Below the pieces are notes generated by a model, which was not told where the DNA came from, made no database searches, and was given only the letters and a program-made list of their open reading frames with translations. The translations under genes and the position numbers were made by a program. Below, piece by piece: positions 1 to 51,708 of a stretch of 51,708 nt of DNA. This stretch comes from an uncultured Gammaproteobacteria bacterium (GTDB lineage Bacteria; Patescibacteriota; Microgenomatia; CAZETR01; Amesbacteraceae). Numbering within the stretch: the first letter of the stretch is position 1; the number at the start of each line of letters is the position of its first letter. Where the stretch lies: assembly GCA_964441445.1 (NCBI GenBank), contig CAYTYO010000001.1, positions 1-51,708 of the forward strand, in the 5' to 3' direction.

Positions 1-37
1 AACCGCCATTGCGGGGGTTCGATTCCCCCCCAGGCCT
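1..37 (+). tRNA. 3' fragment of a tRNA (T-arm plus acceptor 3' strand), cut by the window edge
   Basis: GGGGG-TTCGATT-CCCCC T-arm at 13-29, then a 7-nt acceptor strand and discriminator. The anticodon lies outside the window, so identity is unknown. Confidence 0.7.
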
Positions 38-43
38 CAACGA

Positions 44-87
44 ATATAACCCGAAGGAAATACCCACTTCTCTGTTTCGGGTTATAT
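44..87. repeat. Perfect 12-bp inverted repeat (ATATAACCCGAA / TTCGGGTTATAT) with a 20-nt loop
   Basis: Arms at 44-55 and 76-87, read directly. Lies just 3' of the tRNA fragment. Confidence 0.8.
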
Positions 88-97
88 ACGGACGCAA

Positions 98-126
98 TTG
101 ACTTTTATAGGTTATTTCTTTATACT
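98..126 (+). promoter_or_regulatory. Sigma70-like promoter (TTGACT-17 nt-TATACT)
   Basis: -35 at 98-103, 17-nt spacer, -10 at 121-126, about 37 nt upstream of the ATG at 163. Confidence 0.5.
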
Positions 127-135
127 TCGTTTTAT

Positions 136-162
136 ATCTCCGCGACAAACGGAGATTTTTTT
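136..162 (+). promoter_or_regulatory. Leader hairpin plus T-tract that contains the GGAG ribosome-binding site
   Basis: ATCTCCG (136-142) pairs with CGGAGAT (150-156), followed by T6 and then directly by the ATG at 163. Confidence 0.45.
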
Positions 163-849
163 ATGAACCTATCTAAGTGGAAAATGTGGGTTTCAAATAA
201 GGCAGAGGTCCTGATAAAAGGTCCGTCTACTCCCCTGCCGGTTAAGGAGATGGCGTGGAGGGGGTTGGTGTTTGCTGCCAAGTGCGGCAGGAGTAATCCT
301 GTTAGCTTTGCTTTAAGGCCATTGGCCCTACATAAGAAGCTGAGGCTAGCGGTCGGATTGAACTTGATCGTGATGGTATTTGCAGCCTCGTTATGGGGAA
401 CGACACCGCTTCAAGCACAAGATGAGCAGGAAATTCTGTCAGTAATTTCGATGCCAGAAACATCAATTAGCCTGGCGACACAGGTAAGAATTAAGTTTCC
501 CCTTCCGAATAGGGATCTATCACAGGCTTTTTGGTTACTTCACCCTGGTGTCGACTGGCGAACTCCAGTTGGAACCCCGGTGTACGCGATTATGTCCGGA
601 ACCGTAACGGAAACAGAGTTCAGTAAGTATGGATACGGAAATAAAATAGTCATAGGCCATTACGGCGGATATGAGACGTTGTACGCTCATTTATCCAAGA
701 TTGAAGTTGCGGTGGGTGAAACAGTTACGACAGACAAAATTATTGGTCTGAGCGGAAATACGGGAAAATCAACCGGCCCGCATGTGCACATTGAGGTAAG
801 AGAGAACGGAAGACCAATAAACCCATTGTTGGTGTTGGGAAGCAAATAA
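163..849 (+). CDS. M23/LytM-family metallopeptidase, membrane anchored
   Basis: Motifs HPGVDW, GNKIVIGH..YETLYAHLS and GNTGKSTGPHVHIEV. One hydrophobic helix near aa 62-78. Confidence 0.85.
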   Translation: MNLSKWKMWVSNKAEVLIKGPSTPLPVKEMAWRGLVFAAKCGRSNPVSFALRPLALHKKLRLAVGLNLIVMVFAASLWGTTPLQAQDEQEILSVISMPETSISLATQVRIKFPLPNRDLSQAFWLLHPGVDWRTPVGTPVYAIMSGTVTETEFSKYGYGNKIVIGHYGGYETLYAHLSKIEVAVGETVTTDKIIGLSGNTGKSTGPHVHIEVRENGRPINPLLVLGSK

Positions 850-866
850 GCGTTACGTTTCTCTTC

Positions 867-2812
<1,946 letters not shown>

Positions 2813-2850
2813 TAGTTTAAGGTTGTTAGCAGATGATTAATGCGATTGCC

Positions 2851-2880
2851 AGTATATAAAACTGGATGTGATTTTGTCAA
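2851..2880 (-). promoter_or_regulatory. Candidate groES-groEL promoter (TTGACA-18 nt-TATACT)
   Basis: On the minus strand, -35 TTGACA is at 2880-2875 and -10 TATACT at 2856-2851. Confidence 0.45.
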
Positions 2881-2888
2881 GAGGACTT

Positions 2889-3944
2889 TCAGCTCAGACG
2901 CGCAAGGTCAGAGGTAACCATCATCTCCAATAACTGTTTAAAGTCGGTCTCAGGCTTCCATCCAAGAATTTTTTTAATTTTAGCGGAGTCGCCCACCAGC
3001 GGACCGGTTTCGGTGGGCCGGACCCAGTCAGAATTTATCACAACGTGATCTTTCCAGTTTAAGCCCAGGCTAGAGAAGGCCGCTTCGCAAAGATCGGAGA
3101 CGGTATGAACAACTCCGGTTGAAACAACAAAGTCATCAGGATTGTCGTGCTGGAGGATCATCCACATGGCTTTGACATAATCTCCGGCAAAACCCCAGTC
3201 TCTTTTTGCTTCCAAGTTGCCTAACTCCAACTTACCGTCCTTATTTAGTACAGGTCGGCCTCCCTGGCCAATCGGAATTCTGTTTCCTTTGAGACCTAGT
3301 TTAATCGCGACTGCAGCGAGACTAACTTTACGAGTGACAAAGTCGGGGCTGCGACGAGGGCTTTCATGATTGAACATGATTCCAGTGGAAATAAACAGCT
3401 TGAAGGATTGGCGATATATTTGGGCATCAAAATGAGCCAGGGCTTTAGCGGCTGCATAGGGGTTGGCAGGGCGGACGGGGGTTTCCTCATTTTGAGGGCT
3501 GGATCGAGTTTCACCGAACAGTTCGCTAGTGCTTGCCTGATAGACACGGGCGGTAGGAATTATATTTCTGACCGCTTCGTAAATTCTTATGGCTCCTAAT
3601 CCGGTTTGATCCGCTGTGGCAAGAGGCTGCGACCAAGACTCCTGAACATGAGACTGAGCGCCAAGATTGTAGATTTCGTCAGGACGAATTTGGGAAAGAT
3701 ACATACTCAGACAGGCGGGATCGGCTAAATCACCGAAAATGAAGTTGATCTGGTGACGCAAATGGGCGACATTACCAAAGCTAGGGTTGCTGTTGCGGCG
3801 AAGCAGACCGTAAATTTCGTAGTTTTTTTCAAGGAGTAACTCCGAGAGATATGATCCATCCTGTCCGGTAACACCGGTGATGAAAGCTTTTTTTACTTTA
3901 GACGTTTTGGCCATTTTTTTGACGAGAGTGTAATGATAATACAC
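2889..3944 (-). CDS. gmd: GDP-mannose 4,6-dehydratase
   Basis: Motifs ITGVTGQDGSYLSELLL, YQASTSELFG, YAAAK and FNHESPRRSPDFVTRK. The true start is probably the internal MAKTSK at 3914. Confidence 0.9.
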   Translation of the reverse strand: MYYHYTLVKKMAKTSKVKKAFITGVTGQDGSYLSELLLEKNYEIYGLLRRNSNPSFGNVAHLRHQINFIFGDLADPACLSMYLSQIRPDEIYNLGAQSHVQESWSQPLATADQTGLGAIRIYEAVRNIIPTARVYQASTSELFGETRSSPQNEETPVRPANPYAAAKALAHFDAQIYRQSFKLFISTGIMFNHESPRRSPDFVTRKVSLAAVAIKLGLKGNRIPIGQGGRPVLNKDGKLELGNLEAKRDWGFAGDYVKAMWMILQHDNPDDFVVSTGVVHTVSDLCEAAFSSLGLNWKDHVVINSDWVRPTETGPLVGDSAKIKKILGWKPETDFKQLLEMMVTSDLARLS

Positions 3945-4024
3945 TATTTATGGATAAATCTTAAGTTTGACTTAGTTTTTTCAGCGAACCCTGGACATTG
4001 TACCAGCTCGGTGCAAATCGTCCA

Positions 4025-4882
4025 TTATTGAACAGCGCGGTGATTGGGGTGAAAAAAGGCTGAATGAAGACTGATACGCTCGTTTGTAAGATGTGATCTC
4101 ATGTACAAATATTGTGGAATAAATAAGCATAAATTCAGAATAAACGTGCCTGGAATAGCATGAGCGGGACGGAATTTCCGGGATTTTTCTGCCGGACATA
4201 AATGTTTGTAAATTACGGGTAAATAATTGCGCGTCCAGGAATTGGCGGTCAAAAAACTAGTGGGGAGGAGGTTGTTCCGGAACCATATCGGGACGGCCTG
4301 CAGTATCTCGTGAGCCAGATACAAACTGTGCGGATAGTCGGCTGGATTATGGGTCTGGGTTAAGAAGTTTTCATCCAGATAAAGGTTGTCGCAAATTTTG
4401 TCAGCCACCCGGCTGGATGAGTGATCAGGCAAACCAGAAGGACGACGTAGTGAGAAAAGAGTTAAAAATAAAAATACCAATAAGCGGGTGATCCAGACAC
4501 AATTTGCAGAGGTAATAATCATTAAATCTACGTCATCCTGGTGAGAACTGTTGTTTACTGCGGCAGAACCAGTTAAATAGATAGCCTGAATAGTAGGAAT
4601 GCGGCGCAGCCACCCGGATGTTTTTTGAGCTTGGTTTAATTTTCTTTGACTGGGCTGAACACGTGATCTGCGAGTGGCAACATCCGATTTTCGACCCGGT
4701 AAATAGTAATATCCGTCAGATTTGTGCGGCCAAAAGAAGAATTTTTCGAGAGGAAATGAAGTCCCCGGCTGCCAAAGCCATAACTCCCTCTGAGTCAGCG
4801 GAAATTTAAACTGGGATGAATATTTAAGAGCCTGAACCAGAGCAGTTTCAGGATCAGGGTGTCTGTCCTGCAGAAAGGCCAT
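4025..4882 (-). CDS. Nucleotidyltransferase-domain (Pol-beta superfamily-like) protein
   Basis: GS-x10-DVD motif (LTGSAAVNNSSHQDDVDLMII). Its 5' end overlaps the upstream gene by 29 nt. Confidence 0.45.
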   Translation of the reverse strand: MAFLQDRHPDPETALVQALKYSSQFKFPLTQRELWLWQPGTSFPLEKFFFWPHKSDGYYYLPGRKSDVATRRSRVQPSQRKLNQAQKTSGWLRRIPTIQAIYLTGSAAVNNSSHQDDVDLMIITSANCVWITRLLVFLFLTLFSLRRPSGLPDHSSSRVADKICDNLYLDENFLTQTHNPADYPHSLYLAHEILQAVPIWFRNNLLPTSFLTANSWTRNYLPVIYKHLCPAEKSRKFRPAHAIPGTFILNLCLFIPQYLYMRSHLTNERISLHSAFFHPNHRAVQ

Positions 4883-6266
4883 ATTGAGAAAGAATAGTAT
4901 TTATTTCCGCGCCTAAAGTCGTAATGGGTTTTTTCTTATACATGACATCGGAAAAAAGTTCAGACATCTTAGAATTGATACCTTTACCGTCGTGCGTAAA
5001 TGAGGCCAAATACCAGGATCTGGCAAGGGGTGCCTGGGAAATAAATACCCCGACATTTTTAGTATCTTTAAGCTCATCTGCCATATCAATTCGGGAATAT
5101 GGCTCACCAAATGAACGAAGCGGACTTTGAGCATTCTGATAAAGCTTGCGCATAACCTCGGGTGAGCTTAAATATTTAACTAACTCCCACGACTGGCTAG
5201 CGTGAGCTGATTTTTTGTTTACTCCTTCTGCCCAAAAACTTGAGTAAGTGACGGGTTTTTCTCCCCTGGCCGGATCAGTGGGCAATTGGGGAATGGGATG
5301 AACTGAAAAATTCAGGTTTTTGTTAATATTTTGAATATCAAAGACCCGCCATGAGGGACCAAAATAGATACCTACCGTTCCCGACGCAAAAGCTTCGGTA
5401 GATTTGGGTAGGTTTTGATCCCAAATGTGGTAAGCAGAAACAAAGTTAGTGAAATAGTCAAAAACATCTTCCAGAGGTTTTGTCTGAATTTTGGAAGGGG
5501 TGGCAAGATTTACATTGTTTTGGAGCATTAATACCGCAATAATATCTTCCCAGTGGTCAACATTTTGAGTGGCTCCCAACGACACTCCGGAGACAATGAC
5601 TTTCCCACCTGTAGAACAACTGCCGTTGAACGAAGCACAAACCGACATGGCTAGTGCAGTATCGCGCAAGTCATCCCAGTTTTGGGGTACCGGTAAACCG
5701 GCTTTGTTTAACAAATCATCGTTGATAAACATGGCAATGCCGTCTGTTTCGAGCGGGACAGCCAAGTATTGACTACCCGACTTGAAACTTGATCTGGCAG
5801 AAGGGTAAAAAAGTTTGTCGTAATCGGCGGTCGAATAGACTGTGGCAGGCACCGGGCTTAAGTACGGCCGGAACATGGGTGTCCAGGTGTTGTGAAGACG
5901 AAAAACGTCCGGTCCTTTGTTGTCGCGCAAGAAGGCCGCTAGTCTTTCCTGATATTCCTTATGTGATTGGAACTGATAATTAACTTTAATTCCGGGATGA
6001 GTTTTTTCAAATTCTTCCAGAACCGGTTTAATGATTTCGTCTGTTTCCCAAAGACCCCAGTATGTAATTGTCACTGAGCTTAATCCCGGGACCAGATTTG
6101 AAAGCAATCCAGTGGTAATACCCAAGGTAATAATCACGGCAATGCCTAAAACAGCAAAAAGTAGCGCAAATTTACCTGTTTTTTTACCTGGACGGGGTGC
6201 TGGTGCTGCCTGCGGGGCCGGTGCCGGGGGTTGAGGAATGGGAATGGGGGGGGTTTGATTATCCAT
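4854..6266 (-). CDS. Extracellular solute-binding protein (ABC-type, family-1-like), membrane anchored with a Pro-rich N-terminus
   Basis: N-terminal PPIPIPQPPAPAPQ, one TM, then ITYWGLWE...FEKTHPGIKVNY, typical of sugar-type SBPs. Confidence 0.7.
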   Translation of the reverse strand: MDNQTPPIPIPQPPAPAPQAAPAPRPGKKTGKFALLFAVLGIAVIITLGITTGLLSNLVPGLSSVTITYWGLWETDEIIKPVLEEFEKTHPGIKVNYQFQSHKEYQERLAAFLRDNKGPDVFRLHNTWTPMFRPYLSPVPATVYSTADYDKLFYPSARSSFKSGSQYLAVPLETDGIAMFINDDLLNKAGLPVPQNWDDLRDTALAMSVCASFNGSCSTGGKVIVSGVSLGATQNVDHWEDIIAVLMLQNNVNLATPSKIQTKPLEDVFDYFTNFVSAYHIWDQNLPKSTEAFASGTVGIYFGPSWRVFDIQNINKNLNFSVHPIPQLPTDPARGEKPVTYSSFWAEGVNKKSAHASQSWELVKYLSSPEVMRKLYQNAQSPLRSFGEPYSRIDMADELKDTKNVGVFISQAPLARSWYLASFTHDGKGINSKMSELFSDVMYKKKPITTLGAEINTILSQYGLSAGQTP

Positions 6267-6351
6267 AAAGGTGGTGGTTATTTGAGTATACTATAGTAGC
6301 CCGCGTTCATGCTTGTACATTACAAAGTATAATACATTATGCTTTTAGGCG

Positions 6352-8133
6352 GTGCGGAATAAATTTGATATGTGGAGAACAGGAACCAATAGAATAATCG
6401 ATTGGGTTTTTAAAGTGATTGTCGTGGGATTTATTACCGGCGGCGTATTAACAGCAGGGTACGAACTAATATATTTGGGGAGGATTTACCCAGGCGTAAA
6501 GATCGGTGGCATGGCGGTGGGGGGAATGACCCCATCACAAGCCGGTCAAGCTATGACGCAAACGACAAAGCGGGCTGAGAAGATCGTTTTGCATTGGGGT
6601 GTTAATCAGTGGACACAAAATGCCTCTGATATGGGAATTTCTTATAATGTTTTAGGAAGTGTTAGTAAGGCGGTAAGGATTGGAAGACAAAACGATTTAA
6701 TTGGTGATATTAAGGCAAAGTTATCAGCATTAAGACAGGGTTTGAATGTTAAACCGGTAATTTCTATTAATGAAGCAGATTTTTCGACGGTTGTCGATTT
6801 AATTAGTAGTCAGATTGATGTTCCAGCAAAAGAGCCTGATATTGTCGTTACAGCTGACAAAGTTGATGTTTCGGCCGGTGAGAACGGCCATAAGGTCGAC
6901 ACTGAGTTAATGAGGAAAAAAATCAGCGAATATTTTGAAAGTATGGGTGGTGAAACAGTTGATGTACCGGTAATTGAGATGAAACCAAAATTATCCGCGG
7001 AACAAATACAGATGGCTAAACAACGAGCTGAAGGAGTGTTGGGTAAAAAGATAACCTTGTTAAACTCAGGGACAAGTGAGAAATGGGAAATTACGCAGGA
7101 ACAAATATTGTCATGGATTGATTTACAATCCGGTGGCTGGGCAAAGGATAAAATTGCAGATTGGATCAGAGAGCTGGCGGTGAATTTTGATATGGCTCCA
7201 CAAAATGCAACTTTCAGATTCGTAAACAGCGGGAAAGTTGAAGAGTTTAAGCCGGCTAAAAACGGAAGGATTTTAGTCGTTGACCAGACAGTGGCTGAAA
7301 TAATTATTGCGTTAGATAAATTAACGACTTTACCTTTGGCCGGTTCAGCGGACGCTGTCTTGGTTGCCGAAGAAAAAAGTCCAGAAATTTCCAATGATCA
7401 GGTTAACGACATGGGTATAAACCAGTTAATCGGAAAGGGTGAGTCCTGGTTTTCGGGATCAATTAATAATAGGATTTTTAACCTTAAAAAAGCCGCTGAT
7501 GCTTTAAACGGGATTTTGATTGCGCCTGAAGAAATTTTTTCTTTCAATAAGGCTGTAGGAGAAATTTCTGCAAATACTGGCTATAAGCAGGCGTATATTA
7601 TTAAGGAGGGGAAGACAATATTGGGAGACGGCGGTGGGGTGTGTCAGGTTTCAAGCACACTGTTTCGGGCAGTTTTGGCAGCCGGGCTGCCGATCGAGGA
7701 AAGAACCGCTCACGCATATAGGGTGCATTACTATGAAGAAAAATATCAAGTTGGATTTGACGCGACTGTTTTTCAGCCCAGCCCGGATTTTAAATTTAAG
7801 AATGATACCGGCGCATATATATTAATCCAAACTGTGTATGACGAAAAACAAAAATATCTGGCGTTTGAGTTTTACGGGACAAGCGATGGGAGAAAAGCGG
7901 AGATTTCTAAGTCAAGAATTTGGGAAGTCGCTTCTCCCCCACCCGATCTATATATTGATGACCCCACACTGCCGGTCGGGAAAGTTGTGCAAACTGAGCA
8001 CGCCGCATGGGGGGCAAAAGTGGCTTTTGATTGGAAAGTTGTGCGAGGAGACGAAGTGCTACAACAAAGAACTTTCTATTCGAATTACAGACCCTGGCAA
8101 GCTGTGTATATGAAAGGGACAAAACCGCTTTAA
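6352..8133 (+). CDS. VanW-family protein with N-terminal TM anchor
   Basis: VanW core GGGVCQVSSTLFRAVLAAGLPIEERTAHAY. GTG start at 6352, with an alternative ATG at 6370. Confidence 0.8.
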   Translation: MRNKFDMWRTGTNRIIDWVFKVIVVGFITGGVLTAGYELIYLGRIYPGVKIGGMAVGGMTPSQAGQAMTQTTKRAEKIVLHWGVNQWTQNASDMGISYNVLGSVSKAVRIGRQNDLIGDIKAKLSALRQGLNVKPVISINEADFSTVVDLISSQIDVPAKEPDIVVTADKVDVSAGENGHKVDTELMRKKISEYFESMGGETVDVPVIEMKPKLSAEQIQMAKQRAEGVLGKKITLLNSGTSEKWEITQEQILSWIDLQSGGWAKDKIADWIRELAVNFDMAPQNATFRFVNSGKVEEFKPAKNGRILVVDQTVAEIIIALDKLTTLPLAGSADAVLVAEEKSPEISNDQVNDMGINQLIGKGESWFSGSINNRIFNLKKAADALNGILIAPEEIFSFNKAVGEISANTGYKQAYIIKEGKTILGDGGGVCQVSSTLFRAVLAAGLPIEERTAHAYRVHYYEEKYQVGFDATVFQPSPDFKFKNDTGAYILIQTVYDEKQKYLAFEFYGTSDGRKAEISKSRIWEVASPPPDLYIDDPTLPVGKVVQTEHAAWGAKVAFDWKVVRGDEVLQQRTFYSNYRPWQAVYMKGTKPL

Positions 8134-8936
8134 GGTTGAAATATAGATTCGGGTACGATCTTTATCTGTTCAACTTGAGGAAATTGGAGGGCGGTTTTTG
8201 CAACCTGCAGATAGTGAATTCTTTGGGCGCATGAACCTCCGCTGGTGAAAGTGTTTATAACCGGAAATTCTATGGTCAGAAGTCCGTTTACTAAATTTAA
8301 ACTTTTAACATAGAAATCAGGGTGCATACTTCTGGCTAAAAGATTTAGAGTGTCTTTTATGGGAGTTTGAGTAACACCGATATTTGCCGGTTGGGGTAAG
8401 ACAGCTTCACACTGCGAATCGATTTCGGAGTTCCCGGTCCCGGGTTGAAAAAGATAAATGGTTCCCGGATCCGAAGATGAGAATTTAATAGGAATTTCAA
8501 AACTTTTTTCATTTTCCGGTAAACCGCTGGGGTTGTCGTTTCGTAATACTAAAAAGCCTGATTTAGCCTGGGTTTGATAGTTGTAACTTTCAATGAAATC
8601 CAACGTTAGTTTGTTATTTTCGTTGTCCCATTCGACAGGAACCCGATCTGTCAAAATTAAGTGGCGACGGTCGTCTAGGAGTTGCATCTGAAACTGACCT
8701 TCAAACGTCCAGGATTTTGGGACCTGCCCTTTAATAACTAAAGGGCCCGTTACTGTTTCGCCAGACCGGGGGGTTTGCAAGAGGGGTGTCGATAAAGGAT
8801 CAGCCGTGATTTCTGTGGAGGTGGCAGTAAAATTTTCAGGCGATTGAGGTTTTTCGCGAATAGAGAAGAAAGTTATTAACGCAATAAGCCCTGTCACAAG
8901 AATAACCGGTACAAGAAGCTTGTTCACTTTAAACAT
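8130..8936 (-). CDS. Secreted/anchored protein with Gmad2-like Ig domain plus GerMN-like domain
   Basis: N-terminal TM. The VIKGQVPKSWTFEGQFQMQLLD block resembles the Gmad2 domain. The C-terminal half resembles GerMN. Confidence 0.5.
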   Translation of the reverse strand: MFKVNKLLVPVILVTGLIALITFFSIREKPQSPENFTATSTEITADPLSTPLLQTPRSGETVTGPLVIKGQVPKSWTFEGQFQMQLLDDRRHLILTDRVPVEWDNENNKLTLDFIESYNYQTQAKSGFLVLRNDNPSGLPENEKSFEIPIKFSSSDPGTIYLFQPGTGNSEIDSQCEAVLPQPANIGVTQTPIKDTLNLLARSMHPDFYVKSLNLVNGLLTIEFPVINTFTSGGSCAQRIHYLQVAKTALQFPQVEQIKIVPESIFQP

Positions 8937-9003
8937 TATACTGATAGAGTGAAGTTTTTTACGATGTTAGGGGTGGGTTTCCTGTGGCTGATATAATTTC
9001 GGG

Positions 9004-10089
9004 GTGCAAATCATAAAAGAGGACGGGGCCAATTTGGGGGAAATAATTAAAGTGCTGAGTTCCGGCGGACTGGTTATTTTTCCATCCGAAACGGTGTACG
9101 GAGCGGCTGTCGACGCCACTAATCCAAAGGCGGTAGAGAATTTGTCAGCGTATAAGCAGCGGCCATTAGGAAAGCCTTATTCCGTTATGGTCGCTGATAG
9201 AAAAATGGCAGAGGCGGTGGTGGAGATTAATGCAACTGCAGACAAGATATATAAAAACATGTTGCCGGGACCCATAACGGTAGTGTCTAAAGGCCGACAT
9301 GTTTTAGCTCCAGGTGTGGAGTCAGAAACCGGAAGTTTGGGGGTGCGGATACCCAATTATCCTTTTTTACTGAAGTTGATTTCAGCTTTTGGCAAACCTT
9401 TAACCGCAACTTCCGCTAATGCCAGTTACAAGAAACGACCTTACAAAATTGATGATGTGCTGAAAAATATTTCAAAAAAACAAATAAGTTTGATCAGTGT
9501 GGCTATTGACGCTGGCGAGCTGCCGAGAAACGAGCCGTCGACGGTTATCGATACCACATATGACGACACGACCATTCTGAGACAAGGGGATATAGTTTTT
9601 GGGGAAAAGAATAAGATTTTGAGCCGGAGCGAAGAAGAAACTAAGAATTTCGGTAAGGAGATGTGGCAAAAGTATCAACCCTACAGCGATGAACGAGCGG
9701 TGGTCTTTGCGCTGGAAGGACAAATGGGGGCTGGTAAAACGCAATTTGCAAAGGGGCTGGCAAAAGCCATGGGGATTAATGATGAGGTGGTCTCCCCTAC
9801 TTTTAATTTACAGTTGGAATACAGCTCGGTAGACAAAAAGATGCAGCTGGTACATTTTGATGCCTGGAGAATGCAGAATAGTGATGAATTGGAGGAATTA
9901 GGACTGGCGGAGTTGGTAAAACTTCGAAGAGTTGTTGTTATCGAGTGGGCTGATAAAGTAGCTGACATGATAAGGTCTCTCGAGGAAGAGGCCATTGTAG
10001 TCTGGGTTAAAATTGAGTACGATCCAAATCCAGAAAAAGGCGTTGAGGCAGAGGATAATAGGAGATTAATTTCGTGGAAATCCGTTTAG
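9004..10089 (+). CDS. Fusion protein: TsaC/Sua5/YrdC-like domain plus TsaE P-loop ATPase (t6A synthesis)
   Basis: The N-terminal half has VIFPSETVYGAAVDA, GPITVV, LGVRIP and LTATSAN. The C-terminal half has LEGQMGAGKTQFAKG and VVSPTFNL. GTG start. Confidence 0.8.
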   Translation: MQIIKEDGANLGEIIKVLSSGGLVIFPSETVYGAAVDATNPKAVENLSAYKQRPLGKPYSVMVADRKMAEAVVEINATADKIYKNMLPGPITVVSKGRHVLAPGVESETGSLGVRIPNYPFLLKLISAFGKPLTATSANASYKKRPYKIDDVLKNISKKQISLISVAIDAGELPRNEPSTVIDTTYDDTTILRQGDIVFGEKNKILSRSEEETKNFGKEMWQKYQPYSDERAVVFALEGQMGAGKTQFAKGLAKAMGINDEVVSPTFNLQLEYSSVDKKMQLVHFDAWRMQNSDELEELGLAELVKLRRVVVIEWADKVADMIRSLEEEAIVVWVKIEYDPNPEKGVEAEDNRRLISWKSV

Positions 10090-10105
10090 TAGCTGATTAA
10101 AAAAC

Positions 10106-11167
10106 ATGATAATTCTTGCTATTGATACGTCCTGCGATGAGACCGCGGCGGCTGTAACCCAAGGAAATATTGTGCTGTCAAATGTAATTTGGTCTCAAGC
10201 TAGTTTACATGCTAAGTTCGGAGGAGTGATGCCTTCATTGGCGCAAAGAATGCACCAAGAAAGGATCGACTGGGTAATAAAGCGGGCGCTGCAACAGGCG
10301 AAGTGTAAGGGTAAAAATGTGGACAGAATTGCCGTAACAGCAGGCCCAGGGTTGGCAATTGCTTTGGGGGTCGGAATTACAAAGGCGATGGAATTAAAGA
10401 GTGTCTGGGACAAACCCAGTGTGGCGATTAATCACATTGAAGGTCATTTATTAAGTCCATTGGCTGTACGAAATACACGCAGTGATTTTAATTTAGCTGA
10501 TGTGTTTCCCGCATTGGGTTTAGTCGTTTCCGGGGGGCACACTGAGTTGGTTGAAATTGGCCGGCCAGGAAGTTATGCCATATTGGCAAAAACCCAGGAT
10601 GATGCGTTAGGGGAAGCCTTGGATAAGGCGGCCAGACTGTTGGGTCTTGGATATCCGGGGGGAGCTATTCTTGAAAAGATGGCCAAATTGGGTAATCCTA
10701 AAGAGTATCCCCTTCCTCTACCAATGGCCAGACAGGAAAGAATTGATGCCTTTAGTTATTCAGGGTTAAAGTCAGCGTTTATGCGACTTGTGAGTGATGT
10801 CGGAAACGTAGCTGTGGGTGAAAGGCCGGAACTGACTTTGCAACAGATCTATGACTTGGCGGCATGTTTCCAGAACAGAGCTTTTCAACATTTGGAACGG
10901 GTGGTAGCAGGACAAATCAAATTGGCCAACCAGGAAGGTAAATTTAAAAGCTTATTGGTTGGGGGAGGAGTAATTGCAAATACGGATCTAAAAAAAAGAT
11001 TAAGGAAAATTGCGAAAGTTAATGGATTAAAACTGATGCTCCCCTACTCGAAAAAGTTAGTTGGTGATAATGCGGCCATGATCGGAGTAGCGGCTGCCAT
11101 TTCGAAACATACACCAGAAAATACATTAATTGATAGGAAACCGCGGTGGTCAGTAGAAGATATTTAA
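10106..11167 (+). CDS. tsaD: tRNA N6-adenosine threonylcarbamoyltransferase TsaD
   Basis: Motifs ILAIDTSCDETAAAV, INHIEGH, VVSGGHTEL, DDALGEALDK and GGGVIAN. Confidence 0.92.
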   Translation: MIILAIDTSCDETAAAVTQGNIVLSNVIWSQASLHAKFGGVMPSLAQRMHQERIDWVIKRALQQAKCKGKNVDRIAVTAGPGLAIALGVGITKAMELKSVWDKPSVAINHIEGHLLSPLAVRNTRSDFNLADVFPALGLVVSGGHTELVEIGRPGSYAILAKTQDDALGEALDKAARLLGLGYPGGAILEKMAKLGNPKEYPLPLPMARQERIDAFSYSGLKSAFMRLVSDVGNVAVGERPELTLQQIYDLAACFQNRAFQHLERVVAGQIKLANQEGKFKSLLVGGGVIANTDLKKRLRKIAKVNGLKLMLPYSKKLVGDNAAMIGVAAAISKHTPENTLIDRKPRWSVEDI

Positions 11168-11187
11168 ACTGAACGGGGGGGATTTGA

Positions 11188-11871
11188 TTAGGATTTGTCG
11201 GGGGCTGGTGTGGACGGCGATGCTGTGGGGGTGGAAGCGGCTTCGCCCTCTGCTACCGGCGCTGTTTCTTCTGCTGCCGGAGTTTCGACTACAGGAGCAA
11301 CTTCCTCTTTGGCCAAGGCTTCAATCTGAACGATTATGCCAGTTGGGTCGGTTATAAGTTCCAATTTGGAAGTGTCTAATTTTAGATCCCCGATTGAAAT
11401 ATGGGCACCTACTTCAGCCAAACCTGAAACATCGACTTGGATGTTTTCCGGCATGTCCGTCGGTAAAGCTTCTATTTCAATTTCATCAACCTGTTGAACA
11501 AGGATACCCAACTTTTCTTTTTCCGCCGGTGCCTCCCCTACCAGAATTATGGAGACCGGTGCAGTAACTTTTTCTTTGAGGTCAACTTGATTGAAGGAAA
11601 TATGCAGCAAATCTCCGGTCACGGGGTGAACAGACCGTTCACGTACAAAAACCGGACGGGCATCTTTATCTGTGTCCAAATGAAGATATATTAATGAAGA
11701 CTCCCCTGCTTCAGAAAACACTTGAGAAAATGTTTTTTGATCAACCTGAATTGCGTGTGACTTTATTTTTTTGCCGAAAATATTTCCAGGGATCAAACCT
11801 TTTTGGCGAAGAAGTTTTGATTTTCTACCGGAAACTGTGCGGGACTGAACTTTTAATTCGTGTTTTAACAT
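11188..11871 (-). CDS. rplY: Ribosomal protein L25/Ctc-type with Ala/Pro/Thr/Glu-rich C-terminal tail
   Basis: Motifs RTVSGRKSKLLRQKGLIPGNIFGK and HPVTGDLLHISF. I prefer the start at 11871 (MLKHELK) over the ORF-track start at 11892. Confidence 0.85.
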   Translation of the reverse strand: MLKHELKVQSRTVSGRKSKLLRQKGLIPGNIFGKKIKSHAIQVDQKTFSQVFSEAGESSLIYLHLDTDKDARPVFVRERSVHPVTGDLLHISFNQVDLKEKVTAPVSIILVGEAPAEKEKLGILVQQVDEIEIEALPTDMPENIQVDVSGLAEVGAHISIGDLKLDTSKLELITDPTGIIVQIEALAKEEVAPVVETPAAEETAPVAEGEAASTPTASPSTPAPDKS

Positions 11872-11872
11872 C

Positions 11873-13912
11873 TCACTTTTGGACGTATTCAAGGATAATT
11901 CTCGGTGACGTCAGAGGTACATTATAGCTAAGTTGACCGGGAGAGGCAACCGAGGGGGTGAAATACGAGATAACCGGCCAATTCGGTGGGTAATTAAAAG
12001 AAGCAGTCAGATTGCCAGAACTAGATCTATAGTCAGGGTAATCCAGCTGATATCTAAATCTGGTTAGGCCAGAAGGTAGGGATTGATAGTAGTCAATGCG
12101 CAAGGCATTGTTTTCATTTTGACCGATGAGAAGTTGATAGCCGTGGAGATTTATTCCTGGTGAATAGCTATTTTTTTCGATTGACGGATTGAGTGCTGTT
12201 CCATTAAAACTTACCTGATTAATTTGTATTTGTTGTGAAGCGGCTAACCAGAAAACAACTTTAGTTTGGCTAGCCGTCGGGCGGCTAATATTAATATCCA
12301 GCCGAGAAGTAATGCCGGCTGGGGATATTTGATTTGAAAGTAAAGATGAAGCGGACAATCCCCCATCAAGCTGCGACGGCTCTAGGAGAGAAAAACTGGG
12401 ATAAATCATCTGGTGTAGACACGGCAACCATGAGTTGCAGTCGATAAGTTGTAATTTTCCGCTCCATTCAACTAAATCTAATTCCGGTATTACCGGATTT
12501 AGAGAGGTTAAATATATTTCTTTTTTTTCCAGAAGATGGATTGTTTTATATAACAACTGATTAAGATCCGCTCCGGGCTTAAATAAGGGAAACAGGTCGG
12601 TATGGAAACGATTATTTGCCGAGACTACAAAGTCTATTTTCCGGTATAGGCTTTTTTCAACATAGTTAGCGGCAGCGGCCATTACCTGCGAGGGGTCAGG
12701 CTCAAAAGCTAAATCTCCCAAGGTCATGTGATCGGATCCGGAAAAGGTTTGAAATTGTTCGGAGGCGGAAAGTTGACCGGGAAATAAAAGGTCAAGGGAG
12801 TGGCTGGTATAGTTTCTTGATTCGGTAATTCCTTCTTTGGTGACAGTGAGTAATGAAACACTGGAAATCTTGCCTCCAAGTGGGGTTGGAGAGAGGGGGT
12901 CATGGAAAATAAACAGGAATGTTACGGTCTGGGTTGAATTAGTTAGTCGGTGGAGTTGAGGAACTAAAAGTTGAAGTTTTTCGAAAATGGTTTTTTCGGT
13001 TTTCATTTTTTGAGCAAATTCGGTGTTGCCGACTGCAGTTAGCTTGCCAGCAATTATGGTCGATTCGGAAAGAATGTCTGTTTTACCGGAAGCATCAAAG
13101 AGGGAAGCAATGAACTGTTTATTGTTGCCAATCAGTCGCTCGAGCAGAAGCACCTCGCTGGAACTAATTTCTGATTTAAATGCATCAAAGCGCCCCAATA
13201 CATTTAGATTTTCAATTTTTTTAAATAAAGATAAACACTTTTGAGCTTGCAAGAAATTGGAGTCGGTGTAGTGCTTAAGGCCACAATTTAGCTGTGATTG
13301 ACTGATGAAATTGATGGACACCAGTAATCCCAATAACACTCCAAGTATGGCTGCGACAACCATCTTTTTTGATTTTTTGGGGTGATGTGCTGATGGTTTT
13401 TTTTGAGTTGGGGTTGATGAGGCTTTTCTAATAATATTTACGGGTGTGGGGGATTTTTTATGTTGATAGATGATTTTTCTGATGATTGCTTCCGCTTGTT
13501 CAGATAGTGATATTTCGGGAGAAAATTGTACTACTGATAATTTTATTTTTTCTACTTTGACAAATTGATTGGCAAGTATTAAAGCTGTTTTTGATGAGGG
13601 CAAAGAGGTATTTTGAGCTACCAGAATTAGTTGGCAGTTATTGGTAGCTGCTAAACGTAGATAACTATGGAGGACTTCGGTTGAAAGGAGAGTTTGATTT
13701 AGGGATGAAGGGCCAAAGCCAATAAAATAAATAATAGCGGAAACGTTTACTTGTGATTGAAATTCCGAGAATTTTCCGAGGTGGTTTAAAACAATGAAAT
13801 TGTTGTGTTGTTTTATTTGGAGCGTTAACTCGGTAGTTAGAGGTGAGTTTTCCCCTGCCAGAATTATGGACTGAAAAGGAAGATTAATTTTGGAAACAGA
13901 CATTTTAGGCAT
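11873..13912 (-). CDS. Hypothetical 679-aa bitopic membrane protein
   Basis: Long ORF with one TM near aa 185-205 (VVAAILGVLLGLLVSINFI). I recognise no catalytic motif. Confidence 0.6.
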   Translation of the reverse strand: MPKMSVSKINLPFQSIILAGENSPLTTELTLQIKQHNNFIVLNHLGKFSEFQSQVNVSAIIYFIGFGPSSLNQTLLSTEVLHSYLRLAATNNCQLILVAQNTSLPSSKTALILANQFVKVEKIKLSVVQFSPEISLSEQAEAIIRKIIYQHKKSPTPVNIIRKASSTPTQKKPSAHHPKKSKKMVVAAILGVLLGLLVSINFISQSQLNCGLKHYTDSNFLQAQKCLSLFKKIENLNVLGRFDAFKSEISSSEVLLLERLIGNNKQFIASLFDASGKTDILSESTIIAGKLTAVGNTEFAQKMKTEKTIFEKLQLLVPQLHRLTNSTQTVTFLFIFHDPLSPTPLGGKISSVSLLTVTKEGITESRNYTSHSLDLLFPGQLSASEQFQTFSGSDHMTLGDLAFEPDPSQVMAAAANYVEKSLYRKIDFVVSANNRFHTDLFPLFKPGADLNQLLYKTIHLLEKKEIYLTSLNPVIPELDLVEWSGKLQLIDCNSWLPCLHQMIYPSFSLLEPSQLDGGLSASSLLSNQISPAGITSRLDINISRPTASQTKVVFWLAASQQIQINQVSFNGTALNPSIEKNSYSPGINLHGYQLLIGQNENNALRIDYYQSLPSGLTRFRYQLDYPDYRSSSGNLTASFNYPPNWPVISYFTPSVASPGQLSYNVPLTSPRIILEYVQK

Positions 13913-14111
13913 TGATGTATTTATAGCTGGTTTAGTTAGTTAAGACAAATTTTTAGTTACTTGAATATTTAGCTATATAGAATACTTACATTTTTTTTAC
14001 GCGTGTTATTACATTTTTTCAAGGCTAAACTTTTCTCGTTGCTGTCAGTACATTAAAAACATGAAAATTCCCGCAGATAAATAACTAGTGTTTTTGAAGC
14101 GCAAAGAAGTT

Positions 14112-14564
14112 TTAAAGATTGTCCAAAGTTTGATTTACAAGACGATCGGAGTCAGAATTTTCCTCTCGGGGAATATGTGTAAATGTTATTTTTATATAAG
14201 CTGATTTAGTAATTTTTTCAATTAACCGAAAGGCTTGAGAGTAAAGAGAATAAATGGCGGGATCTTTTACCCGGTATTCGCGATTGATCTGTCGGACAAT
14301 CAGTTGAGAATCACAATAAAAGTTGACCTGAAGGGGAAGTGATCTATTTTCGGTTTGAAGTGTCAACCATTCCAAAGCGGAGATAACACCAGAATACTCG
14401 GCTTGATTGTTGGTAGCAACACCCAAAGCCTTACCTTGCTGATGAAGAATTACTTGTGGATTTATTGAGGTGACAACAAATGCGCATGCGGCGAGACCAG
14501 GATTACCACGGGATCCTCCGTCTGTATAAATACTTATGTGTTCAGGTAGTTTTATGTCGGACAT
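14112..14564 (-). CDS. rnhA: Ribonuclease HI
   Basis: Motifs IYTDGGSRGNPG, NNQAEYSGVISALEW, DSQLIVRQI and a C-terminal D in SDSDRLVN. Confidence 0.88.
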   Translation of the reverse strand: MSDIKLPEHISIYTDGGSRGNPGLAACAFVVTSINPQVILHQQGKALGVATNNQAEYSGVISALEWLTLQTENRSLPLQVNFYCDSQLIVRQINREYRVKDPAIYSLYSQAFRLIEKITKSAYIKITFTHIPREENSDSDRLVNQTLDNL

Positions 14565-15765
14565 TTTTTTGATAATTTATTACAAGCAATAACACGACAA
14601 GTATAAGATTTGAATGCGAAGTTAGCCAGTAGTGATCGAATAACCCCAGGGTGGCGATGATGAAGAGGGGAATAAGTAAAGCGCTGGAAAAACTAGTTGG
14701 TTTAAAAGTGCGAACTTTTTTAAACAAATATGATAGGACAATAATTCCGCCAAGGCCCATTTCTGCCAGAAACAACAGAAAGGCATTGTGGACGGGCTGG
14801 TAAAAAGACCCGAATTGGGAAATTGGTTCGGCACTACCCAGCACAAATACCCCCAGTCCCGTACCGGTTAGTGGACGCTTTGCGATAGTCAGAAGCGAGT
14901 TGGGCAATTGATATAAACGATCCAGGATAGAAATGGGGCGAAGTGTGAAGACCAGGACCACGGCAAGAGATAGAAGTAAAAGGGCTATTTTGGCTTTATT
15001 AAATGCAGAATACTTGTGACCAGTTGAGAACGCTAATAAGCTTAATCCGGCAACTAAAAAGGCACTAAATGAAAAGGTCGAAACAAGACCAAGTAGAGAG
15101 ATAACTATCAACCCGCGAATAAGCTTTGAAGTAATGAATGATAGAGACCGATTAATAATAAACACCGTTGCAAGCGATACTAATATATATCCTGCTAAGG
15201 CGTTGGGGTGAGGGAAAGTAGCATAAGCGCGGAGAGTTGGTCCAAAATGCCAAAGGTCAATCTTGGCGATTAACCCGGAATTTAAGGTAAGCGGCCTTTC
15301 GCCCAACCAGTATAAAAGTCCGCCGACGGAATGAGCCAAAAGCGACTGAGCCAAAGCCAAGCAACTGACCCAAAAGAGGCTCACCGAGAGAGCGGTGATT
15401 AAAAGCCGAAGGTTAAATTTTAATGTCCAGTCGAACTCGGAAAAAAGAACTATATAAAGTAACAGCTGAAACCATTTGAAAGCTGAAAGGAGAGGGAAGA
15501 GAGAAAATACCACATTGGCCAATATTAATAATGTAATTACTTTGACCGGATATGCATCGACCCTAATACGTTTAAATAGCTGTAATCGGCCTGAGATCAC
15601 TCTAATAAGCAGAATTGACAGAGCAATTGTGTCCGTCACATACACGGAAAAAGAAAGGTAGTCCGAACGAGGAAAATTTAATCCAGGAATCCAGTAGTGG
15701 GTAGACAGTTGGGAGGGGAGGAGACAAATGAGAAGAAAGAGAAGGAAGGACTCGACTTTCGACAT
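14542..15765 (-). CDS. O-antigen ligase/Wzy-like polytopic membrane protein
   Basis: About 10-12 hydrophobic helices and a central loop with PHPNALAGY / HNAFLLFLAEMG-type motifs. Confidence 0.65.
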   Translation of the reverse strand: MSKVESFLLFLLICLLPSQLSTHYWIPGLNFPRSDYLSFSVYVTDTIALSILLIRVISGRLQLFKRIRVDAYPVKVITLLILANVVFSLFPLLSAFKWFQLLLYIVLFSEFDWTLKFNLRLLITALSVSLFWVSCLALAQSLLAHSVGGLLYWLGERPLTLNSGLIAKIDLWHFGPTLRAYATFPHPNALAGYILVSLATVFIINRSLSFITSKLIRGLIVISLLGLVSTFSFSAFLVAGLSLLAFSTGHKYSAFNKAKIALLLLSLAVVLVFTLRPISILDRLYQLPNSLLTIAKRPLTGTGLGVFVLGSAEPISQFGSFYQPVHNAFLLFLAEMGLGGIIVLSYLFKKVRTFKPTSFSSALLIPLFIIATLGLFDHYWLTSHSNLILVVLLLVINYQKNVRHKTT

Positions 15766-15774
15766 GTAAGACGA

Positions 15775-16245
15775 TTATAAGGCCTGTTCTTTGGGAGAGA
15801 TGATGATAGTGCGGTTTTTTCCCGTCCCCTGAGAGGCGGATGAAACGCGGGGGTGGTCAGCAAGATACAGGTGGACGATGCGGCGTTCAGATGCCGGCAT
15901 CGGAGGTAAAGAGTGAGCTTCACCCGTAGCTAAAACCCGAGAAACAGCCGTATCGGCTAAGGAGTGAAGGGTAAATTGTCTTCTTTCGCGGTAGTCGTTA
16001 ACATTTAAAGAAATGTTTAACCATTCAGTAAATAACGCGTGCAGGTGTTGAGAAAGGATAAGCTGCATGGCGGAAAGATTCTCCCCATGATAGCCAATTA
16101 AGATCGAGGGGTTGTCGATATGGAAAAGGACCTGATAGGTGTCAGTCGGGGCGTCATGCCGGACTTCGACGGTAACGGAAGAGTCAAAGCCGATGTGGCT
16201 GAGAAATTCCAGACAATAAGAATTAATTTTGTTTGTTTTATCCAT
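15775..16245 (-). CDS. jag: Jag-like KH/R3H RNA-binding protein
   Basis: R3H-like LPPMPASERRIVHLYLADHPRVSS. Sits immediately downstream of yidC. Confidence 0.8.
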   Translation of the reverse strand: MDKTNKINSYCLEFLSHIGFDSSVTVEVRHDAPTDTYQVLFHIDNPSILIGYHGENLSAMQLILSQHLHALFTEWLNISLNVNDYRERRQFTLHSLADTAVSRVLATGEAHSLPPMPASERRIVHLYLADHPRVSSASQGTGKNRTIIISPKEQAL

Positions 16246-17065
16246 TTGGGCGTGATTTTAACAGGTTCAGCTTCACCAGCCAAGGAGTGAGACCTCCCCA
16301 TCCGGAAATACCATATTGCTGAATGGAACTAAATATTGAAAAGACTGTCCAGTAGAGAACAAGTCCTGCCGGGAACTGGAAACCTATAAATAAAGTCATG
16401 AGAGGGAATAAATATGACATTTGTTTTTGGGCTTCGACCATGGTGTCATCCGTACTTTCTGTGGTTTTTTCGGCAACTTTTTTCTCTGTTTTATAAACAG
16501 GGTTCATCATCAAGCTATTAATCAGCTGGGTGAGAGCAGAAAGGAGTAAAAATAACCCAGGTAAAGGAATAGGCAAACCGGGAACAGTGAAGGTGTCGGG
16601 TTTGTTAAGATCGAGGTAGAAAAATCTGGAATTGACTTGAAAATCTTGTGGGAGTTGATTGAAAGAATAAAGTTGAGGATTTAATGTGGGAGCAAGCGGC
16701 TGTGAACCATTTTTAAGGATCATATTAAAAACAGAAAACAAAGCGATGAGGATTACCAGCTGGACAATTTGAGGCAAACAGCCGGCGGCTGGGTTCGCTC
16801 CATGTTGTTTGTAGAGTTGGGCCTGAGCGGTAACCAGACCCTGTTTGTCGTTTTTAAATTGCTCTTTCAATTTGGCTAATTCCGGAGCTAAGGCCTGAAT
16901 TTTTTTGTTAAGTTTCAGACTGGGAAGAACCAACGGAGTCATTAATAGTCTAAGACCGATCGTAACCAGAACTATGGCGGCTCCCAAACTACCCGTTACC
17001 TGATTAAAAAAAATCAGGGTGTTTAAAAGAGGCTGAATGAGTAGAATATTCCAAAGTTGAGACAT
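16238..17065 (-). CDS. yidC: Membrane protein insertase YidC (short form)
   Basis: Motifs GAAIVLVTIGLRLLMTPL, ELAKLKEQFKNDKQ, NPAAGCLPQIVQL and PAGLVLYW. Confidence 0.92.
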   Translation of the reverse strand: MSQLWNILLIQPLLNTLIFFNQVTGSLGAAIVLVTIGLRLLMTPLVLPSLKLNKKIQALAPELAKLKEQFKNDKQGLVTAQAQLYKQHGANPAAGCLPQIVQLVILIALFSVFNMILKNGSQPLAPTLNPQLYSFNQLPQDFQVNSRFFYLDLNKPDTFTVPGLPIPLPGLFLLLSALTQLINSLMMNPVYKTEKKVAEKTTESTDDTMVEAQKQMSYLFPLMTLFIGFQFPAGLVLYWTVFSIFSSIQQYGISGWGGLTPWLVKLNLLKSRPNG

Positions 17066-17071
17066 ATTAAG

Positions 17072-17299
17072 TTAGTTGAGCGGGTCGGAGCCCGGCTTAG
17101 ACCATGGTTGACAGCGTAAAAACCTCCGGAAACCACGCGAAACTCCGTGAAGAATACCATATTTTGATATGGCTTGATAGGTGTACTCGGAGCATGTGGG
17201 CTGAAAGCGGCAGGTAGGAAAGGCGGGTGTAAGCAGCCCCGTGTCAAAGGACAGAAATTTTTGGTATAAGCGAATTGATTTCAAAATTAATTTTTTCAT
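17072..17299 (-). CDS. yidD: Membrane protein insertion efficiency factor YidD
   Basis: Motif IRLYQKFLS...CRFQPTCSEYTYQAISKYG. 75 aa. Confidence 0.9.
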   Translation of the reverse strand: MKKLILKSIRLYQKFLSFDTGLLTPAFPTCRFQPTCSEYTYQAISKYGILHGVSRGFRRFLRCQPWSKPGSDPLN

Positions 17300-17567
17300 C
17301 GTTGGAGTTTAGAGCGGACTTATTCGGATAAATAATGAGATTAATATTATCGCTAAAGATGTCGGCAAGGAGAGAATAAATTTTCCGCCGAAGATGATTT
17401 CTCCTGACGGCAGATTTGTGGACTTTGGTTGAGACGACTACTGAAAGCCGGGCAGGGAATTGGGTTTTGACACCAATAGCCGTGAATAGCTGGGTGTGAA
17501 TAACGAAACCGGTTTTTTTAGTCTGTAAAAACATTTGCCGAGGCAGCCGGCGATTTTTGGGAAGCAT
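17244..17567 (-). CDS. rnpA: RNase P protein component
   Basis: Motifs MLPKNRRLPRQ and VVSTKVHKSAVRRNHLRRKI. Start reset to 17567. The upstream part of the track ORF overlaps rpmH in another frame. Confidence 0.85.
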   Translation of the reverse strand: MLPKNRRLPRQMFLQTKKTGFVIHTQLFTAIGVKTQFPARLSVVVSTKVHKSAVRRNHLRRKIYSLLADIFSDNINLIIYPNKSALNSNDEKINFEINSLIPKISVL

Positions 17568-17571
17568 ATGC

Positions 17572-17712
17572 TTAGACGCTGAGACGACGTCTACCCACTG
17601 AGCGGCGTCTTTTGAGGACGTTCTGGCCGGTGCGGGAAGACATGCGCTCTCGGAAACCGTGCTTACGGGCACGTTTAATTTTCTTGGGCTGATAGGTGTG
17701 TTTCATTGACAT
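17572..17712 (-). CDS. rpmH: Ribosomal protein L34 (46 aa, absent from the ORF track)
   Basis: My translation is [46 protein letters not shown]-stop. Canonical position upstream of rnpA. Confidence 0.93.
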
Positions 17713-17783
17713 GGGTGTGATTATAACTTAAAAGGCAGGGGAGTGCACCAGGACCTGGTTTTAGTTGTTGGGACTTGACTGGA

Positions 17784-17792
17784 TGTGGATAA
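17784..17792. promoter_or_regulatory. Perfect DnaA box (TGTGGATAA, the complement of TTATCCACA)
   Basis: Read directly in the rpmH-dnaA intergenic region. Confidence 0.7.
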
Positions 17793-17828
17793 CTGGTATA
17801 TATCGAGGTCTAAAGGACGATAAATAAT

Positions 17829-19211
17829 ATGGAATTAAAATCCGACATTAACATTGTAAAAACTTGGAACGGTGTGCTGTCATCGTTAAAAACAGAGGTA
17901 TCTGAAGGGTCTTTTAATACATACCTAAAAGGAACGCATCTGGTGGATATACAGGCTTCGGGGACAAAGTTAATTTGTGAGGTGGGATGTAATTCCACAT
18001 TTGTAAAAAACACTGTGGAACAGAGGTTTTCAGGATTAATTGCGAGAGAACTTACCAGAATTACAGAAAAGGACTGTGAAGTGGTGTTTAAGATTTCGGA
18101 ACGAAAAACTGAAGACGATGAATTGGCGGGCCCTTTGTTTGAAACCAAAAAAGAAGATCCCACGCGGGGATTTTTTAAGAAAGCAAATTTAAGAGAAGAT
18201 TTTTCTTTTGATGCATATGCAGTTTCCGGAAGTAACCAAATGGCTTACGCTGCGGCTCAGGCGGTTGCAAAAAAGCCGGGCGATACATACAACCCATTAT
18301 TTATTTACGGGGGTGTCGGGGTCGGAAAAACCCATTTGATGCAGGCAGTCGGCCACGAGGTATTAAAAAAAGGCGGAAGCGGAGTATTGTTTTGTACCGG
18401 AGAAGAATTTACCAACGATTTAGTTGAAGCCATTAGGTATAAATCGACTGAGAAGGTACGGGCCAAGTACCGTAAGTTGAAACTACTCATGATCGATGAC
18501 GTGCAATTTATAGCCGGAAAAACCACTGTTCAGGAAGAGTTCTTTCATACGTTTAATTCCATTCAAAGGGATGGAGGGCAAGTAATAATGACTTCAGATA
18601 AACCACCGGCGGAAATCCCCAAATTAGAAGAAAGACTAAAAAGCCGTTTCGGGGCCGGATTGATTGTGGATGTAGGGCCGGCGGATTTTGAGCTGAGAAC
18701 TGCCATACTATTAATTAAGGCTAAACAAAGAAATTTTGAGATGGCAATGGATACGGCACAGATGATTGCCGCGAATATCGAAGGGATAAGAGAATTGCAA
18801 GGTTTTTTGATAAAAGTAGAAACAGAAGAGAATGTTAAGGGCACGAAATTAACTAACGAAGAAATTAAACATTTGTTGAATGTGCCTACGTCTGAAAACG
18901 GAAGACCGCGGGTAATTACAGCCGCGGAAGTAATAAACGTGATTGGTTCCTTTTATGGAGTGGGGATATCGCAGCTTAAGGGAGAGAAAAGAACAAAATC
19001 GATAGCCTGGCCGAGACAAGTGCTGATGTATATATTGAGAACAGATCTGCGATTATCGCTTGATGATGTGGGAAGGTTGGTAGGAGGGCGAGACCACACC
19101 ACAGTAATGTATGCGACCGACAAAGTAAAAGCTCATTCTGAACAAAATCTGGAGTTTGCGGCCGAGCTGACCGAAATTAAAAGAAAAATATTTAACACGG
19201 TCGGAGCTTAG
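17829..19211 (+). CDS. dnaA: Chromosomal replication initiator DnaA
   Basis: Motifs NPLFIYGGVGVGKTHLMQA, LLMIDDVQF, MTSDKPP, and the C-terminal DNA-binding block IAWPRQVLMYILR...GGRDHTTVMYA. Confidence 0.96.
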   Translation: MELKSDINIVKTWNGVLSSLKTEVSEGSFNTYLKGTHLVDIQASGTKLICEVGCNSTFVKNTVEQRFSGLIARELTRITEKDCEVVFKISERKTEDDELAGPLFETKKEDPTRGFFKKANLREDFSFDAYAVSGSNQMAYAAAQAVAKKPGDTYNPLFIYGGVGVGKTHLMQAVGHEVLKKGGSGVLFCTGEEFTNDLVEAIRYKSTEKVRAKYRKLKLLMIDDVQFIAGKTTVQEEFFHTFNSIQRDGGQVIMTSDKPPAEIPKLEERLKSRFGAGLIVDVGPADFELRTAILLIKAKQRNFEMAMDTAQMIAANIEGIRELQGFLIKVETEENVKGTKLTNEEIKHLLNVPTSENGRPRVITAAEVINVIGSFYGVGISQLKGEKRTKSIAWPRQVLMYILRTDLRLSLDDVGRLVGGRDHTTVMYATDKVKAHSEQNLEFAAELTEIKRKIFNTVGA

Positions 19212-19487
19212 TATTATTAACAATAATGTGTTTTCCCTGGGGATAAGGGGTGAACCGTTTGTGAATATCTTGAATAACAATAAGGAAGAGTGTATAAACC
19301 TTGCCACTAGCAGTGGGCAGATTGTGGAGTGATGATAAAACTATCCACAATTAGGTGTATAAGTGGTTAGGCATCTTATTAAGATGAAGTAAACCCGAAA
19401 GCTGGGTTTGAAACTTAAAAGATGTTAACTTATCCACAGAGCCTACTACTTAAACGACTATATAATTGAAAGAAAGAATCGATAAAT
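19212..19487. promoter_or_regulatory. oriC-like dnaA-dnaN intergenic region with DnaA boxes
   Basis: TTATCCACA is perfect at 19430-19438. cTATCCACA is at 19341-19349 and TGgGGATAA at 19238-19246. AT-rich stretch at 19440-19485. Confidence 0.6.
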
Positions 19488-20609
19488 ATGAAGGCAACCG
19501 TTTTACAGACAGATTTCAATAAATGGTTAAGTGTGGTGACAAGAGTTGTGCCAAGCAGGGGACAGTTGCCAGTTTTGGCGAACGTATTAATTGAAGCAGA
19601 AAAGGAGGGATTGGTGCTGTCGGCAACAAATTTGGAAATAGGCTTACGTGTACAGGTCGGAGGGAAGGTAATTGAACAAGGGGCTGTAACTGTTCCGGCT
19701 AAAAATTTCAGTGAATTTGTGAGTTCTTTGCCGTCCGGGAATGTTGATTTGGAGACAGACGGGGAGAAATTAAAAGTTGCAGGGGGAAAGTTGTCGGCAG
19801 TTTTTACCGGAATTGCAGCCACAGAATTTCCGGTCATATCCAGGTTGGAAAATGTTAAGGATGAGAAAAAGGTAATCAAACTGAAGAGAAAGATTATTGA
19901 GGAGATCTCCAAAGAGGTTGCTTACTGTGCCGCAATGGATGAGAGCAGACCGGTGTTGACAGGGGTGCTGTTTAACGTTGAAGGAACAGTAATGAAAGTG
20001 ACGGCCACGGATGGATTTAGATTAGGCCGAAAGACAATAAAACTGGATGAAGAAATTACAGGATTAGAGAAGGGGCTGATTTTACCTGCCAGGACATTAA
20101 CGGAAATGGCCAAGATACTAAGTGAAGGAAAAAAGGAGGAATTAGAGTTAGGACTAGTGGGAGAAAGCAATCAGGCGGTGCTGGGGTATGACAATGCAGA
20201 AATGGCCTCGAGAGTATTGGAAGGAAATTTTCCCGATATGGAGAAGATTGTACCGAAAGAGTGGAAAACCGAGGTGGTTGTGGACAGAGAAGAAATACTG
20301 CGTGCAGTGAGAGCGGTGGGAATTTTTGCCCGGGATAGCGCTAATGTGGTGAGATTTGTGGTGGAAGGAAACAAATTAGGAGTGGAGGCTAGCGCAGCAC
20401 AAACGGGAGAGAGTAAGGTTACAGTAGAAGCGGAAACAGAAGGTGAGGACGTTTCCATTGCGTTTAACTACAGATATGTTTTGGATTTTCTGGGGAGTAC
20501 GGAGGCGGAAAGAATAAGGTTGAGGATAAACGACAGTTTAACTGCAGGAGTATTCGGAATTGATAAAAGTGAGGAACTTATTCACCTAATAATGCCGGTG
20601 AGAGTCTAA
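19488..20609 (+). CDS. dnaN: DNA polymerase III beta sliding clamp
   Basis: 373 aa directly after dnaA. Motifs LPVLANVLIEA, ATNLEIG, TATDGFRL and the end LIMPVRV. Confidence 0.93.
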   Translation: MKATVLQTDFNKWLSVVTRVVPSRGQLPVLANVLIEAEKEGLVLSATNLEIGLRVQVGGKVIEQGAVTVPAKNFSEFVSSLPSGNVDLETDGEKLKVAGGKLSAVFTGIAATEFPVISRLENVKDEKKVIKLKRKIIEEISKEVAYCAAMDESRPVLTGVLFNVEGTVMKVTATDGFRLGRKTIKLDEEITGLEKGLILPARTLTEMAKILSEGKKEELELGLVGESNQAVLGYDNAEMASRVLEGNFPDMEKIVPKEWKTEVVVDREEILRAVRAVGIFARDSANVVRFVVEGNKLGVEASAAQTGESKVTVEAETEGEDVSIAFNYRYVLDFLGSTEAERIRLRINDSLTAGVFGIDKSEELIHLIMPVRV

Positions 20610-21061
20610 GGGAGAGGATCTAAATAGTATACTTTAATAGTTGAAGGAACCTTAATTCTCTCCAGAGTGGTTTTTACTTCGGATTCCACATCTTTTTGAG
20701 TGAATCCAGTTTTGAGTCTGACGCGAATAGATTTTTTTTCAAAGTCATAAATCAACAAAAACCGGTCAGTAATTATGGGTAATTTAGTGAGAAAAGGCAT
20801 GTCATTTATTACCTTTGAAGTATAAGCACTTATTTCAAAGTCAATGGCGGCTTGCATCTTACCTTGTTCGATAATATTAGGTGAGAGGGCGGTTGTAGGA
20901 ATTACTTGAGAAGTGGGGGTGATAGTAGACGCGGGCGGATTTGTTTGAGGATTAGTTGTAGGAGTTTTTTCAGTTGTTATAGATATGGAAATAGCCATAA
21001 CAATTAAAATAATCACTAATGTGACGGCGTTTTTTTTTAAAAATGTTAGTATTTTTTTCAT
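20606..21061 (-). CDS. Hypothetical bitopic protein (TM plus Thr/Pro linker plus a domain of about 90 aa), last gene of the T4SS-like operon
   Basis: N-terminal TM VTLVIILIVMAISISI. No recognisable motif. Overlaps the upstream gene by 4 nt. Confidence 0.5.
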   Translation of the reverse strand: MKKILTFLKKNAVTLVIILIVMAISISITTEKTPTTNPQTNPPASTITPTSQVIPTTALSPNIIEQGKMQAAIDFEISAYTSKVINDMPFLTKLPIITDRFLLIYDFEKKSIRVRLKTGFTQKDVESEVKTTLERIKVPSTIKVYYLDPLP

Positions 21062-21915
21062 CGTGAGCCAAAACCTACAATTGATAAATCACCCCACCTG
21101 GCGCTAAGACCACTGATGGTATAGGCAGTACTTTTTAAACTGTTGTTTGATTCTACAGTGATGATGGCATCTCCGGGAAGTATTTGCCAAACCATGGCTA
21201 CATGGTCACCATTGCGGCCACGAGGACTACCGTCTCTGGCAATAATAATTGCGTCGCCCTGTTTAATACGCGAGGGATTGGCTAGAGCCTGGTTGATATC
21301 GACGTAACGGTTTTGGTTGACAAACCAGCTGCGCATACTAGGGGTGTAGATACAGTCTGGACATATAGATACGCCGGTTTCTGAGAAAGCCTTGATTGGC
21401 AGATACGTGCACCAGAATAAATTTTGACCACCAACTGGAGGGAAAGGGTTCGCTTGGAAGGCAGCCATATCAAACAACTCCGGATAATCGGGAGAGCGGT
21501 TCCAGAAACACCAAAAACCCCGGTATAGATTGTTAACAATGGTCCACGCACGGCTGCTGGTTGGGTCACCCGCAGAATTGGAGAAACTTAACGGTTCGTA
21601 ATCAGGGGTGCAACTGACGGGAGTTCCATCCCAGAGTGCAGTACGAAGCAGTCCCTGCGGTGTTACAAAGGCGGAGGCATTCATAATAAAAACGATGACA
21701 ACGAAGGTCATCCAAATAGTAAAACCTATGCCTGTGGCAATAGACACGATAACCATTAGATGAAAAAAATCTCTGGATATTGACTTTTTGAGCCCCAGAC
21801 CAAATCTTTCTGACGAAGACTTTTTTCCAAAAATTCCGGCTCCACCACCAAAAAGATCTTTGGTTTTTCCGAGAAAATTGCGAACAAAGGAAATTGGGGA
21901 TGTAATTTTTGCCAT
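21058..21915 (-). CDS. CHAP/NlpC-P60-like cell-wall hydrolase, membrane anchored (VirB1-equivalent role inferred)
   Basis: One TM. Candidate catalytic Cys in NLFWCTYLPIKAF and His in GDHVAMVWQI...ITVESNN. Confidence 0.5.
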   Translation of the reverse strand: MAKITSPISFVRNFLGKTKDLFGGGAGIFGKKSSSERFGLGLKKSISRDFFHLMVIVSIATGIGFTIWMTFVVIVFIMNASAFVTPQGLLRTALWDGTPVSCTPDYEPLSFSNSAGDPTSSRAWTIVNNLYRGFWCFWNRSPDYPELFDMAAFQANPFPPVGGQNLFWCTYLPIKAFSETGVSICPDCIYTPSMRSWFVNQNRYVDINQALANPSRIKQGDAIIIARDGSPRGRNGDHVAMVWQILPGDAIITVESNNSLKSTAYTISGLSARWGDLSIVGFGSR

Positions 21916-22196
21916 CAGGAATTAATTTTTTCGAGAATTAATAAAGGAAGTTTAAGGAGGTGATCTTTTTCTTCCTGGTATTTATTGGCAAAATGCTCAT
22001 CTGACTCATGAACTTCAATCAGATGTCGGAGTTCTTGCGGGGATTTGGAGAGAATTTGGCTGGCCCAATTCCAAAGAGGGGCTGAGGCGGAGGAAAAACT
22101 TTCAAGCTCTTTGTTTTCGTTACAAATGGAGATGATGGAGTTTTCCAATTCACTGATGACCGACCGGTCTAAATATTCGGGGAACGAAAAATTCAT
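21915..22196 (-). CDS. Hypothetical acidic 93-aa cytoplasmic protein
   Basis: ORF tightly coupled between the VirB4-like and CHAP-like genes. No motif recognised. Confidence 0.4.
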   Translation of the reverse strand: MNFSFPEYLDRSVISELENSIISICNENKELESFSSASAPLWNWASQILSKSPQELRHLIEVHESDEHFANKYQEEKDHLLKLPLLILEKINS

Positions 22197-24052
22197 TTTT
22201 GTTCGGCTTGAGCAACTAAGTGAGCCTTGATACCGGCTTCAACTTGTTTTTGGGCTAAGATTTCCGAGGGTTTGGTGGTGATCAATTTATGCTCGTCGGG
22301 TGAAGCGACAAATCTAACAGCAACATGATTATTACCAGCAAAGAATAAACCTTCGCCGACATTGGCACTGAGCAAAAGATGTTTTTCTCCTTCGGAGAGA
22401 TAAAAAACCTGAGTAATTTTGTCTACACCGGCAGGTGACTGTTTCATGAGAATTTGAATTGAAGAGTTGGTGACGATGGCTTTGCCGAAATCGGTGTTAA
22501 GAAAATCTTCCACATCCTGAGTGATGGTGGTTAGCCCGAGGAAATATTTGCGGGCACGTTTGGCGACACCGTAAAGAAAATTGGCAGAGTCGGGATAGCG
22601 CATGAGGTACCAGGCTTCATCAACCACAAGAATGCGTTTTTTGAGGTCACGGCGCATTTTGGTCCAAATGTAATCAAGGATTATAAATATTGCAATCGGT
22701 TTAAGAGAATCTTCAAGATCCCGGACAGAGAAGACGGTGAATTGGTTTTTTAACTGGACATTAGAGGGCTGATCAATGATGCCGGTAAAGCTGCCCTTGA
22801 CGAACCGCTCAATGCGATCGGCCAATGAAAGGGCCAATGGTTCCTCCATGCCGATGAAAGCCTTGTACAAGTCTTCCATGAGCGGAGGAGTGTTCTTTTG
22901 AGTTGATGGGTCGGGGGTAATGCCTTTCATTTTGTAAGCTAACCCCAGTGCCCGATCCAGAAGGGCTTCTTCTGTCGGGTTAAGGTCTCCCATGATGACT
23001 TTAAACATGGAGTGGAGAGATTGAATTTTGAGATTTAGTTCATTTTCTTCGGATGTTTCAGTGAGAAGAGATAAATCAAAAGGATTGATACGATTTTGGG
23101 AACTGTAGGCAAAATTAAGGTAGTCGCCACCCACGGCATCACAAAGAGTTTTATATTCGTTTTCAGGATCGATGACTATAACCTCAGTGCCGAACATAAG
23201 TGATCTGAGGATTTCCAACTTGACCGTATATGACTTCCCGGCACCGGCTTTGGCAAAGACTACAGTATTGGCATTTTCAAGGGTGAACCGGTCAAAGATC
23301 ACCAAACTGCCGTTGTGCTGGTTGATGCCGTATAAAATTCCTTCATTACTGGTAAGCTCTGACGAGGTGAAGGGAAACGTGGTAGCCAATGAGGTGGTAT
23401 CCATGTTTCGGGTAACCATAAGATGATCGACACAGGAGGGGAGAGTGTTTTTAAAGCCTTCAGCCTGTTGGAGAAGGGTTGGAGTGGCTTGAACCAGGAG
23501 GGCAGAAAGGGAACTGCTGACCTGTTTACTGGTGGTTTCCAGTTCTGACGGCGAGTCTGTGGGGATAGTGACATAGAGAGAGAACTGGAAAAACCGTTCG
23601 ATGCCTTTTACCAGGGAGTCTTGGAGAGTCATAGCGTCTTCCAATTTGGCCTGGGTGACTGGGTTTACGACCCGACCACGCTGAATATCAGTGGAGATTT
23701 CGGCACCCATTTCGGCGATTTTGCGGCGGAGATCATCCAAAGTACTTTTGCTTTCGACGGGATAGATGAACATGGAGATGCGAAGCGAGTGATCAAAATT
23801 GATAATCGGACCGAGCCAGTTGCTGGAAACAAACCGACGATTAATATTGGTAAAGAAGCTGCGGTAATAGCTGTCATTGATTTTTAAAACATTAAAATCC
23901 ACAGTTGCAGATTGCGGAGCGATAATGTCGCGGACAGTTTTGGCTTCTTTAAGTGTTTTTGTGGGCAAAATGCGGGAGTTGTCTACAGTAGCGGTTGGCT
24001 TAACCTGGGCTGGTTGAGAAGGTGTGGCGGCTTTGGATTTAAACAGCTTCAT
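22193..24052 (-). CDS. VirB4/TrbE/PrgJ-family T4SS ATPase
   Basis: Walker A FAKAGAGKSYTV, Walker B ILVVDEAWYL, downstream GLTTITQDVEDF. N-terminal YYRSFF...SSNWLGPII...ISMFIYPV block, typical of VirB4. Confidence 0.8.
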   Translation of the reverse strand: MKLFKSKAATPSQPAQVKPTATVDNSRILPTKTLKEAKTVRDIIAPQSATVDFNVLKINDSYYRSFFTNINRRFVSSNWLGPIINFDHSLRISMFIYPVESKSTLDDLRRKIAEMGAEISTDIQRGRVVNPVTQAKLEDAMTLQDSLVKGIERFFQFSLYVTIPTDSPSELETTSKQVSSSLSALLVQATPTLLQQAEGFKNTLPSCVDHLMVTRNMDTTSLATTFPFTSSELTSNEGILYGINQHNGSLVIFDRFTLENANTVVFAKAGAGKSYTVKLEILRSLMFGTEVIVIDPENEYKTLCDAVGGDYLNFAYSSQNRINPFDLSLLTETSEENELNLKIQSLHSMFKVIMGDLNPTEEALLDRALGLAYKMKGITPDPSTQKNTPPLMEDLYKAFIGMEEPLALSLADRIERFVKGSFTGIIDQPSNVQLKNQFTVFSVRDLEDSLKPIAIFIILDYIWTKMRRDLKKRILVVDEAWYLMRYPDSANFLYGVAKRARKYFLGLTTITQDVEDFLNTDFGKAIVTNSSIQILMKQSPAGVDKITQVFYLSEGEKHLLLSANVGEGLFFAGNNHVAVRFVASPDEHKLITTKPSEILAQKQVEAGIKAHLVAQAEQK

Positions 24053-24816
24053 GTTTTAGGGGTTGAAGGATTGATAACAGCTGAATTAACGGTGGAAGCA
24101 GCGGGTGGAGCTGCTGGTGTGGGGGAGGGAGGAGCTGAGGCCGGGGGTTGAGGGCTGGCGGAAATTGGCATGGCTTCTGTTCGGGGAAGAGAAACATGCG
24201 TACCAATAGAGTCGGGGTTGTAGGCATCGAAATAAAACTGGAGAATTTCCGGAGAAGTAAGCTGACGACCTTTAAGACCAATGCGGGTGAGCAAACGAAG
24301 CAAATGATCACGTTTGGGAGCAAGGTTAGTTGTAGCTCTGTCGATAATATATTCTTTGGGCAGGCGGGATTTGGCAGTTTGGCCACCTAGGGATTTAATA
24401 GAGGAAGAAATACCCAGCTCGAGAGAGCTGAAAGGAATAGAGATATAAAATTTCTTGTCAAGAACATTACCCTGGCGAACTATGGCTTTGACGAAATCCC
24501 GGTATTTGGTCATCTGATCTTTTACTTTAGGAGAAGTGATAGTAGCTAACTGAGCATCAATTTTGTCAATATAGCTCGAGATATCTTTGCGTTTACTGAC
24601 GACGACGATTTGGATGGAGAAGGTAAGGGAGTTGAGAAGTTGGGCATAGGAATAGATGGTTGCGTCCTGTTCTCGCTCGGATAAAAGGCCAAAATTTACG
24701 GCGTTGACGTCCAAGATCATGCAGGCTGAGCCATCGGAGAGGATGACAATATCATTGATGATGTCATCAACATCCAAAAGATCCTGAGTGCGAGGGGGGA
24801 AAGGATTTTTGCTCAT
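24049..24816 (-). CDS. VirB4 N-terminal-like protein with Pro-rich tail
   Basis: DIVILSDGSACMILDVNAVNFGLLSEREQDATIYSYAQLLNSLTFSIQIVV resembles the extreme N-terminal module of Gram-positive VirB4 ATPases. 4-nt overlap with the ATPase gene. Confidence 0.45.
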   Translation of the reverse strand: MSKNPFPPRTQDLLDVDDIINDIVILSDGSACMILDVNAVNFGLLSEREQDATIYSYAQLLNSLTFSIQIVVVSKRKDISSYIDKIDAQLATITSPKVKDQMTKYRDFVKAIVRQGNVLDKKFYISIPFSSLELGISSSIKSLGGQTAKSRLPKEYIIDRATTNLAPKRDHLLRLLTRIGLKGRQLTSPEILQFYFDAYNPDSIGTHVSLPRTEAMPISASPQPPASAPPSPTPAAPPAASTVNSAVINPSTPKT

Positions 24817-25847
24817 ACTTTTTTACCTTGAAGAATAACAGGCGGAACAATGTTACCTTTAACCTGAATTGAAACAGGGTCGAATTTAAGACCTTCCTTT
24901 TCAGCAAGAATATTGTAGGTTCCAGCCGGAAGCGGAATGGCGATTTGAAACTGACCTAATTTGTTGGTACGCAGGGCTCTGGCCGGAATGCCGGTATTAG
25001 TGTCAACTATTTCCACGGTGATCTGAGGCAGGGGTTGATTGGCGTCGTCGGTGATAAGTCCGGAAAGAATATTGGGGCTGGTAGGTGAAGAAATAAGAGA
25101 AGTAGTGGGGGCGGAGGGTGCTGAGACCAACGTGGAGGTTTGAGGAAGTTGGGAGGATTTGGTGTAGAGAGAAACAGAGGAAGTGGTGGGGGCTGTAGGC
25201 AGAGTGGGAGTTGGCTGGGAGATGGAGGAAGCAGGAGAAGGACTAGATGAAGCAGTATCGGACGGAGCGGAAGTGGCTACGGGTTGGCTATTAGGTGCGG
25301 ATGGCGGAGTTGTGGGAGCACCAAACACTTTGGATGTGGTAGTTTCTTTTCCAACAGGGACGGAACCTGAGCGGTGAAGTTTTGAGGCAATAAATTCTGA
25401 GAATGACGGGAGAACAATAGTGTGGGCAGGGGCGGGCTTGGCAGGAGGAGGTGGTGGGGCAGAAATTGGAGGAGAAGCTGATTTAGAGGCGGGAGGTGAA
25501 GCAGGAGAAGGGGCTGTAACGGGGGTAACAGGGGGAGGCGGAAGGACAGAATCGATAACAGCCTGAGGTATCCAGACAAATTCAGTGGGACTATAAATTG
25601 CTTTAACAAAAGCGCTGAGCCAGGAAGAGAAAGGACGACCGTTGATGGGGATGAAAGCCAAAAGAACACCGATTAAGACAGATAGCCCTGCCAGGGGATA
25701 TTTAACAACGGCGATAATTTCCAGTCTGAAAAACATGTAGCCGACGAGGATGCCTCCGGCCAACTGCAGGAATTGTTTTAAGGTCATGTCACCGACAAGA
25801 TGAAACTCGTAAGAAGAAATATTTTGAGGAACAGGATGATTTTCCAT
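24813..25847 (-). CDS. PrgI/VirB3-like membrane protein fused to a P/S/T-rich linker and a carboxypeptidase-regulatory-like beta-sandwich
   Basis: The N-terminus ISSYEFHLVGDMTLKQFLQLAGGILVG plus two TMs is PrgI-like. The C-terminus ITVEIVDTNTGIPARALRTNKLGQFQIAIPLPAGTYNILAEKEG is CarboxypepD_reg-like. Confidence 0.55.
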   Translation of the reverse strand: MENHPVPQNISSYEFHLVGDMTLKQFLQLAGGILVGYMFFRLEIIAVVKYPLAGLSVLIGVLLAFIPINGRPFSSWLSAFVKAIYSPTEFVWIPQAVIDSVLPPPPVTPVTAPSPASPPASKSASPPISAPPPPPAKPAPAHTIVLPSFSEFIASKLHRSGSVPVGKETTTSKVFGAPTTPPSAPNSQPVATSAPSDTASSSPSPASSISQPTPTLPTAPTTSSVSLYTKSSQLPQTSTLVSAPSAPTTSLISSPTSPNILSGLITDDANQPLPQITVEIVDTNTGIPARALRTNKLGQFQIAIPLPAGTYNILAEKEGLKFDPVSIQVKGNIVPPVILQGKKV

Positions 25848-26137
25848 ATATAAACGGCTTGATTAATCCTAACGCATGAAGTGGCAAATGCAAGTTAATG
25901 TTTTCACAGAAATTTCCGAGTAAAATTAATGAATGAAGAAGAGTGAAAAACTGGCAAATTGGATAATCACCGGTTTAATGGCGGCGTTTACACTTTTAAT
26001 CGGGTTAGGTGCCGTTTTTTTAAAAACAATCGGGAAGCTGTGCGGATGCTTTTAACACTAGCCTATAGTTGTTTGGGTGTGATAAAATAGGCAAGTTGTA
26101 TAGTATTATTTATTAATAAGCATAAAAAGCAAATATT

Positions 26138-29100
26138 ATGGGAGAAGGCATGATGTTTAACGATGGTTTTGTGAGAGGGCCAGATACTGGCGGGGGCGGC
26201 GGTGGAACAGTTGATGCGGAACAATCCAGGGTTGATAATCTGGCGAAAGAATATTTGAAAAGGACAGGAAGGCCGTTTAAAGATTATGTCTTGGAAAGAA
26301 TTGAAGGGAAGATACCAACTACGGGAGAACAGAAAGAAAGGAGAAGAGCAGATGATGAATTTAGTTCCTCAATCAGTCCTGAACAACGAGATGTGGTGGA
26401 GAGGGTAGTTGCAGAAGAAAAGGCGGCGCTTCGAGGAGAAAAGGCGATTGAAGGACGATCTCCGATAGTAACGCAGGATGATTGGGAAAAATATACTCGG
26501 CCAGATAAGACTAGTGGAAAAGGAGGATCGGGTGTGATAGTGGCTGTTCAGACAGCAGCTGAAGCTACACCAGAACAGAGAGAAACTGAATTTGACAGGA
26601 GGGTGGCCGAGGAGGTCCAACGGGAGGAGGATGAAGCAAAGCGAGAAGCACGAGATGTTGACTTGGCCAAAGTGGCAAAGAACTTAGCTCAAGCCGCAAA
26701 GATATTTGGACTGGCTTGGGGGGTTGGAGAGGCTTTTGAGGAAGCCACAGAGTTTCTTCGAGAGAAGAGGAAAAATGGAGAGCGCGTGAGTATAAGGCAA
26801 TTTGAGAAATGGAAGAAAGAGAGAGTACAACAGACAAATATACCCAATGCTGTAATATCCCCACCTCCGGAACAATCAGTACTTGAGGAAAAGCTAGGAG
26901 AAAATGAGGAATGGAACAGAGACATGCAAAAGTTGGCCGAATTATGTAGACAGGAAGAACGCGGTGCGCAGTTGCCATCAGAGGAGAAAGAAAAAAAAGT
27001 TTTGCGGGACAGAATAAATGAAATGTGGGATAAATTTAAAGGACCCGATACTGAAATACAGCGGCACGACACATGGAAAGACGCGGTTGCGGGAGTAATT
27101 GATGACATAATCAAACGTGACGCAGATGTAAAGAAGGAGAGGGAAAAGGCTTTAGTTCCTCAGGGGGCTCCAGATAGATACAATCCATTGTCTTTAGCAG
27201 AGGAATATTTAGACCGCACAATTAATGAAATTGTGCGGAAAGGCGAGGATGGGAATCCACCGCCAGATGAGGAAGATTCTATAAAGTTGGATTGGTACAG
27301 GGGAGTAAAAAGGAACGTGCAGGAAGCTGCTTTAAAGGCAGAATTGGCGTTATATAGCGATTTGGGTTTGGAGAACAGACCGGGGTGGGACATTATTGTC
27401 GGGGAAACTAAGAAGTCTTTGGCCAAACTTAAATTGGAAATAGATTACCTAAATTTTGGTGACGGGATAAGAGATAACACTAAGCGGCGACTTGCCGGCT
27501 TGGCGACTCGATATGTTGATTATATACAGACTGAGGGAGATCAGGCTGAGGCATTAAAAAAAGTGAATGAAGATAAACAAAAGGCAGCAGAGCGTGCAGA
27601 AAGAGAGAAAAGCAAACCTGTAGACAAGGGAGCAGAGTCTATAACTAACCCTGAATACTTAAAGAAAGAAGCGTTAAGGGTCTTGGCATTAGTCATGATC
27701 AGGGGGTATGCAGATCCGACAGACATGACGGTTATAAGGGCCGGTCTAAAACATATGGACGCCAGAACGGAGAAACTGGCAACCACCGATTTACAAATAT
27801 TGGAAGATTTAGACGGGATAAATCCATTAGATTCAAAAACATATATCTCCATGAACTGGGACAGGGAGAACCTAATGATGTGTTTAGAAGGAGAGACAAG
27901 AAGAGTCACCCAAAGAAGGATAATTCAATTAATGGGTTTAGATATGGCATACTCCGGCGTAGAAGTGGGTAAAGACTGGGCAAATAAAGTGAATCGACAC
28001 AAGAAACTTGGAGATTTTCTTGACCAATCAGTGTTTCGTAATTATATAAATGAGTTAGGGCAAGAGGTAAGGGTCGATAAAGATATGAAAAATCTGGAGT
28101 TTTGGGAGTTGTCCCCAGGACAATCAGAAACATTTAAGTTTTTGCTGAGGAGACAAGCTGCTATAGATAGTGGGGCAAGTAATGTTGATGAGGCCGCAAA
28201 GGGTGATGATATTAAAAGGGAAGTGGGGGCTGCTATCCAGATATTGAGAAACATGCATATTGGGGATAAGTTGTCGTTCAATCAAGATCATTTAATGGCG
28301 ACTCCGGCGTACTGGTATTTCCATATGTATGGAGCGGCTTTAGACAGAATAGCCAAAGTGCCAATGCATTCCAGGTGGAGGCCATATATGAAGTTTCATA
28401 AAGACCAGTTTCCTGAATACCCAGAACAGAAAAACGATGAGGGTGAAAGTTTAGGATTACCAAAGAAAGAGGTGGCGCCCATGGTGCACAGATTGTTTCC
28501 GGAAGACTGGTTCAACCCAATAGCAGTTGAGAGTTCGTTGTTTGATGAAAAAGGCGCTAGGCAAATGACTTATATTGATTTTTTGCGAGAGGGAGATAAG
28601 GGTAGAGTTCCTCAACCAGGCGAGTTTACGACCACAAAGCAAAAGCTTACAAAACAGTACGGTTTTGCCAATGCCGGGCAAAGACGAGTGTGGGATGTTT
28701 TGTTCGGGGGGAGTGATTATATAGATTTGAAAGTCGGTGCGGGCGAGAGTAATAAATGGAAGGTTGAAGTCGACTTAACTTTTGATCCGAACAAGGCATG
28801 GATGGACGGGCTGGGAACAGCAATAAATGTTACTGCTGGGGATATGGGATTGACAAAAAGATTTGTGGATGCGGATCCATCAACGGAGGCTGGCAGACAG
28901 GAGAGAGAAACAGTTGAAAAGCAAATTCAACAAATCGGGGGTGTTTTGGCGATGGCGGCTGTCGGACTAGGGCTGGAGCGAGACACGTTGAGCATTAAAG
29001 ACTTGTCAGCGTGGGCAGTGGGAGTGTCGCTTGAAGGATTAACGTGGACATTGGCTCCAGATGTAAAAGCAAGGCTGATCTCCGAAGAAACGGCTAAGTG

Positions 29101-29518
29101 GATAAAGTGGCACGGAAAGCCCACCATTAAAGAAGCCGAAATGGTGGTGAGAGGTTGGTTTAGTCAAGTACGTTTGCAACGGGGGGAAAATTGGCAAGAC
29201 TATTATGAAAGGGATTTGAGAGGGGATCTTCCACCGCAAGATGAAGATTTGATCGCAAGATTGCGTTTCAGAGCGAGTGGGCTGGTTGGACTTCAGGAGG
29301 CTATGGAGGTGAAGAAAAGATTAGATTATCGTCGGAGAGATGGCTGGACCAACACTTGGTTTGGAGGAGCAGGCACTTTTAGTGAGCGAGACTGGAGGGA
29401 ACAGAGGTCCAACAATAAATTTATGATAAACGCATTTAAATTGATGGACAATGGCCATCTCTTGAATATTGCAACTACTCTGAACCTGAATATTTACGAG
29501 GCTGGTAAAACTAAGTAG
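26138..29518 (+). CDS. 1126-aa orphan protein, highly charged N-terminal half, Trp-rich C-terminal half, no TM or signal peptide
   Basis: Uninterrupted ORF with strong purine bias on the coding strand. I found no P-loop or other catalytic motif. Confidence 0.7.
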   Translation: MGEGMMFNDGFVRGPDTGGGGGGTVDAEQSRVDNLAKEYLKRTGRPFKDYVLERIEGKIPTTGEQKERRRADDEFSSSISPEQRDVVERVVAEEKAALRGEKAIEGRSPIVTQDDWEKYTRPDKTSGKGGSGVIVAVQTAAEATPEQRETEFDRRVAEEVQREEDEAKREARDVDLAKVAKNLAQAAKIFGLAWGVGEAFEEATEFLREKRKNGERVSIRQFEKWKKERVQQTNIPNAVISPPPEQSVLEEKLGENEEWNRDMQKLAELCRQEERGAQLPSEEKEKKVLRDRINEMWDKFKGPDTEIQRHDTWKDAVAGVIDDIIKRDADVKKEREKALVPQGAPDRYNPLSLAEEYLDRTINEIVRKGEDGNPPPDEEDSIKLDWYRGVKRNVQEAALKAELALYSDLGLENRPGWDIIVGETKKSLAKLKLEIDYLNFGDGIRDNTKRRLAGLATRYVDYIQTEGDQAEALKKVNEDKQKAAERAEREKSKPVDKGAESITNPEYLKKEALRVLALVMIRGYADPTDMTVIRAGLKHMDARTEKLATTDLQILEDLDGINPLDSKTYISMNWDRENLMMCLEGETRRVTQRRIIQLMGLDMAYSGVEVGKDWANKVNRHKKLGDFLDQSVFRNYINELGQEVRVDKDMKNLEFWELSPGQSETFKFLLRRQAAIDSGASNVDEAAKGDDIKREVGAAIQILRNMHIGDKLSFNQDHLMATPAYWYFHMYGAALDRIAKVPMHSRWRPYMKFHKDQFPEYPEQKNDEGESLGLPKKEVAPMVHRLFPEDWFNPIAVESSLFDEKGARQMTYIDFLREGDKGRVPQPGEFTTTKQKLTKQYGFANAGQRRVWDVLFGGSDYIDLKVGAGESNKWKVEVDLTFDPNKAWMDGLGTAINVTAGDMGLTKRFVDADPSTEAGRQERETVEKQIQQIGGVLAMAAVGLGLERDTLSIKDLSAWAVGVSLEGLTWTLAPDVKARLISEETAKWIKWHGKPTIKEAEMVVRGWFSQVRLQRGENWQDYYERDLRGDLPPQDEDLIARLRFRASGLVGLQEAMEVKKRLDYRRRDGWTNTWFGGAGTFSERDWREQRSNNKFMINAFKLMDNGHLLNIATTLNLNIYEAGKTK

Positions 29519-29527
29519 TGCTTTTTG

Positions 29528-31321
29528 TTAAGTGTCGGCGCCACCTGGTGTTGGGTTACTTGCTCCACCACTACCTAGGGTTCTTTTCGGCCTGGCCCCT
29601 TGACCACCAAGAGATGTATATCTATCATCAAGAGCTTTGTTTATAGATTCTCCGGCTTTTTGTCCGGCGGAGGTAAACTGACCGATAGTGTCCTTGACGG
29701 TATTTTCGATAAAGTTGCTGGGGTCATCAGATTTACAGAACATGTTCTTGATAGATGATACTATATTCGGAACCATAGACATAAAGCCGACGTAAATAAG
29801 GTATTGGAGGAAGAAGTTCCTTGGATATCCATTTTGGAAAATGGGAAGATCAAATCCAGAGCGAATATGGGGGCCGCCGGGAACGTTTTCAAAGCCGGCG
29901 AGAGTGACGTTGTCAAAAAGAAGTGAGATGAAGATAGAGAGAACAGCGTAGGAAACAAAGACAGAAGCGTTACCAATGATACACATAATCCATTTTTTAA
30001 ATCCACCCGTGGAAGTGGGGAGAATGTCCATAATAATCATAATCGGCCCGGCGATGGTCAATAAAATAAGAGATAGATACGCCACTATAAGTTGGCCGAT
30101 AATACGAGCCCAGAGGTAAACTGACCACATGAAGAAACCCATTATGATGCCCAATAGAGGGGCAACAACAGAAGCTGCACCTATTGTGACCCAGGCAGCA
30201 GCAATTGTGAGAACGATCGTAACAATTAATAGAATAATTGCGACCACTATGTACCAAAGTAAAAATCTGCCGACGAAGCTGAACGGTCCGGTCATGTCGG
30301 TGACGGCTGCATTGAGGTCATTTATCATAGTAAACCCGGTAACACCCTGAGCAAAGGAGATAAAGCCAAGCACAGCAACTATTACGACGTAAATCATGTC
30401 GATGACAAACCCGACGATGGCAAAAGAAAAGGTGACTAAAATAAGTGAAAGGACGAGGCGGGGAATGACCATTTGAATATTGACTGAAGCCTGAGCAGAT
30501 ATTTTTGTCCTAAATATTGTCATGAACCCAGCAACCACGAGAAGCACAACGCCAATAAGATAGGCAACGTTACGGGTGGCTATCCACAATCCACGGACGG
30601 TACCCATTCCCAGCTTCTCATAGCCTAACCCTTGGGCATAAGCCGGGGAAGCGATATCAAGTTTGCTGGCCATAAATTTCACTTCATCTACACCAGAGGC
30701 AATTTTGTCGGTAAAAATCCAACCTGGAATCTGGGCCATAACTGAGTATGTCTGCCCTATGAAACCATATTTAGGAAGAACACTGGGGATAATTGATGCC
30801 GTACCAAAACTGTTAACGGTTTCACCAGCTTCATTGATAGCATCAATAATTTCCGATATCATCTGGAACAACTCAAGGACATCATTGGCTCGAAGCGGCG
30901 GGAACAACATAACGACAAATGAGTTAAATATCCACTTAACCTGCGCATAGGTATATCTTTCGCCAAAAATTTCATCAGGGTTAGAGTCGTCAAACACCAG
31001 GCGGGCAAATTGTCTGGGGTCAGGGTCGTACCAAGGTTGCGGAGGAGGGGTGGAAAAAGCCACGCGGGCAATTTGATACACAACGGCTTCACAAAGGCTG
31101 ATATTGCCATCAAAGACAGTGTTGGTAATTAATCCCCCAAAAACGGAGCAGGTATATCGAGCTCCGGGCGGATCCCCAGGAGGGGAACCACTACAGTAAG
31201 GTTCTTCAGCGTTGGGGGGACACTGAGCCTGGACCGATTGAAGGGGTTTGACAAGAATGGACGAGAAAACGGTAACGAAAGTGAGCAAAAAAAGGAAGGC
31301 GGTTTTAGCAAACTTTTTCAT
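29528..31321 (-). CDS. Polytopic VirB6/TrbL-like membrane protein with signal peptide and a Cys-containing ectodomain of about 200 aa
   Basis: Signal peptide ending VQAQ, then at least 7 hydrophobic helices across aa 240-470 and a hydrophilic C-terminal tail. The call rests on topology and context only. Confidence 0.4.
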   Translation of the reverse strand: MKKFAKTAFLFLLTFVTVFSSILVKPLQSVQAQCPPNAEEPYCSGSPPGDPPGARYTCSVFGGLITNTVFDGNISLCEAVVYQIARVAFSTPPPQPWYDPDPRQFARLVFDDSNPDEIFGERYTYAQVKWIFNSFVVMLFPPLRANDVLELFQMISEIIDAINEAGETVNSFGTASIIPSVLPKYGFIGQTYSVMAQIPGWIFTDKIASGVDEVKFMASKLDIASPAYAQGLGYEKLGMGTVRGLWIATRNVAYLIGVVLLVVAGFMTIFRTKISAQASVNIQMVIPRLVLSLILVTFSFAIVGFVIDMIYVVIVAVLGFISFAQGVTGFTMINDLNAAVTDMTGPFSFVGRFLLWYIVVAIILLIVTIVLTIAAAWVTIGAASVVAPLLGIIMGFFMWSVYLWARIIGQLIVAYLSLILLTIAGPIMIIMDILPTSTGGFKKWIMCIIGNASVFVSYAVLSIFISLLFDNVTLAGFENVPGGPHIRSGFDLPIFQNGYPRNFFLQYLIYVGFMSMVPNIVSSIKNMFCKSDDPSNFIENTVKDTIGQFTSAGQKAGESINKALDDRYTSLGGQGARPKRTLGSGGASNPTPGGADT

Positions 31322-31376
31322 TTTGATATTTATACTTTAGTGCAACGGGTGTTAATAGGCAATATTGATTAGCTAG

Positions 31377-34300
31377 TTATGGAAAAGGAAAAGCGCAGCT
31401 GCCGCCGATCCAACCCCATTTTTGGATAAGGCCGTTAGCATAAACATCTGAAGCGGCAGTGGGGATACAAGAGTTTCCAACTAAAAACATGGCAGCAAAG
31501 ACCCTTGCCCCTCCATAGGTACTGATTGCGGAGGCACACATGGAACGGTAAGCATTTACTGTTTGAAGGAAGCCGGTTATTTGCTGATCGAAGTTGTTGG
31601 GCGTGCTATACGGGCCGACATGAATACCGAAATCTTCGACCGGTGTTGCCCATAAGTAATTGCTGGAGTCTGACTCGTTGAGCCAGATTAGTAGAGCCAG
31701 ACCCGGATTAACACCAGCTTCTCCGGCGCGAAAGACAACGTCGTTGTAACACAAAGCGGCGTGAGTTCCTTCTGGCATTGAGGTCCAATCTTCAGCAATA
31801 CGAATATAGTTGTCACGGTTAACACAGGCCGCGTTTTGTTCACCGATGGAGACGTTGCAATTTATACCTGCCGCGGATTGAGAAGCTGATCCGGTTGTCC
31901 AACCAACAAACCCGCGAGGACGCAGTAGACGTTGAAGATTAAGATTATCCGGGTTAGGCAAACCCAGAATATTATCAGCAAGACTGCCAACATGAGGGAA
32001 GTAGAGAGCACCACTTCCGCCTTCGCCCGCGGTATAAGAGGTATTGTCCAGATCATTTGTGGCGGCGGTGTAGGTCGAGACTGATGTGGCAGGAACGGTA
32101 TTTTCTCGACCCGATTTGAGGCTCCAAGAACTGGAAGCGGAGAGGGGGAGTTTGGGTAACCAGCGCTTGAGGAGCGACTGTGGATTGGTGACTAGCAAGT
32201 CATAAACTTTTTCAATAAGGGGAGTTTCAGTAAAAGGGTGGACACGAGCGGCCGAGCGCAGGTCAATAGTCGGCCAGCTGGGACAACTGCCCAAGGTATG
32301 TGGTTCCCAAGCACAGTATGGCTGTTGAGCGTTGCAATCAGTTTCGTTTCCGATAGCAGAACAGACAGTAGCATAGTTAGGGTCAGTAAAGGTACAGGTA
32401 AAAACTCCGGGTGGGCAAGTACCCCAACAACAATCACCGGTACCTATGCCATCACATTCATTTCCCTCCTCTACACACGAACCCCGATCGCGACAATTGC
32501 CCCGGGGCGGGTTGCAATTGCAATCAATAACCAATTGCGGAGTATATTGAAAGAGTTGGTAATAGGTGAGGGTGGCATTCACTTCTTGGCCGATAAGACT
32601 ATCAGCTTCATTGGTACGAGTGTCGTCGATGTCACATAAGGCATCTAACGGAACATATAATGGGGTAGGTGCTGGCTGGCCTTCCCGAACCGAGGTGTTG
32701 CGGATTAGGTGGCCTTCGGAATAAATGCGAAGATAACCGATTTGCCCCGCCACATCCTGAGCATTGTAAACCGGAACGCCGGGATTACGATCGTCTTCTC
32801 CCTGGACGATAGTACTGTCTGCGATTCCCTGATGTTCGGTAATTCTTTGTGAAACTAAATCGGGATCGTCGTATGAAAGTCCAGACCGATATTCAATGGG
32901 GATACCAGTGGGGCGGCGTGTTGGTGCGGGCGATACGGAGCTTGTGGGAATACACCAGTGCGGATTACTATTGGCGCAATCTTGTGGAGATCCAGAGTGG
33001 ACAGTACAAGCGTCATATGAAGTGTAACCCGGGCCACAGTTAGTAGCGTTAGGGTTTACGCTGCAAACAGATGTGCTGGTTTGGTATACACAGTCGAAGG
33101 TGTTCGATGGCGGAACAGCTGTGGGAGTTGGCCCGGTAGGAATACACCAATGGGGATTGCTATTGGAACAGTCGAGAGCGGAGGATGAATGAGGAGAACA
33201 AGCATCATATGTGGTGTATCCGGGTCCACAATTATTGGTGACGGGATTCACGGAACAAGAGTAAGTACTGGGGTTATATATACAACCAAAAGTATTAAAA
33301 GACTGAGATGGTATGGGCGTGGTGGGGATGCCAACGGGGGTGTGGAGGGCGTTAGCTAAACTGGATAAGGCTATTGCGGCACGAAGATGAGGAAAATATA
33401 GTCGGGAATCTGACCCGGTATTAATAGTTAAGCTCATGGAAAGGATTTGGCCGTTTATATCTGTTGGCTGCAGAGAGGGGATAAGACTAACAGTAAATTC
33501 GCCGGTAGTGTCTTCGAGCGAAGAAAACGGAACATAACGCATAATCCAATCGTCATTTTCGTCGACCGAATTTAAACGACGACGGGTGTTACTGGTAGCG
33601 CAGGACTCAGCTAAGTCGGTACGAAAAGCTTCAATAACTTGGCCGAGCCGGGCCAGATTAGACTGGCCAAGTTCAATAAAAGTGGAAAAGACATCGACAG
33701 ACCTGTTAATACCAATTTGGGCAAATACCAGAGCGACATTTGCTGCGGTAAAGTCGTCTTCGGGGAGGAAAGCCGATCTGATCAGGGCGCGGCCGACCAT
33801 CCAGAGACGGGAAATATCGTGTTCGGCTAAATCAAAAATTAAATTTGCCATAGCCAAGGGGCTAGTGACAAGAGCGTTAAAAAAGAAGCGAATAACTTCC
33901 CTGAGTGCGTTGATAATATACGCGGCGTCTATGTTTCTTTGACAAGCTACTAAATAGTTGTGATACATAGATCCCGGTCCCGTTTCAGCCATGGTAACTT
34001 TGAGCGGATCACGGAATTCTTTTGGATATAGCTTGTTAAGCGGTCCAGAAAAGGTGGTGATTTGTTTCCGGTCATCATTTTCATAATGAATGAGAGGTTG
34101 CTGACTAGATTGATAAACAGTGCCGTTTAAATACCAACTGAGGTAGCCGTTTACTTTGTCGGCGTCGACCAGCTCATCCTGAGTGTTGCCGGAGAACGGT
34201 AATTCAACTGAGGACAAATCAAAATGAGTGTTCCAGGTAATCCTCTGAACAAAACAAACAGCGTTGTGGTCATTTGAACAACGGAAATAATCTGTTCTAC

Positions 34301-34712
34301 CATCGGCGTCAAGTTGTTGACGGATTTCAGCGTCAGCGAGGGGGTTTGCGGGCATGATATCCATATTGCAGATATTCATTACATCATCCGCCGGAGTGGT
34401 GCCAACGACGTTTAATGATTTGGCACATTTATAAGTGATGTATTTATTTTCCGGGTCAACGGAGAGGGGGGCTTCAGGATCTTTTTTAGGGATTAACGGA
34501 TCACACGGGTTGCCAGGATATGGGCGAAGTGGGTGAAATTCACTTCCACCGCCAGTGGTGGAAGCACAGGGAAAATTGAAGGGGTGCGGCCAAGGGGGTT
34601 GAACGTAGCTTTGGTAAGAACGAGAACTAGCTGCGGTGGGAGTTTGGGCTTGGACAAAGGAAGGAAAAAAGAGAAGAATCAGGGTAAAAAATACAGAAAA
34701 AAAAGTGGGCAT
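31377..34712 (-). CDS. 1111-aa secreted Cys-rich protein (candidate pilus-associated adhesin or tip protein)
   Basis: Signal peptide ...SFVQAQ. Two tandem 64-aa six-Cys modules. A knottin-like Cys cluster (CNCNPPRGNCRDRGSCVEEGNECDGIGTGDCCWGTCPPG). Follows the pilin array by 24 nt. Confidence 0.7.
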   Translation of the reverse strand: MPTFFSVFFTLILLFFPSFVQAQTPTAASSRSYQSYVQPPWPHPFNFPCASTTGGGSEFHPLRPYPGNPCDPLIPKKDPEAPLSVDPENKYITYKCAKSLNVVGTTPADDVMNICNMDIMPANPLADAEIRQQLDADGRTDYFRCSNDHNAVCFVQRITWNTHFDLSSVELPFSGNTQDELVDADKVNGYLSWYLNGTVYQSSQQPLIHYENDDRKQITTFSGPLNKLYPKEFRDPLKVTMAETGPGSMYHNYLVACQRNIDAAYIINALREVIRFFFNALVTSPLAMANLIFDLAEHDISRLWMVGRALIRSAFLPEDDFTAANVALVFAQIGINRSVDVFSTFIELGQSNLARLGQVIEAFRTDLAESCATSNTRRRLNSVDENDDWIMRYVPFSSLEDTTGEFTVSLIPSLQPTDINGQILSMSLTINTGSDSRLYFPHLRAAIALSSLANALHTPVGIPTTPIPSQSFNTFGCIYNPSTYSCSVNPVTNNCGPGYTTYDACSPHSSSALDCSNSNPHWCIPTGPTPTAVPPSNTFDCVYQTSTSVCSVNPNATNCGPGYTSYDACTVHSGSPQDCANSNPHWCIPTSSVSPAPTRRPTGIPIEYRSGLSYDDPDLVSQRITEHQGIADSTIVQGEDDRNPGVPVYNAQDVAGQIGYLRIYSEGHLIRNTSVREGQPAPTPLYVPLDALCDIDDTRTNEADSLIGQEVNATLTYYQLFQYTPQLVIDCNCNPPRGNCRDRGSCVEEGNECDGIGTGDCCWGTCPPGVFTCTFTDPNYATVCSAIGNETDCNAQQPYCAWEPHTLGSCPSWPTIDLRSAARVHPFTETPLIEKVYDLLVTNPQSLLKRWLPKLPLSASSSWSLKSGRENTVPATSVSTYTAATNDLDNTSYTAGEGGSGALYFPHVGSLADNILGLPNPDNLNLQRLLRPRGFVGWTTGSASQSAAGINCNVSIGEQNAACVNRDNYIRIAEDWTSMPEGTHAALCYNDVVFRAGEAGVNPGLALLIWLNESDSSNYLWATPVEDFGIHVGPYSTPNNFDQQITGFLQTVNAYRSMCASAISTYGGARVFAAMFLVGNSCIPTAASDVYANGLIQKWGWIGGSCAFPFP
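32946..33296 (-). repeat. Tandem duplication inside the 1111-aa gene (two copies, 192-nt / 64-aa period)
   Basis: NTFGCIYNPSTYSCSVNPVTNNCGPGYTTYDACSPHSSSALDCSNSNPHWCIP versus NTFDCVYQTSTSVCSVNPNATNCGPGYTSYDACTVHSGSPQDCANSNPHWCIP. Confidence 0.85.
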
Positions 34713-34736
34713 GGAATCATTGTAGCAGAGGATAAA

Positions 34737-35105
34737 TTATATACATGCTCCTGCCTGGCGATTGATACAGATATCAAATACAGTGACATTGATCCCCAAG
34801 AATGTGCCGATTAAGCCAAGAATAACCCAGGCGGAGAGAGAAATGATTAAACCACCCAGGGCATAGGTGAGTGTTTGCTGTGCTAATGTGGTGGCTTGTT
34901 TATCGGCACCTGCTGATAAGTAACGGTAACCGCCATAAAGCAGCATGCCGAGCGAAGCTAAGGAAATAAGCGGAATTATGATACGAAGAAGGTTAGAAAA
35001 TATCGCATTCAAATCCTCGATTTCTGCAGGAGGGGCATCGTTTTGGGCGTGGGCGGAGTTGGCTAATAAAAAAAAGAAGGTAAATATATACGAGAAAATA
35101 GACAT
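34737..35105 (-). CDS. VirB2/TrbC-like T4SS pilin paralog 12 (122 aa)
   Basis: Signal peptide ...SAHAQ. Two helices flank LLYGGYRYLSAGADKQATTLAQQTLTYALGGLIISL. Confidence 0.65.
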   Translation of the reverse strand: MSIFSYIFTFFFLLANSAHAQNDAPPAEIEDLNAIFSNLLRIIIPLISLASLGMLLYGGYRYLSAGADKQATTLAQQTLTYALGGLIISLSAWVILGLIGTFLGINVTVFDICINRQAGACI

Positions 35106-35131
35106 GGTGTTGATTTGATATTAGTTTAATA

Positions 35132-35161
35132 AAACAATCCCGGCAAGAGCCGGGATTGTTT
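35132..35161 (-). terminator. Rho-independent terminator after pilin paralog 11
   Basis: Minus strand AAACAATCCCGGC-TCTT-GCCGGGATTGTTT, followed by TATT. Starts 18 nt after the stop codon at 35180-35182. Confidence 0.65.
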
Positions 35162-35179
35162 GTCGATCGGACTTGACGG

Positions 35180-35605
35180 TTACTCGGTGCCAATCGTTTG
35201 CAGATTGACTTGAATAAGGTCGACGCCGAACAAAACTCTGATGATATACAGCAGAGCATAAGCTGAGAAGACGATGGCCAAACCGATTAAGGCCGCAGTA
35301 ATCTTTTTGCGGGCTTTTTCAGTACCTTCTTTATCTCCTCCGGCCAAGATCCATTGCAGACCACCCCAAAGCAAAACAACGAAGGAAATCACTCCAGCAA
35401 CACCCAACATGATATTAAGAATGGTTCTTAACATGTCAGACGGGGTGAAAGCGGTTAGAGGGGCGAAATCTTCGGAAATGTTAGCGATTGAGGCTTGGTC
35501 CCCACCATCAATAGACTGGAGTTCAACCTGGGCTAAAACATTTGCGGGATGAGCTATAAATGGAATTGCAGCAACGACTGAGGAAGCAATTTTTTTAAAG
35601 TTCAT
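35180..35605 (-). CDS. VirB2/TrbC-like T4SS pilin paralog 11 (141 aa), candidate major pilin
   Basis: Signal peptide ...NVLAQ. Core LLWGGLQWILAGGDKEGTEKARKKITAALIGLAIVF. Has its own promoter, SD (GGAGGTGA) and terminator. Confidence 0.7.
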   Translation of the reverse strand: MNFKKIASSVVAAIPFIAHPANVLAQVELQSIDGGDQASIANISEDFAPLTAFTPSDMLRTILNIMLGVAGVISFVVLLWGGLQWILAGGDKEGTEKARKKITAALIGLAIVFSAYALLYIIRVLFGVDLIQVNLQTIGTE

Positions 35606-35635
35606 AATTTGATCCTCACCTCCATTTCAGGAGAA

Positions 35636-35646
35636 AGTATAGCACA
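35636..35646 (-). promoter_or_regulatory. Extended -10 promoter element TGTGCTATACT upstream of pilin paralog 11
   Basis: Read on the minus strand, 30 nt upstream of the ATG at 35605. Close to the TGTGCTATATT 11-mer seen at 45745 and 50203. Confidence 0.5.
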
Positions 35647-35662
35647 AATGGCCAGGGGAGCT

Positions 35663-36052
35663 CTAATTTCCGAGGTTGGCAATTCGGAATTCCAAGAGAT
35701 CTACTTGGAATAGCGCGCGGAGAATAAAGACAATGGCGTAGGCTGAAAAGACGATGGCCAATCCGGTCAAGGCAAAGATGATTTTTTTGCGGGCTTTTTC
35801 CGCGGCGTCTTTGTCACCGCCGGAAGTAATCCACTGAAATCCTCCCAGGAGCAGGAAAATGAAAGCGGCAACACCCGATCCTCCGAGCAACCAAAGAATG
35901 GATGTGCGGACATACTGACCAGGGCGAAGGTTGTAAAGATTGGTAAATGGTGATGCGGGATCCTGAAGATTGATAACGCTTTGAGCTGAAGCTTTACCCA
36001 CTGAAATTAGGAGGGCAAAAATAAAGAAAAAAAGCGTTTTTATTTTTGACAT
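35663..36052 (-). CDS. VirB2/TrbC-like T4SS pilin paralog 10 (129 aa)
   Basis: Signal peptide ...KASAQ. Core LLLGGFQWITSGGDKDAAEKARKKIIFALTGLAIVF. Confidence 0.7.
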   Translation of the reverse strand: MSKIKTLFFFIFALLISVGKASAQSVINLQDPASPFTNLYNLRPGQYVRTSILWLLGGSGVAAFIFLLLGGFQWITSGGDKDAAEKARKKIIFALTGLAIVFSAYAIVFILRALFQVDLLEFRIANLGN

Positions 36053-36098
36053 GGGCTGGTTTTTAGTTTAGCGGAAGTATCTTCCGGTTACAAGTTAA

Positions 36099-36749
36099 TT
36101 AGGGGCAGGCGTAAGAGCAGGTGATGGGTGGACAGCTGGTACTGCCAGTCGGATCACTCCACCCAGAGCTAGTGCAAGAGTGACACTGGCCGTCGTCTCC
36201 CAAACCAATTTGGCCGAGACTGGCGCATTGCATGGGTTCGGTATTGCACGGACAAGGACCACCTTGAGTGCTGGGGGTAGGTTGAGGATCGGGGTTTGAG
36301 GTAGGATTAGGACCTGGGCCAGGTCCTGGTCCGCCTCCACCTCCTCCGCCGCTGGCGTTTTGACCAAGTGGAGAAAGAATGATCCTAATGGGATCGATGC
36401 CGAAAAAGGTTCTAACCGCAAAGAAAATTGCATAAATCGAGAAAACGAGAATAAGACCAAGTAAAGCGTTGGCAATTATTTTCCGGGCTTTTTCGGCCAC
36501 ATCTTTGTCGCCGCCGGAAGTAACCCACCTGATGCCGCCGATAAGAAGAAAAATTAAAGAAGCTACACCGGCGATGCCTAAAAGTGAATTAAGAATAGTA
36601 CGAACATATTGGGAAGGAGTGATGTCCTGAAGAGTTTGAAAGTTGACGTTGGCAGTGGTAATTCCGACCTGATCAGTTTGAGCGACAACCGAGGAGATGC
36701 CGGCAAACAAAAAAGTAAGTATAAATGCGACACCAAACAGTTTTGGCAT
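36099..36749 (-). CDS. VirB2/TrbC-like pilin paralog 9 with Gly/Pro linker and Cys-rich C-terminal knot (216 aa)
   Basis: Core LLIGGIRWVTSGGDKDVAEKARKIIANALLGLILVF, then GGGGGGPGPGPGPNP...PCPCNTEPMQCASLG...CHSCTSSGWSDPTGSTSCPPITCSYACP. Confidence 0.7.
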   Translation of the reverse strand: MPKLFGVAFILTFLFAGISSVVAQTDQVGITTANVNFQTLQDITPSQYVRTILNSLLGIAGVASLIFLLIGGIRWVTSGGDKDVAEKARKIIANALLGLILVFSIYAIFFAVRTFFGIDPIRIILSPLGQNASGGGGGGGPGPGPGPNPTSNPDPQPTPSTQGGPCPCNTEPMQCASLGQIGLGDDGQCHSCTSSGWSDPTGSTSCPPITCSYACP

Positions 36750-36752
36750 AGA

Positions 36753-37079
36753 TCAGGTTCCCAGCGGGCCAATGTTAAAGCCGATCAGATCGACATTGAA
36801 GAGGACGCGGAGAATAAACAGGATGGCGTAGGCCGAAAAGACAACCGCCAAACCAATCAAAGCGTTAATAATTTTTTTGCGGGCTTTTTCAACAGCATCC
36901 TTGTCGCTACCGGCAGTAATCCACTGAACTCCACCCCAAAGCAAGAAGATAAAGGAACCAACGCCAGCTGCCCCAAGAAGAAGATTAATTGCAGTAGTGA
37001 CGTAAGAAGATGGGGTAATATCACCCAAAAAATCATATCTGGCGTCTCCTGTAACTATAGTGACTAAGTTTTCGTCCAT
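36753..37079 (-). CDS. VirB2/TrbC-like pilin paralog 8 (108 aa, no N-terminal signal peptide)
   Basis: Core LLWGGVQWITAGSDKDAVEKARKKIINALIGLAVVF. Starts MDENLVTIV. Confidence 0.65.
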   Translation of the reverse strand: MDENLVTIVTGDARYDFLGDITPSSYVTTAINLLLGAAGVGSFIFLLWGGVQWITAGSDKDAVEKARKKIINALIGLAVVFSAYAILFILRVLFNVDLIGFNIGPLGT

Positions 37080-37082
37080 TTT

Positions 37083-37472
37083 TTACGGATAAGGTGGGGC
37101 GGCCGGACCTCCGCCGCTTTCTAATTGGGGGAAATTAAATTGAGTTAGGGAAATTCCAAAGACCGTACCCACGACCCAGGCAACGGCATAGACTGAGAGC
37201 AAGAGGATGATGCCTATGACAGCATTGCGAATTTTGGCGGTAGCTTTTTGGACTGATTCCTTGTCTCCTCCGGCTGAGATGTATTGGTAACCGGCAATAA
37301 GGAGGTTGATGAAAAAATATATGCCCCCAATACCAAGTGCTGTAGTAATAATGTTGCGAAGCAAGAGTTGGACCATGACACTGGGGGCGGTGCCACCGTC
37401 GGCAGCGTCGGCCGCATTTCCGATTTGGGCATTAATGACAGGGTTGATTATTTGAAATAGGGAGAAAAACAT
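37083..37472 (-). CDS. VirB2/TrbC-like pilin paralog 7 (129 aa)
   Basis: Short leader ...VINAQ. Core LLIAGYQYISAGGDKESVQKATAKIRNAVIGIILLL. Confidence 0.65.
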   Translation of the reverse strand: MFFSLFQIINPVINAQIGNAADAADGGTAPSVMVQLLLRNIITTALGIGGIYFFINLLIAGYQYISAGGDKESVQKATAKIRNAVIGIILLLSVYAVAWVVGTVFGISLTQFNFPQLESGGGPAAPPYP

Positions 37473-37476
37473 AATA

Positions 37477-37860
37477 TTAAGGGTTAGGATTTACTATACG
37501 AGCAAATGTAACATGGAAGTTGAATATATCTAAACCAAAGAAACTACCCATTAATCCGAGTAGGGCATACGAAGCCACGATTACAAGCAATCCGAGTACG
37601 GAAAAAATCAATCGTTTCTGGGAACTTTGAACGGTCGCCTTTTCACCCGAAGCACCGATCCATTGGAGGCCGGCAATAATAATCTGAAACAGAAACCACA
37701 GGGCACCAATAATAGTAAGCAGCCCAATCAGACTGGAGATAAGCACTTCTGTGCGAGTGAAGGCATAGTAATAGTTATCAGGACCTCTTTCAAAGTTGCC
37801 CAACGGGCCATATGAATTTATGCTGCCGAGGGGGACTGCCTGAGCGAGAAAATCTCTCAT
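37477..37860 (-). CDS. VirB2/TrbC-like pilin paralog 6 (127 aa, no signal peptide)
   Basis: Core IIIAGLQWIGASGEKATVQSSQKRLIFSVLGLLVIV. Its start overlaps the upstream gene by 4 nt. Confidence 0.6.
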   Translation of the reverse strand: MRDFLAQAVPLGSINSYGPLGNFERGPDNYYYAFTRTEVLISSLIGLLTIIGALWFLFQIIIAGLQWIGASGEKATVQSSQKRLIFSVLGLLVIVASYALLGLMGSFFGLDIFNFHVTFARIVNPNP

Positions 37861-38228
37861 GGAGTTACTGTTTGCGGGCCATAAATAACAGGGTTAATAA
37901 GCAGATCCCAACCATCGGGACCAAAGATGACAAAGCCCATAAGGCCACCAATAAGGATCGAACCAGCGACAATGAGCAAACCGAGAAAAGATCTCCAAAT
38001 GCGATCATGTGCGTTTTGAACTTTTTTGGCGTCTCCTTGGGCACTAAGATAGCCGAAGCCAGCAAGTACCAAATTAAGCAACGTGTAGAGACCGGCGATG
38101 ACGACTGCAAATCTGATTAGTGAGGTGAAAAGGACAATCAGTCCGCCGCCGGTATCGGTTTGGTATCCGGCGGTACCAGGGGACAGAATTGTAAAGGGAT
38201 TATTAATAGTGCCAAAACTTCCGCCCAT
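37857..38228 (-). CDS. VirB2/TrbC-like pilin paralog 5 (123 aa, no signal peptide)
   Basis: Core LVLAGFGYLSAQGDAKKVQNAHDRIWRSFLGLLIVA. Confidence 0.6.
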   Translation of the reverse strand: MGGSFGTINNPFTILSPGTAGYQTDTGGGLIVLFTSLIRFAVVIAGLYTLLNLVLAGFGYLSAQGDAKKVQNAHDRIWRSFLGLLIVAGSILIGGLMGFVIFGPDGWDLLINPVIYGPQTVTP

Positions 38229-38236
38229 TGTGTTAT

Positions 38237-38638
38237 TTAGGTTACTAGTGAACTAATAAAATTGATACCGGTAATCGTGCCGATAATTTGTAGTATAAAA
38301 TAAGCGGCAACGACAAGCAACAAACCAATTGCTCCTTGGGTGATGCTTCTTTGAGCTTTTTGTGCAACTTGGACAGAATCCATTTGGCCGCTATTAATGA
38401 CATATTGGTAACCGCCATAAAGAATTAAAAAAACAAAGAAAACTCCAGCGATTACCATAGCATTGGGAAGGAGTAGGGAAATCACACCGCCAATATTGCC
38501 GTTTCGAAAAGTGGTGGCGTTGGGATTGTATAAGAAAAATTCATTTGGAAGATTTACGGCTTGGGCATTCGTTGTGTGGGGAAAAAACAAGATAGAAACA
38601 CTGTCTATGAGTAATAGCGAAAACAGGGACGGTTTCAT
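38237..38638 (-). CDS. VirB2/TrbC-like pilin paralog 4 (133 aa)
   Basis: Signal peptide ...TTNAQ. Core LILYGGYQYVINSGQMDSVQVAQKAQRSITQGAIGLLLVV. Confidence 0.6.
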   Translation of the reverse strand: MKPSLFSLLLIDSVSILFFPHTTNAQAVNLPNEFFLYNPNATTFRNGNIGGVISLLLPNAMVIAGVFFVFLILYGGYQYVINSGQMDSVQVAQKAQRSITQGAIGLLLVVAAYFILQIIGTITGINFISSLVT

Positions 38639-38934
38639 ACAAGATCAGCTCCGGTGATAGTTTCTAACATTTGGAGGATAAAAAAGGCAGCAATTATAAT
38701 AATCAAGCCCAGTGCGGCGTTGGTCAACTGTTTGGTAACCTGTTGAATTCGACCTTCATCTCCAAACGCGGTCATATATGAGACGCCAGAAATAATTAAT
38801 TGATAAAAGAAGTATAGTCCGGCGGCGGAGATAGCGAAAAGGAGAGCACGACTCATTACATCAGATGGGAGAGTGTTATAGTCCGTAAATTGGGTGCTGG
38901 GGTTGCCAATACCACTGATTTGGGCGAGTTTCAT
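38635..38934 (-). CDS. VirB2/TrbC-like pilin paralog 3 (about 99 aa, no signal peptide)
   Basis: Core QLIISGVSYMTAFGDEGRIQQVTKQLTNAALGLIIII. I prefer the start at 38934 (MKLAQISG). The track start at 38991 overlaps the upstream gene by 44 nt. Confidence 0.55.
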   Translation of the reverse strand: MKLAQISGIGNPSTQFTDYNTLPSDVMSRALLFAISAAGLYFFYQLIISGVSYMTAFGDEGRIQQVTKQLTNAALGLIIIIAAFFILQMLETITGADLV

Positions 38935-38947
38935 AGTAGGGTATAAA

Positions 38948-39505
38948 TTATACAGAAAAACCAAATGAGCCGGTGCCGAAAATCCGAACACCGACGAAAT
39001 TGAAAATCAATATTGCGATGGAGATGATAACCAAACCCAGCAGAGCTGAAACCATAAATGATTTTGCATCATTTACCCGTTTGGGGTCACCAGAGGCAGT
39101 GACCATAAGAAAACCAGCGTAGGCAATGGTGACAAAAGCTGCGCCAGCAGCAATGCCAACTGACCAGGTAACGATCTGATTGATAAAAGTCTTGGGTTCG
39201 GAGGCATTGATACAACCAATGGAGGTGCGAACATTTCCAGGAGTTGAGTTGCAAAAAACTTCTGTCGTGTCTACAACGGGAGCTGTGGCAGGGAGGGAGG
39301 TTTGGCAGGTTTGTTGTTCCGCAAACGTACCACAACATTGAATGAGGACAAGGTCATTGTCGTAACAGCCCCAAGTATCAATGGGGCAGGCGGCGTTGGT
39401 AGGAGCGACACAAGCTGCCTTTGCTTGAGTAAGAAAAAAGAACAGTTGTAGGACAATCGACAGAGATATAAAACTGAAGATTAGTGTCCGATGCGTTTTT
39501 ATCAT
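38948..39505 (-). CDS. Pilin paralog 2: N-terminal Cys-rich module fused to a VirB2/TrbC-like pilin domain (185 aa)
   Basis: Signal peptide ...TQAKA. Cys module CVAPTNAACPIDTWGCYDNDLVLIQCCGTFAEQQTC. Then SIGCINASEP...IAYAGFLMVTASGDPKRVNDAKSFMVSALLGLVIIS. Confidence 0.65.
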   Translation of the reverse strand: MIKTHRTLIFSFISLSIVLQLFFFLTQAKAACVAPTNAACPIDTWGCYDNDLVLIQCCGTFAEQQTCQTSLPATAPVVDTTEVFCNSTPGNVRTSIGCINASEPKTFINQIVTWSVGIAAGAAFVTIAYAGFLMVTASGDPKRVNDAKSFMVSALLGLVIISIAILIFNFVGVRIFGTGSFGFSV

Positions 39506-39589
39506 GGTCTATTGTTTTAAGTGTAGCACGTCAGAGGACACATGAGTACGTTGATTTTTCGGCCGATAATTATGGAGGTTAAGGATTAA

Positions 39590-40507
39590 TTACAGATTAA
39601 AACCAAAGGTCGTTAAATTAAGCACACGAACACCAATAAAGTTAAATATCAGTATGCTGAGTGCGATTGCAATGTAACCAATTAATGAGCTGGAAAGAAG
39701 TTGTTTCGCCTGGGTTATTTGGTCTTCTGATCCTGCAGCTGTGGTAAAAAGATATCCGGCGTAAATAATACAGAGGAAAAGAATTCCAGATCCCACTCTA
39801 ACGGTTAATCCAAGCACCTGACCAATAAGAGCTTTGGTATCTGAGGCATTAATGCAACCAATGGCAGTGCGGATTCCTGATGTGGATGAAAACGGATCAC
39901 AGAAGATTTGAATATTGTCGGTTGTGACGGGTGGTGGAGATCCTCCAACAATACAGGGCTGTGGGGATGCCGTGGTGCATTGTCCCACTGAGAGGACGAG
40001 ACAAACGTTGTTGTCCCAAGTGAACCCGGAGTCACAGTTACTGGTTTGGACCATGCATCTACCCGTGGATGAATTCCAGTTGCATTGAAAAGTATTGGGA
40101 GGGTTGACCGGATTAACTATACAAGGAAAATTACCAGATGCCTGGCACGCGGCTGCGGTGCTGTGAACACCACATTCCGTACCCGGCATGTATCCGGAAC
40201 CGCAGTTGCTTACCGATCCGCAGACCCCGGGAGATGAACGCCAAGCACATGAATACGTATTGAGTGGGGTGGCCGGGTCAACAACGCAGGTGTGTGGATT
40301 GCCAGTTTCACACACATCTACCGCCAGTCCGTAGCAAGGTGCGGAACCAACGATATATCCGGTATCGCAGTTGGAGTTTTGAACGGAACATTGATTTGCT
40401 GCTCCGTTCCAACCACAATTAAATATGCCTTGCGCCGAGATCGGGTTGGGGGTAAAAAAAGTAAGAATGAGTATGGAGATGAAGATAATTGGACGAAGAA
40501 TTTTCAC
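39590..40507 (-). CDS. Pilin paralog 1: three six-Cys modules fused to a VirB2/TrbC-like pilin domain (305 aa)
   Basis: Signal peptide ...ISAQ. Three repeats of about 55 aa (NCGW.., NTYSCAW.., NTFQCNW..). Then AIGCINASDT...IIYAGYLFTTAAGSEDQITQAKQLLSSSLIGYIAIA. GTG start. Confidence 0.7.
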   Translation of the reverse strand: MKILRPIIFISILILTFFTPNPISAQGIFNCGWNGAANQCSVQNSNCDTGYIVGSAPCYGLAVDVCETGNPHTCVVDPATPLNTYSCAWRSSPGVCGSVSNCGSGYMPGTECGVHSTAAACQASGNFPCIVNPVNPPNTFQCNWNSSTGRCMVQTSNCDSGFTWDNNVCLVLSVGQCTTASPQPCIVGGSPPPVTTDNIQIFCDPFSSTSGIRTAIGCINASDTKALIGQVLGLTVRVGSGILFLCIIYAGYLFTTAAGSEDQITQAKQLLSSSLIGYIAIALSILIFNFIGVRVLNLTTFGFNL

Positions 40508-40587
40508 GGTGTTTTGTTTCAGTTTAGCATAGTATTTTAGACGAGTTGGCGGTGGTATCAGTTTGATACAATAGGTTTCTACAGAAT

Positions 40588-42351
40588 ATGTTTATTTTTA
40601 ATAGAAAAAATGTTTTAAGTTTTTTTTTAGTTGGGATATTGATTTTTGGAATTAGTCATAAGTCGGTACAGGCGGAGGAGTGTGACAGTCCGGGGCAGTT
40701 GACGGATTCAACTGTGATTACTGGGTGTATTAGTAAATATAACGGAATACTGGATGCGATTGCTAAAGCGAATACGACTAATAAACAACAACTACAAGGG
40801 TTACAGTCACAGTTGGCCAAACTACAGGCACAAGTAAAAAGTTTGGACGGGCAGCTGAAGGTATTGGAAAAAGGGATATTCGACCGGGAGGTAAAAGTGG
40901 GGGTGAAAAGAGAATTATTATCGGCAAAAGTGAAGCAGGATTATTTGCGCAAGCGGGAAGAGGGGGTAATGAGACTGTTGTTTTCCTCTCACACGGCGGC
41001 AAATTTTTTTAAAGATGCGGTTTACCGAAACCGATTGGCGCAAATGGACCAGGGAATAATACAGTCGGTTATCGGCGAGATTGCCAGTTTGGATCAACAA
41101 TCGACTAATTTGGCAGCGCAAAAGGTGAAATTAGCAGGGTTGCAGACACAGGTAGATAAGCAGGCGGATTTTTTGGAAAAAGAGGTGGCAAAAGCCAGCC
41201 AGTATGAGGCAGACTTGGGAGGAAAAATATCGGCTTTGAACGCCCGGCAACAGGCGTTGTTGGCGGAAAAGACGGGGACGTTTACGACTTCCGTTGGGGA
41301 TGTGCCGTTGGCTGACGATCCGGCATCGCGACCGGATTACAATCCGGGCTTTTCGCCTGCATTTGCAATGTTTTCTTTCGGAGCACCACATTTTAAAGGA
41401 ATGAGTCAGTACGGAGCGTATGGCCGGTCAAAGGCGGGGCAATCGGTAGAAACAATTCTTAAAGCGTATTACGGAAACGGAATTGAAATTAAAAAAGATT
41501 ATTCGACGAGCATAAATATTACGGTCAGCGGTTACGGAACCGTGGATATTGAAACATACACGAAAAGAATTTATGAGATGCCGACATCGTGGGGGGATAA
41601 AGGCGGAATGGAGGCACTTAAAGCTCAGGCCGTAGCAGCCAGATCGTATGCATTGGCCCGGACAAATAACGGGGCAAGTGCAATTTGCGCTACCGAAGCG
41701 TGTCAGGTGTATAAGCCGGCCAATAAGGGCGGGAAATGGGATGAGGCAGTTAATGCGACCAGAGGTTGGGTGCTTGTTGCCGGGGGAAAACCATTTTCGG
41801 CTTGGTACGCTTCGACCTCCGGAGGATATCAAGAATCTTATGCGTTCAATGGATATTCAACGCCCGGGTTTTGGGACACAACTTCAGATTGGACGAGGTG
41901 GGCAGACGGGGCGTGGGAGAAAGCCGGAGAATCACCATGGTTTTACAAGGGGTGGTATAAATCCCGGTCGGGAAAAACCTGCGGGCGAAGCCATCCATGG
42001 TTAACTCAAGCTGAGTTTTCAGACATGGTCAACGCGATAATAGTCGTTAACGCCGGAGGCGACGTAAGCGGAATTTATCCCGAAGACGTGCGCAGCTGTT
42101 GGGGTGGGAATGATAACCCCTGGAGCAAGGACAGATTAGCAACAGAGGCCGATAAACACGGCGGGCGGGTAACAAATGTGTCCGGAGTGAGGGTAGAACA
42201 TGGGAGTAATGGGGTGACAAGCCGGGTAATTTTGACAACAAACAGAGGGGAAGTGGCAATTTCCGGATCGGTGTTTAAAAAAGGATTCAATTTAAGAGCG
42301 CCTGGGGCATTGGCTTTAAAGAGCGGACTGTTCAATATCGAAAAGAAGTAG
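40588..42351 (+). CDS. SpoIID/LytB-domain protein with signal peptide and N-terminal coiled coil
   Basis: LQGLQSQLAKLQAQVKSLDGQLKVLEK heptad region. SpoIID core EALKAQAVAARSYAL...ICATEACQVYK...AWYASTSGG. Confidence 0.8.
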   Translation: MFIFNRKNVLSFFLVGILIFGISHKSVQAEECDSPGQLTDSTVITGCISKYNGILDAIAKANTTNKQQLQGLQSQLAKLQAQVKSLDGQLKVLEKGIFDREVKVGVKRELLSAKVKQDYLRKREEGVMRLLFSSHTAANFFKDAVYRNRLAQMDQGIIQSVIGEIASLDQQSTNLAAQKVKLAGLQTQVDKQADFLEKEVAKASQYEADLGGKISALNARQQALLAEKTGTFTTSVGDVPLADDPASRPDYNPGFSPAFAMFSFGAPHFKGMSQYGAYGRSKAGQSVETILKAYYGNGIEIKKDYSTSINITVSGYGTVDIETYTKRIYEMPTSWGDKGGMEALKAQAVAARSYALARTNNGASAICATEACQVYKPANKGGKWDEAVNATRGWVLVAGGKPFSAWYASTSGGYQESYAFNGYSTPGFWDTTSDWTRWADGAWEKAGESPWFYKGWYKSRSGKTCGRSHPWLTQAEFSDMVNAIIVVNAGGDVSGIYPEDVRSCWGGNDNPWSKDRLATEADKHGGRVTNVSGVRVEHGSNGVTSRVILTTNRGEVAISGSVFKKGFNLRAPGALALKSGLFNIEKK

Positions 42352-42356
42352 CTGGA

Positions 42357-43079
42357 ATGGTAATATCTAAGTTAAGTATGCCGGACGTATATACAGCGGA
42401 CGAAAAACCTGAAGTTCCGGTTGTAGCCCAACCAGACGAGCAAGTAAAGAAGGCGGCAGAATCCGGCCGAGAACAGGAGATAAAAAACCACATTGATGAT
42501 GTATTGAAACGGGTGGGTGAACATCCCAGAAAAGAATTGGGCGGGGCATTTACGGTGTACCCAATGGCTAAATTTATCCAAAAACAGAACGATGAGGAAG
42601 TGGTGTTGATGCTGAGGGCACATCCAATTACCAATCTGAAATGGATAGCCACGGTTATCGGCGCGTTGCTGCTTCCGGAAATATTGAATGCTTTGGGAGC
42701 CTTTTCCGGAATTCCCTTTAAGATTATTTTTGTGGGCAGACTGGTGTGGTATTTAATGATGCTGGGGTTTTCGTTTGAAAAGTTCTTAAATTGGTATTAC
42801 TCGGTATTTATCGTGACCAACGAAAGGGTTGTGGATATCGATTTTGTGAATTTGTTGTACCGGGTAATGTCATACGCTAACTTAAACCACATTGAGGAAC
42901 CGTCGATGTATTCGGGCGGATTTGTGAGATCATTTCTGAAATACGGAGATGTGCACGTGTCTACCGCGGCGGAGAATCCGTCGCTTGAAGCCAAAGCAGT
43001 TCCACACCCTGACAAAGTAGTGCGGATTATTTCCGAATTAGCGGAAGACCTGGAGAAAAGGAGGGAACTTGGAAAATAG
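42357..43079 (+). CDS. Membrane protein with bacterial PH-like (YdbS/YdbT-type) domain
   Basis: EVVLMLRAHPITNLKWI, two TMs, then FIVTNERVVDIDF...GDVHVSTAA. The call is tentative. Confidence 0.45.
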   Translation: MVISKLSMPDVYTADEKPEVPVVAQPDEQVKKAAESGREQEIKNHIDDVLKRVGEHPRKELGGAFTVYPMAKFIQKQNDEEVVLMLRAHPITNLKWIATVIGALLLPEILNALGAFSGIPFKIIFVGRLVWYLMMLGFSFEKFLNWYYSVFIVTNERVVDIDFVNLLYRVMSYANLNHIEEPSMYSGGFVRSFLKYGDVHVSTAAENPSLEAKAVPHPDKVVRIISELAEDLEKRRELGK

Positions 43080-43323
43080 TGCAACACCAGCAGGATTTGC
43101 GTGGGTGGAGAACTTTGTCATTGTAGGACCAGAGTTAATTTTAAAGGGATTTTTGATAGTGGGACTATTAATGTATACGTTTTTTGCACTGGTCGTTTTA
43201 AAACAGGTGGGAATAATGACGGAAACATTTGAGTCCGATGTTAATCCGGCAGTGAAAATGTTTGCCTGGATCCATCTGATGCTGGCACTGTTTTTATTGT
43301 TCGTGGCGATAATTGTGTTGTGA
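43069..43323 (+). CDS. Small two-TM membrane protein (84 aa)
   Basis: TTG start preceded by AAGGAGGG at 43058-43065. Two hydrophobic helices. Overlaps the upstream gene by 11 nt. Confidence 0.55.
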   Translation: MENSATPAGFAWVENFVIVGPELILKGFLIVGLLMYTFFALVVLKQVGIMTETFESDVNPAVKMFAWIHLMLALFLLFVAIIVL

Positions 43324-43360
43324 GGATATCCAATCGTGCCTGTGGTATTCTTGAAAGAGT

Positions 43361-45187
43361 ATGAGAGAGGCAGTGGGGAAAATGGTGGGAAGTTTAGGAG
43401 GAGGGTTTTGGGGGCAAGTACACGACTACATACCAGATGATGAGGACAAGGCAGTAAGAAGAGGCAGATTATTGGCAGCTGTGAGTGTGGAGCTGGGGGA
43501 AGAACGGGAGTTGGTGGAGCTGGTCGAGACAGGAAGAGAAATATTAGGAAGATTGCATGAGCTGTATTACGGGGGTGAGGACGAGGGGCCAATGCAAGCG
43601 TTGCGAAAGGCGATGGAAAAAACCGTAGAGGAGTTTGAACAAGTGGATATCGCCGGGCTGGCGATAGTCGGTAATTATGTGTATGTTGGGACAGGAGGCA
43701 GAGGCGGCGTGTGGGCAACAACGGGAGATAGGCAGGGATTTATAAGTAAACCTGCCGGGAAAGCGGGAGGGATAAGTGTGCTAAGTGGGCCCAAAAAACC
43801 CGGGATGTGTTTCTTGGCCGGAAATGGGGATTTATGGGACAACCTGGCTAGTGAAGATAGGGAAGCGGTGATGCGAGTGGCGGGCCCCGACATGGAAGAG
43901 GCGGTGGAACTGCTGACCACAAAAACGGGCAACGGAGGTAAGGGGAAAGTAGCAATAATCCTAAGAATTCCGGAAGCAGTTCCGGAGGCGGAAGAACAAA
44001 TAGTCGAAGAAGTGAGGGAAACACCCGAAAAGCCGCAGAAGGCGAACAGACTTATGGAGGCGTGGAGGAATTACAGAGAAAGAATATATGTGAATAGGGG
44101 AGACAAAGAAACACAGCGGAAAAAGGCCCGAATAGTAGGAATAGGGTTTTTGGTGCTGTTGTTAATTATGGTCGGGGCGGGGCAGTTAAGGGGAAAAAAT
44201 GTAACCGAGCAGAAGACTGCCAAGAGCGGAGAAATAGAACAATTAACGGCTGATTTCCGGGAGGCGATGGCGATGGCTGAGGTAAATCCGGGACGAAGTA
44301 AAGAATTGCTGGAAAAAATTAAGATAGAGATTGAAAAATATAAAACAGAAAAGAATCCTGATGCCCAAATAACGGATATCCTTTCTCAGTTTGACGGAGT
44401 GTGGATGACGGCAAATGGTGTGACAAAATCGGAGACGACGGAATTGGTAAATTTGAGTTTAGTGAGGGAAGGGATATCAGCCGGGGCAATGGCGTGGTCC
44501 GGGGATAAATTGTATGTTTTGGATACGGCAGGGGGGCGGGTGGTGGAAATTGATGTGACAAAAAGTTCAGGGAAAATTGTGGGCGGAGGGGTTGACGGGG
44601 CGAAATTAATTGCCGGGTACCCCGGCAGGGTGATGGTATTGGGGGGCAACGGCATATCCCAGGTAGGAGCGGCAGAAGTAAAAGTAAAAACAGATACAAA
44701 ATGGAAAAATATTACCGGGATGGGGATGTTCGCCGGGAATATTTACCTCCTGGACGCCGGAGCGGGTGAGATTTGGCGATTGGCAGTGAAGGGTGACGGG
44801 TATGCGGCTGGACAAGAGTGGTTAAGCGATGATAATGATCGGGAGGGGATTAAAGCTGGGACTGGGATGACAATAGACGGGAGTATTTGGGTTGTTGGGG
44901 CGGGGAGAATAGACAAATATACGCGAGGGGTAAAGGACAGTTATGAAGTGAGTGGATTGGAACAAATGTGGGGTGAAGGGGCAAAAGTATTTACGAGTGA
45001 TGAGACGGAAAAAGTGTATGTATTGGACCCGATGAACAGCAGGGTAGTAGTGTTGGGTAAAGACGGTAAGTACCAAAAACAGTATTTAGGTGAAGGATGG
45101 AACGGGATGATGGATGTTGCGGTCGAAGAAAAGAGTGGTACGATGTTTTTATCGGGGAATGATAAAGTGTGGTCGGTAAAACTATGA
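43361..45187 (+). CDS. Bitopic protein: degenerate PP2C-like cytoplasmic domain, TM, extracellular beta-propeller-like repeats
   Basis: VYVGTGGRGGVWATTGDRQG...CFLAGNGDLWDNL...GKVAIILRI resembles the PPM fold with the metal-binding Asp residues replaced. TM is IVGIGFLVLLLIMVGAG. Repeats are of the type LYVLDTAGGRVVEI, IYLLDAGAGEIWRL and VYVLDPMNSRVVVL. Confidence 0.5.
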   Translation: MREAVGKMVGSLGGGFWGQVHDYIPDDEDKAVRRGRLLAAVSVELGEERELVELVETGREILGRLHELYYGGEDEGPMQALRKAMEKTVEEFEQVDIAGLAIVGNYVYVGTGGRGGVWATTGDRQGFISKPAGKAGGISVLSGPKKPGMCFLAGNGDLWDNLASEDREAVMRVAGPDMEEAVELLTTKTGNGGKGKVAIILRIPEAVPEAEEQIVEEVRETPEKPQKANRLMEAWRNYRERIYVNRGDKETQRKKARIVGIGFLVLLLIMVGAGQLRGKNVTEQKTAKSGEIEQLTADFREAMAMAEVNPGRSKELLEKIKIEIEKYKTEKNPDAQITDILSQFDGVWMTANGVTKSETTELVNLSLVREGISAGAMAWSGDKLYVLDTAGGRVVEIDVTKSSGKIVGGGVDGAKLIAGYPGRVMVLGGNGISQVGAAEVKVKTDTKWKNITGMGMFAGNIYLLDAGAGEIWRLAVKGDGYAAGQEWLSDDNDREGIKAGTGMTIDGSIWVVGAGRIDKYTRGVKDSYEVSGLEQMWGEGAKVFTSDETEKVYVLDPMNSRVVVLGKDGKYQKQYLGEGWNGMMDVAVEEKSGTMFLSGNDKVWSVKL

Positions 45188-45630
45188 AAGTAGTTAATAA
45201 GCAAGCGAATTTTGATTACGAATTAGGCGAAAGGATTGAAGCGGGGATTGAGTTGTCCGGGGCAGAGGTGAAGTCGTGCATGTTGGGACAAGTGGATATG
45301 GGGCAGGCAAGTGTACGGATGAGAGCAAATAAGTTTGGGGGGGTTGAGGCCTGGATCTGGAATTTGCACATCTATCCTTATAAACACGCTGATAATACCA
45401 ACTATGATCCAAAACGGCCGAGAAGACTGCTTATGCATCAAAAGGAAATTTCCGATCTGACTGTGCGGATGAAACAAAGCAGCCGGATGGCGGTGCCAAC
45501 CGCAATGTATACAAAAAGCGACAGGGTGAAGGTGGAATTGGCTTTAGCCAGAGGAAAGAAAAAATATGAAAAGAGAGAGGTAATAAAGAACCGGGATTTG
45601 GATAGGGAACTGAAGAAAATGACAAGTTGA
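45184..45630 (+). CDS. smpB: SsrA-binding protein SmpB
   Basis: Motifs NKQANFDYELGERIEAGIELSGAEVKS, YDPKRPRRLLMHQKEI and VELALARGKKKYEKRE. The ATG overlaps the upstream TGA (ATGA). Confidence 0.92.
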   Translation: MKVVNKQANFDYELGERIEAGIELSGAEVKSCMLGQVDMGQASVRMRANKFGGVEAWIWNLHIYPYKHADNTNYDPKRPRRLLMHQKEISDLTVRMKQSSRMAVPTAMYTKSDRVKVELALARGKKKYEKREVIKNRDLDRELKKMTS

Positions 45631-45761
45631 AAAGAATTTTGGACAAGGAATTGGGATTTTTAAAAAATCAAGTTGGGGGAGGAGATGCCGGAGGTTTCGT
45701 TTTATGTTGGTTAGGTTGGTTTTTATGAGCTGCTGTCACGCTAATGTGCTATATTGGACTA

Positions 45762-46244
45762 ATGTCAGGTGATGTATTTGAGGATCAGGAAGCAAAGACA
45801 GGACAAACATATTCAGTCCCTTTGACGGAGGCGTCACCGTCTTTACTTGATGAACAATATGGAATTCCATATGAAAATACATCTCTGGCCTTGGAAACAT
45901 GTGATGAAGTAAAGAAAGCTGGAGGTAGGGATTTTACTTTGATGGTTTTTAACCGCCCCAATGAATCTGTCCGAGAACTGGTGGGTTCGGCGTTATCTCA
46001 ATTGGCAGGAATACAGAGGGAAGTGGATTTGGGGGAGATTGTGCAGAAAGTCCTGTCGGGCGATACAAAAGCCGGTATTGTATCGAGTTATGGCTTGTTT
46101 ATAGGTTCAGGCCAAAAAGTGGACGAGACTGCTAGACGGGAGTTGACTGGGGCAAAGATTGTTAAAGACGGGGCAAAAGCCGTATTTGATGTTTCGGGAA
46201 ATTGTCCCAAGCTTACGGTGTCACGTTTTACTTTTGGCGAGTAG
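45762..46244 (+). CDS. Hypothetical protein (160 aa)
   Basis: ORF. I prefer the start at the ATG at 45762, which lies 6 nt after a TATATT -10 box. No motif recognised. Confidence 0.5.
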   Translation: MSGDVFEDQEAKTGQTYSVPLTEASPSLLDEQYGIPYENTSLALETCDEVKKAGGRDFTLMVFNRPNESVRELVGSALSQLAGIQREVDLGEIVQKVLSGDTKAGIVSSYGLFIGSGQKVDETARRELTGAKIVKDGAKAVFDVSGNCPKLTVSRFTFGE

Positions 46245-46254
46245 TGTTGTTTTT

Positions 46255-46854
46255 TTACCTCTTCCCAAAACTGTTTCGAATGAAGTCTTTGACTTGAGAC
46301 GCTCTGGTTCGCACTTTTTGGGGTAATTCCTCACCATGTCTGATGTCTATTTGTCTTGAATGTTGCCCCAAATCCGTCCGGGGATAGGTTTCTACATATA
46401 TCGCTCCATCTTTGCCAATTCCGATGCCTGTTTTAGCGGCTGTGGTGATTTCTTTTCCTCTGGCTTCAGCCGCCGCCAATTCTTCTGCGGTTGCATGGTC
46501 TATAACTCTTTCAAGAGCTAGTGTGGAGTTTCTATCGCCTTCAAGCACCTCTTTCGCATCTTGGAGGAGGATTTGTAAGGCTCCTAAGAAGGTTTCCCCT
46601 CGATTAGCCATGTTTCCAGGAGGTCCAGCTTTACTTACAGCCTCAGCTACTTCGGTAATTCCAGAGTCTACGAGCTGCCTAACTTGCTCTTTAGTAATTT
46701 CACCAGATGCGCCTGGTCCCAATAGCGATTGTCTGGCTTTTATGTATGCTTGTTCGCTATCAGTGAGAGGGGCTTCTTGTCCCACTTTAATAATACGGAT
46801 CTGGCTTCTTGGCTCTATAAGTATGGGTCTTCTTATTTCTCCTGTATTTTCCAT
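46255..46854 (-). CDS. Hypothetical protein (199 aa) starting 7 nt after the tmRNA 3' end
   Basis: Clean ORF. No motif recognised and no SD. Confidence 0.5.
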   Translation of the reverse strand: MENTGEIRRPILIEPRSQIRIIKVGQEAPLTDSEQAYIKARQSLLGPGASGEITKEQVRQLVDSGITEVAEAVSKAGPPGNMANRGETFLGALQILLQDAKEVLEGDRNSTLALERVIDHATAEELAAAEARGKEITTAAKTGIGIGKDGAIYVETYPRTDLGQHSRQIDIRHGEELPQKVRTRASQVKDFIRNSFGKR

Positions 46855-46861
46855 ATAGTTG

Positions 46862-47262
46862 GGTGGAGATGGAGGGAGTTGAACCCTCGTCTGTATAGAT
46901 TTGAATTCCAGTTGTTACAAGTTTAGTTGAAATAAAGCTTTCAACGGCTTTCGGTTGATTAGTCTTTTCTTTTGTGAAGCCAACCAAAAGTAACTTACCA
47001 AAAGAGCATCCCGATTTGGTTTAACTCCACATAGGTCAACAATCGGAAAAATTGAACCTAAGAGAGCCAGATCGTACCGGCTTAAGCGAATGCCGCGGAA
47101 GGTGCGAACTGGTTGACAGCCATGAACGGATTGATCTTCGCGATCAGACCGTCAAAACGTGCTTTTAAATTAGCACTTTGGTTTGAACTTGTTTTACGAG
47201 TGAATTCAGCCTCGGCTTGCTGGAAATTTCAAAGTACCTACACATCGAAACCCGTCATCCCC
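46862..47262 (-). ncRNA. ssrA: tmRNA (SsrA)
   Basis: The 5' end GGGGATGACGGGTTTCGA pairs with the 3' end CATCTCC-A-CC, giving a G3:U pair. T-arm GAGGGTTCAACTCCCTC. Internal tag frame ...NQFAPSAAFA-TAA, with the stop at 47082-47084. Confidence 0.85.
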
Positions 47263-47326
47263 AATAGCTGTGTATTTTAGCATTTTCGAGCTTAAAAAGC
47301 CAGTTTTACAGGTTTAAGATGGAAGG

Positions 47327-48001
47327 GTGAACCTTGTGGACTTTTTTTACCCCAAAAAATGTTTAGAGTGTGGCCGGACGGGGAGTTACGTGTGTGAGAA
47401 ATGCGAAGTGGGAATGTGGGAGGAAGAACAAAGATGCCCAAGCTGCGGGGGACGGTCTGTAAACGGGGAAAAACACGCCCGGTGTGCGGATTTGGGACTG
47501 GAGGGGGTGGTTAGTTACCTGGCGTTTGAGGGTTTAACAAAGCGAATAATTGAGACGGCAAAAGTCAGGCAATACTTTGACGTATTGGACAGGATAATAC
47601 CTTCAAGACAGGAAATCGAAGCCAGAGCCGATATGGGTAAATTTAGGCAATTTGTGCGGAATAATCCGGTGGTAGTCCCGGTGCCCCTGTGGGTGGGCAC
47701 AGAAAAAAAGAGGGGATTTAATCAAGCAGAGATAATTGCGAAGAAATTGGCGGTGAATTTGGAGCTGAAAAAAGAAAACCTATTGGTGAAGGTAAGGGAC
47801 ACAGGTGAACAGCAAGGAAGAACGAAACAAGAAAGGGCGGATGCCGTAAAGGGAGCGTTTATGATCAAAAACGAGATTAATTTCAAGGCGGTAGTAATCG
47901 TGGATGATGTGTGGGCAACCGGAGCGACTTTGAGAGAATGCGGCACAGTGTTGAAGGCCGCCGGAGTAAACGAGGTGTGGGGATGGACGCTGGCGGGGTA
48001 A
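47327..48001 (+). CDS. comF: ComF-family phosphoribosyltransferase-like protein
   Basis: N-terminal CxxC...CxxC...CPSCG zinc-finger region. PRT motif VVIVDDVWATGATLREC. GTG start. Confidence 0.8.
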   Translation: MNLVDFFYPKKCLECGRTGSYVCEKCEVGMWEEEQRCPSCGGRSVNGEKHARCADLGLEGVVSYLAFEGLTKRIIETAKVRQYFDVLDRIIPSRQEIEARADMGKFRQFVRNNPVVVPVPLWVGTEKKRGFNQAEIIAKKLAVNLELKKENLLVKVRDTGEQQGRTKQERADAVKGAFMIKNEINFKAVVIVDDVWATGATLRECGTVLKAAGVNEVWGWTLAG

Positions 48002-48055
48002 AAAACGAGAGAAGATTCGTATTTGGGATGGGTTTTTGAGAAAATGGGCTGTCTA

Positions 48056-48140
48056 GGAGGATATGCCGATCGGTTAAGGCAATGGTTTGCTAAACCATGA
48101 CGGGGAAACTCGTCGGAGGGTTCGACTCCCTCATCCTCCG
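48056..48140 (+). tRNA. tRNA-Ser (anticodon GCU), class II long variable arm, CCA not encoded
   Basis: Acceptor GGAGGAT/ATCCTCC. Anticodon stem ATGGT/ACCAT with loop TTGCTAA. Variable arm GACG..CGTC. T-arm GAGGG-TTCGACT-CCCTC. Confidence 0.9.
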
Positions 48141-48161
48141 CTAAATACATATAAACCGCTT

Positions 48162-48190
48162 TTGACTTTTAAAATTGCTGGTCATAGAAT
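48162..48190 (+). promoter_or_regulatory. Sigma70-like promoter TTGACT-17 nt-TAGAAT
   Basis: -35 at 48162-48167 and -10 at 48185-48190. The ATG at 48199 lies only 8 nt downstream of the -10 box. Confidence 0.55.
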
Positions 48191-48198
48191 GCAATTTA

Positions 48199-48681
48199 AT
48201 GATTGAGCAAGAACACCCTAATTGGCCGTCATCAGAAGAGGTAGAGGAAGAATTGAAGAATTACCTCAAAGATGCAGAACTGGGATCAGTTCGGAATTTG
48301 GCACTCCGAAATTTCCATAGCGAGCACAGGGCAAGTGAGGGCATCACAAGGGTCATGTCATCCTTATCGGAGGCAAGAAGAGAGAAAAGCGATGAGCAAA
48401 GAGTACAAGAGTTAGAGAGCGATTTACGAATCGCAGAGATGGGATTAGCACTGCTTAAATGGGAAATATCGAAGCGGTGTGATGAAATGAAGGGATATGA
48501 AAAAGCGTACTATCATATTTCTGGAATTTTCGAAGAATTGGGACAATTTATTGAAGCCGAATTGGTAAAAAATAATCCAACAATGTCGGAAGCCGAGCGA
48601 GAATTTCGCATTAATGCGCGATGGGATGAGGTCTTGCAAAACACAGTAGAATTATTGTGGAAAGTCGAAGACAATCCGTAA
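48199..48681 (+). CDS. Hypothetical cytoplasmic protein (160 aa)
   Basis: ORF. I prefer the ATG at 48199 over the track TTG at 48175, which lies inside the promoter spacer. Confidence 0.5.
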   Translation: MIEQEHPNWPSSEEVEEELKNYLKDAELGSVRNLALRNFHSEHRASEGITRVMSSLSEARREKSDEQRVQELESDLRIAEMGLALLKWEISKRCDEMKGYEKAYYHISGIFEELGQFIEAELVKNNPTMSEAEREFRINARWDEVLQNTVELLWKVEDNP

Positions 48682-48734
48682 ATTCCTTTAGGACGTTAAC
48701 GTACTCGCGTCAACGGAAGACAACTTGGGCATAG

Positions 48735-49109
48735 TTATTCGCCATGTCGCTGAACGCTCTCTAATCCCAGATCTTGTAGTGCCTGCTTTTGTTTAAGGGA
48801 CAATGAAGCGTCAATAGTATTTAGATAATCTGTAATTATTGATTTTGATGCGTTATTTAAAGCTGTCTGAATATCCTCGGCTGAAAAGTGGCTTTGAATC
48901 ATTTGTGAAGCTTTTTCAGGGTCAAAGTCAGAAGTTTTAATTTCTTTATACTTCTCCTGCTCTTCCGCGGGTAAACTTTGCACTAAATCCAAAATGGCCT
49001 GGTCTTTTATCAGGTTTAGGAATTCATTTGCTCCCTGTTCTAAATCATCCTGGTAACCAACAATTGAGAGTAGCTTGACTAATAATTTACGATCTGGGTT
49101 ATCGCTCAT
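48735..49109 (-). CDS. Hypothetical acidic protein (124 aa)
   Basis: ORF with a 4-nt overlap (ATGA) with the upstream 67-aa gene. Confidence 0.5.
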   Translation of the reverse strand: MSDNPDRKLLVKLLSIVGYQDDLEQGANEFLNLIKDQAILDLVQSLPAEEQEKYKEIKTSDFDPEKASQMIQSHFSAEDIQTALNNASKSIITDYLNTIDASLSLKQKQALQDLGLESVQRHGE

Positions 49110-49309
49110 TTGTTATCCTTTTGCTTGTCAGAATCTATATTTTTATCCGTCTCTTCAGGTTTTTTACCGGTCTCGAACCACAAGTATGCTGCAGGAACAG
49201 CTATGCCAATCGCGGTCGCAACGCCGAAAATAATCGCCTGTGTGGTATCTCCGTGAGAGATTGCACCTGATACCCGCATGGTTCCAAACACACCATTTCC
49301 CATCAACAT
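49106..49309 (-). CDS. Small membrane protein (67 aa) with charged C-terminal tail
   Basis: Hydrophobic helix IIFGVATAIGIAVPAAYLWF, then KKPEETDKNIDSDKQKDNK. Confidence 0.45.
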   Translation of the reverse strand: MLMGNGVFGTMRVSGAISHGDTTQAIIFGVATAIGIAVPAAYLWFETGKKPEETDKNIDSDKQKDNK

Positions 49310-49345
49310 TAGTGTCGCAATCCGAATATTGTTTTGTTTTTTAAC

Positions 49346-49468
49346 CTAAAAATCTTTGGTTTGTTGAGTAATGGATTTTTCAACTTCTGGCGTAAATAGA
49401 TCTGATGGTTTCTTTTCGTTTCCCGTGTCGGAACCGGGTCTTTTTCCTCCTAAACTGATTTCACCCAT
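49346..49468 (-). CDS. Possible 40-aa hydrophilic ORF (not in the track), leaderless configuration
   Basis: My translation is MGEISLGGKRPGSDTGNEKKPSDLFTPEVEKSITQQTKDF-stop. TATAAT (49480-49475 on the minus strand) lies 6 nt upstream of the ATG. Confidence 0.3.
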   Translation of the reverse strand: MGEISLGGKRPGSDTGNEKKPSDLFTPEVEKSITQQTKDF

Positions 49469-49553
49469 GCCAAGATTATAATACCGAAACGTCATAAATA
49501 TCGAAATGTAATAGTATTCAATGTCTCGTGTTAATGTATGATACAGTTGAGAA

Positions 49554-50054
49554 ATGAAGCAAAAAGGAAAGGTGATTTTACTGATTTTTGCGGCTATTTT
49601 GGTAATTGTGGGGATGGTTTATGTGTTGGTTGTGCGGGGAACGGTGCAAGTTCAACTGGTGCCAGGGGCAAGAACTCTTTATTCGGGATATGTAGAAATT
49701 GAGCCAGTATCAACGGAAGCAATAAAAACAAAATTGGAACAGTTGGGGTGTGGCTTTAATACGTACTCGAAAAGGACAAATGGTGAGTATTGTATGTATG
49801 AAAAAGCAAAAGAACCAGAGAATTTTGGAGAAATTATTAACGTTTATGCAAACGGTCCTACATTTGGTCCGTCAGGGTTTGAAATAGCGGAAGATAGAGT
49901 GTGGGCGGGGAAAGATATTCCAGGACCGCCAAATCCGGAAAAATTTAAGGAAGAAGTAAGACAGGACGTTCAGTTGCTAGACAGCCTGGTAGTGATTAAA
50001 GAAAACTCATGGAAAATAACTGAGATGAAATATCCCTGGACCGTAATTTATTAA
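49554..50054 (+). CDS. Hypothetical N-terminally anchored protein (166 aa)
   Basis: TM VILLIFAAILVIVGMVYVLVV. No motif recognised. Confidence 0.5.
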   Translation: MKQKGKVILLIFAAILVIVGMVYVLVVRGTVQVQLVPGARTLYSGYVEIEPVSTEAIKTKLEQLGCGFNTYSKRTNGEYCMYEKAKEPENFGEIINVYANGPTFGPSGFEIAEDRVWAGKDIPGPPNPEKFKEEVRQDVQLLDSLVVIKENSWKITEMKYPWTVIY

Positions 50055-50068
50055 CCGATTGACATGTG

Positions 50069-50155
50069 CGGAAGGGGCGAGATTCGAACTCGCGGTAGCC
50101 TTTCGACTACAAAGGTTTTCAAGACCTTCGCACTAGACCACTATGCGACCCTTCC
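50069..50155 (-). tRNA. tRNA-Ser (anticodon UGA), class II, CCA not encoded
   Basis: Minus strand GGAAGGG...CCCTTCC-G. Anticodon stem AAGGT/ACCTT with loop CTTGAAA. Variable arm GTAGTC-GAAA-GGCTAC. T-arm GCGAG-TTCGAAT-CTCGC. Confidence 0.9.
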
Positions 50156-50219
50156 TAGTGCGTAAAAATGACTGTTTTTACATTGAAAATTATAACATTC
50201 GGTGTGCTATATTAATCTT

Positions 50220-50729
50220 ATGGCTGAAGATATGGGTATTGAGCAAGAAAAAGTTCTCTTGACCTGGAAGGCAAAATCCCGACCTTTTAACCCCGATCAG
50301 GAGAGGTCCCGTACGGTGTTGATAGTGTTGGGAGTACTGTTAGTGGTGATATTTGCCTTTGCAGGTGAGTGGATGTTAATCACTTTAATGGCGGCGGGAG
50401 CTTTTTATTATTACGCGCAAAACCGGGTGGTCCCGGAGGAAGTAGATTATTCGATAACCAATAAAGGTCTGAAGGCTTTCGGAAGAGTGTATTTATGGTG
50501 GGAAATGAGACGATGGTGGGTAGAGGCAAAGATAAACGAGAACTTATTAGTTTTTGATTTGACGACCGGATTAATGGGGAGAATGTATGTTCCGATGGGA
50601 AATGTAAAACAACCGGAAGTCGAAAAAGTAATGGCAAAGTATTTGATATATGAGAAACCGGCAGAAACAGCTGTGGATAGGATGACGAAGTGGGTGGCGG
50701 AGAAGTTTCCTCTTGAAAACAAAATATAG
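50220..50729 (+). CDS. Hypothetical two-TM membrane protein (169 aa)
   Basis: ORF. I prefer the ATG at 50220, 6 nt after TATATT. Helices VLIVLGVLLVVIFAF and WMLITLMAAGAFYYY. Confidence 0.5.
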   Translation: MAEDMGIEQEKVLLTWKAKSRPFNPDQERSRTVLIVLGVLLVVIFAFAGEWMLITLMAAGAFYYYAQNRVVPEEVDYSITNKGLKAFGRVYLWWEMRRWWVEAKINENLLVFDLTTGLMGRMYVPMGNVKQPEVEKVMAKYLIYEKPAETAVDRMTKWVAEKFPLENKI

Positions 50730-50731
50730 TT

Positions 50732-50806
50732 TGGTGCTCTCTGTGAGAATCGAACTCACATCAGCAGTTCCGGAAACTGCTACTCTATCCATTGAGCTAA
50801 GAGAGC
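50732..50806 (-). tRNA. tRNA-Arg (anticodon CCG), CCA encoded
   Basis: Minus strand GCTCTCT...AGAGAGC-A-CCA. Anticodon stem GCAGT/ACTGC with loop TTCCGGA. T-arm GTGAG-TTCGATT-CTCAC. Confidence 0.9.
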
Positions 50807-50844
50807 GGGGGAGACAGCCAGTGAATTATAGCTTAGCGAAATGG

Positions 50845-51240
50845 CTATTTATTAAGAAAGGTGATGGTGAGCTGGAGAACTGAAGCGAAAGAGACCCAGA
50901 GAAGATAAGGGATTTGGATGTAGGTGATCCATTTGGCGTGTGGGTAAATGACTCTCATGGCCCAGATAAGTGTCGCCAGGACAAGCAAAATATCAAGTGC
51001 GGCCAGGGGGTTGTTTTTAAGGCCAAACTGGATGGGGGTGAAGGCGGCGTTAAAAATCAGATTGAGGATAAAAGGTATAACTACGGGTGTGCCAATTTTT
51101 CTGAGATAGGCAAGGCGAAAAACTGAGCCGAAAGAGATGGCTATCAGCAGATACAGAAACGTCCAAACCGGGCCGAAGAGCCAGGAGGGTGGTGCCCATG
51201 CGGGTTTGATAAGCTGAGAATACCAGGTGTAGCTATTCAT
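50845..51240 (-). CDS. tspO: TspO/MBR-family tryptophan-rich membrane protein
   Basis: Motif WYSQLIKPAWAPPSWLFGPVWTFLY plus five helices. I prefer the start MNSYTWY at 51240. Confidence 0.8.
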   Translation of the reverse strand: MNSYTWYSQLIKPAWAPPSWLFGPVWTFLYLLIAISFGSVFRLAYLRKIGTPVVIPFILNLIFNAAFTPIQFGLKNNPLAALDILLVLATLIWAMRVIYPHAKWITYIQIPYLLWVSFASVLQLTITFLNK

Positions 51241-51332
51241 GCGGCAGTTTTTTGGCTGGCAGTCGTAAGTATAGACCAATTACGCTTATTGCAGTTATAC
51301 CCGGACACTTGTCCGGGTTTAAGTGCGTGATT

Positions 51333-51476
51333 TTATTTTATTAATCCAAGTCCGATTATGCCAACCAGGATTAAATACCCGGCGATGAGATAGTTAAGAA
51401 ATTTCGGAAAAGCAAGAATAAGAATTCCGAAAATTAAAGACGTCAATGGACTTAAATTTGTAAGAGAAAGACTCAT
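51333..51476 (-). CDS. 47-aa two-helix membrane protein (DUF3096-like), not in the ORF track
   Basis: My translation is MSLSLTNLSPLTSLIFGILILAFPKFLNYLIAGYLILVGIIGLGLIK-stop. A strong SD, AAGGAGGTGA, sits 6 nt upstream of the ATG. Confidence 0.6.
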   Translation of the reverse strand: MSLSLTNLSPLTSLIFGILILAFPKFLNYLIAGYLILVGIIGLGLIK

Positions 51477-51510
51477 TTTTTATCACCTCCTTTTTTAGGT
51501 TTTAAGAAAA

Positions 51511-51657
51511 TTAAATTCTTAAACCTAAAACACGAGCAACCAGCACGATGACGGCTATAACTAAGAGTAAGTGGATTAGGCCTCCACCAATTTTGAGGGA
51601 AAAGCCACCCAACCAAGAGATAACCAAAACAATTATTAAAATATCCAATAATCCCAT
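51511..51657 (-). CDS. 48-aa membrane protein (lmo0937-like), not in the ORF track
   Basis: My translation is MGLLDILIIVLVISWLGGFSLKIGGGLIHLLLVIAVIVLVARVLGLRI-stop. SD AAGGGGGTGA lies upstream. Confidence 0.6.
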   Translation of the reverse strand: MGLLDILIIVLVISWLGGFSLKIGGGLIHLLLVIAVIVLVARVLGLRI

Positions 51658-51708
51658 TTCTTTCACCCCCTTTCTAATAAGTCGTTCCCCAAGCGAAATA
51701 AATAAAAA

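Follow-up and report, generated by a model that had tools for sequence, protein, structure and literature searches.

What does a chromosomal T4SS do when the genes for DNA transfer do not accompany it? The window analysed here, an entire contig of 51.7 kb, raises this question through a locus that lies beside the dnaA and dnaN genes:

20606-40507, minus strand: T4SS-derived locus with 12 VirB2-type pilin genes, a core, a hydrolase and a bitopic protein

The locus is a well-preserved copy of the T4SS/pilus cluster that ultrasmall parasitic Patescibacteria use on their host bacteria. We consider it probable that it represents a vertically inherited chromosomal T4SS of a Patescibacterium (Microgenomatia, Candidatus Amesbacteria-like) that serves host contact and not conjugation.

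Core machine

The ORF map was the same as the gene list of the initial annotation, which had been made from the DNA letters and their predicted translations. Along the minus strand come first 12 pilins, a 1111-aa Cys-rich protein and a VirB6-like protein, then a PrgI/VirB3-like protein and a split VirB4 (255 + 619 aa), and last an acidic ORF of 93 aa, the CHAP-like hydrolase and the bitopic protein. The core and the genes downstream of it are as follows:

29528-31321, minus strand: 597-aa polytopic VirB6-like protein, with a signal-like segment and at least 5 hydrophobic helices
24813-25847, minus strand: PrgI/VirB3-like membrane protein (PF12666, 32.7 bits; cutoff 27)
24049-24816, minus strand: TrsD-like ORF, 255 aa, N-terminal piece of the split VirB4
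22193-24052, minus strand: VirB4 ATPase, 619 aa (P-loop_TraG, 104.5 bits)
21915-22196, minus strand: 93-aa acidic soluble protein, net charge -8, no TM helix
21058-21915, minus strand: membrane-anchored CHAP-like cell-wall hydrolase (CHAP, 18.3 bits; below the cutoff of 26)
20606-21061, minus strand: 151-aa bitopic protein, with an N-terminal TM helix (3-33), a Pro/Thr linker and a small C-terminal domain

The 619-aa ATPase matched VirB4-family profiles as claimed (NF045971, which represents the CD1110 family from Gram-positive conjugative elements: 367 bits, cutoff 325; PDB 4ag5, E=5e-56), and its Walker A (267-274) and Walker B (474-479) motifs are intact. It is 78-91% identical to its counterparts in relatives, Amesbacteria MAGs included; the best 80 VirB4 loci all came from Patescibacteria-type MAGs, and of the closest of these, those with a name were Candidatus Amesbacteria. 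The preceding ORF had been described as resembling the VirB4 N-terminus. Since this ORF and the ATPase cover a single model collinearly (NCBIfam NF045975, positions 105-277, E=3e-8, and positions 285-892, respectively), and since three relatives (L003, L006 and L007) have the TrsD-like part joined to VirB4 in one reading frame, VirB4 is here split over two ORFs, which overlap by 4 nt. The TrsD-like ORF scored 19 bits against TrsD NF041427, and its relatives are precomputed as PF26593 TraC-like.

In the profile searches, PrgI scored above its cutoff, as did T4SS_pilin for nine of the 12 pilins, and TrbL and CHAP scored below theirs. The PrgI/VirB3-like protein, correctly named at the outset, also carries a ~160-aa Pro/Ser/Thr/Ala-rich linker (69% P/S/T/A) and a C-terminal Ig-like (CarboxypepD_reg) domain (PF13620, 35.6 bits), an architecture repeated in L082 and L085. 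The 597-aa protein is polytopic as reported, but its assignment to the VirB6 family is weakly supported: it scored 16.8 bits against TrbL (cutoff 25.9), which just 3 of the 18 members of its family matched, and all 75 of its 75 homologues were unannotated. Foldseek searches with its AF2 model (pLDDT 76.6) gave TrwI/VirB6 as the best four PDB matches (E 0.45-0.9), and chains of the R388 stalk complex (TrwI/VirB6 with TrwJ/VirB5) took ranks 1-4, 9, 14 and 20 (probability up to 0.82, E 0.45-5). No VirB8-like component was identified.

The hydrolase has the Cys169/His238/Glu255 motifs but, as listed, not a CHAP score above threshold. Its catalytic domain has been exchanged among close relatives, which have M23, VanY or NAGPA domains behind a conserved anchor in the slot after VirB4, and the enzyme is predicted to fill the functional slot of VirB1. 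The two small proteins were present as described. The 93-aa protein has conserved counterparts in the closest relatives alone (54-71% identity), while the 151-aa protein keeps its position just before dnaN and diverges in sequence, its L081 orthologue giving a weak Big_5 match.

We propose that this apparatus originated as monoderm (MPF_FATA) conjugation machinery that lost its link to DNA processing. The two-polypeptide VirB4 (the 255-aa TrsD-like protein plus the 619-aa ATPase) would dock at the membrane via the PrgI/VirB3-like and VirB6-like proteins, and the anchored CHAP-like hydrolase would open the cell wall locally.

Pilins and variable proteins

Twelve small ORFs stand in tandem within 34737-40507 on the minus strand:

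34737-35105, minus strand: pilin 1, 122 aa (PF18895, 28.7 bits; TrbC, 18.1 bits)
35180-35605, minus strand: pilin 2, 141 aa (PF18895, 38.2 bits)
35663-36052, minus strand: pilin 3, 129 aa (PF18895, 27.7 bits)
36099-36749, minus strand: pilin 4, 216 aa (PF18895, 31.8 bits), with a Gly/Pro linker and an 8-Cys C-terminal tail
36753-37079, minus strand: pilin 5, 108 aa (PF18895, 37.6 bits), without a signal peptide
37083-37472, minus strand: pilin 6, 129 aa (PF18895, 34.1 bits)
37477-37860, minus strand: pilin 7, 127 aa (PF18895, 18.8 bits, weak), assigned by alignment and orthologues
37857-38228, minus strand: pilin 8, 123 aa, assigned by hairpin alignment and orthologues in five relatives (40-56% identity); no match in the Pfam search
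38237-38638, minus strand: pilin 9, 133 aa (PF18895, 25.5 bits, just below the cutoff), assigned by alignment and orthologues
38635-38991, minus strand: pilin 10, 118 aa (PF18895, 29.4 bits), with collinear orthologues (45-68% identity)
38948-39505, minus strand: pilin 11, 185 aa (PF18895, 42.7 bits), with an 8-Cys N-terminal ectodomain
39590-40507, minus strand: pilin 12, 305 aa (PF18895, 28.0 bits), with 21 Cys

Nine of them exceeded the gathering score of Pfam PF18895 T4SS_pilin (26.6 bits), and all 12 could be aligned as a common two-helix hairpin whose loop is charged, which bears out their description as VirB2/TrbC-like pilins. Five relatives have one-to-one orthologues of all 12, arranged in the same order; by this measure the pilins are an ancient collinear set. 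Since these orthologues share 32-74% identity, as against a mean of 26% among the paralogues within this genome, we propose that the 12 are non-redundant subunits. Pilins 2-5 form a subfamily (44-59% mutual identity), with pilin 2 the best conserved of all (orthologues 58-74%), and pilins 11 and 12 are 42% identical over the core. Pilin 12, of which L082 has a separate orthologue, consists of a signal peptide, three copies of a ~55-aa six-Cys module and then the VirB2-type hairpin; the module also occurs in the 1111-aa protein (BLASTP E=3e-11):

31377-34712, minus strand: 1111-aa secreted acidic protein, 40 Cys, signal-like N-terminus, net charge -45

The Cys content and signal-like segment agree with the secreted, Cys-rich protein that had been annotated. 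A Pfam search with this protein gave no match, and its AF2 model (mean pLDDT 73) had no recognisable fold and no match in PDB or BFVD. Its gene is always flanked by the pilins on one side and the VirB6-like gene on the other, and relatives bear envelope-degrading modules (M23, SGNH/GDSL, GH5 or NAGPA). From gene order, the secretion signal and the modular relatives, our guess is that it is a candidate distal or surface component.

The VirB2-type pilins would be pulled from the membrane by the machine and polymerised into an extracellular tube or pilus; we infer such assembly for these subunits, several of which have Cys-rich surface modules. The 1111-aa protein may be exposed at or close to the distal end, at which the structure would meet the host envelope. 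A machine of this composition could instead build pilins and Cys-rich adhesins for attachment, with nothing passing through. Conjugative pili are mainly attachment organelles (PMC12857230), and 12 pilins, several with Cys-rich ectodomains, accompany a giant secreted Cys-rich protein. We nevertheless judge a purely adhesive filament quite unlikely: type IV pili already serve Patescibacteria for host adhesion (PMC12102498; PMC10633639), the lytic modules in relatives of the Cys-rich protein suggest envelope breaching in addition to binding, and ultrathin sections of strain OT8 reportedly show tubes to the host cytoplasm (bioRxiv 10.64898/2026.06.21.733656).

Identity to L082 is 91% for VirB4, 76% for TrsD, 55% for the VirB6-like protein and 47% for the Cys-rich protein; on these comparisons, the surface interface evolves fastest. 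The initial annotation had placed a break in the locus between the VirB6-like and PrgI-like genes. The position was right, but a real gene lies there on the opposite strand:

26138-29518, plus strand: 1126-aa soluble, highly charged, hypervariable protein

This protein has no TM helix, signal peptide, Walker A motif or Pfam match, and only 8 relatives were found among 1.84 billion representative proteins. It might be the substrate of an exporter that delivers parasite proteins into or onto the host by coupling-protein-free translocation, like the Bordetella Ptl and Brucella VirB systems. Protein-secreting T4SSs that lack a coupling protein have precedent (PMC12102498; PMC12857230). Although devoid of membrane and export segments, the protein evolves as fast as surface proteins (in a genome with a 91% identical VirB4, its identity is 40% and covers 41% of the length) and is mosaic, its N-terminal half being common to six proteins and its C-terminal half shared only with that of L013. 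At least 15 relatives also have an antisense ORF fixed at this position. However, homology among all of these ORFs was not demonstrable on comparison, no secretion signal, chaperone or toxin domain was found in the 1126-aa protein, and it may just as well be a cytoplasmic accessory that evolves fast. Effector export therefore seems to us possible but unlikely.

Chromosomal setting

The locus lies between housekeeping genes spanning 20 kb and 11 kb, with dnaN-dnaA-rpmH-rnpA-yidC on one side and spoIID...smpB on the other. Within the former (dnaA and dnaN assigned by Pfam) is a candidate origin:

19212-19487, no strand: dnaA-dnaN spacer with a DnaA-box cluster, putative oriC

A perfect DnaA box (TTATCCACA) occurs at 19430, boxes with one mismatch lie at 19238 and 19341, and a further perfect box is found at 17784, upstream of dnaA. 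The reported proximity to the origin rests on the genes and the box cluster; GC3 skew showed no inversion at dnaA in this window. Among the best 80 VirB4 loci, about 41 have dnaA less than 10 kb from virB4.

Related genomes had the identical gene order between the same flanks (spoIID...smpB; dnaN-dnaA-rnpA-yidC), constant across species whose VirB4 differs by 9-22%, and the GC and GC3 of the cluster equal those of the flanking genes. This recurrent order and shared composition speak for vertical inheritance rather than a mobile element. As had been stated, no coupling protein, VirB11, relaxase or integrase was found on the contig: its Walker-A proteins are three (a TsaE fusion, DnaA and VirB4), and no Pfam scan of it gave a relaxase or integrase domain. 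Nor does a tRNA border the locus (the nearest is 7.5 kb off), and a search for flanking direct, att-like repeats found none. The absence of a coupling protein applies to this one contig; VirD4 homologues in Patescibacteria are usually encoded far from virB4 (PMC12102498), and one may be encoded elsewhere here, as in many Patescibacteria.

Since the window is the whole contig and this VirB4 is one of a family of ATPases from conjugative elements, we also weighed a decayed or cryptic integrative conjugative element with its relaxase, coupling-protein and integrase module off the contig. We regard it as extremely unlikely given the long housekeeping flanks, their constancy and matching base composition, the lack of att-like repeats and adjacent tRNA, and the intactness of all ORFs; moreover, most virB4-carrying Patescibacteria genomes lack a relaxase (PMC12102498). 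These results support the initial view of a Gram-positive-type T4SS core in a chromosomal housekeeping context.

ComB-type systems of Helicobacter also lack a coupling protein and relaxase, and a machine of that kind might take up DNA from the environment or the host, as a source of nucleotides or for transformation. At a distance of 7 kb there is a ComFC-like gene (47327-48001), VirB4 has a weak match to the archaeal DNA importer CedB (41 bits), and competence genes adjoin the T4SS in class ABY1 (PMC12102498). However, the CedB match is far below its 700-bit cutoff, the ComFC-like gene is part of the conserved flank and not of the cluster, and competence in Southlakia needs type IV pili and ComEC (PMC12857230). 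Since a comEC deletion is viable there and the T4SS is essential (PMC12857230), the essential T4SS role is not ComEC-linked DNA uptake, and we consider a DNA importer very unlikely.

Host contact and known systems

In the host-contact reading that we prefer, the apparatus would contact and probably breach the host bacterium, and macromolecules may be carried between the cells, by import or export. Its purpose would be the parasite's obligate episymbiotic growth rather than conjugation.

The non-conjugative reading of such T4SSs is already published (2023-2025): relaxase-less, dnaA-proximal systems with pilin arrays were described by Wang et al. 2023 (Cell) and Quinonero-Coronel et al. 2025 (Microb Genom). 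A Saccharimonadia species cannot grow epibiotically without its T4SS genes; in Southlakia epibionticum, the essential genes include the pilin series, and no coupling protein or relaxase was recognised in the cluster (PMC10633639). A phylum-wide survey of Patescibacteria came to the same conclusions (PMC12102498), and the non-conjugative patescibacterial T4SS has been reviewed (PMC12857230). The cultivated Microgenomatia strain OT8 takes up host RNA and forms host-reaching tubular structures "that may be T4SS pili", an identity suggested, not demonstrated, by its authors (bioRxiv 10.64898/2026.06.21.733656). To the 2023 and 2025 accounts, the present locus adds four features that we did not find in them: the 12 pilins form an ancient collinear set, each with a one-to-one orthologue in five relatives; the gene for a hypervariable soluble protein always runs antisense in the gap from the VirB6-like to the PrgI-like gene; one pilin and the giant secreted protein have a six-Cys module in common; and the hydrolase catalytic domain is exchanged among close relatives.

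Gene order and secretion core

The window is one entire contig of 51,708 bp. Nearly all genes between 20606 and 40507 lie on the minus strand in the ORF map, and the 151-aa ORF at the end of the cluster stops at 20606, having 4 nt in common with the end of dnaN.

Features of the T4SS locus in transcription order, followed by its flanks (coordinates, strand, description)
34737-40507, minus: 12 small ORFs, pilins, first in transcription order
31377-34712, minus: 1111-aa ORF, Cys-rich and secreted, after the pilins
minus: 597-aa polytopic ORF, probably VirB6-like, after the 1111-aa ORF
26138-29518, plus: 1126-aa gene (antisense gene), between the 597-aa and 344-aa ORFs
minus: 344-aa ORF, PrgI/VirB3-like, after the plus-strand gene
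minus: 255-aa ORF, TrsD-like, overlapping the 619-aa ORF by 4 nt
minus: 619-aa ORF, VirB4, after the 255-aa ORF
minus: 93-, 285- and 151-aa ORFs, after VirB4; the 285-aa ORF (21058-21915) is a CHAP-like hydrolase
Left flank: groES/EL, sugar and tRNA-modification genes, L25, RNase H, jag, yidC, rnpA and rpmH, then dnaA and dnaN
Right flank: spoIID, three conserved unknown genes, smpB, tmRNA, a ComFC-like gene, and tRNAs from 48 kb onward
45169-45630, plus: smpB, just downstream of the cluster
46862-47262, minus: tmRNA, just downstream of the cluster
47327-48001, plus: ComFC-like gene, just downstream of the cluster

Judged by its sequence, the 619-aa protein is unambiguously a VirB4. It matched P-loop_TraG in Pfam (104 bits), the solved VirB4 ATPase domain in the PDB (4ag5; E = 5e-56) and the NCBIfam model of the CD1110-family conjugal ATPase (NF045971; 367 bits, cutoff 325), and its Walker A and Walker B motifs are intact. 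The ATPase proposed in the initial annotation thus holds against VirB4-family profiles, and the matches point to a VirB4 of the monoderm/Patescibacteria lineage. Along the NF045975 model, the 255-aa ORF spans positions 105-277 and the 619-aa ORF positions 285-892; the 255-aa ORF also scored 19 bits with the TrsD model, while a PDB profile/sequence search with its family returned nothing. A TrsD homologue was present in 68-71 of the 80 best VirB4 loci. The two parts are split with a 4-nt overlap here and in most other loci, and are fused into one polypeptide of 787-822 aa in three loci of relatives (L003, 390-2834; L006, 9278-11746; L007, 7477-9840). On alignment, then, the 255-aa ORF is the missing N-terminal part of VirB4, and it is the 'TrsD' of the literature. 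The 344-aa protein passed the PrgI cutoff (PF12666; 32.7 bits, cutoff 27) and has two hydrophobic helices; the PrgI domain is followed by a linker of ~160 aa (69% Pro/Ser/Thr/Ala) and a C-terminal, Ig-like CarboxypepD_reg domain. The ORF map, together with PF18895, PF12666, NF045975 and NF045971, therefore bears out the 12 pilins, the Cys-rich protein, the PrgI-like protein and the two-part VirB4 of the initial annotation.

Two further assignments stood in part: the VirB6-like protein fits in position and topology and the CHAP-like protein in its motifs, but both fall short of curated Pfam cutoffs. The 597-aa protein scored 16.8 bits with TrbL (cutoff 25.9), which was matched by three of 18 members of its family; all 75 database homologues are unannotated, and a PDB profile search with the family returned nothing. 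When its AlphaFold2 model (pLDDT 76.6) was compared with the PDB by Foldseek, the four best matches were to the R388 stalk protein TrwI/VirB6 (E 0.45-0.9, TMt 0.38-0.46), and R388 stalk-complex entries recurred at ranks 9, 14 and 20, with E-values of 0.45-5 across all of these. Considering these weak matches together with topology and position, the 597-aa protein is probably VirB6-like, and a divergent family of this kind, missed by profile searches, offers a handle for experiments.

The 285-aa ORF, considered for a VirB1-like role as a peptidoglycan hydrolase, scored 18.3 bits with Pfam CHAP (cutoff 26) and had no match in the PDB by sequence, and it carries FWC169TY, GDH238VAMV and VE255SN motifs at typical spacing (Cys169/His238/Glu255). 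Comparison with relatives showed that, in the hydrolase slot after VirB4, the membrane anchor (IINSSAYVTP) is conserved and the catalytic domain is exchanged among close relatives, even between the window and L082, a locus whose VirB4 is 91% identical.

Catalytic domain of the hydrolase slot (locus, coordinates, domain)
Window, 21058-21915: CHAP-like
L082, 22997-23219: M23
L029, 11817-12815: M23
L011: M23
L002, 11841-16190: VanY
L026, 11750-13390: M23 and NAGPA

Pilin array, Cys-rich protein and antisense gene

Nine of the 12 small ORFs passed the gathering score of PF18895 (T4SS_pilin), one fell short by one bit, one matched weakly and one had no match. All 12 align as a single hairpin, in which two hydrophobic helices flank a charged loop (consensus G-G-D-K..EKA.KKI), and the locus thus carries an array of VirB2-type pilins near virB4, with alignment and orthology supporting the members under the cutoff. 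Each pilin has a one-to-one orthologue, in identical order, in five other genomes, with best matches clearly above second-best (e.g., 166 vs. 105 bits); orthologues are 32-74% identical, and paralogues within the genome average 26%, with a maximum of 59% among pilins 2-5. In L082 all 12 are present. Since orthology is one-to-one and collinear, the duplications must be older than these species and every copy has been retained. Non-redundant structural roles would fit this pattern better than a cassette of antigenic variants, and pilins conserved in this way provide a concrete handle for experiments. In another relative (L081, 5400-10000), tblastn recovered 11 collinear pilin genes where only ~5 had been called; the gene calls deposited for the closest relatives omit several pilins or place short ORFs on the wrong strand. 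Array sizes in surveys of called proteins are probably underestimates.

Pilin 12 (39590-40507) carries three copies of a ~55-aa, six-cysteine module (NTF.C....S..C.V....NC..GY...C...) in its N-terminal ectodomain (aa 27-200). Two further copies lie in the central part of the 1111-aa protein (aa 457-598; BLASTP E = 3e-11 with composition adjustment), tying the two together as parts of one surface structure. The 1111-aa protein begins with a signal-like segment, contains 40 cysteines and carries a net charge of -45. Within its family the N-terminal ~45% is conserved, and other members bear M23 peptidase, SGNH/GDSL esterase, GH5 or NAGPA modules; with lytic modules that can be swapped among relatives, it is a candidate distal protein and a further handle for experiments. 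Foldseek searches with the whole AlphaFold2 model, in which the six-cysteine region (aa 460-609) is mostly below pLDDT 50, found no recognisable fold in the PDB or BFVD. An 'ES..SNY...DFGI' motif and the co-occurrence of M23 in the relatives' loci L016, L020 and L030 prompted the idea of a lysozyme/SLT fold in the C-terminal ~165 aa, which was rejected when neither a PDB profile search nor Foldseek (PDB, BFVD) returned a match. Matches of the family profile to M23 were likewise discarded, as they came from other members of the alignment and not from the window protein.

The 1126-aa antisense protein is soluble and about 34% charged and has neither a Walker A motif nor a Pfam domain; a search of 1.84 billion representative proteins recovered only 8 relatives. 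An ORF of similar character, in matching position and orientation between the VirB6-like and PrgI-like genes, was found in at least 15 relatives, five of which are listed below. Across the clade these ORFs encode soluble, ~30% charged proteins of 570-1190 aa, none with a Pfam domain. They could not be gathered into a single family, since jackhmmer converged at 9 members and the others connect only pairwise. The gene is mosaic, the fastest-evolving in the cluster, and may be a substrate gene, which makes it another handle for experiments.

Antisense ORFs in relatives (locus, coordinates)
L013, 5222-8002
L007, 2235-5198
L082, 15243-18806
L083, 14440-17853
L085, 15613-18615

Two linked readings of these data go beyond the published picture, and we consider them unlikely. 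The first is that the 12 pilins would not be interchangeable variants but distinct structural subunits, ordered since ancient times, of a single heteromeric tube (major, minor and Cys-module adhesin pilins), the tip of which would bear the six-cysteine binding module common to the 1111-aa protein. The second is that the hypervariable, mosaic, signal-less antisense protein would be a translocated substrate, i.e., a polymorphic effector that enters the host without a coupling protein.

Chromosomal setting and transfer functions

A cryptic integrative conjugative element (ICE), a very unlikely rival reading, would be compatible with a VirB4 that matches a conjugal ATPase model. However, no ORF on the 51.7-kb contig matched relaxase, integrase, VirD4, TcpA or VirB11 families, in line with the initial annotation, and the contig encodes three proteins with a Walker A motif (the TsaC-TsaE fusion, DnaA and VirB4). 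Neither direct repeats nor tRNAs bracket or adjoin the cluster, again in agreement with that annotation; a search for att-like repeats around it returned short, imperfect chance matches and the similarity among pilin paralogues, and no tRNA on the contig adjoins it. On this contig, then, the marks of a conjugative T4SS or ICE (relaxase, coupling protein, integrase and att repeats) are absent, and the cluster is chromosomal and near dnaA. Base composition of the cluster (GC 0.46, GC3 0.44) was close to that of housekeeping genes (0.446 and 0.436). Codon usage correlated poorly between the two (0.61), a value that we set aside because membrane proteins have an amino-acid composition that confounds it. 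A scan of the cluster for promoters and terminators gave counts not above those of shuffled controls.

Inheritance was assessed by comparing synteny among relatives. In a search of 185,579 species genomes, the top VirB4 matches were 78-84% identical, the named ones belonging to Candidatus Amesbacteria, the Microgenomates group and related MAGs, and the best 80 tblastn loci were all from Patescibacteria-type MAGs (49-84% identity). Gene order was kept in at least 13 Microgenomatia loci (pilins, Cys-rich, VirB6-like, antisense ORF, PrgI, TrsD, VirB4, hydrolase region, dnaN, dnaA, rnpA and yidC), and the five relatives with longer flanks also had the other border, spoIID to smpB. Since gene order and both borders are shared, the cluster is a fixed, vertically inherited part of the chromosome. 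Conserved flanks, the absences on the contig and published systems together support a chromosomal apparatus over a conjugative element, as the initial annotation had proposed. Many of the third-party MAG records (L002, L004, L005, L007, L013 and others) are titled 'uncultured Gammaproteobacteria bacterium'; considering their 78-84% VirB4 identity and synteny identical to Amesbacteria, these appear to be mislabelled.

Proximity to the replication origin, also claimed initially, is supported by dnaA and dnaN and by DnaA boxes clustered in the dnaA-dnaN spacer and upstream of dnaA, a pattern that fits an origin at that site. GC3 skew on the plus strand was positive (0.06-0.67) for every gene on either side of dnaA, with no inversion at the putative oriC (window 1-51708, especially 17-20 kb), and relatives were inconsistent, some inverting at dnaA and some not. 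Skew therefore does not decide whether oriC lies at dnaA, and proximity rests on gene content. If the origin does lie at dnaA-dnaN (17829-20609), the replication fork would meet all 20 minus-strand T4SS genes head-on and be co-directional with the antisense ORF alone; virB4 converges on dnaN in about 37 of 80 related loci.

Several flanking genes deserve mention in their own right. An ORF at 9004-10089 (+) carries both Sua5/YciO/YrdC (TsaC) and TsaE domains, i.e., a fused TsaC-TsaE, and is followed by TsaD (10106-11167), giving a compact gene pair for t6A synthesis. Adjoining smpB is a 608-aa protein (43361-45187, +) with one central hydrophobic segment and no Pfam match, the position of which is kept in all five longer relatives (35-55% identity). 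From the sequence, the Gly-rich C-terminal half of this protein may form repeats or a propeller, a reading for which the databases offer a single hint, a weak match to an NHL-type model of NCBIfam. The ComFC-like gene (47327-48001) encodes a double zinc ribbon and a phosphoribosyltransferase. In Southlakia epibionticum, a member of the Patescibacteria, the pilin genes are likewise followed by a gene assigned K02242, which we understand as ComFC (SEML1_0021, non-essential).

Proposed mechanism and comparison with known systems

The mechanism best supported by these results is that a VirB4-powered, cell-wall-spanning machine would polymerise VirB2-type pilins into a tube, which would contact the host envelope and carry macromolecules, serving episymbiotic growth and not conjugation. 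Family assignments, synteny and absences come from this analysis, essentiality and tubular connections come from other Patescibacteria, and how the subunits are arranged, what the Cys-rich protein does, and which cargo moves in which direction are inferred. Much of uncultivated bacterial diversity consists of Patescibacteria, which depend on host cells, and few machines besides the relaxase-less T4SS have been shown to be essential for their lifestyle. The locus provides a complete, uninterrupted example from Microgenomatia, a class without a reported cultivated member until 2026.

Gram-positive conjugation systems share with the locus their VirB4 (CD1110-family model), PrgI- and TrsD-like partners and the lack of an outer-membrane core, and also a polytopic VirB6/PrgH-like protein and a CHAP-type wall hydrolase, which are probable and putative, respectively, in the locus. 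However, they reside on plasmids or ICEs, with a coupling protein, relaxase, oriT and surface adhesins and without VirB2 pilins, whereas the locus lacks a transfer module and has abundant pilins. Bartonella and Anaplasma likewise have several divergent, tandem VirB2 genes beside a host-interaction T4SS; those T4SSs, of diderm Alphaproteobacteria, translocate effectors and have a coupling protein, and antigenic variation is the proposed purpose of their arrays, whereas here each paralogue is conserved in its own right and collinear from species to species. A less likely rival reading is effector export, for which the antisense ORF would be the substrate and which the rapid evolution of that ORF would favour. 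Uptake of DNA is another, unlikely rival; the ComB T4SS of Helicobacter pylori is also chromosomal and lacks a relaxase and coupling protein. The ComB apparatus is diderm, pairs a VirB7-10 core with one pilin-like protein (ComB2) and works with ComEC. In contrast, the essential role of the Southlakia T4SS is independent of ComEC (PMC12857230).

Among the closest known systems is the T4SS of Southlakia ML1 (SEML1_0006-0019), the only one for which a requirement in episymbiotic growth has been shown, by Tn-seq (Wang et al., 2023; PMC10633639). While resembling Gram-positive conjugation systems, it includes an essential pilin series, and neither a coupling protein nor a relaxase was recognisable in its cluster (PMC10633639). 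Both clusters are chromosomal, lie a few genes from dnaA, and combine VirB4, TrsD-like and PrgI proteins, VirB6-like proteins (probable here) and wall hydrolases after VirB4 (putative here) with a PF18895 pilin series, in a cluster without coupling protein or relaxase. Southlakia, however, belongs to Saccharimonadia and not Microgenomatia, and has six pilins on the opposite strand (12 here, on the strand of the core genes), two 'extended' VirB6-like proteins of about 1000 aa (one here, of 597 aa) and a lysozyme-type hydrolase (CHAP-like here). The parts of its annotation tables that we consulted list neither a 40-Cys secreted protein nor an antisense soluble ORF, both of which occur here.

A phylum survey described a monophyletic VirB4 clade related to MPF_FATA, with TrsD as its commonest partner, PrgI and VirB6 reported, relaxases nearly absent, and dnaA, dnaN and rnpA nearby (Quinonero-Coronel et al., 2025; PMC12102498), and a 2025 review regards these systems as a new T4SS branch (PMC12857230). 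The locus agrees in its MPF_FATA-related VirB4, TrsD, PrgI, VirB2 array, lack of relaxase and neighbouring dnaA, dnaN and rnpA. VirB2 arrays in the survey, found above all in Microgenomatia and Saccharimonadia, comprised 2-11 genes with a mean identity of about 25%, compared to 12 here (9-11 detected by HMMs alone) with 26%. VirB6, 'scarce or absent' in Microgenomatia according to the survey (PMC12102498), is probably represented here by a divergent VirB6-like family that is present and syntenic; and whereas the survey suggests that pilin variety confers host-range or antigenic versatility, one-to-one orthology points to fixed, non-redundant roles. In OT8, the first cultivated Microgenomatia strain, a June 2026 preprint describes tubular host connections 'that may be T4SS pili' and the uptake of host RNA (bioRxiv 10.64898/2026.06.21.733656). 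Adhesion only, a further and unlikely rival, would suit an array in which several pilins have Cys-rich ectodomains; the tubular connections reported for OT8 weigh against it. Considering the published Southlakia and survey descriptions, the initial interpretation was correct but not new: the locus is no new kind of system, but the Amesbacteria-like Microgenomatia copy of one already published.

Follow-up and report, generated by a model that had tools for sequence, protein, structure and literature searches.

Patescibacteria are epibionts that account for a large part of bacterial diversity, and one genetically tractable member needs its type IV secretion system (T4SS) for growth on the host; epibiotic growth of Southlakia requires the T4SS, the substrates of which are not known (PMC10633639, PMC12857230). 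The closest described systems are the MPF_FATA-like T4SS of Patescibacteria (PMC12102498), including that of Southlakia epibionticum (SEML1_0004-0019, PMC10633639), which share a Gram-positive-type VirB4, a TrsD-like protein, PrgI/VirB3, a VirB6-like protein, a cell-wall hydrolase and an array of divergent VirB2-like pilins, lie adjacent to dnaA/dnaN and have no relaxase or T4CP nearby. Descriptions of these systems (Quinonero-Coronel et al. 2025; Wang et al. 2023) do not mention a giant soluble gene on the opposite strand or a variable cassette. Judging by the published description, the Southlakia interval between PrgI and the VirB6-like gene encodes a VirB6-like/ARM-repeat protein and an NTF2-like protein on the same strand as their neighbours, unlike the arrangement reported here.

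Here, we present an analysis of a stretch of DNA of 51,708 nucleotides (the window), which is a piece of Candidatus Amesbacteria (Microgenomates, Patescibacteria) chromosome carrying the known dnaA-proximal, Gram-positive-type T4SS. The assignment to Amesbacteria follows from 18 loci in which VirB4 is 74-85% identical. All the components listed above are found in it, the VirB6-like protein as a tentative assignment, and their set and arrangement agree with the described Patescibacteria loci (PMC12102498). One fixed position, or slot, lies between its two T4SS operons and holds a gene that is transcribed in the opposite direction to both, behind a 40-aa peptide. The slot protein belongs to a small, lineage-specific family of soluble proteins of ~800-1280 aa, which occupies this one position in the T4SS of Candidatus Amesbacteria. 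In our preferred reading, to which we give a probability of roughly 0.4, it is a candidate T4SS-dependent host-interface protein or substrate.

The T4SS locus and the gene that divides it

The genes dnaA (17829-19211) and dnaN (19488-20609) are followed by the first T4SS operon (20606-25847, minus strand), the end of which adjoins dnaN and which encodes a PrgI/VirB3-like protein of 344 aa, a TrsD-like protein of 255 aa, VirB4 (619 aa), a 93-aa protein, a CHAP-like protein of 285 aa and a 151-aa protein. Beyond the slot, also on the minus strand, lie a polytopic VirB6-like membrane protein of 597 aa (29528-31321) and the second operon (31377-40507), consisting of a gene for a 1111-aa exported protein and then 12 small genes (34.7-40.5 kb), 11 of which match T4SS_pilin (PF18895). 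The VirB4 protein matches NCBIfam NF045971 (conju_CD1110; 367 bits, cutoff 325) and Pfam P-loop_TraG (E 6.4e-30) and carries the Walker A motif AKAGAGKS, and the 255-aa protein matches the VirB4 N-terminal and TrsD models weakly, below their cutoffs (E 3.3e-8 and 9.6e-4). A previous reading of this DNA, made from sequence only, had used the labels PrgI-like and VirB6-like. The former is borne out by a PrgI (PF12666) match of 32.7 bits (cutoff 27), and the latter relies on a sub-threshold TrbL match (16.8 bits, cutoff 25.9) together with a hydrophobic block at aa 244-478. Neither a T4CP nor a relaxase domain was found among the scanned ORFs of the window; the lack of a T4CP to recruit substrates is a point against the substrate reading.

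The slot gene (26138-29518, plus strand) is an open reading frame of 1126 codons, and with the base composition of the window the chance probability of a frame this long is ~5e-33. It is a genuine gene and splits the T4SS locus into two minus-strand blocks, as had been claimed. The ATG at 26150 is the favoured start, with GGAG at 26141-26144, and yields 1122 aa, the length that is also given by the database gene call. At the other end, the stop codon (TAG, 29516-29518) is separated from that of the VirB6-like gene (29528-29530) by 9 nt (29519-29527). This gap and the absence of a terminator hairpin, both noted in the sequence-only reading, were confirmed by the coordinates, by a terminator scan (zero terminator-like sites in 25000-31500, where shuffles expect 5.2) and by RNA folding across the junction, in which no structure was significant (z 0.41 and 0.16). 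The tight convergent junction is kept in the family, 10 of the 14 members having a gap between -11 and +29 nt.

The upstream region and a small membrane peptide

Among non-nested ORFs of at least 80 aa, the slot gene is the sole one on the plus strand within 20.6-40.5 kb. The previous claim that it is the only plus-strand gene there holds for that length class but had overlooked an uncalled ORF of 40 aa at 25933-26055, with which the plus-strand unit starts. Likewise, the slot gene does diverge from the PrgI-like gene across a 290-nt region as described, but that region also houses this conserved ORF. The peptide (MKKSEKLANWIITGLMAAFTLLIGLGAVFLKTIGKLCGCF) has a single transmembrane (TM) segment and a conserved C-terminal CxC[F/I/L], and gave no match in Pfam. 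Counterparts of 36-42 aa occupy this position in L001, L002, L003/4, L006/25, L010, L013, L024 and L027; the peptide is conserved rather than variable among the loci and is kept even in L024, where the large slot gene is missing. Where upstream sequence was available, the peptide usually precedes members of the slot family (8 locus groups).

Between the PrgI-like operon and the plus-strand unit lies a divergent control region (25848-25932). It includes a conserved block, which ends in TAAAAT (25921-25926), is shared with L001 and L002 and stops 6 nt upstream of the ATG of the small ORF; we infer a promoter role for it, and a leaderless transcript. By blastn, window positions 25853-26193 are 80% identical to L002. 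The extended -10-like element TGATAAAAT that had been reported (26080-26088, plus strand) is present, lies between the two ORFs and is kept as TG[A/G]TAAAAT, with the flanks CCTATAGT..GTT, in the window, L002 and L001; it was not listed by a generic promoter scan because it has no -35 hexamer.

Protein properties, modules and family searches

The slot protein is acidic and was predicted by AlphaFold2 to be all-helical. By hydropathy it lacks TM segments, the highest Kyte-Doolittle mean over 19 residues being 1.14. It also lacks Walker A, lipobox and LPXTG motifs, and neither a Sec signal nor any other export signal was found. The absence of TM segments and of a P-loop thus stands as previously stated, as does the charged character of the first ~500 residues (D/E/K/R making up 39.6% of aa 1-500), while the remainder, described as Trp/Tyr-rich, is so only mildly (W 2.9%, Y 2.7%). 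In agreement with the earlier failure to assign a family, single-sequence and profile searches of Pfam, PHROGs, NCBIfam, PADLOC and PDB sequences returned none for the slot family. Pfam gave no T4SS signal domain and no effector or toxin domain; XVIPCD and BID were not found. No T4CP family was matched, the protein having neither a Walker A motif nor a TM anchor, and there was no detectable similarity to VirB6 or other T4SS families; TrbL was not matched by any of 9 slot-family members even at E <= 1.

Two modules can be distinguished. In the N-module (aa 1-625, 26138-28012), a Gly-run (GGGGGG, aa 18-23) and a charged helical stretch are accompanied by a conserved core at aa ~290-495 (27005-27622), which contains the motifs WKDxV, NPL, WYxGVKRNV, AELALY, YLNFG and RYVDYL (alignments A1 and A2). 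This module resembles the protein P0003 of L002 over aa 1-625 (41%) and P0002 of L001 over aa 16-603. The C-module (aa 629-1126, 28022-29518) is of a sequence class common only to P0006 of L006, with which it shares 24-26% identity over 419-503 aa by BLAST, and phmmer aligns aa 629-1091 of the window protein to aa 424-891 of P0006; no similarity of the C-module to the C-half of either L001 or L002 could be detected. Residues D355, N389 and W1003 are invariant in the family alignment, and the family appears homologous over its whole length, though highly diverged.

The AlphaFold2 models had pLDDT values of 53.7 and 40.1, too low for fold assignment; confidence was low for the C-module and reached 63-91 at aa 290-490. 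A long, predicted all-helical protein without signal peptide, in a family ranging from 802 to 1282 aa and from a locus that includes a very large array of pilin genes, could be an exported structural component of the pilus, comparable with the needle-length ruler of the T3SS or the tape-measure protein of phages, which would run as an extended helix through the channel and leave its sequence free to drift. We hold this to be very unlikely. Tape-measure, minor-tail and internal-virion proteins account for all Foldseek matches of the low-confidence model, but none was significant (best E 0.068, TM 0.06-0.09) and they are meaningless as evidence. Furthermore, no internal repeats or periodicity could be demonstrated, L024 keeps the machine without the slot gene, and we know of no such component in any T4SS.

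Occupancy of the slot and distribution of the family

The protein had been called an orphan, which overstates its isolation. Among 1.84 billion representatives, searched exhaustively with HMMER, 7 homologues were found and, with the members added by locus mining and P0009, the family has 14 distinct members overall. Across 18 distinct related loci that cover the slot position, 14 carry a family member, three (L015, L017 and L019) have a large ORF without detectable similarity to the family, and one (L024) retains the T4SS machine with no large gene in the slot. The refuting outcome named in the sequence-only reading, homologous loci without the gene, is partly borne out: one slot is empty and three hold unrelated ORFs, whereas 14 are occupied by the family. 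Since the gene is absent in L024 and replaced in three relatives, it is an accessory rather than a core part of the locus.

The slot gene could also be hitchhiking cargo of a recombination hotspot, with a function unrelated to secretion. Apart from the unrelated large ORFs, the same gap in relatives holds a DUF4143/AAA_14 ATPase (a PADLOC PDC-S01 candidate) and 23S_rRNA_IVP proteins, and because such cargo is tolerated in the slot of some relatives, location alone does not prove a T4SS function. We nevertheless regard hitchhiking as quite unlikely, as the family is found only in the slot, with identical position and orientation in every homologue, always converging on the VirB6-like gene and usually behind the small membrane peptide. 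Its composition is native (GC, GC3 and codon usage typical of the window), the junction architecture and the upstream control sequences are conserved, and the family persists in relatives down to a VirB4 identity of ~73-78%. An unrelated insertion, one of the origins proposed previously, is contradicted by the constant position and orientation and by the native composition.

Divergence, mosaicism and cassette exchange

The slot protein is the most divergent product of the locus, with 18-30% global identity between the window and its relatives. In the same comparison the values were 73-90% for VirB4, 53-80% for DnaN, 51-76% for TrsD, 27-56% for VirB6 and 22-49% for the 1111-aa protein. This contrast bears on the possibility that the slot protein is a cytoplasmic adaptor or scaffold which docks from the inside on the VirB4/TrsD/VirB6 complex, either as a stand-in for the missing coupling protein or as a free-standing equivalent of the hydrophilic alpha-helical domain of an extended VirB6. 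A soluble, predicted all-helical protein without signal peptide or TM segment would fit such a role, as would the tail-to-tail arrangement with the VirB6-like gene, a variable tract that takes in the VirB6 C-terminal tail, and the lack of a T4CP in the window; in Southlakia ML1, additionally, two PrgI-adjacent VirB6-like proteins bear C-terminal ARM-repeat-like helical domains (PMC10633639 supplement). If the scaffold were real, a part of the Patescibacteria T4SS machine would be unusually plastic. We consider it unlikely, however, given that its presumed partners VirB4 and TrsD are highly conserved, that it is swapped between strains with identical VirB4, that 4/18 loci keep the core but lack the slot protein or have unrelated proteins in its place, and that it has no P-loop and no detectable likeness to VirB6 or another T4SS family.

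The exchange between close strains is most directly seen in L021 and L022, two contigs of one MAG, which over 11.7 kb have 93% DNA identity and encode 100% identical VirB4 and DnaN proteins, but have slot proteins of only 29% identity and no nucleotide alignment across the slot. The diverged tract begins ~270 nt before the VirB6 stop and spans the slot gene and the VirB6 3' end. Similarly, L002 carries a pilin with 99% identity to that of the window, and the DNA similarity between the two loci ends ~55 nt inside the slot gene. Within the window protein, the N-half is 40-43% identical to L002 and L001 while the C-half is like L006 only, the N-half of which is unlike that of the window; the similarity switches at aa 625/629, so that the protein is a mosaic, the two modules of which meet near residue 627. 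Both the 29% identity of slot proteins beside 100% identical VirB4 in one MAG and the mosaicism identify the slot as an allelic cassette, the content of which is swapped by recombination among strains that are nearly identical elsewhere. Non-secreted specificity factors would also be compatible with rapid evolution and the exchange of cassettes.

The protein is under purifying selection. Between L003 and L010 the slot gene had a dN of 0.165, with dS saturated, and VirB6 of the same pair a dN of 0.073. In this pair the N-half is the more variable one, and a conserved N-terminal and variable C-terminal half is therefore no general rule of the family.

Allelic cassettes among near-identical strains, with a diverged tract covering both the slot gene and the VirB6 3' end, could also point to a self/non-self determinant for exclusion or kin discrimination, in which the slot protein would be the allele-specific partner of the variable VirB6 tail. 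By analogy with TraG-Eex/TraS, which are specificity pairs in conjugation (F-like and SXT systems), such a pair would block T4SS engagement of one Amesbacteria cell with another, or steer it. The last ~57 aa of the VirB6-like protein are indeed its least conserved part, but the tail in the window is out of step with the class of the C-module. Exclusion proteins known so far are small membrane proteins or lipoproteins, in contrast to a soluble protein of 1126 aa, and the small membrane peptide next to the slot gene is conserved rather than variable. We thus take this role to be highly improbable.

Comparison with known systems and proposed role

Large hydrophilic helical polypeptides linked genetically to the VirB6 channel subunit are a feature of the extended VirB6 proteins of Rickettsiales and Southlakia (PMC12857230), which the slot protein resembles in this respect; it differs from them in being a separate protein without TM helix, encoded on the opposite strand and lacking TrbL/VirB6 similarity. 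A second resemblance concerns effectors and toxins. Modular T4SS effectors combine a conserved delivery domain with a variable functional part, as in the Xanthomonas X-Tfe with their XVIPCD and the Bartonella Beps with their BID domain. Like these, the slot protein is T4SS-linked, has no Sec signal and joins a comparatively conserved module to diversified sequence, with modules apparently exchanged between alleles. Unlike them, it has no XVIPCD, BID or other known domain, its better-conserved module is N-terminal or central rather than C-terminal, and its gene has neither a T4CP nearby nor an adjacent immunity gene. With the polymorphic toxin and contact-dependent systems (CdiA-CT, Rhs) it shares the exchange of alleles between close strains and a sharp junction between shared and divergent sequence. 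It departs from them in that no toxin domain was found (Pfam, NCBIfam, PADLOC, PDB sequences, Foldseek), no immunity ORF follows the gene because of the 9-nt gap to the VirB6 stop, one pair of relatives differs more in the N-half than in the C-half, and the slot proteins are apparently homologous over their full length and highly diverged, not unrelated at their tips.

The family evolves fast in a fixed, swappable T4SS slot, and for this reason we regard the slot protein as a candidate secreted, host-directed factor. Being the fastest-evolving, mosaic part of the locus and replaced as a cassette between strains with identical VirB4, it fits a host-interface protein or substrate better than the other roles considered. 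An accessory protein at the interface between epibiont and host is most likely because there is no Sec signal or TM segment, evolution is faster than even in the surface parts of the machine, and the gene is dispensable in some relatives. In the mechanism that we propose, the slot protein itself would be the substrate delivered by the T4SS; the relatively conserved N-module, with its core at aa ~290-495, may engage the secretion machine, and the diversified remainder might set the effect on the host cell, or which host cell is affected.

A bolder version, which we put forward tentatively and judge rather doubtful, is that with this family a first class of T4SS substrates becomes identifiable in Patescibacteria, made up of giant helical proteins that are injected into a host bacterium or displayed to it. 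The slot gene and the VirB6 tail would then form a recombining allelic cassette, the allele of which sets the exploitable host strain, and the conserved 40-aa CxC peptide would add a new small subunit to the machine.

The slot protein represents a concrete candidate for the missing T4SS cargo or specificity factor. Amesbacteria are uncultivated, which makes direct tests hard. The locus also offers a simple genomic signature with which analogous genes could be searched for in other lineages, namely an opposite-strand slot between a PrgI/VirB4 operon and a VirB6/pilin operon in which a small CxC membrane peptide comes first. As a minor observation on the C-terminus, the last 30 aa of the window protein have a net charge of +1 (32nd percentile), a weak bias that speaks against a substrate; in the 13 acidic members of the family the net charge of this segment ranges from 0 to +5 and is never negative, which speaks weakly for one.

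Genomic setting of the T4SS locus

The open reading frame at 26138-29518 (+), encoding 1126 aa, lies between two minus-strand operons of a type IV secretion system (T4SS). Operon A (-) starts directly past dnaN (19488-20609; dnaA is at 17829-19211) and comprises genes for proteins of 151 aa, 285 aa (CHAP-like) and 93 aa, VirB4 (619 aa; it scores 367 bits with the NCBIfam CD1110 family, cutoff 325), a TrsD-like protein of 255 aa and a PrgI-like protein of 344 aa. It is followed by the plus-strand unit and then by operon B (-), which encodes a VirB6-like protein (597 aa), an exported 1111-aa protein and 12 small genes. T4SS loci that are dnaA-proximal, lack a relaxase, bear a pilin array and have Gram-positive ancestry have been described in Patescibacteria (PMC12102498), and the locus in the window is of this same, already described type. 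In Southlakia, Tn-seq shows the T4SS to be essential for epibiotic growth (PMC10633639; PMC12857230).

The 12 small genes are consecutive (34737-40507, -) and 11 of them match T4SS_pilin PF18895, for which reason a phage tail module, a first impression from gene sizes, was rejected. Their number is at or above the top of the range reported for Patescibacteria, which is 2-11. The pilin at 35180-35605 has 99% protein identity to its counterpart in L002, a related locus in another genome, and because its neighbours have only 48-62%, gene-by-gene mosaic recombination in the array is suggested. The first protein of operon B (305 aa; 39590-40507, -) has a C-terminal T4SS_pilin domain, and its N-terminal part resembles a stretch of the 1111-aa protein (31377-34712, -; 35% over 132 aa).

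No T4CP or relaxase was found in the window, the rest of which is housekeeping (GroEL, Sua5/TsaE, SmpB, tmRNA and tRNAs). The tmRNA (46861-47262, -; 106 bits) and smpB (45169-45630, +) are near each other, and tRNA genes are located at 48056-48140 (+), 50069-50155 (-) and 50735-50806 (-). Plus-strand GC skew is positive almost throughout (0.1-0.47), on both sides of dnaA and whatever the gene orientation, with a sole dip near 1-3 kb and no switch at dnaA. Both T4SS operons are head-on to replication, and the large plus-strand gene is co-directional with it, provided that the plus strand is the leading one here.

The large plus-strand gene and its protein

The probability that so long an open frame arises by chance is about 5e-33 at the base composition of the window, which, together with the homologues from the HMMER search and the purifying selection described below, rules out a spurious ORF. 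The GGAG at 26141-26144, upstream of ATG 26150, indicates that this ATG may be the real start, giving 1122 aa in agreement with the database gene call. In GC, GC3 and codon usage the gene fits the window, so the comparison with the flanks proposed in the sequence-only reading led us to reject a foreign origin.

Several structural claims of that reading held. The gene is the sole plus-strand one at 20.6-40.5 kb among non-nested ORFs of at least 80 aa, its TAG (29516-29518) is followed by 9 nt up to the stop codon of the convergent gene for the 597-aa protein, and the promoter-like element TGATAAAAT is present at 26080-26088. The asserted lack of a terminator also stood, with zero terminator-like sites at 25.0-31.5 kb against 5.2 expected from shuffles, and RNA folding across the junction with the VirB6-like gene was not better than for shuffled sequence. 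As had been noted, the protein contains no transmembrane segment (its highest Kyte-Doolittle mean over 19 residues is 1.14) and no Walker A motif; LPXTG and lipobox motifs were likewise not found in it, and it is thus soluble and without a classical export signal. Residues 1-500 are charge-rich as described (39.6% charged), while the remainder, called Trp/Tyr-rich, is mildly (W 2.9%, Y 2.7%) and not strongly enriched.

The inability to assign a family was borne out, single-sequence searches against Pfam, PHROGs, NCBIfam and PADLOC all being empty. Nine family members searched against Pfam at E <= 1 gave scattered one-off noise only, and PDB searches by sequence and by profile gave no match to the target. 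A word-index homologue search was swamped by E/K-rich words (2, 3 and 1 proteins returned), no relative turned up when GTDB representative genomes were scanned for motifs with the core alignment, and a metagenome scan added two loci only, both equivalent to known ones. AlphaFold2 on the full-length protein, with a 9-sequence alignment, produced an all-helical model (pLDDT 53.7, pTM 0.31) that is confidently helical only at aa 30-120 and 290-490, the latter being the conserved core; the C-half alone reached pLDDT 40.1. With the too-poor C-half model left out, Foldseek returned nothing at E <= 0.001 against PDB and BFVD, so that the suggested AlphaFold and Foldseek route delivered, from nine sequences and at low pLDDT, a helical prediction and no structural match. 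An exported ruler-like structural protein, with which a helical build would be compatible, is very unlikely.

A small conserved peptide in the control region

The large gene had been described as the only plus-strand gene, diverging across a 290-nt intergenic region; this is right for large genes, but overlooked a conserved 40-aa plus-strand ORF at 25933-26055, whose product, with a single TM helix, terminates in ...LCGCF. Peptides of 36-42 aa with a terminal CxC[F/I/L] occur at the same position in related loci, namely L001 (1445-1567), L002 (81-203), L003/4 (L003 7440-7568), L006/25 (L006 9825-9947), L010 (564-692) and, on the reverse strand, L013 (8146-8271), L024 (4337-4447) and L027 (3850-3975). 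The plus-strand unit therefore consists of peptide and large gene, and the CxC peptide is possibly a novel small subunit of the T4SS. Gene callers left the ORF uncalled in most of these loci, and L024 retains it although the large gene is missing there.

Two elements are conserved in the window, L001 and L002: TG[A/G]TAAAAT between peptide and large gene, and a block whose TAAAAT end lies 6 nt 5' of the peptide ATG, a spacing that would suit a leaderless transcript. Rfam gave nothing near the target, and a riboswitch or known sRNA between the genes was rejected on that ground.

Relatives and occupants of the slot

HMMER, run exhaustively against 1.84 billion representatives, recovered only 7 homologues (926-1282 aa), and a profile search one further protein, P0009. 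The genes of all of them run opposite to the T4SS operons and converge on a VirB6-like gene of 573-613 aa, beyond which lie a gene of ~1000-1200 aa and a pilin array, with PrgI/TrsD/VirB4/dnaN/dnaA on the other flank where the contig reaches. The family is real, lineage-specific and tied to the T4SS locus. Scanning GTDB species representatives with a VirB4 profile gave 18 loci (74-85% identity), nearly all from Candidatus Amesbacteria (Microgenomates group, Patescibacteria).

ORFs were mapped in all 28 related loci, and 18 distinct loci cover the inter-operon slot. A family member occupies it in 14 of the 18, large ORFs of 569-855 aa without detectable similarity to the family in three (L015, L017 and L019), and just the peptide and a 134-aa gene in one (L024). 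Comparison of the family profile by hhalign with the slot ORFs of L015, L017 and L019 and with extra upstream genes revealed no homology. These extra genes, one or two per locus in many relatives, are soluble plus-strand genes of 340-794 aa between peptide and family member (L003 7626-9950; L007 94-2478; L010 750-3017; L005 795-2357; L009 2-2467), with no Pfam matches and no similarity to the target; in several loci there is one of 516-794 aa. Several begin with a (R)ERGGGG-like Gly run, comparable to GGGGGG at aa 18-23 of the target; GGG occurs within the first 60 aa in 9/26 slot ORFs versus 3/136 other ORFs that are 300 aa or longer.

The slot also takes unrelated cargo, since in some relatives it holds a DUF4143/AAA_14 ATPase (L017 7164-8102; L018 5374-6600; L027 4783-6189) matching the PADLOC candidate defence family PDC-S01 (E 1e-107), or a 23S_rRNA_IVP four-helix protein (L017 8116-8556; L024 4545-4949). 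Occupancy across the 18 loci thus defines a conserved but variable slot with the target family as its usual occupant and as an accessory, not core, part of the locus. That the target is hitchhiking cargo, which such company would allow for, is rather improbable.

In more distant Amesbacteria, TrsD-like protein and VirB4 are apparently fused into one ORF of 787-822 aa (L016 390-2834; L017 9278-11746; L018 7477-9840; L019 9344-11719), and the long VirB4 ORFs (1086-1584 aa) of L026 (1803-5063) and L027 (6248-11002) might reflect an insertion, an intein or an extra N-terminal domain.

Cassette exchange, mosaicism and selection

Global identity to the window is 73-90% for VirB4, 57-69% for DnaA, 53-80% for DnaN, 51-76% for the TrsD-like protein, 45-60% for PrgI, 27-56% for VirB6, 22-49% for the 1111-aa protein and 18-30% for the target, which has the lowest value of the compared proteins in every locus comparison. 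The DNA of L002 is 80% identical to the window from the control region through the peptide to ~55 nt into the target, and nucleotide similarity is gone over the remainder of the gene.

The strongest case is that of L021 and L022, two contigs of MAG SRP342105_co1_501, which are 93% identical in DNA over 11.7 kb (their dnaA-to-PrgI halves), with protein identities of 100% for VirB4 and DnaN, 99% for TrsD and 97% for PrgI; the 1111-aa homologue has 88% and VirB6 67%, the diverged tract taking in the last ~270 nt of VirB6. Their slot proteins share 29% identity and the slot gives no nucleotide alignment, which, next to near-identical flanks, is allelic replacement by recombination and not gradual drift. 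The two contigs represent either co-binned strains or a duplicated origin region. The pair is direct evidence for cassette polymorphism within a population, and the family sits in a recombining cassette. An exclusion or kin-specificity determinant, with which such polymorphism would be compatible, has a slim likelihood.

The N side of the target is similar to protein P0003 of L002 over aa 1-625 and to P0002 of L001 over aa 16-603, whereas the sole relative of aa 629-1091 is P0006 of L006, whose N-half is unlike that of the window. The C-halves form at least four classes, and these do not follow the groups seen in the N-halves. As homology seems full-length, with D355, N389 and W1003 invariant in the family and a weak C-terminal motif in common, we read this mosaic as the product of recombination between alleles that had diverged deeply, and not of a fusion that joined unrelated domains. 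VirB6 tail class and the C-module class of the window's protein showed no correspondence.

For L003 versus L010, dN was 0.165 for the family member and 0.073 for VirB6, and dN/dS is bounded only, dS being saturated even in this closest usable pair. The family member is under purifying selection there and evolves about twice as fast as VirB6; its N-half varies more than its C-half.

Function and relation to known systems

We give a probability of about 40% to the target being a T4SS substrate or host-interface protein. Action at the host interface would best explain why a signal-less protein outpaces even the machine's surface parts in its evolution and is exchanged between strains whose ATPases are identical; the T4SS itself would be the only plausible route there. 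Against this count the lack of a known signal or effector domain in the target, of a T4CP nearby and of a structural match, and the unrelated cargo tolerated in the slot. A cytoplasmic adaptor or scaffold, for which the hydrophilic ARM-like domains in Southlakia's extended VirB6 proteins are a possible analogue, would suit a soluble protein and less readily its exchange between strains, and we regard it as unlikely.

In the Southlakia T4SS locus, VirB6-like genes are at the equivalent place, but on the same strand. The target behaves similarly to modular T4SS effectors and to polymorphic toxin cassettes, yet we found neither a known delivery domain nor a toxin domain or immunity gene. Published descriptions of Patescibacteria T4SSs (PMC12102498, PMC10633639) do not mention the opposite-strand slot, its giant hypervariable occupant or the conserved CxC peptide. 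Given these missing hallmarks, and a known locus type whose slot, occupant and peptide go unmentioned, we place the target outside any named family, as a T4SS-linked accessory or substrate-like gene.

Under the substrate or host-interface reading, the comparatively conserved core (aa ~290-495) would be the natural candidate for the part engaging the T4SS machine. In none of 13 acidic family members do the last 30 residues carry a net negative charge, the window's own tail being just +1, which lends slight support to a substrate.

Follow-up and report, generated by a model that had tools for sequence, protein, structure and literature searches.

A six-cysteine module shared by a modular VirB2-type pilin and a large secreted protein in a Patescibacteria type IV secretion locus

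A six-cysteine module in two proteins of one operon

Two proteins encoded in one type IV secretion system (T4SS) operon, a VirB2-type pilin and a large secreted protein, carry homologous copies of a small six-cysteine module, which in other loci is found on VirB6-like membrane proteins. We put the probability at roughly one half that this module is a mobile, disulfide-stabilised extracellular binding unit on the outward parts of the T4SS of CPR bacteria (Patescibacteria), which are ultra-small cells, with the pilin copies on the outside or tip of the pilus and the large-protein copies targeting or retaining an enzyme carrier.

The two open reading frames lie in the 51,708-nucleotide stretch of DNA analysed here (the window), exactly where the original prediction had placed them, at 31377-34712 (minus strand, 1111 aa) and 39590-40507 (minus strand, 305 aa). 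The module spans ~58 aa (range about 55-60 aa) and, as predicted, is common to both proteins, with three copies in the pilin and two in the large protein and all six cysteines in register. Scanning all six frames of the window with the module HMM returned exactly these five copies (iE from 1e-17 to 2e-21) and no further copy below iE 0.8. The pilin copies, all on the minus strand, occupy aa 24-81 (40265-40438, iE 1.2e-20, also seen in the alignment), aa 79-136 (40100-40273, iE 1.5e-18), and aa 134-192 (39932-40108, iE 1.8e-21). The large-protein copies, on the same strand, are G1 at aa about 469-530 (33123-33308, iE 1.2e-17) and G2 at aa 534-595 (32928-33113, from the alignment and the HMM scan); because they share 64% of their amino acids and 72% of their nucleotides, we regard them as a tandem duplication. 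All five copies follow the signature [NG]-T-[FY]-x-C-x-[WY]...C-x-V...N-C-x-x-G-[YF]...C...C...P-x-C-[IV].

Both segments are short and Cys-rich, a class prone to spurious matches, which raises the possibility of a chance or compositional resemblance between unrelated sequences. The statistics refute it. BLASTP between the pilin and the large protein gave E=3e-11 when corrected for composition and 1.6e-15 when uncorrected, and hhalign of the large-protein-type against the pilin-type module profile gave a probability of 98.5% and E=2.7e-15 over 58 columns, so that the similarity is significant in a proper profile-profile comparison. Conservation is dominated by the cysteines and a few core positions; it also extends to non-Cys positions (N/G-T-F/Y, W, V, N, G-Y, P, and I/V), with three conserved aromatic columns ([FY]7, [WY]11, and [YF]31), whereas the other Cys-rich regions of the two proteins show no cross-match. 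We therefore take the copies to be homologous and chance to be practically excluded.

Fold and family comparisons

The module is an undescribed small domain family without a structural neighbour. It has no match above threshold in Pfam or NCBIfam, a sequence-profile search of the PDB with the module returned nothing, and a Foldseek search of the module model against the PDB and BFVD found no fold match. The original prediction had not recognised it as a named domain, and none of the databases searched connected it to a well-known domain of unrelated function. AF2 modelled G1 with a pLDDT of 89 and a pTM of 0.68 as a beta-hairpin with short strands and one helix, and the module is accordingly predicted with confidence to be an independent fold.

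PSI (PF01437) and EGF-like modules are likewise extracellular Cys-rich units of ~50 aa with a "C-x-W...C" hairpin motif. Assignment to PSI was rejected: five of the 20 module copies gave sub-threshold matches (best E=0.0019), the best scored 17.8 bits against a gathering score of 23.1, the match spans only ~22 of the 52 profile positions, and the module has six cysteines rather than the typical eight. Searching the PDB with the 20-copy module profile returned no PSI-containing chain (plexin, semaphorin, or integrin), and Foldseek returned no PSI or EGF neighbour, with a best E of 5.9. Comparison with solved knottins gave only noise-level Foldseek matches (EGF chimera, conotoxin, and Kunitz; E>=5.9, TM<=0.32), Foldseek being weak on domains of ~60 aa.

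Carbohydrate-binding modules (CBMs) of the CBM1 and CBM10 types are small disulfide domains joined to enzymes by Pro/Thr linkers. The module resembles them in its size, its probable disulfides, its few conserved aromatics, its Pro/Thr-rich linkers, and its tandem copies, as well as in its insertion between the domains of a protein whose family members bear GH5, GDSL, M23, and NAGPA domains. Nevertheless, it could not be assigned to a CAZy CBM: none of the 20 copies matched a Pfam CBM at E<=1, no sequence or PDB fold match to any CBM was obtained, and most carriers are pilins, not enzymes. No glycoside hydrolase domain was recognised in the module-bearing large proteins.

The modular pilin and its operon

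The 305-aa protein, encoded by the first gene of the pilin operon (39590..40507, minus strand), is a PF18895/VirB2-type pilin, as indicated by its PF18895 match, hydropathy, and synteny. The T4SS_pilin profile PF18895 matches aa 226-291 with E=2.4e-6 and 28.0 bits, above the cut-off of 26.6. Its hydrophobic segments, a signal peptide (aa 1-25) and a two-helix hairpin (aa 227-260 and 269-303), fit a VirB2-type pilin, and it aligns with 11 paralogs. From the N-terminus, the protein comprises the signal peptide, three six-Cys modules, a C...TAIGCI motif, and the two-TM pilin core, with module copy 1 directly after the predicted cleavage site SAQ|G. A modular type IV (T4P) pilin was considered and rejected, since the signal peptide is of the Sec type and followed by a PF18895 hairpin, not of class III with an N-terminal alpha1 helix.

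The gene is encoded with homologs of VirB4, VirB3 (PrgI), and VirB6. Eleven further VirB2-type pilin paralogs, twelve with the 305-aa gene, lie at 34737..39505 on the minus strand, supported by PF18895 matches for the four scanned and by an alignment of all 12. Nine are Cys-free. By alignment and Cys count, a 185-aa pilin (38948-39505, minus strand) has a different Cys-rich N-terminal extension and a 216-aa pilin (36099-36749, minus strand) has a Gly/Pro linker and an 8-Cys C-terminal tail; a 122-aa pilin (34737-35105, minus strand) has two cysteines. The last gene of the operon (29528..31321, minus strand) encodes a VirB6-like polytopic membrane protein with a weak TrbL/VirB6 match (E=0.006). 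It has a different 4-Cys N-terminal segment, whereas in two other loci, L016 and L012, the mature form of its ortholog begins with the module (iE 6e-7 and 5e-6, respectively), and these two orthologs share "EIFGERYTFAQVNW". The T4SS core region (22193..25847, minus strand) consists of a VirB4-like ATPase (22193-24052, minus strand), a 255-aa ORF, and a PrgI/VirB3-like protein fused to a CarboxypepD_reg domain (24813-25847, minus strand), with dnaA and dnaN (17829-20609) just upstream. Divergent from the pilin operon is a gene for a SpoIID-domain protein (40588..42351, plus strand; PF08486, E=6e-16), a neighbour kept in the related loci L017, L020, and L021.

In three loci, the array opens with the gene for the module-bearing pilin. 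Among the syntenic first pilins, those of L020 and L021 carry one module each and that of L017 carries none. At the N-terminus, the positional orthologs thus bear no module, one, or three, or else a Cys-rich head of unrelated sequence, and the head is hypervariable. From these sequences, the 305-aa protein appears to be a "modular pilin" in which the core is conserved (the "C...TAIGCI" class) and the N-terminus serves as a plug-in site for Cys-rich heads.

In the T-pilus structure, VirB2 exposes both of its termini on the outside of the filament (bioRxiv 10.1101/2022.09.25.509369), and by analogy outward display of the pilin-borne modules would fit this topology. Because three 55-aa modules cannot fit on every subunit of a VirB2 lattice, any incorporation of the 305-aa pilin into a filament would have to be sparse or terminal.

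The large secreted protein

The 1111-aa protein (31377..34712, minus strand) recurs as a conserved part of T4SS loci in CPR bacteria, as judged from its homologs, operon position, hydropathy, and AF2 model. Its family comprises 62 homologs including the window's own, and the named ones come from Microgenomates, Patescibacteria, and Amesbacteria. In L001, L017, and L018, the family member lies between the pilin array and the VirB6-like gene as in the window; L020 and L021 have a large unidentified gene at this position. The AF2 model of the full protein has a pLDDT of 72 and no fold neighbour in the PDB, with no match at E<1 among the 50 Foldseek matches listed.

The two module copies reside in an inserted cassette (linker, G1, linker, G2, linker, the linkers being Pro/Thr-rich) at aa 465-610 (32883..33320, minus strand), defined by homolog alignments. 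Homologs align to residues 1-464 and 611-1111 and skip the cassette, from which we conclude that the module is an optional insertion in this family. Among the 61 other members, the module pair is absent in 58 and clear only in P0003, which has three copies at the cassette position; two members have weak N-terminal matches. Domains of the GH5, GDSL, M23, and NAGPA types are swapped in the family, which looks from its sequences like a carrier of interchangeable hydrolase domains.

The window's protein has a C-terminal helical domain with a "LLIWLNESD" motif (aa 940-1111, 31380..31895, minus strand; AF2), which occupies the slot of SLT-like or other hydrolase domains in homologs. The homologs' C-terminal variants give sub-threshold matches to Pfam SLT (E=0.018-0.09) and to MltC in the PDB (E=0.037). 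The window's own domain has no Pfam, PDB, or Foldseek match despite the WLNESD motif, and hhalign between the SLT-like type and the window's type was not significant (E=0.14), so that a lysozyme-like relationship is only a hint. SLT, CHAP, and M23 domains were not detectable anywhere in the window's large protein.

The dense "knottin-like" Cys cluster that the original prediction noted in this protein (CNCNPP...CCWGTCPPG, aa ~731-773) is present within a "CCWGxCP" region at aa 725-815 (32268..32540, minus strand) that is marked by conserved Cys columns in the family alignment. The cluster varies in length within the family; C693 and C753 are invariant, and C746, C761, and C784 are nearly so. 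A profile of the cluster gave no significant match to the pilin fusions, and by sequence it is unrelated to the module or the pilins.

The original prediction suggested that the pilin and the large protein are both displayed on one filament as tip or shaft adhesins. The part that stands is an extracellular module common to two proteins of one T4SS operon, with outward display on the pilin fitting VirB2; a same-filament location is plausible for the pilin. It finds no support for the large protein, which has an N-terminal signal peptide but no pilin core and no TM segment by hydropathy, and in whose family the module is optional. A VirB5-type pilus-tip adhesin was also rejected, since no likeness to the VirB5, TraC, or TrwJ fold was found and no VirB5 entry is among the 50 matches listed. 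Moreover, two proteins that both carry the module need not belong to one filament, because it is also found on VirB6-like membrane proteins, which are not filament subunits; this occurrence agrees better with "extracytoplasmic T4SS decoration" than with a "filament adhesin" in particular.

The T4SS is of the monoderm type (PMC12102498), the SpoIID neighbour is wall-active, SLT-like and M23 domains occur in the large-protein family, and the module is placed on VirB6. These features would suit a module that, like a wall-binding domain of a monoderm, attaches to the cell's own peptidoglycan or S-layer and so holds parts of the T4SS in the envelope. Such an anchor would hinder a pilin destined for polymerisation, though, its sporadic distribution and hypervariability would be unusual, and Pfam revealed no LysM, SH3b, PG_binding, or SLH similarity; we consider it the least probable of the functional alternatives, and improbable in its own right.

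Distribution of the module

A search of 1.84 billion (1.84e9) proteins with the module-only profile, which is narrow, found only 11 carriers (clusters). The predicted co-occurrence with T4SS pilins was confirmed, as nine of the 11 are T4SS pilin (PF18895) fusions and the other two, including the window's large protein, belong to T4SS operons of CPR, e.g. Amesbacteria and Spechtbacterales. Eight of the nine carriers outside the window match PF18895 (six above the cut-off and two just below); the ninth, P0070, has by inspection a pilin-like N-terminus as in P0064 and P0066, and its gene adjoins PrgI, TraC-like, and VirB4 genes. Every genomic context examined is a T4SS or pilin cluster, near dnaA where the flank suffices. 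The module is therefore restricted to T4SS loci among the contexts examined. It is rare, and since most related loci lack it, the T4SS machine must be able to do without it.

Copy number ranges from 1 to 3 with independent tandem duplications. The domain is mobile, because homologs skip the cassette, copies number one to three, and both the first pilins (with 0, 1, or 3 modules or unrelated heads) and the VirB6-like N-termini differ in what they carry. Its placement is extracytoplasmic, because the modules begin at the signal-peptide cleavage site or come after the second TM helix and the VirB2 termini face outward.

Tandem copies with Pro-rich linkers on three unrelated carriers including VirB6, together with the weak PSI resemblance and conservation centred on the cysteines, could also describe a rigid, protease-resistant disulfide "bead" that, like EGF or PSI repeats, extends or stabilises T4SS parts across the wall or S-layer without binding a ligand. 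A variable recognition head fits better with 0-3 copies in positional orthologs and with replacement by unrelated Cys-rich cassettes, and the Pro/Thr linkers already provide spacing; a ligand-free stalk is thus unlikely, if still worth serious attention.

The occurrence of this module on the pilin and the large protein of the same operon, and elsewhere on VirB6, the pilus assembly platform in Gram-negative systems (PMC12624023), raises a further alternative, which spells out the original prediction and in which the modules bind each other and tether the enzyme carrier to the pilus or stalk as one structure. Most carriers are the single module-bearing protein of their locus, so that the partner copy is usually missing (in L020 and L021 the pilin alone bears a module; in L016 and L012, as far as the available sequence reaches, VirB6 alone does), and the pilin and large-protein copies in the window are only 26-35% identical. 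Homotypic docking is therefore quite unlikely.

A proposed binding role

In the reading we prefer, an extracellular binding unit apparently specific to the CPR/Patescibacteria T4SS would have been grafted, in one to three tandem copies with Pro/Thr-rich linkers, onto outward-facing parts of the apparatus: VirB2-type pilins at their N-terminus (or, in certain lineages, their C-terminus), the VirB6-like protein at its mature N-terminus, and the secreted hydrolase-carrier protein within an inter-domain linker. There it would bind a ligand on the host or envelope surface as an adhesin or lectin-like unit. A minor or initiating subunit would most likely present the pilin-borne copies, at the tip of the T4SS pilus or along its outside, and large-protein copies would target or retain the enzyme carrier at the same surface.

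We infer disulfide formation, filament display, ligand binding, and host recognition from several features. The capacity to form disulfides is suggested by the enrichment of CPR genomes in MdbA-like oxidoreductases and VKOR (bioRxiv 10.1101/335083). Binding is indicated indirectly by the conserved aromatics, by Pro/Thr linkers as in CBM-enzymes, by the GH5/GDSL/M23/NAGPA family, and by the hypervariable pilin head, which is as expected for a recognition surface. The aromatics may instead form just the tiny hydrophobic core of the module, which would count against a binding role. Judged from sequence, the module may act as an interchangeable binding head that recognises host cells. A bolder version, which we hold only tentatively and think rather doubtful, is that the first pilin (the "C...TAIGCI" class) is an initiator or tip with interchangeable disulfide-rich receptor-binding heads, and that the same head on the hydrolase carrier and VirB6 aims the apparatus at one host-surface ligand.

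Relation to known systems and significance

With the VirB2-like arrays described for Patescibacteria (Quinonero-Coronel et al. 2025, PMC12102498; Wang et al. 2023 via PMC12857230), the window shares a chromosomal MPF-FATA-like T4SS beside dnaA/dnaN, VirB4, PrgI, and VirB6-like genes, and divergent PF18895 tandem pilins, abundant in Microgenomatia. The published arrays are reported to have 2-11 genes and small pilins of ~100-140 aa, with no adhesins, whereas the window has 12 genes. Three of these encode pilins extended by 60-165 aa of Cys-rich sequence, and one such extension repeats three times a domain that two other T4SS proteins also contain. A bioinformatic survey reported no adhesins (PMC12102498, PMC12857230).

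In Streptococcus sanguinis, modular type IV pilins (PilB with vWA, PilC with a lectin) similarly graft a functional module onto a conserved pilin moiety, and as minor subunits they make an otherwise simple filament adhesive (PMC8179133, PMC9934059). Those carriers belong to the type 4 filament superfamily, whose pilins have a class III signal peptide and begin with an alpha1 helix, in contrast to the VirB2-type two-TM hairpin and Sec signal peptide here. The window's module is also tiny, probably disulfide-rich, and N-terminal (sometimes C-terminal). The likeness is functional only, and the function of the window's module is putative. The large protein recalls the wall hydrolases of monoderm T4SS (VirB1-like PrgK, TcpG, and TgaA; cited in PMC12102498) in being a large secreted multidomain protein whose gene lies inside a monoderm-type T4SS operon, and M23 and SLT-like domains occur in its family. 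It differs in having conserved N-terminal and middle domains without a known fold. Lipase/esterase and cellulase types are also represented among the enzymes of the family, which suggests targets beyond the cell's own peptidoglycan.

The module is rare, Amesbacteria and relatives are uncultivated, and the functional statements made here are what we infer from sequence and predicted structure. Pilin arrays are essential for epibiotic growth in the single genetically tested Patescibacterium (PMC12857230, PMC12102498), and formation of an extended pilus from CPR T4SS pilins is still unproven (PMC12857230). The present analysis provides testable host-contact candidates, namely one modular array pilin with variable Cys-rich heads and one head common to the hydrolase carrier and VirB6, which matter for pilus formation by CPR arrays, the contact partner, and host specificity. 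If the bolder version is true, the six-Cys module would act as a determinant of host range in these obligate epibionts and would be the first adhesin known from a Patescibacteria T4SS.

A six-cysteine module shared by a pilin and a large secreted protein

Two minus-strand open reading frames, a 305-residue pilin (39590-40507) and a protein of 1111 residues (31377-34712), were confirmed as the original prediction had described them. Its central claim, that a six-cysteine module occurs twice in the large protein and three times in the pilin, was borne out by alignment and HMM scanning. The unit spans about 58 residues; its copies lie side by side at residues 470-530 and 534-595 of the large protein (G1 and G2) and at residues 24-81, 79-136 and 134-192 of the pilin. 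All five copies keep the six cysteines in register and share further positions, giving the consensus [NG]-T-[FY]-x-C-x-[WY]-x(6-9)-C-x-V-x(3-5)-N-C-x-x-G-[YF]-x-P-x(2-4)-C-x(7-10)-C-x(3-6)-P-x-C-[IV]. The pilin and the large protein match each other with E=3e-11 in BLASTP with composition-based statistics, and the similarity held up in the profile-profile comparison of the two module types, which the original prediction had named as a possible refutation (hhalign, probability 98.5%, E=2.7e-15, 58 columns); judged by these scores, it is not compositional. A six-frame HMM scan of the 51.7-kb window found exactly these five copies, and the module HMM did not match the N-terminus of the VirB6-like protein, the 185-residue pilin or the 216-residue pilin.

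The module and its predicted fold

Searches of Pfam and NCBIfam with the whole proteins and with 20 isolated module copies gave nothing above threshold. The sole recurrent weak signal was the PSI repeat, which appeared in 5 of the 20 copies (best E=0.0019), stayed under the gathering score and spanned less than half of the PSI profile; a 20-copy module profile found no PSI-containing chain among PDB sequences, and PDB sequence profiles gave no match. AlphaFold2 modeling from the 20-copy alignment, a check called for at the outset, produced a compact and confident model (pLDDT 89, pTM 0.68) with a predicted beta-hairpin, short strands and one short helix. Foldseek found no neighbor of this model in the PDB (best E=5.9, TM≤0.32) or among the BFVD viral models, and a new fold stays unproven, given how little power Foldseek has for domains of 60 residues. 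We therefore rejected the known-domain explanations, only the sub-threshold PSI signal having emerged. By sequence and model alike, the module is claimed by no known family and is nameless, as had been suspected.

Distribution of the module among T4SS proteins

The module-only profile was searched against 1.84 billion representative proteins without a word filter at E≤1e-3, and 11 carriers were found, two of them the window's own. Eight of the nine outside carriers match the T4SS pilin family PF18895; six of these matches exceed the cut-off, and two fall slightly short of it. The module stands at the mature N-terminus in P0065, P0067, P0068, P0069, P0071 and P0072, typically beginning 'AQ|GT[FY]xC', and forms a C-terminal tail past the second transmembrane helix in P0064 and P0066. 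P0070, from a Spechtbacterales MAG, shares by inspection the pilin-like N-terminus of P0064 and P0066, and its gene adjoins PrgI, TraC-like and VirB4 genes. All genomic contexts retrieved were T4SS or pilin clusters, near dnaA wherever the flank sufficed; the expected co-occurrence of the module with T4SS pilins is thus supported. Other searches for homologous proteins returned none with the 20-copy alignment and only the query itself with the 305-residue pilin, and a single-query search of genome and metagenome contigs for related loci gave no relatives.

The VirB6-like protein of the window (29528-31321) has a different, 4-Cys N-terminal segment. Its orthologs in two Amesbacteria loci (L016:14080-15972 and L012:5751-7502) carry the module at the mature N-terminus (iE 6e-7 and 5e-6, respectively). 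Three T4SS proteins with no relation to each other thus bear the module, in every case on segments predicted to lie outside the cytoplasmic membrane. The original prediction took its presence on both pilin and large protein to suggest display on the same filament, which would make it a homotypic docking unit tethering the large protein there; this is improbable, because most loci carry the module on one protein only.

The large protein as a proposed carrier of exchangeable domains

The only hydrophobic segment of the large protein is its signal peptide. Its full-length AF2 model (pLDDT 72) comprises a folded N-domain of beta structure and a helical bundle (residues ~70-460), a poorly modeled module cassette, a beta-rich middle domain that contains a Cys cluster, and at the C-terminus a helical domain. 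None of these domains had a PDB fold neighbor in Foldseek or a PDB sequence match, and an assignment of the full-length model to VirB5 or another known fold was rejected on that result. The protein's relatives belong to Candidatus Amesbacteria (Microgenomatia). In two related loci, L001 and L017, a family member comes after the pilin array and ahead of a large gene that occupies the place of VirB6; L018 is truncated at its upstream end, and there the member lies upstream of PrgI, TraC-like and VirB4 genes. The family was thus found inside a T4SS locus in all three CPR loci with visible neighbors of an identified member, and L020 and L021 have a large gene of unassigned family at the same position.

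Across the family, enzyme domains are swapped, among them GDSL esterase/lipase, GH5 cellulase, M23 peptidase, NAGPA and SLT-like C-terminal motifs; the exchanged domains are joined to the N-domain in homologs P0020-P0062. The family resembles a polymorphic envelope-attacking effector or a VirB1 analogue. At the position equivalent to the SLT-like motifs, the C-terminal domain of the window protein has the motif 'LLIWLNESD'. The idea of a lytic transglycosylase, which came from this motif, drew sub-threshold matches in homologous variants and none for the window domain; the motif may be a hint of such a tie, one without statistical support. Architecture and synteny together suggest for the large protein the part of a secreted, T4SS-associated carrier of domains that degrade the envelope, and not that of a filament subunit.

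The 'knottin-like' Cys cluster noted in the large protein is real and forms a conserved, length-variable Cys-rich part of the family. It is unrelated to the module, and a shared cluster was discarded when a profile of residues 725-815 gave no significant match to any pilin fusion.

Module mobility and the N-terminus of the first pilin

Alignments of homologs from the 62-protein family, the query included in that number, cover residues 1-464 and 611-1111 but not residues 465-610, which are exactly the linker-module-linker-module-linker cassette. At that site P0003 alone among the family members has the module, present there three times, and two distant members show a weak copy at the N-terminus. 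G1 and G2 share 64% identity with one another and ~30% with all other copies, and the same pattern recurs between copies b and c of P0003 and among the copies of P0064, which points to independent tandem duplications. These alignments show the module to be mobile.

The pilin that bears the module is orthologous by position: in L020, L021 and the window it is encoded by the leading pilin gene, which is transcribed away from a conserved SpoIID gene. Its core class is marked by a 'C...T-A-[IL]-G-C-[IL]' motif ahead of the first transmembrane helix. The heads preceding this core differ widely: L008, L009, L016 and L017 have none, L021 has one module, L020 one module and a CC-containing knot-like segment, and the 305-residue pilin three modules. 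Unrelated Cys-rich heads occur in other Amesbacteria (L013:4308-5630, 420 residues with 30 Cys; L011:6325-6849; L010:5331-5846) and on the 185-residue pilin of the window (38948-39505, minus strand), which has a 6-Cys head and the same core class ('IGCINAS'). Because the heads differ so widely among relatives, the N-terminus of this class is a hypervariable plug-in site; it looks like a general display site, at which the six-cysteine module is evidently one of several cassettes.

Among the L013, L011 and L010 pilins, the one of 420 residues has a possible Ig-like segment, and another has a defensin-like 6-Cys head. In P0068 (L020:10001-10663) and P0072 the module is followed by another short motif, 'CGSLG(E/D)xCC...C...C...C'; its likeness to the large protein's 'CCWGxCP' cluster is superficial, with no significant profile match. 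In the 216-residue pilin (36099-36749, minus strand), a Gly/Pro-rich linker is accompanied by a C-terminal tail with 8 Cys.

Operon and chromosomal context

The window is the origin region of a CPR bacterium's chromosome, with dnaA (17829-19211), dnaN (19488-20609) and genes for YidC, GroEL and tRNA modification. Next comes a monoderm-type T4SS with a VirB4-like ATPase (22193-24052) and a PrgI/VirB3-like protein. The long minus-strand operon runs from the 305- and 185-residue pilins through ten further pilins and the large protein to the VirB6-like gene. Its pilin array consists of 12 tandem PF18895-type genes (34737-40507, minus strand), nine Cys-free, one (122 aa) with two Cys and three with Cys-rich extensions. 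T4SS genes beside dnaA and tandem arrays of divergent PF18895 pilins have been published for Patescibacteria (PMC12102498), and such arrays are thus already known; that survey counted 2-11 pilins per array, fewer than in the window, and found no adhesins.

Divergent from the pilin operon, a gene on the plus strand (40588-42351) encodes a SpoIID-domain protein of a peptidoglycan-lytic family with a long coiled-coil N-terminus, which may be a wall-remodeling partner of the T4SS; this neighbor is kept in L017, L020 and L021. The PrgI/VirB3-like protein (24813-25847, minus strand) is fused to a C-terminal CarboxypepD_reg domain, an Ig-like beta-sandwich, and the fusion recurs in L018. A reading frame of 1126 residues (26138-29518) on the plus strand, opposite to its neighbors, separates the VirB6-like gene from the PrgI/VirB4 genes; it is E/K/R-rich, highly charged and without a signal peptide, and Pfam and NCBIfam gave no match for it. 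L001, L018 and L020 have a similar-sized large gene at the same place, also on the opposite strand. GC skew in 2-kb bins across the window is positive on the plus strand nearly throughout, up to +0.43, irrespective of gene orientation, and does not change sign at dnaA/dnaN. For a Microgenomates genome, an unusual disparity in strand composition has been described (PMC7143001).

Proposed role of the module

VirB2-type pilins insert as a hairpin with both termini facing outward in assembled pili (bioRxiv 10.1101/2022.09.25.509369), VirB6 of Gram-negative bacteria is the assembly platform under the pilus (PMC12624023), and MdbA-like disulfide oxidoreductases are enriched in CPR genomes (bioRxiv 10.1101/335083); modules at pilin termini and VirB6 N-termini would therefore be extracytoplasmic and could be oxidized. 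We propose that the module would be a small disulfide-stabilized binding head on a minor or initiating modular pilin, and that the head would be reused to target the secreted enzyme carrier. This best-supported explanation, to which we assign a probability of about 0.5, draws on the cassette exchange and hypervariability at one pilin's N-terminus, the one to three tandem copies on Pro/Thr-rich linkers, the three conserved aromatic positions and the reuse of the module in a hydrolase-carrier protein. That the module is an inert structural spacer is unlikely, if less so than docking, and that it anchors its bearers to the cell's own wall is slightly more doubtful than docking. For the binding head, tip or sparse incorporation of the modular pilin is expected, because 165 extra residues on every subunit of a five-start lattice are sterically unlikely.

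The closest functional analogy is with the modular type IV pilins of S. sanguinis (PMC8179133), which belong to a different filament superfamily, so the likeness is one of working and not of membership. Neither modular VirB2-type pilins with interchangeable Cys-rich heads nor a head domain common to pilin, VirB6 and secreted enzyme carrier was described in the literature searched. Southlakia epibionticum cannot grow on its host without the pilin array (PMC12857230). The module is rare and its organisms are uncultivated, which limits the reach of the finding; within that reach, the module-bearing proteins are candidates for the putative host-contact surface of an essential CPR machine.

Follow-up and report, generated by a model that had tools for sequence, protein, structure and literature searches.

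The window, i.e. the whole stretch of 51,708 nt analyzed here, is a Candidatus Amesbacteria-like contig (Microgenomatia, Patescibacteria), with Ca. Amesbacteria as its nearest relatives. Twelve co-oriented tandem ORFs with a common two-helix hydrophobic core, P1 to P12, occupy positions 34737-40507 of its minus strand (Table 1), and all ORFs of the initial sequence-only reading were found in place. The tight spacing described there applies to the P3 through P9 junctions (-4, 8, -4, 4, 3 and 3 nt), but not to the other gaps (84, 46, 57 and 74 nt) or the 44-nt overlap of P2 and P3, which is lost when P3 starts at ATG 38934, directly downstream of a TATAAT box. Similarly, the core could be aligned across all twelve proteins as a hydrophobic helix, a Gly-rich turn, a polar/basic loop and a second hydrophobic helix with two invariant Gly residues, while the motif as first worded fits only six of them; the consensus is looser, [GAS]-G-x-x-[WYFM]-[ILVMT]-x-x-x-[GSA]-[DEQS]. 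The array region contains neither long near-identical DNA repeats nor tandem repeats, the nucleotide identity between paralogs reaches at most 77%, over 95 nt, and many independent MAGs carry collinear arrays. Hence, a collapsed or expanded assembly is excluded. Chance ORFs in a region of hydrophobic bias are refuted as well, because a profile of the twelve paralogs matched none of the other six-frame ORFs of the window.

Table 1. Pilin array, neighbouring genes and predicted signals in the window
Feature	Position	Strand	Description	Evidence
P1	39590-40507	-	'head'-class pilin, 305 aa	PF18895 28.0 bits
P2	38948-39505	-	'head'-class pilin, 185 aa	PF18895 42.7 bits
P3	38635-38991	-	pilin, 99 aa from likely true start ATG 38934	PF18895 29.4 bits
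P4	38237-38638	-	pilin, 133 aa, one of 4-5-6 trio	PF18895 25.5 bits; leave-one-out E 1e-15
P5	37857-38228	-	pilin, 123 aa	without Pfam match; leave-one-out E 1.5e-15
P6	37477-37860	-	pilin, 127 aa	PF18895 18.8 bits, sub-threshold; leave-one-out E 1e-19
P7	37083-37472	-	pilin, 129 aa	PF18895 34.1 bits
P8	36753-37079	-	P8-P11 subfamily pilin, 108 aa	PF18895 37.6 bits; EKARKKI loop
P9	36099-36749	-	P8-P11 subfamily pilin, 216 aa	PF18895 31.8 bits; alignment
P10	35663-36052	-	P8-P11 subfamily pilin, 129 aa	PF18895 27.7 bits
P11	35180-35605	-	pilin, 141 aa, candidate major pilin	PF18895 38.2 bits; TrbC 20.8 bits
P12	34737-35105	-	'tail'-class pilin, 122 aa	PF18895 28.7 bits; TrbC 18.1 bits
Extended -10-like promoter element, TGCTATACT	35636-35644	-	upstream of P11	consensus match only
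Perfect extended Shine-Dalgarno, GGAGGTGA	35616-35623	-	10 nt before P11 start codon	
Intrinsic-terminator-like hairpin	35126-35161	-	directly 3' of P11 stop codon	13-bp stem and U-run
17-nt block, TTTTTGCGGGCTTTTTC	35304-35320	+	encodes EKARK on minus strand	
Cys-rich secreted protein	31377-34712	-	1111 aa, 40 Cys, directly downstream of array	repeat type common with P1
Polytopic membrane protein, VirB6-like candidate	29528-31321	-	597 aa, about 6 TM	weak TrbL/VirB6 match, E 0.006
PrgI (VirB3-like) fused to CarboxypepD_reg domain	24813-25847	-		PF12666 32.7 bits
VirB4-like ATPase	22193-24052	-		TraG P-loop 104.5 bits, AAA_10
Putative CHAP cell-wall hydrolase, VirB1-like role	21058-21915	-	membrane-anchored, N-terminal TM	weak CHAP match, E 0.0033
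dnaA and dnaN	17829-20609	+		

The gathering score of PF18895 (T4SS_pilin, 26.6 bits) was reached by nine of the twelve paralogs and narrowly missed by P4 and P6, while P5 was recognized only by leave-one-out profiles, in which any 11 paralogs recovered the remaining one with E <= 2e-12. TrbC (PF04956) was the consistent second-best family, although the TrbC/VirB2 scores stayed under the gathering score throughout. In a wider set of 48 family members, PF18895 matched 47 and TrbC/VirB2 also 22 (best E 1.7e-5). AF2 predicted high-confidence two-helix hairpins. These matches uphold the proposed VirB2/TrbC-like pilin identity. Each gene encodes a small PF18895 membrane protein with a VirB2/TrbC-like helical hairpin, so that the array is a genuine tandem family of VirB2-like pilins of a secretion system.

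A chromosomal T4SS cluster, with the array at its head, adjoins dnaA/dnaN and is thus origin-proximal; its synteny is kept in dozens of Microgenomatia loci. The 1111-aa protein matched no Pfam family, but a large protein takes its position in 15 loci, and 56 of 78 loci keep the VirB6-like candidate downstream of the array. Neither a relaxase nor a coupling protein is encoded within the window, and no VirB5 tip protein was recognized. To our knowledge, none of the patescibacterial T4SSs has been seen to form a filament. It is conceivable, albeit rather improbable, that the pilin homologs act without an extracellular filament, either as membrane-embedded parts of the channel or as small Sec-secreted or T4SS-delivered proteins in the host membrane. 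Such a role would agree with the generic hydrophobic hairpin fold, for which a profile search of PDB sequences gave zero matches and Foldseek found no significant match in the PDB (best E 0.44, generic helical hairpins); among the best Foldseek matches are ATP-synthase subunit c and pore-forming toxins, and solved conjugative pilins are absent from the top ones. Moreover, monoderm MPF-FATA systems are described as normally lacking a pilus, and genes of the TM7x T4SS region have been annotated as 'putative effectors' and as a 'Sec secreted array'. The consistent PF18895 match with TrbC/VirB2 in second place argues against a non-pilus role, as do the structure-based annotation as pilins by Wang 2023 (PMC10633639) and the presence of one member with strong predicted expression beside many weak ones, which is the pattern of filament systems.

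The paralogs differ outside their hairpins. P1 starts with a signal-peptide-like N-terminus, followed by three repeats rich in Cys (altogether 21 Cys) and the pilin hairpin; aa 443-598 of the neighbouring 1111-aa protein are homologous to these repeats, a search of 5.8 billion proteins returned no homolog besides P1 itself, and a -10-like TGCTAAACT box lies upstream at 40521-40529. P2 likewise bears an N-terminal extension rich in Cys (8 Cys in the whole protein) that was not resolved by AF2 in front of the helical hairpin 104-136/141-176, and its orthologs hold the first array place in the relatives. One-to-one orthologs of P3, positional orthologs of P4 and P6, and one-to-one positional orthologs of P5, whose N-terminus is without a signal-like segment, were also identified in relatives. 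A signal-peptide-like leader was detected in seven of the twelve paralogs. P7 (35-41% core identity) is sister to the P8-P11 subfamily, and the C-terminal tail of P12 contains a pair of Cys.

Across species the order of the paralogs is conserved, with a Cys-rich head, a 4-5-6 middle, a variable P8-P11 block and a tail. Reciprocal-best orthologs appear in unchanged order across Amesbacteria, and the pattern 2-(3)-4-5-6-(7)-[8..11]n-12 could be traced across Microgenomatia (median Spearman rho 0.74, 68 loci). The head class comes first in 84% of the arrays, with a Cys-rich N-extension of 214 aa (median), and the P12-type tail class comes last in 92% of the loci. Pilin copies numbered 6 in the median and up to 13 among 78 related loci; arrays of the relatives have 8-13 copies, with at least 13 in Amesbacteria RIFOXYB1_FULL_44_23 (locus L003). 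Since such arrays are a documented and usual feature of the ultra-small Patescibacteria (PMC12102498; PMC10633639), the present one, initially taken as unusual, is not exceptional for its lineage but an ordinary large example.

The P8-P11 subfamily was correctly recognized from the beginning; its members share 52-70% core identity and, as the only ones of the twelve, the EKARK[IK]I loop, and P9 is further extended at its C-terminus (8 Cys in the extension) and has a Gly/Pro linker. Further exact copies of the 17-nt block TTTTTGCGGGCTTTTTC lie at 35784-35800 and 36874-36890 and a variant with two mismatches at 36478-36494, so that the noticed three exact copies plus one variant are real (chance expectation 0.04). 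The three-way identical run has p ~2e-4 under column-shuffle and codon-resampling nulls alike, and beyond the window exact TTTTTGCGGGCTTTTTC occurred only once, in the related locus L002. This block is the sole statistically odd remnant of the idea of duplication or conversion. For P8-P11, the recent duplication or gene conversion initially suggested is, as a general process, contradicted by saturated dS (third-position identity 33-45%) and by the fact that P8, P10 and P11 are at most 68% identical to each other, i.e. less than to their nearest orthologs elsewhere (P8 74% in L005, P10 69% and P11 86% in L001).

These data also bear on whether the paralogs could be functionally equivalent alternative major pilins, of which one or few are used at once for host-range or antigenic variation, as has been proposed for the VirB2 paralogs of Bartonella and Anaplasma (cited in PMC12102498). 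Adaptation to different host strains is suggested in that paper itself, the P8-P11 copy number varies from 2 to 6 between closely related species, the variable parts are the N- and C-terminal segments outside the hairpin, and the 17-nt block could be a micro-conversion tract. Nevertheless, we regard such diversification as unlikely. For P2-P7 and P12, other species have one-to-one orthologs in the same fixed order, which argues against simple antigenic variation and for the minor/major pilins or heteropolymer that the sequence-only reading had listed as further options. At synonymous sites, all paralogs have diverged to saturation. For 93% of 533 pilins the closest relative lies in another genome, hence concerted evolution and recent turnover are absent. 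Furthermore, strong predicted expression signals exist at one array position only, and the pilins SEML1_0017-0019 of the S. epibionticum array were each scored essential (PMC10633639).

The position with the strong signals is P11. Promoter, Shine-Dalgarno and terminator calls are consensus or energy predictions; among the 44 gene starts of the window, the full Shine-Dalgarno was predicted at P11 only. The element TGCTATACT is found at the equivalent place in L001, L002 and L003 too, and the motif gaaaGGnGGTGA before the P11-type gene is kept in 16 of 17 related arrays, whereas comparable hairpins follow this gene in only 9 of the 17. The P11 hairpin terminator has a predicted energy of -24.3 kcal/mol (z -5.5), and none of 200 shuffles was as stable. 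Moreover, P11 shows the highest cross-species conservation among the paralogs (86% to L001), and its AF2 model is a hairpin (55-88/92-126) with pLDDT >90. Because P11 alone combines a predicted -10 box of its own, a perfect Shine-Dalgarno and a terminator, it is likely the major pilin. This arrangement suggests a highly expressed main subunit accompanied by many specialized minor ones.

Collectively, we favour, with a probability of roughly 0.55, the pilin array of a chromosomal, origin-proximal T4SS of the monoderm (Gram-positive-like) type in a Candidatus Amesbacteria-like patescibacterium, with ordered ancient subunit classes and P11 as major pilin. Seven of the twelve proteins would enter the cytoplasmic membrane with a leader and the others presumably as bare hairpins. 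From there, the downstream-encoded VirB4, VirB3-PrgI and VirB6-like machinery might extract them and polymerize them into a pilus-like filament or a conduit in contact with a host bacterium; pilus formation is deduced here by analogy. Instead of interchangeable copies, the twelve genes would then be subunit classes of ancient origin in a set order. The head pilins P1 and P2 may expose their Cys-rich ectodomain outside the filament as a candidate adhesin or tip-like module, P3-P7 could be minor subunits of low expression, and P8-P11 would form a block of species-variable copy number. Within this block P11 would be the abundant major subunit, given that a promoter and a terminator of its own and the sole strong ribosome-binding site of the window are predicted for it, while the tail-pilin gene P12 probably shares a transcript with the genes of the large Cys-rich secreted protein and the VirB6-like protein.

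The closest known systems are the array of Southlakia epibionticum ML1 (including SEML1_0014-0019; PMC10633639) and 441 arrays of 2-11 VirB2-like pilins from 383 assemblies (Quiñonero-Coronel 2025, PMC12102498), which belong to the same Pfam family. The latter arrays occur mostly in Microgenomatia, the class of the present host lineage, and Saccharimonadia, the two classes richest in arrays, with the T4SS near dnaA. They resemble our case in their tandem divergent paralogs (mean core identity 29% here vs. 25% reported) and in their place within or beside a relaxase-less, MPF-FATA-like T4SS cluster that includes PrgI and VirB4 and lies near dnaA. Twelve copies are one above the published maximum of 11, and P8-P11 reach 70% core identity compared to a reported maximum of 54%, whose measure is unstated. 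Keyword searches of PMC12102498 found neither conserved positional classes nor a single member flanked by Shine-Dalgarno and terminator; paralog order and P11 signals go beyond the published accounts examined. In S. epibionticum, pilins encoded in the T4SS cluster are essential, with SEML1_0017-0019 each scored GD/ES/ES (Wang 2023, Table S1; PMC10633639). Polar effects may in part contribute to the single-pilin Tn-seq essentiality in this species. The idea of a pilus conduit has also been proposed in a review (PMC12857230).

The virulence T4SSs of Bartonella and Anaplasma phagocytophilum share the tandem virB2-like amplification in the T4SS locus (cited in PMC12102498), but their paralogs are read as antigenic or host-interaction variants, in contrast to the ancient one-to-one orthologs in fixed order and with saturated dS described here. 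Canonical VirB2/TrbC pilins (PF04956; A. tumefaciens VirB2, RP4 TrbC) are likewise small, with a leader, two hydrophobic helices and a short polar/basic loop, are encoded with VirB3, VirB4 and VirB6 homologs, and show a weak but recurrent profile similarity. They differ by the sub-gathering scores obtained here, the monoderm host without an outer-membrane core complex, the twelve genes instead of one, the large Cys-rich ectodomains on some of them and the lack of a recognized VirB5. Finally, type IV pili and type II pseudopili (PilA with FimU-PilVWXE; GspG with GspHIJK) have a different assembly ATPase and an N-terminal helix plus globular head instead of a helical hairpin, and neither a class III signal peptide nor a prepilin-peptidase motif was seen in the N-termini of the paralogs. 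A working likeness to these systems is nevertheless possible without homology, as one subunit with strong predicted expression is combined with a conserved operon of ordered, divergent paralogs of predicted low expression, one of them with an enlarged domain.

The best-supported interpretation of our data is that the twelve tandem ORFs P1 to P12, numbered in transcription order, form the standard pilin array of a patescibacterial T4SS, the members of which are specialised and not redundant. All twelve were found where the sequence-only reading had placed them, and all are on the minus strand. A MAFFT alignment revealed a core common to all of them, in which a Gly-containing turn and a short polar or basic loop separate two hydrophobic helices and two glycines are invariant across P1-P12. 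The pilin motif initially proposed fits six of the twelve in its literal form, while a looser version fits all of them; the EKARK[IK]I loop is indeed limited to P8-P11. From P3 to P9 the genes are tightly spaced, with -4 to +8 nt at the six junctions; the gaps are 84 nt at P1/P2, 46 nt at P9/P10, 57 nt at P10/P11 and 74 nt at P11/P12. As annotated, P2 and P3 overlap by 44 nt, which is probably a start-codon artefact, because a TATAAT box is situated upstream of the ATG at 38934. Long near-identical repeats and tandem repeats are absent from the region, hence assembly collapse or expansion could be ruled out as source of the array. Chance hydrophobic ORFs were likewise considered as an explanation and rejected. 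In the C-terminal half of P9, a Gly/Pro-rich linker leads to a C-terminal domain with 8 Cys, which represents a second kind of pilin-ectodomain fusion beside the N-terminal ones of P1 and P2.

The assignment of these ORFs to VirB2/TrbC-like T4SS pilins is supported by profile searches. Nine of the paralogs match PF18895 (T4SS_pilin) with 27.7-42.7 bits and are thus above the Pfam gathering score of 26.6 bits; P4 (25.5 bits) and P6 (18.8 bits) are below it, and P5 gave no PF18895 match in the Pfam scan. When each paralog was searched with a profile of the other eleven, every one including P5 was recovered at E <= 2e-12, with E values of 1e-15 to 1e-19 for P4, P5 and P6, which are also supported by positional orthology. 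The twelve-member profile had no other match among the six-frame ORFs of the window. TrbC/VirB2 (PF04956) was the recurrent second-best family. Its scores in the window peak at 20.8 bits (P11) and 18.1 bits (P12), below the gathering score of 27.9 bits, and among 48 homologs 47 match PF18895 and 22 match TrbC at E <= 0.01 (best 1.7e-5). These scores point to a distant relation to PF04956 without formal membership.

Two hydrophobic segments are present in all twelve paralogs, whereas P3, P5, P6 and P8 appear to lack a leader. The AF2 models show hairpins of two helices, predicted with confidence, in P11 (residues 55-88 and 92-126, pLDDT above 90) and in P2 (104-136 and 141-176, pLDDT around 80). 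The model of the P2 N-terminal domain is uninformative, because searches with P1 and P2 recovered hardly any homologs apart from the proteins of the window itself. A Foldseek search of the P11 model against the PDB yielded nothing at E <= 0.001, the top matches being generic helical hairpins of a fold too simple to discriminate, and the 12-paralog alignment, used as a profile, had no significant match among PDB sequences. Since the fold is too generic, structure alone neither confirms nor denies the VirB2 relation. A role of pilin-like proteins in the membrane or as effectors, outside any pilus, would fit this generic hairpin but not the family matches, and is in our view the less likely reading. 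An identity as type IV pilins or T2SS pseudopilins was rejected, as the inspected N-termini lack the G|F/M-x-x-x-E prepilin-peptidase motif and the architecture is a two-helix hairpin, not a single long hydrophobic helix.

The pilin genes are linked to a T4SS. VirB4, PrgI, VirB6-like and CHAP genes follow 3-13 kb downstream on the same strand (see table), while relaxase and coupling protein (T4CP) domains were found in none of the scanned ORFs of the 51.7-kb window. The closest matches among one-genome-per-species GTDB contigs are Candidatus Amesbacteria MAGs, which are at most 82% identical. Related loci were retrieved with the P8-P11 sub-alignment; the alignment of all twelve paralogs was too divergent as query. 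In dozens of Microgenomatia loci the order of SpoIID-like gene, divergent junction, pilin array, large secreted protein, VirB6-like gene, PrgI, orf255 and VirB4 is kept, and in 56 of the 78 related loci the VirB6-like protein directly follows the array and the big secreted protein. Judged from its sequence, the 597-aa protein might be the highly divergent VirB6 that has been "missing" in Microgenomatia. At the position of the 1111-aa protein, related loci encode a large protein of which only parts are conserved. The T4SS cluster is interrupted by a 1126-aa ORF on the opposite strand that lacks TM segments and matches no Pfam family; L001 is the only related locus with an equivalent, a weak one, at this position. 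A tblastn search with P11 against 72,556 plasmids gave no meaningful match and thus nothing that would point to a plasmid origin. Many species-representative MAGs titled uncultured Gammaproteobacteria (those of the related loci L001, L006, L008, L010 and many others) have Amesbacteria/Microgenomatia-type arrays and synteny, and from these sequence features their titles appear to be mislabelled.

Table. Coordinates of the pilin array, the adjoining secretion genes and other features of the window
Feature	Coordinates	Strand	Remarks
Pilin array P1-P12	34737-40507	-	twelve tandem ORFs
P1	39590-40507	-	first in transcription order
P8	36753-37079	-	P8-P11 subfamily
P9	36099-36749	-	P8-P11 subfamily
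P10	35663-36052	-	P8-P11 subfamily
P11	35180-35605	-	P8-P11 subfamily
P12	34737-35105	-	last in transcription order
17-nt block in P8	36874-36890		exact copy
17-nt block variant	36478-36494		two mismatches
17-nt block in P10	35784-35800		exact copy
17-nt block in P11	35304-35320		exact copy
Secreted protein, 1111 aa	31377-34712	-	40 Cys; first downstream of array; no Pfam family
VirB6-like protein, 597 aa	29528-31321	-	signal/TM segment, about six TM helices; weak TrbL/VirB6 match (E 0.006)
1126-aa ORF	26138-29518	+	between VirB6-like gene and PrgI
PrgI/VirB3-like protein	24813-25847	-	C-terminal CarboxypepD_reg (Ig-like) domain fused to PrgI domain
255-aa ORF (orf255)		same as array	between PrgI/VirB3-like and VirB4-like genes
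VirB4-like ATPase		same as array	after 255-aa ORF
Membrane-anchored protein		same as array	weak CHAP match; after VirB4-like gene
151-aa ORF			between CHAP gene and dnaN
dnaN, dnaA		opposite to array	adjoining, at cluster end
Sua5/YrdC (TsaC)-TsaE ORF	9004-10089	+	both domains in one ORF, a fusion of two t6A-synthesis proteins; adjoins TsaD
tmRNA gene	46862-47262	-	long predicted tag peptide, 26 residues (ARFDGLIAKINPFMAVNQFAPSAAFA)

The array had been regarded as exceptional for its size. Counting with a profile from the window paralogs, iterated once and applied to the 78 related loci, gave a median of 6 members in the largest array per locus (range 1-13). Amesbacteria-like loci have 8-13 copies, several of them 11, and the array of L003 comprises at least 13 pilins and ends at the contig end. 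Hence, twelve copies are at the upper end but typical for the lineage.

The paralogs are of ancient origin. The core identity is on average 29% among P1-P12, 40% between P1 and P2 and 52-70% within P8-P11, to which P7 is sister. Within P8-P11, third codon positions are 33-45% identical and the NG86 dS values are above 1.5 or undefined, which made the suggested dN/dS check unusable. The best orthologs in another species are 74% (P8), 69% (P10) and 86% (P11) identical, versus at most 68% for any paralog in the window, and of the 533 pilins in all 79 arrays, 496 (93%) are closest to a pilin from another genome. Because synonymous sites are saturated and closer orthologs exist elsewhere, the duplications are older than the speciation events, and the array does not show general concerted evolution. 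The recent duplication or gene conversion suggested by the sequence-only reading is therefore not supported, given the saturated dS, the nearest neighbours in other genomes and the collinear orthologs. The only hint of it is the 17-nt block encoding EKARK, which does exist in three exact copies and one copy with two mismatches. Its chance expectation is 0.04, and a three-way identical run of 17 nt has p ~ 2e-4 by codon-column shuffling and codon-usage resampling alike; the synonymous sites around it are saturated. Among the related loci only L002 has a copy, so it is not a conserved nucleotide element. It is possible that the block represents a micro-conversion tract or a chance retention.

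By reciprocal best hits, P2, P3, P4, P5, P6, P7 and P12 each have a single ortholog in other Amesbacteria, and the order of these genes is kept, while the P8-P11 block comprises between 2 and 6 copies. This orthology pattern disfavours the view that the paralogs are interchangeable variants serving host range or antigenic variation, which we regard as the less likely reading. After assigning every pilin in all loci to the best-matching window paralog, a recurring pattern 2-(3)-4-5-6-(7)-[8..11]n-12 became visible; the Spearman rho has a median of 0.74 over 68 loci and is close to 1.0 in Amesbacteria. The P1/P2 class, here called the head, opens the array in 84% of cases; its N-terminal extension has a median length of 214 aa and contains at least two Cys in 95%. 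The P12 class, or tail, closes the array in 92% of cases, and a C-terminal tail with a Cys pair is present in 48% of its members. The N-terminus of P1 comprises three Cys-rich repeats homologous to the repeats at aa 443-598 of the adjoining 1111-aa protein (E 3e-11), and no P1 homolog was detected outside the window contig.

Among the paralogs, P11 stands out by its sequence signals. Upstream of it are an extended -10-like box (TGCTATACT) and, 10 nt before the start codon, a perfect extended Shine-Dalgarno sequence (GGAGGTGA). We inspected 44 gene starts in the window, and the full SD occurs at P11 only; in most genes a TATAAT-like box lies just 8-20 nt ahead of the start codon and almost none has an SD, which suggests very short or missing 5' leaders. 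Targeted folding found a hairpin directly 3' of the P11 stop codon, with a 13-bp stem and a U-run (-24.3 kcal/mol, z = -5.5); the generic promoter/terminator scan gave little above shuffles and missed this terminator. In 16 of 17 related arrays gaaaGGnGGTGA lies ahead of the P11-type gene, which is usually penultimate, and in 9 of 17 a terminator-like hairpin follows it, while no SD-type motif or terminator-like hairpin was consistent at other positions of these arrays. P11 also shows the highest conservation between species (78-86%, versus 40-77% for the other paralogs).

In the best-supported interpretation, the P11 type would be the one abundant major subunit alongside a conserved set of minor subunits, the head pilin would display a variable Cys-rich ectodomain, and the tail pilin would be associated with VirB6 and the large secreted protein. 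Family membership, the hairpin fold, the linkage to the T4SS, the ancient orthologs in fixed order and the signals around P11 are seen in the sequences and models, whereas filament formation, the subunit stoichiometry and an adhesin function are what we infer here, and the extensions may be displayed outwards by analogy with the solved VirB2/TraA pili. Going further, we tentatively propose, with a probability of roughly 0.35, a truly multi-component T4SS filament with an assembly-like gene order and at least seven ancient, non-interchangeable classes, which would include an adhesin-bearing Cys-rich head pilin, the conserved minor-pilin trio 4-5-6 (P4-P6), the highly expressed P11-type major pilin with lineage-specific extra copies, and the tail pilin coupled to the secreted protein and VirB6. 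To our knowledge, a major-plus-minor pilin logic is so far restricted to type IV pili and the T2SS and is unprecedented for VirB2-type pili, to which it would be extended if such a multi-component filament exists.

The array itself adds little, since arrays in Patescibacteria have been published and the proteins match the existing Pfam family PF18895. It is of modest value as a clean and complete example on one 51.7-kb contig from the pilins through to dnaA. The comparative pattern, i.e. positional classes, one member with strong predicted expression signals and Cys-rich head repeats recurring in the giant secreted neighbour, leads to testable predictions on host-cell contact by the essential but mechanistically obscure T4SS of these epibionts. 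Furthermore, a VirB6 candidate is singled out in Microgenomatia, in which VirB6 is scarce according to a published survey (PMC12102498).

Multi-copy VirB2-like pilin arrays in Patescibacteria are an already known kind of feature. According to Wang et al. 2023, the relaxase-less T4SS cluster of S. epibionticum holds a series of essential predicted pilins, and the tables assign SEML1_0014-0016, 0018 and 0019 to PF18895 and list SEML1_0017-0019 as GD/ES/ES (PMC10633639). A 2025 review ascribes six divergent VirB2-like pilins to this organism and speculates on a pilus conduit (PMC12857230). Quiñonero-Coronel et al. 2025 report that 1,948 Patescibacteria assemblies encode VirB2-like pilins and that 441 arrays comprise 2-11 genes, being particularly frequent in Microgenomatia and Saccharimonadia, with a within-array identity of 25% on average and 54% at maximum, and remark on the proximity of the T4SS to dnaA (PMC12102498). 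Keyword searches of these papers retrieved neither the fixed paralog order nor the P11 signals. Antigenically varying VirB2 paralog sets of the Bartonella/Anaplasma type would be expected to be recently amplified or recombining and more similar within a genome than between genomes, which does not hold for the window array. The window array resembles the patescibacterial T4SS pilin arrays, which comprise at least two tandem PF18895/VirB2-like genes, with its twelve members, its linkage to virB4 and MPF-FATA-like T4SS genes, its origin-proximal location without a relaxase within the window and its low mean core identity of 29% compared to the 25% of the survey, of which the reported maximum of 54% is exceeded by the core identities of up to 70% within P8-P11.
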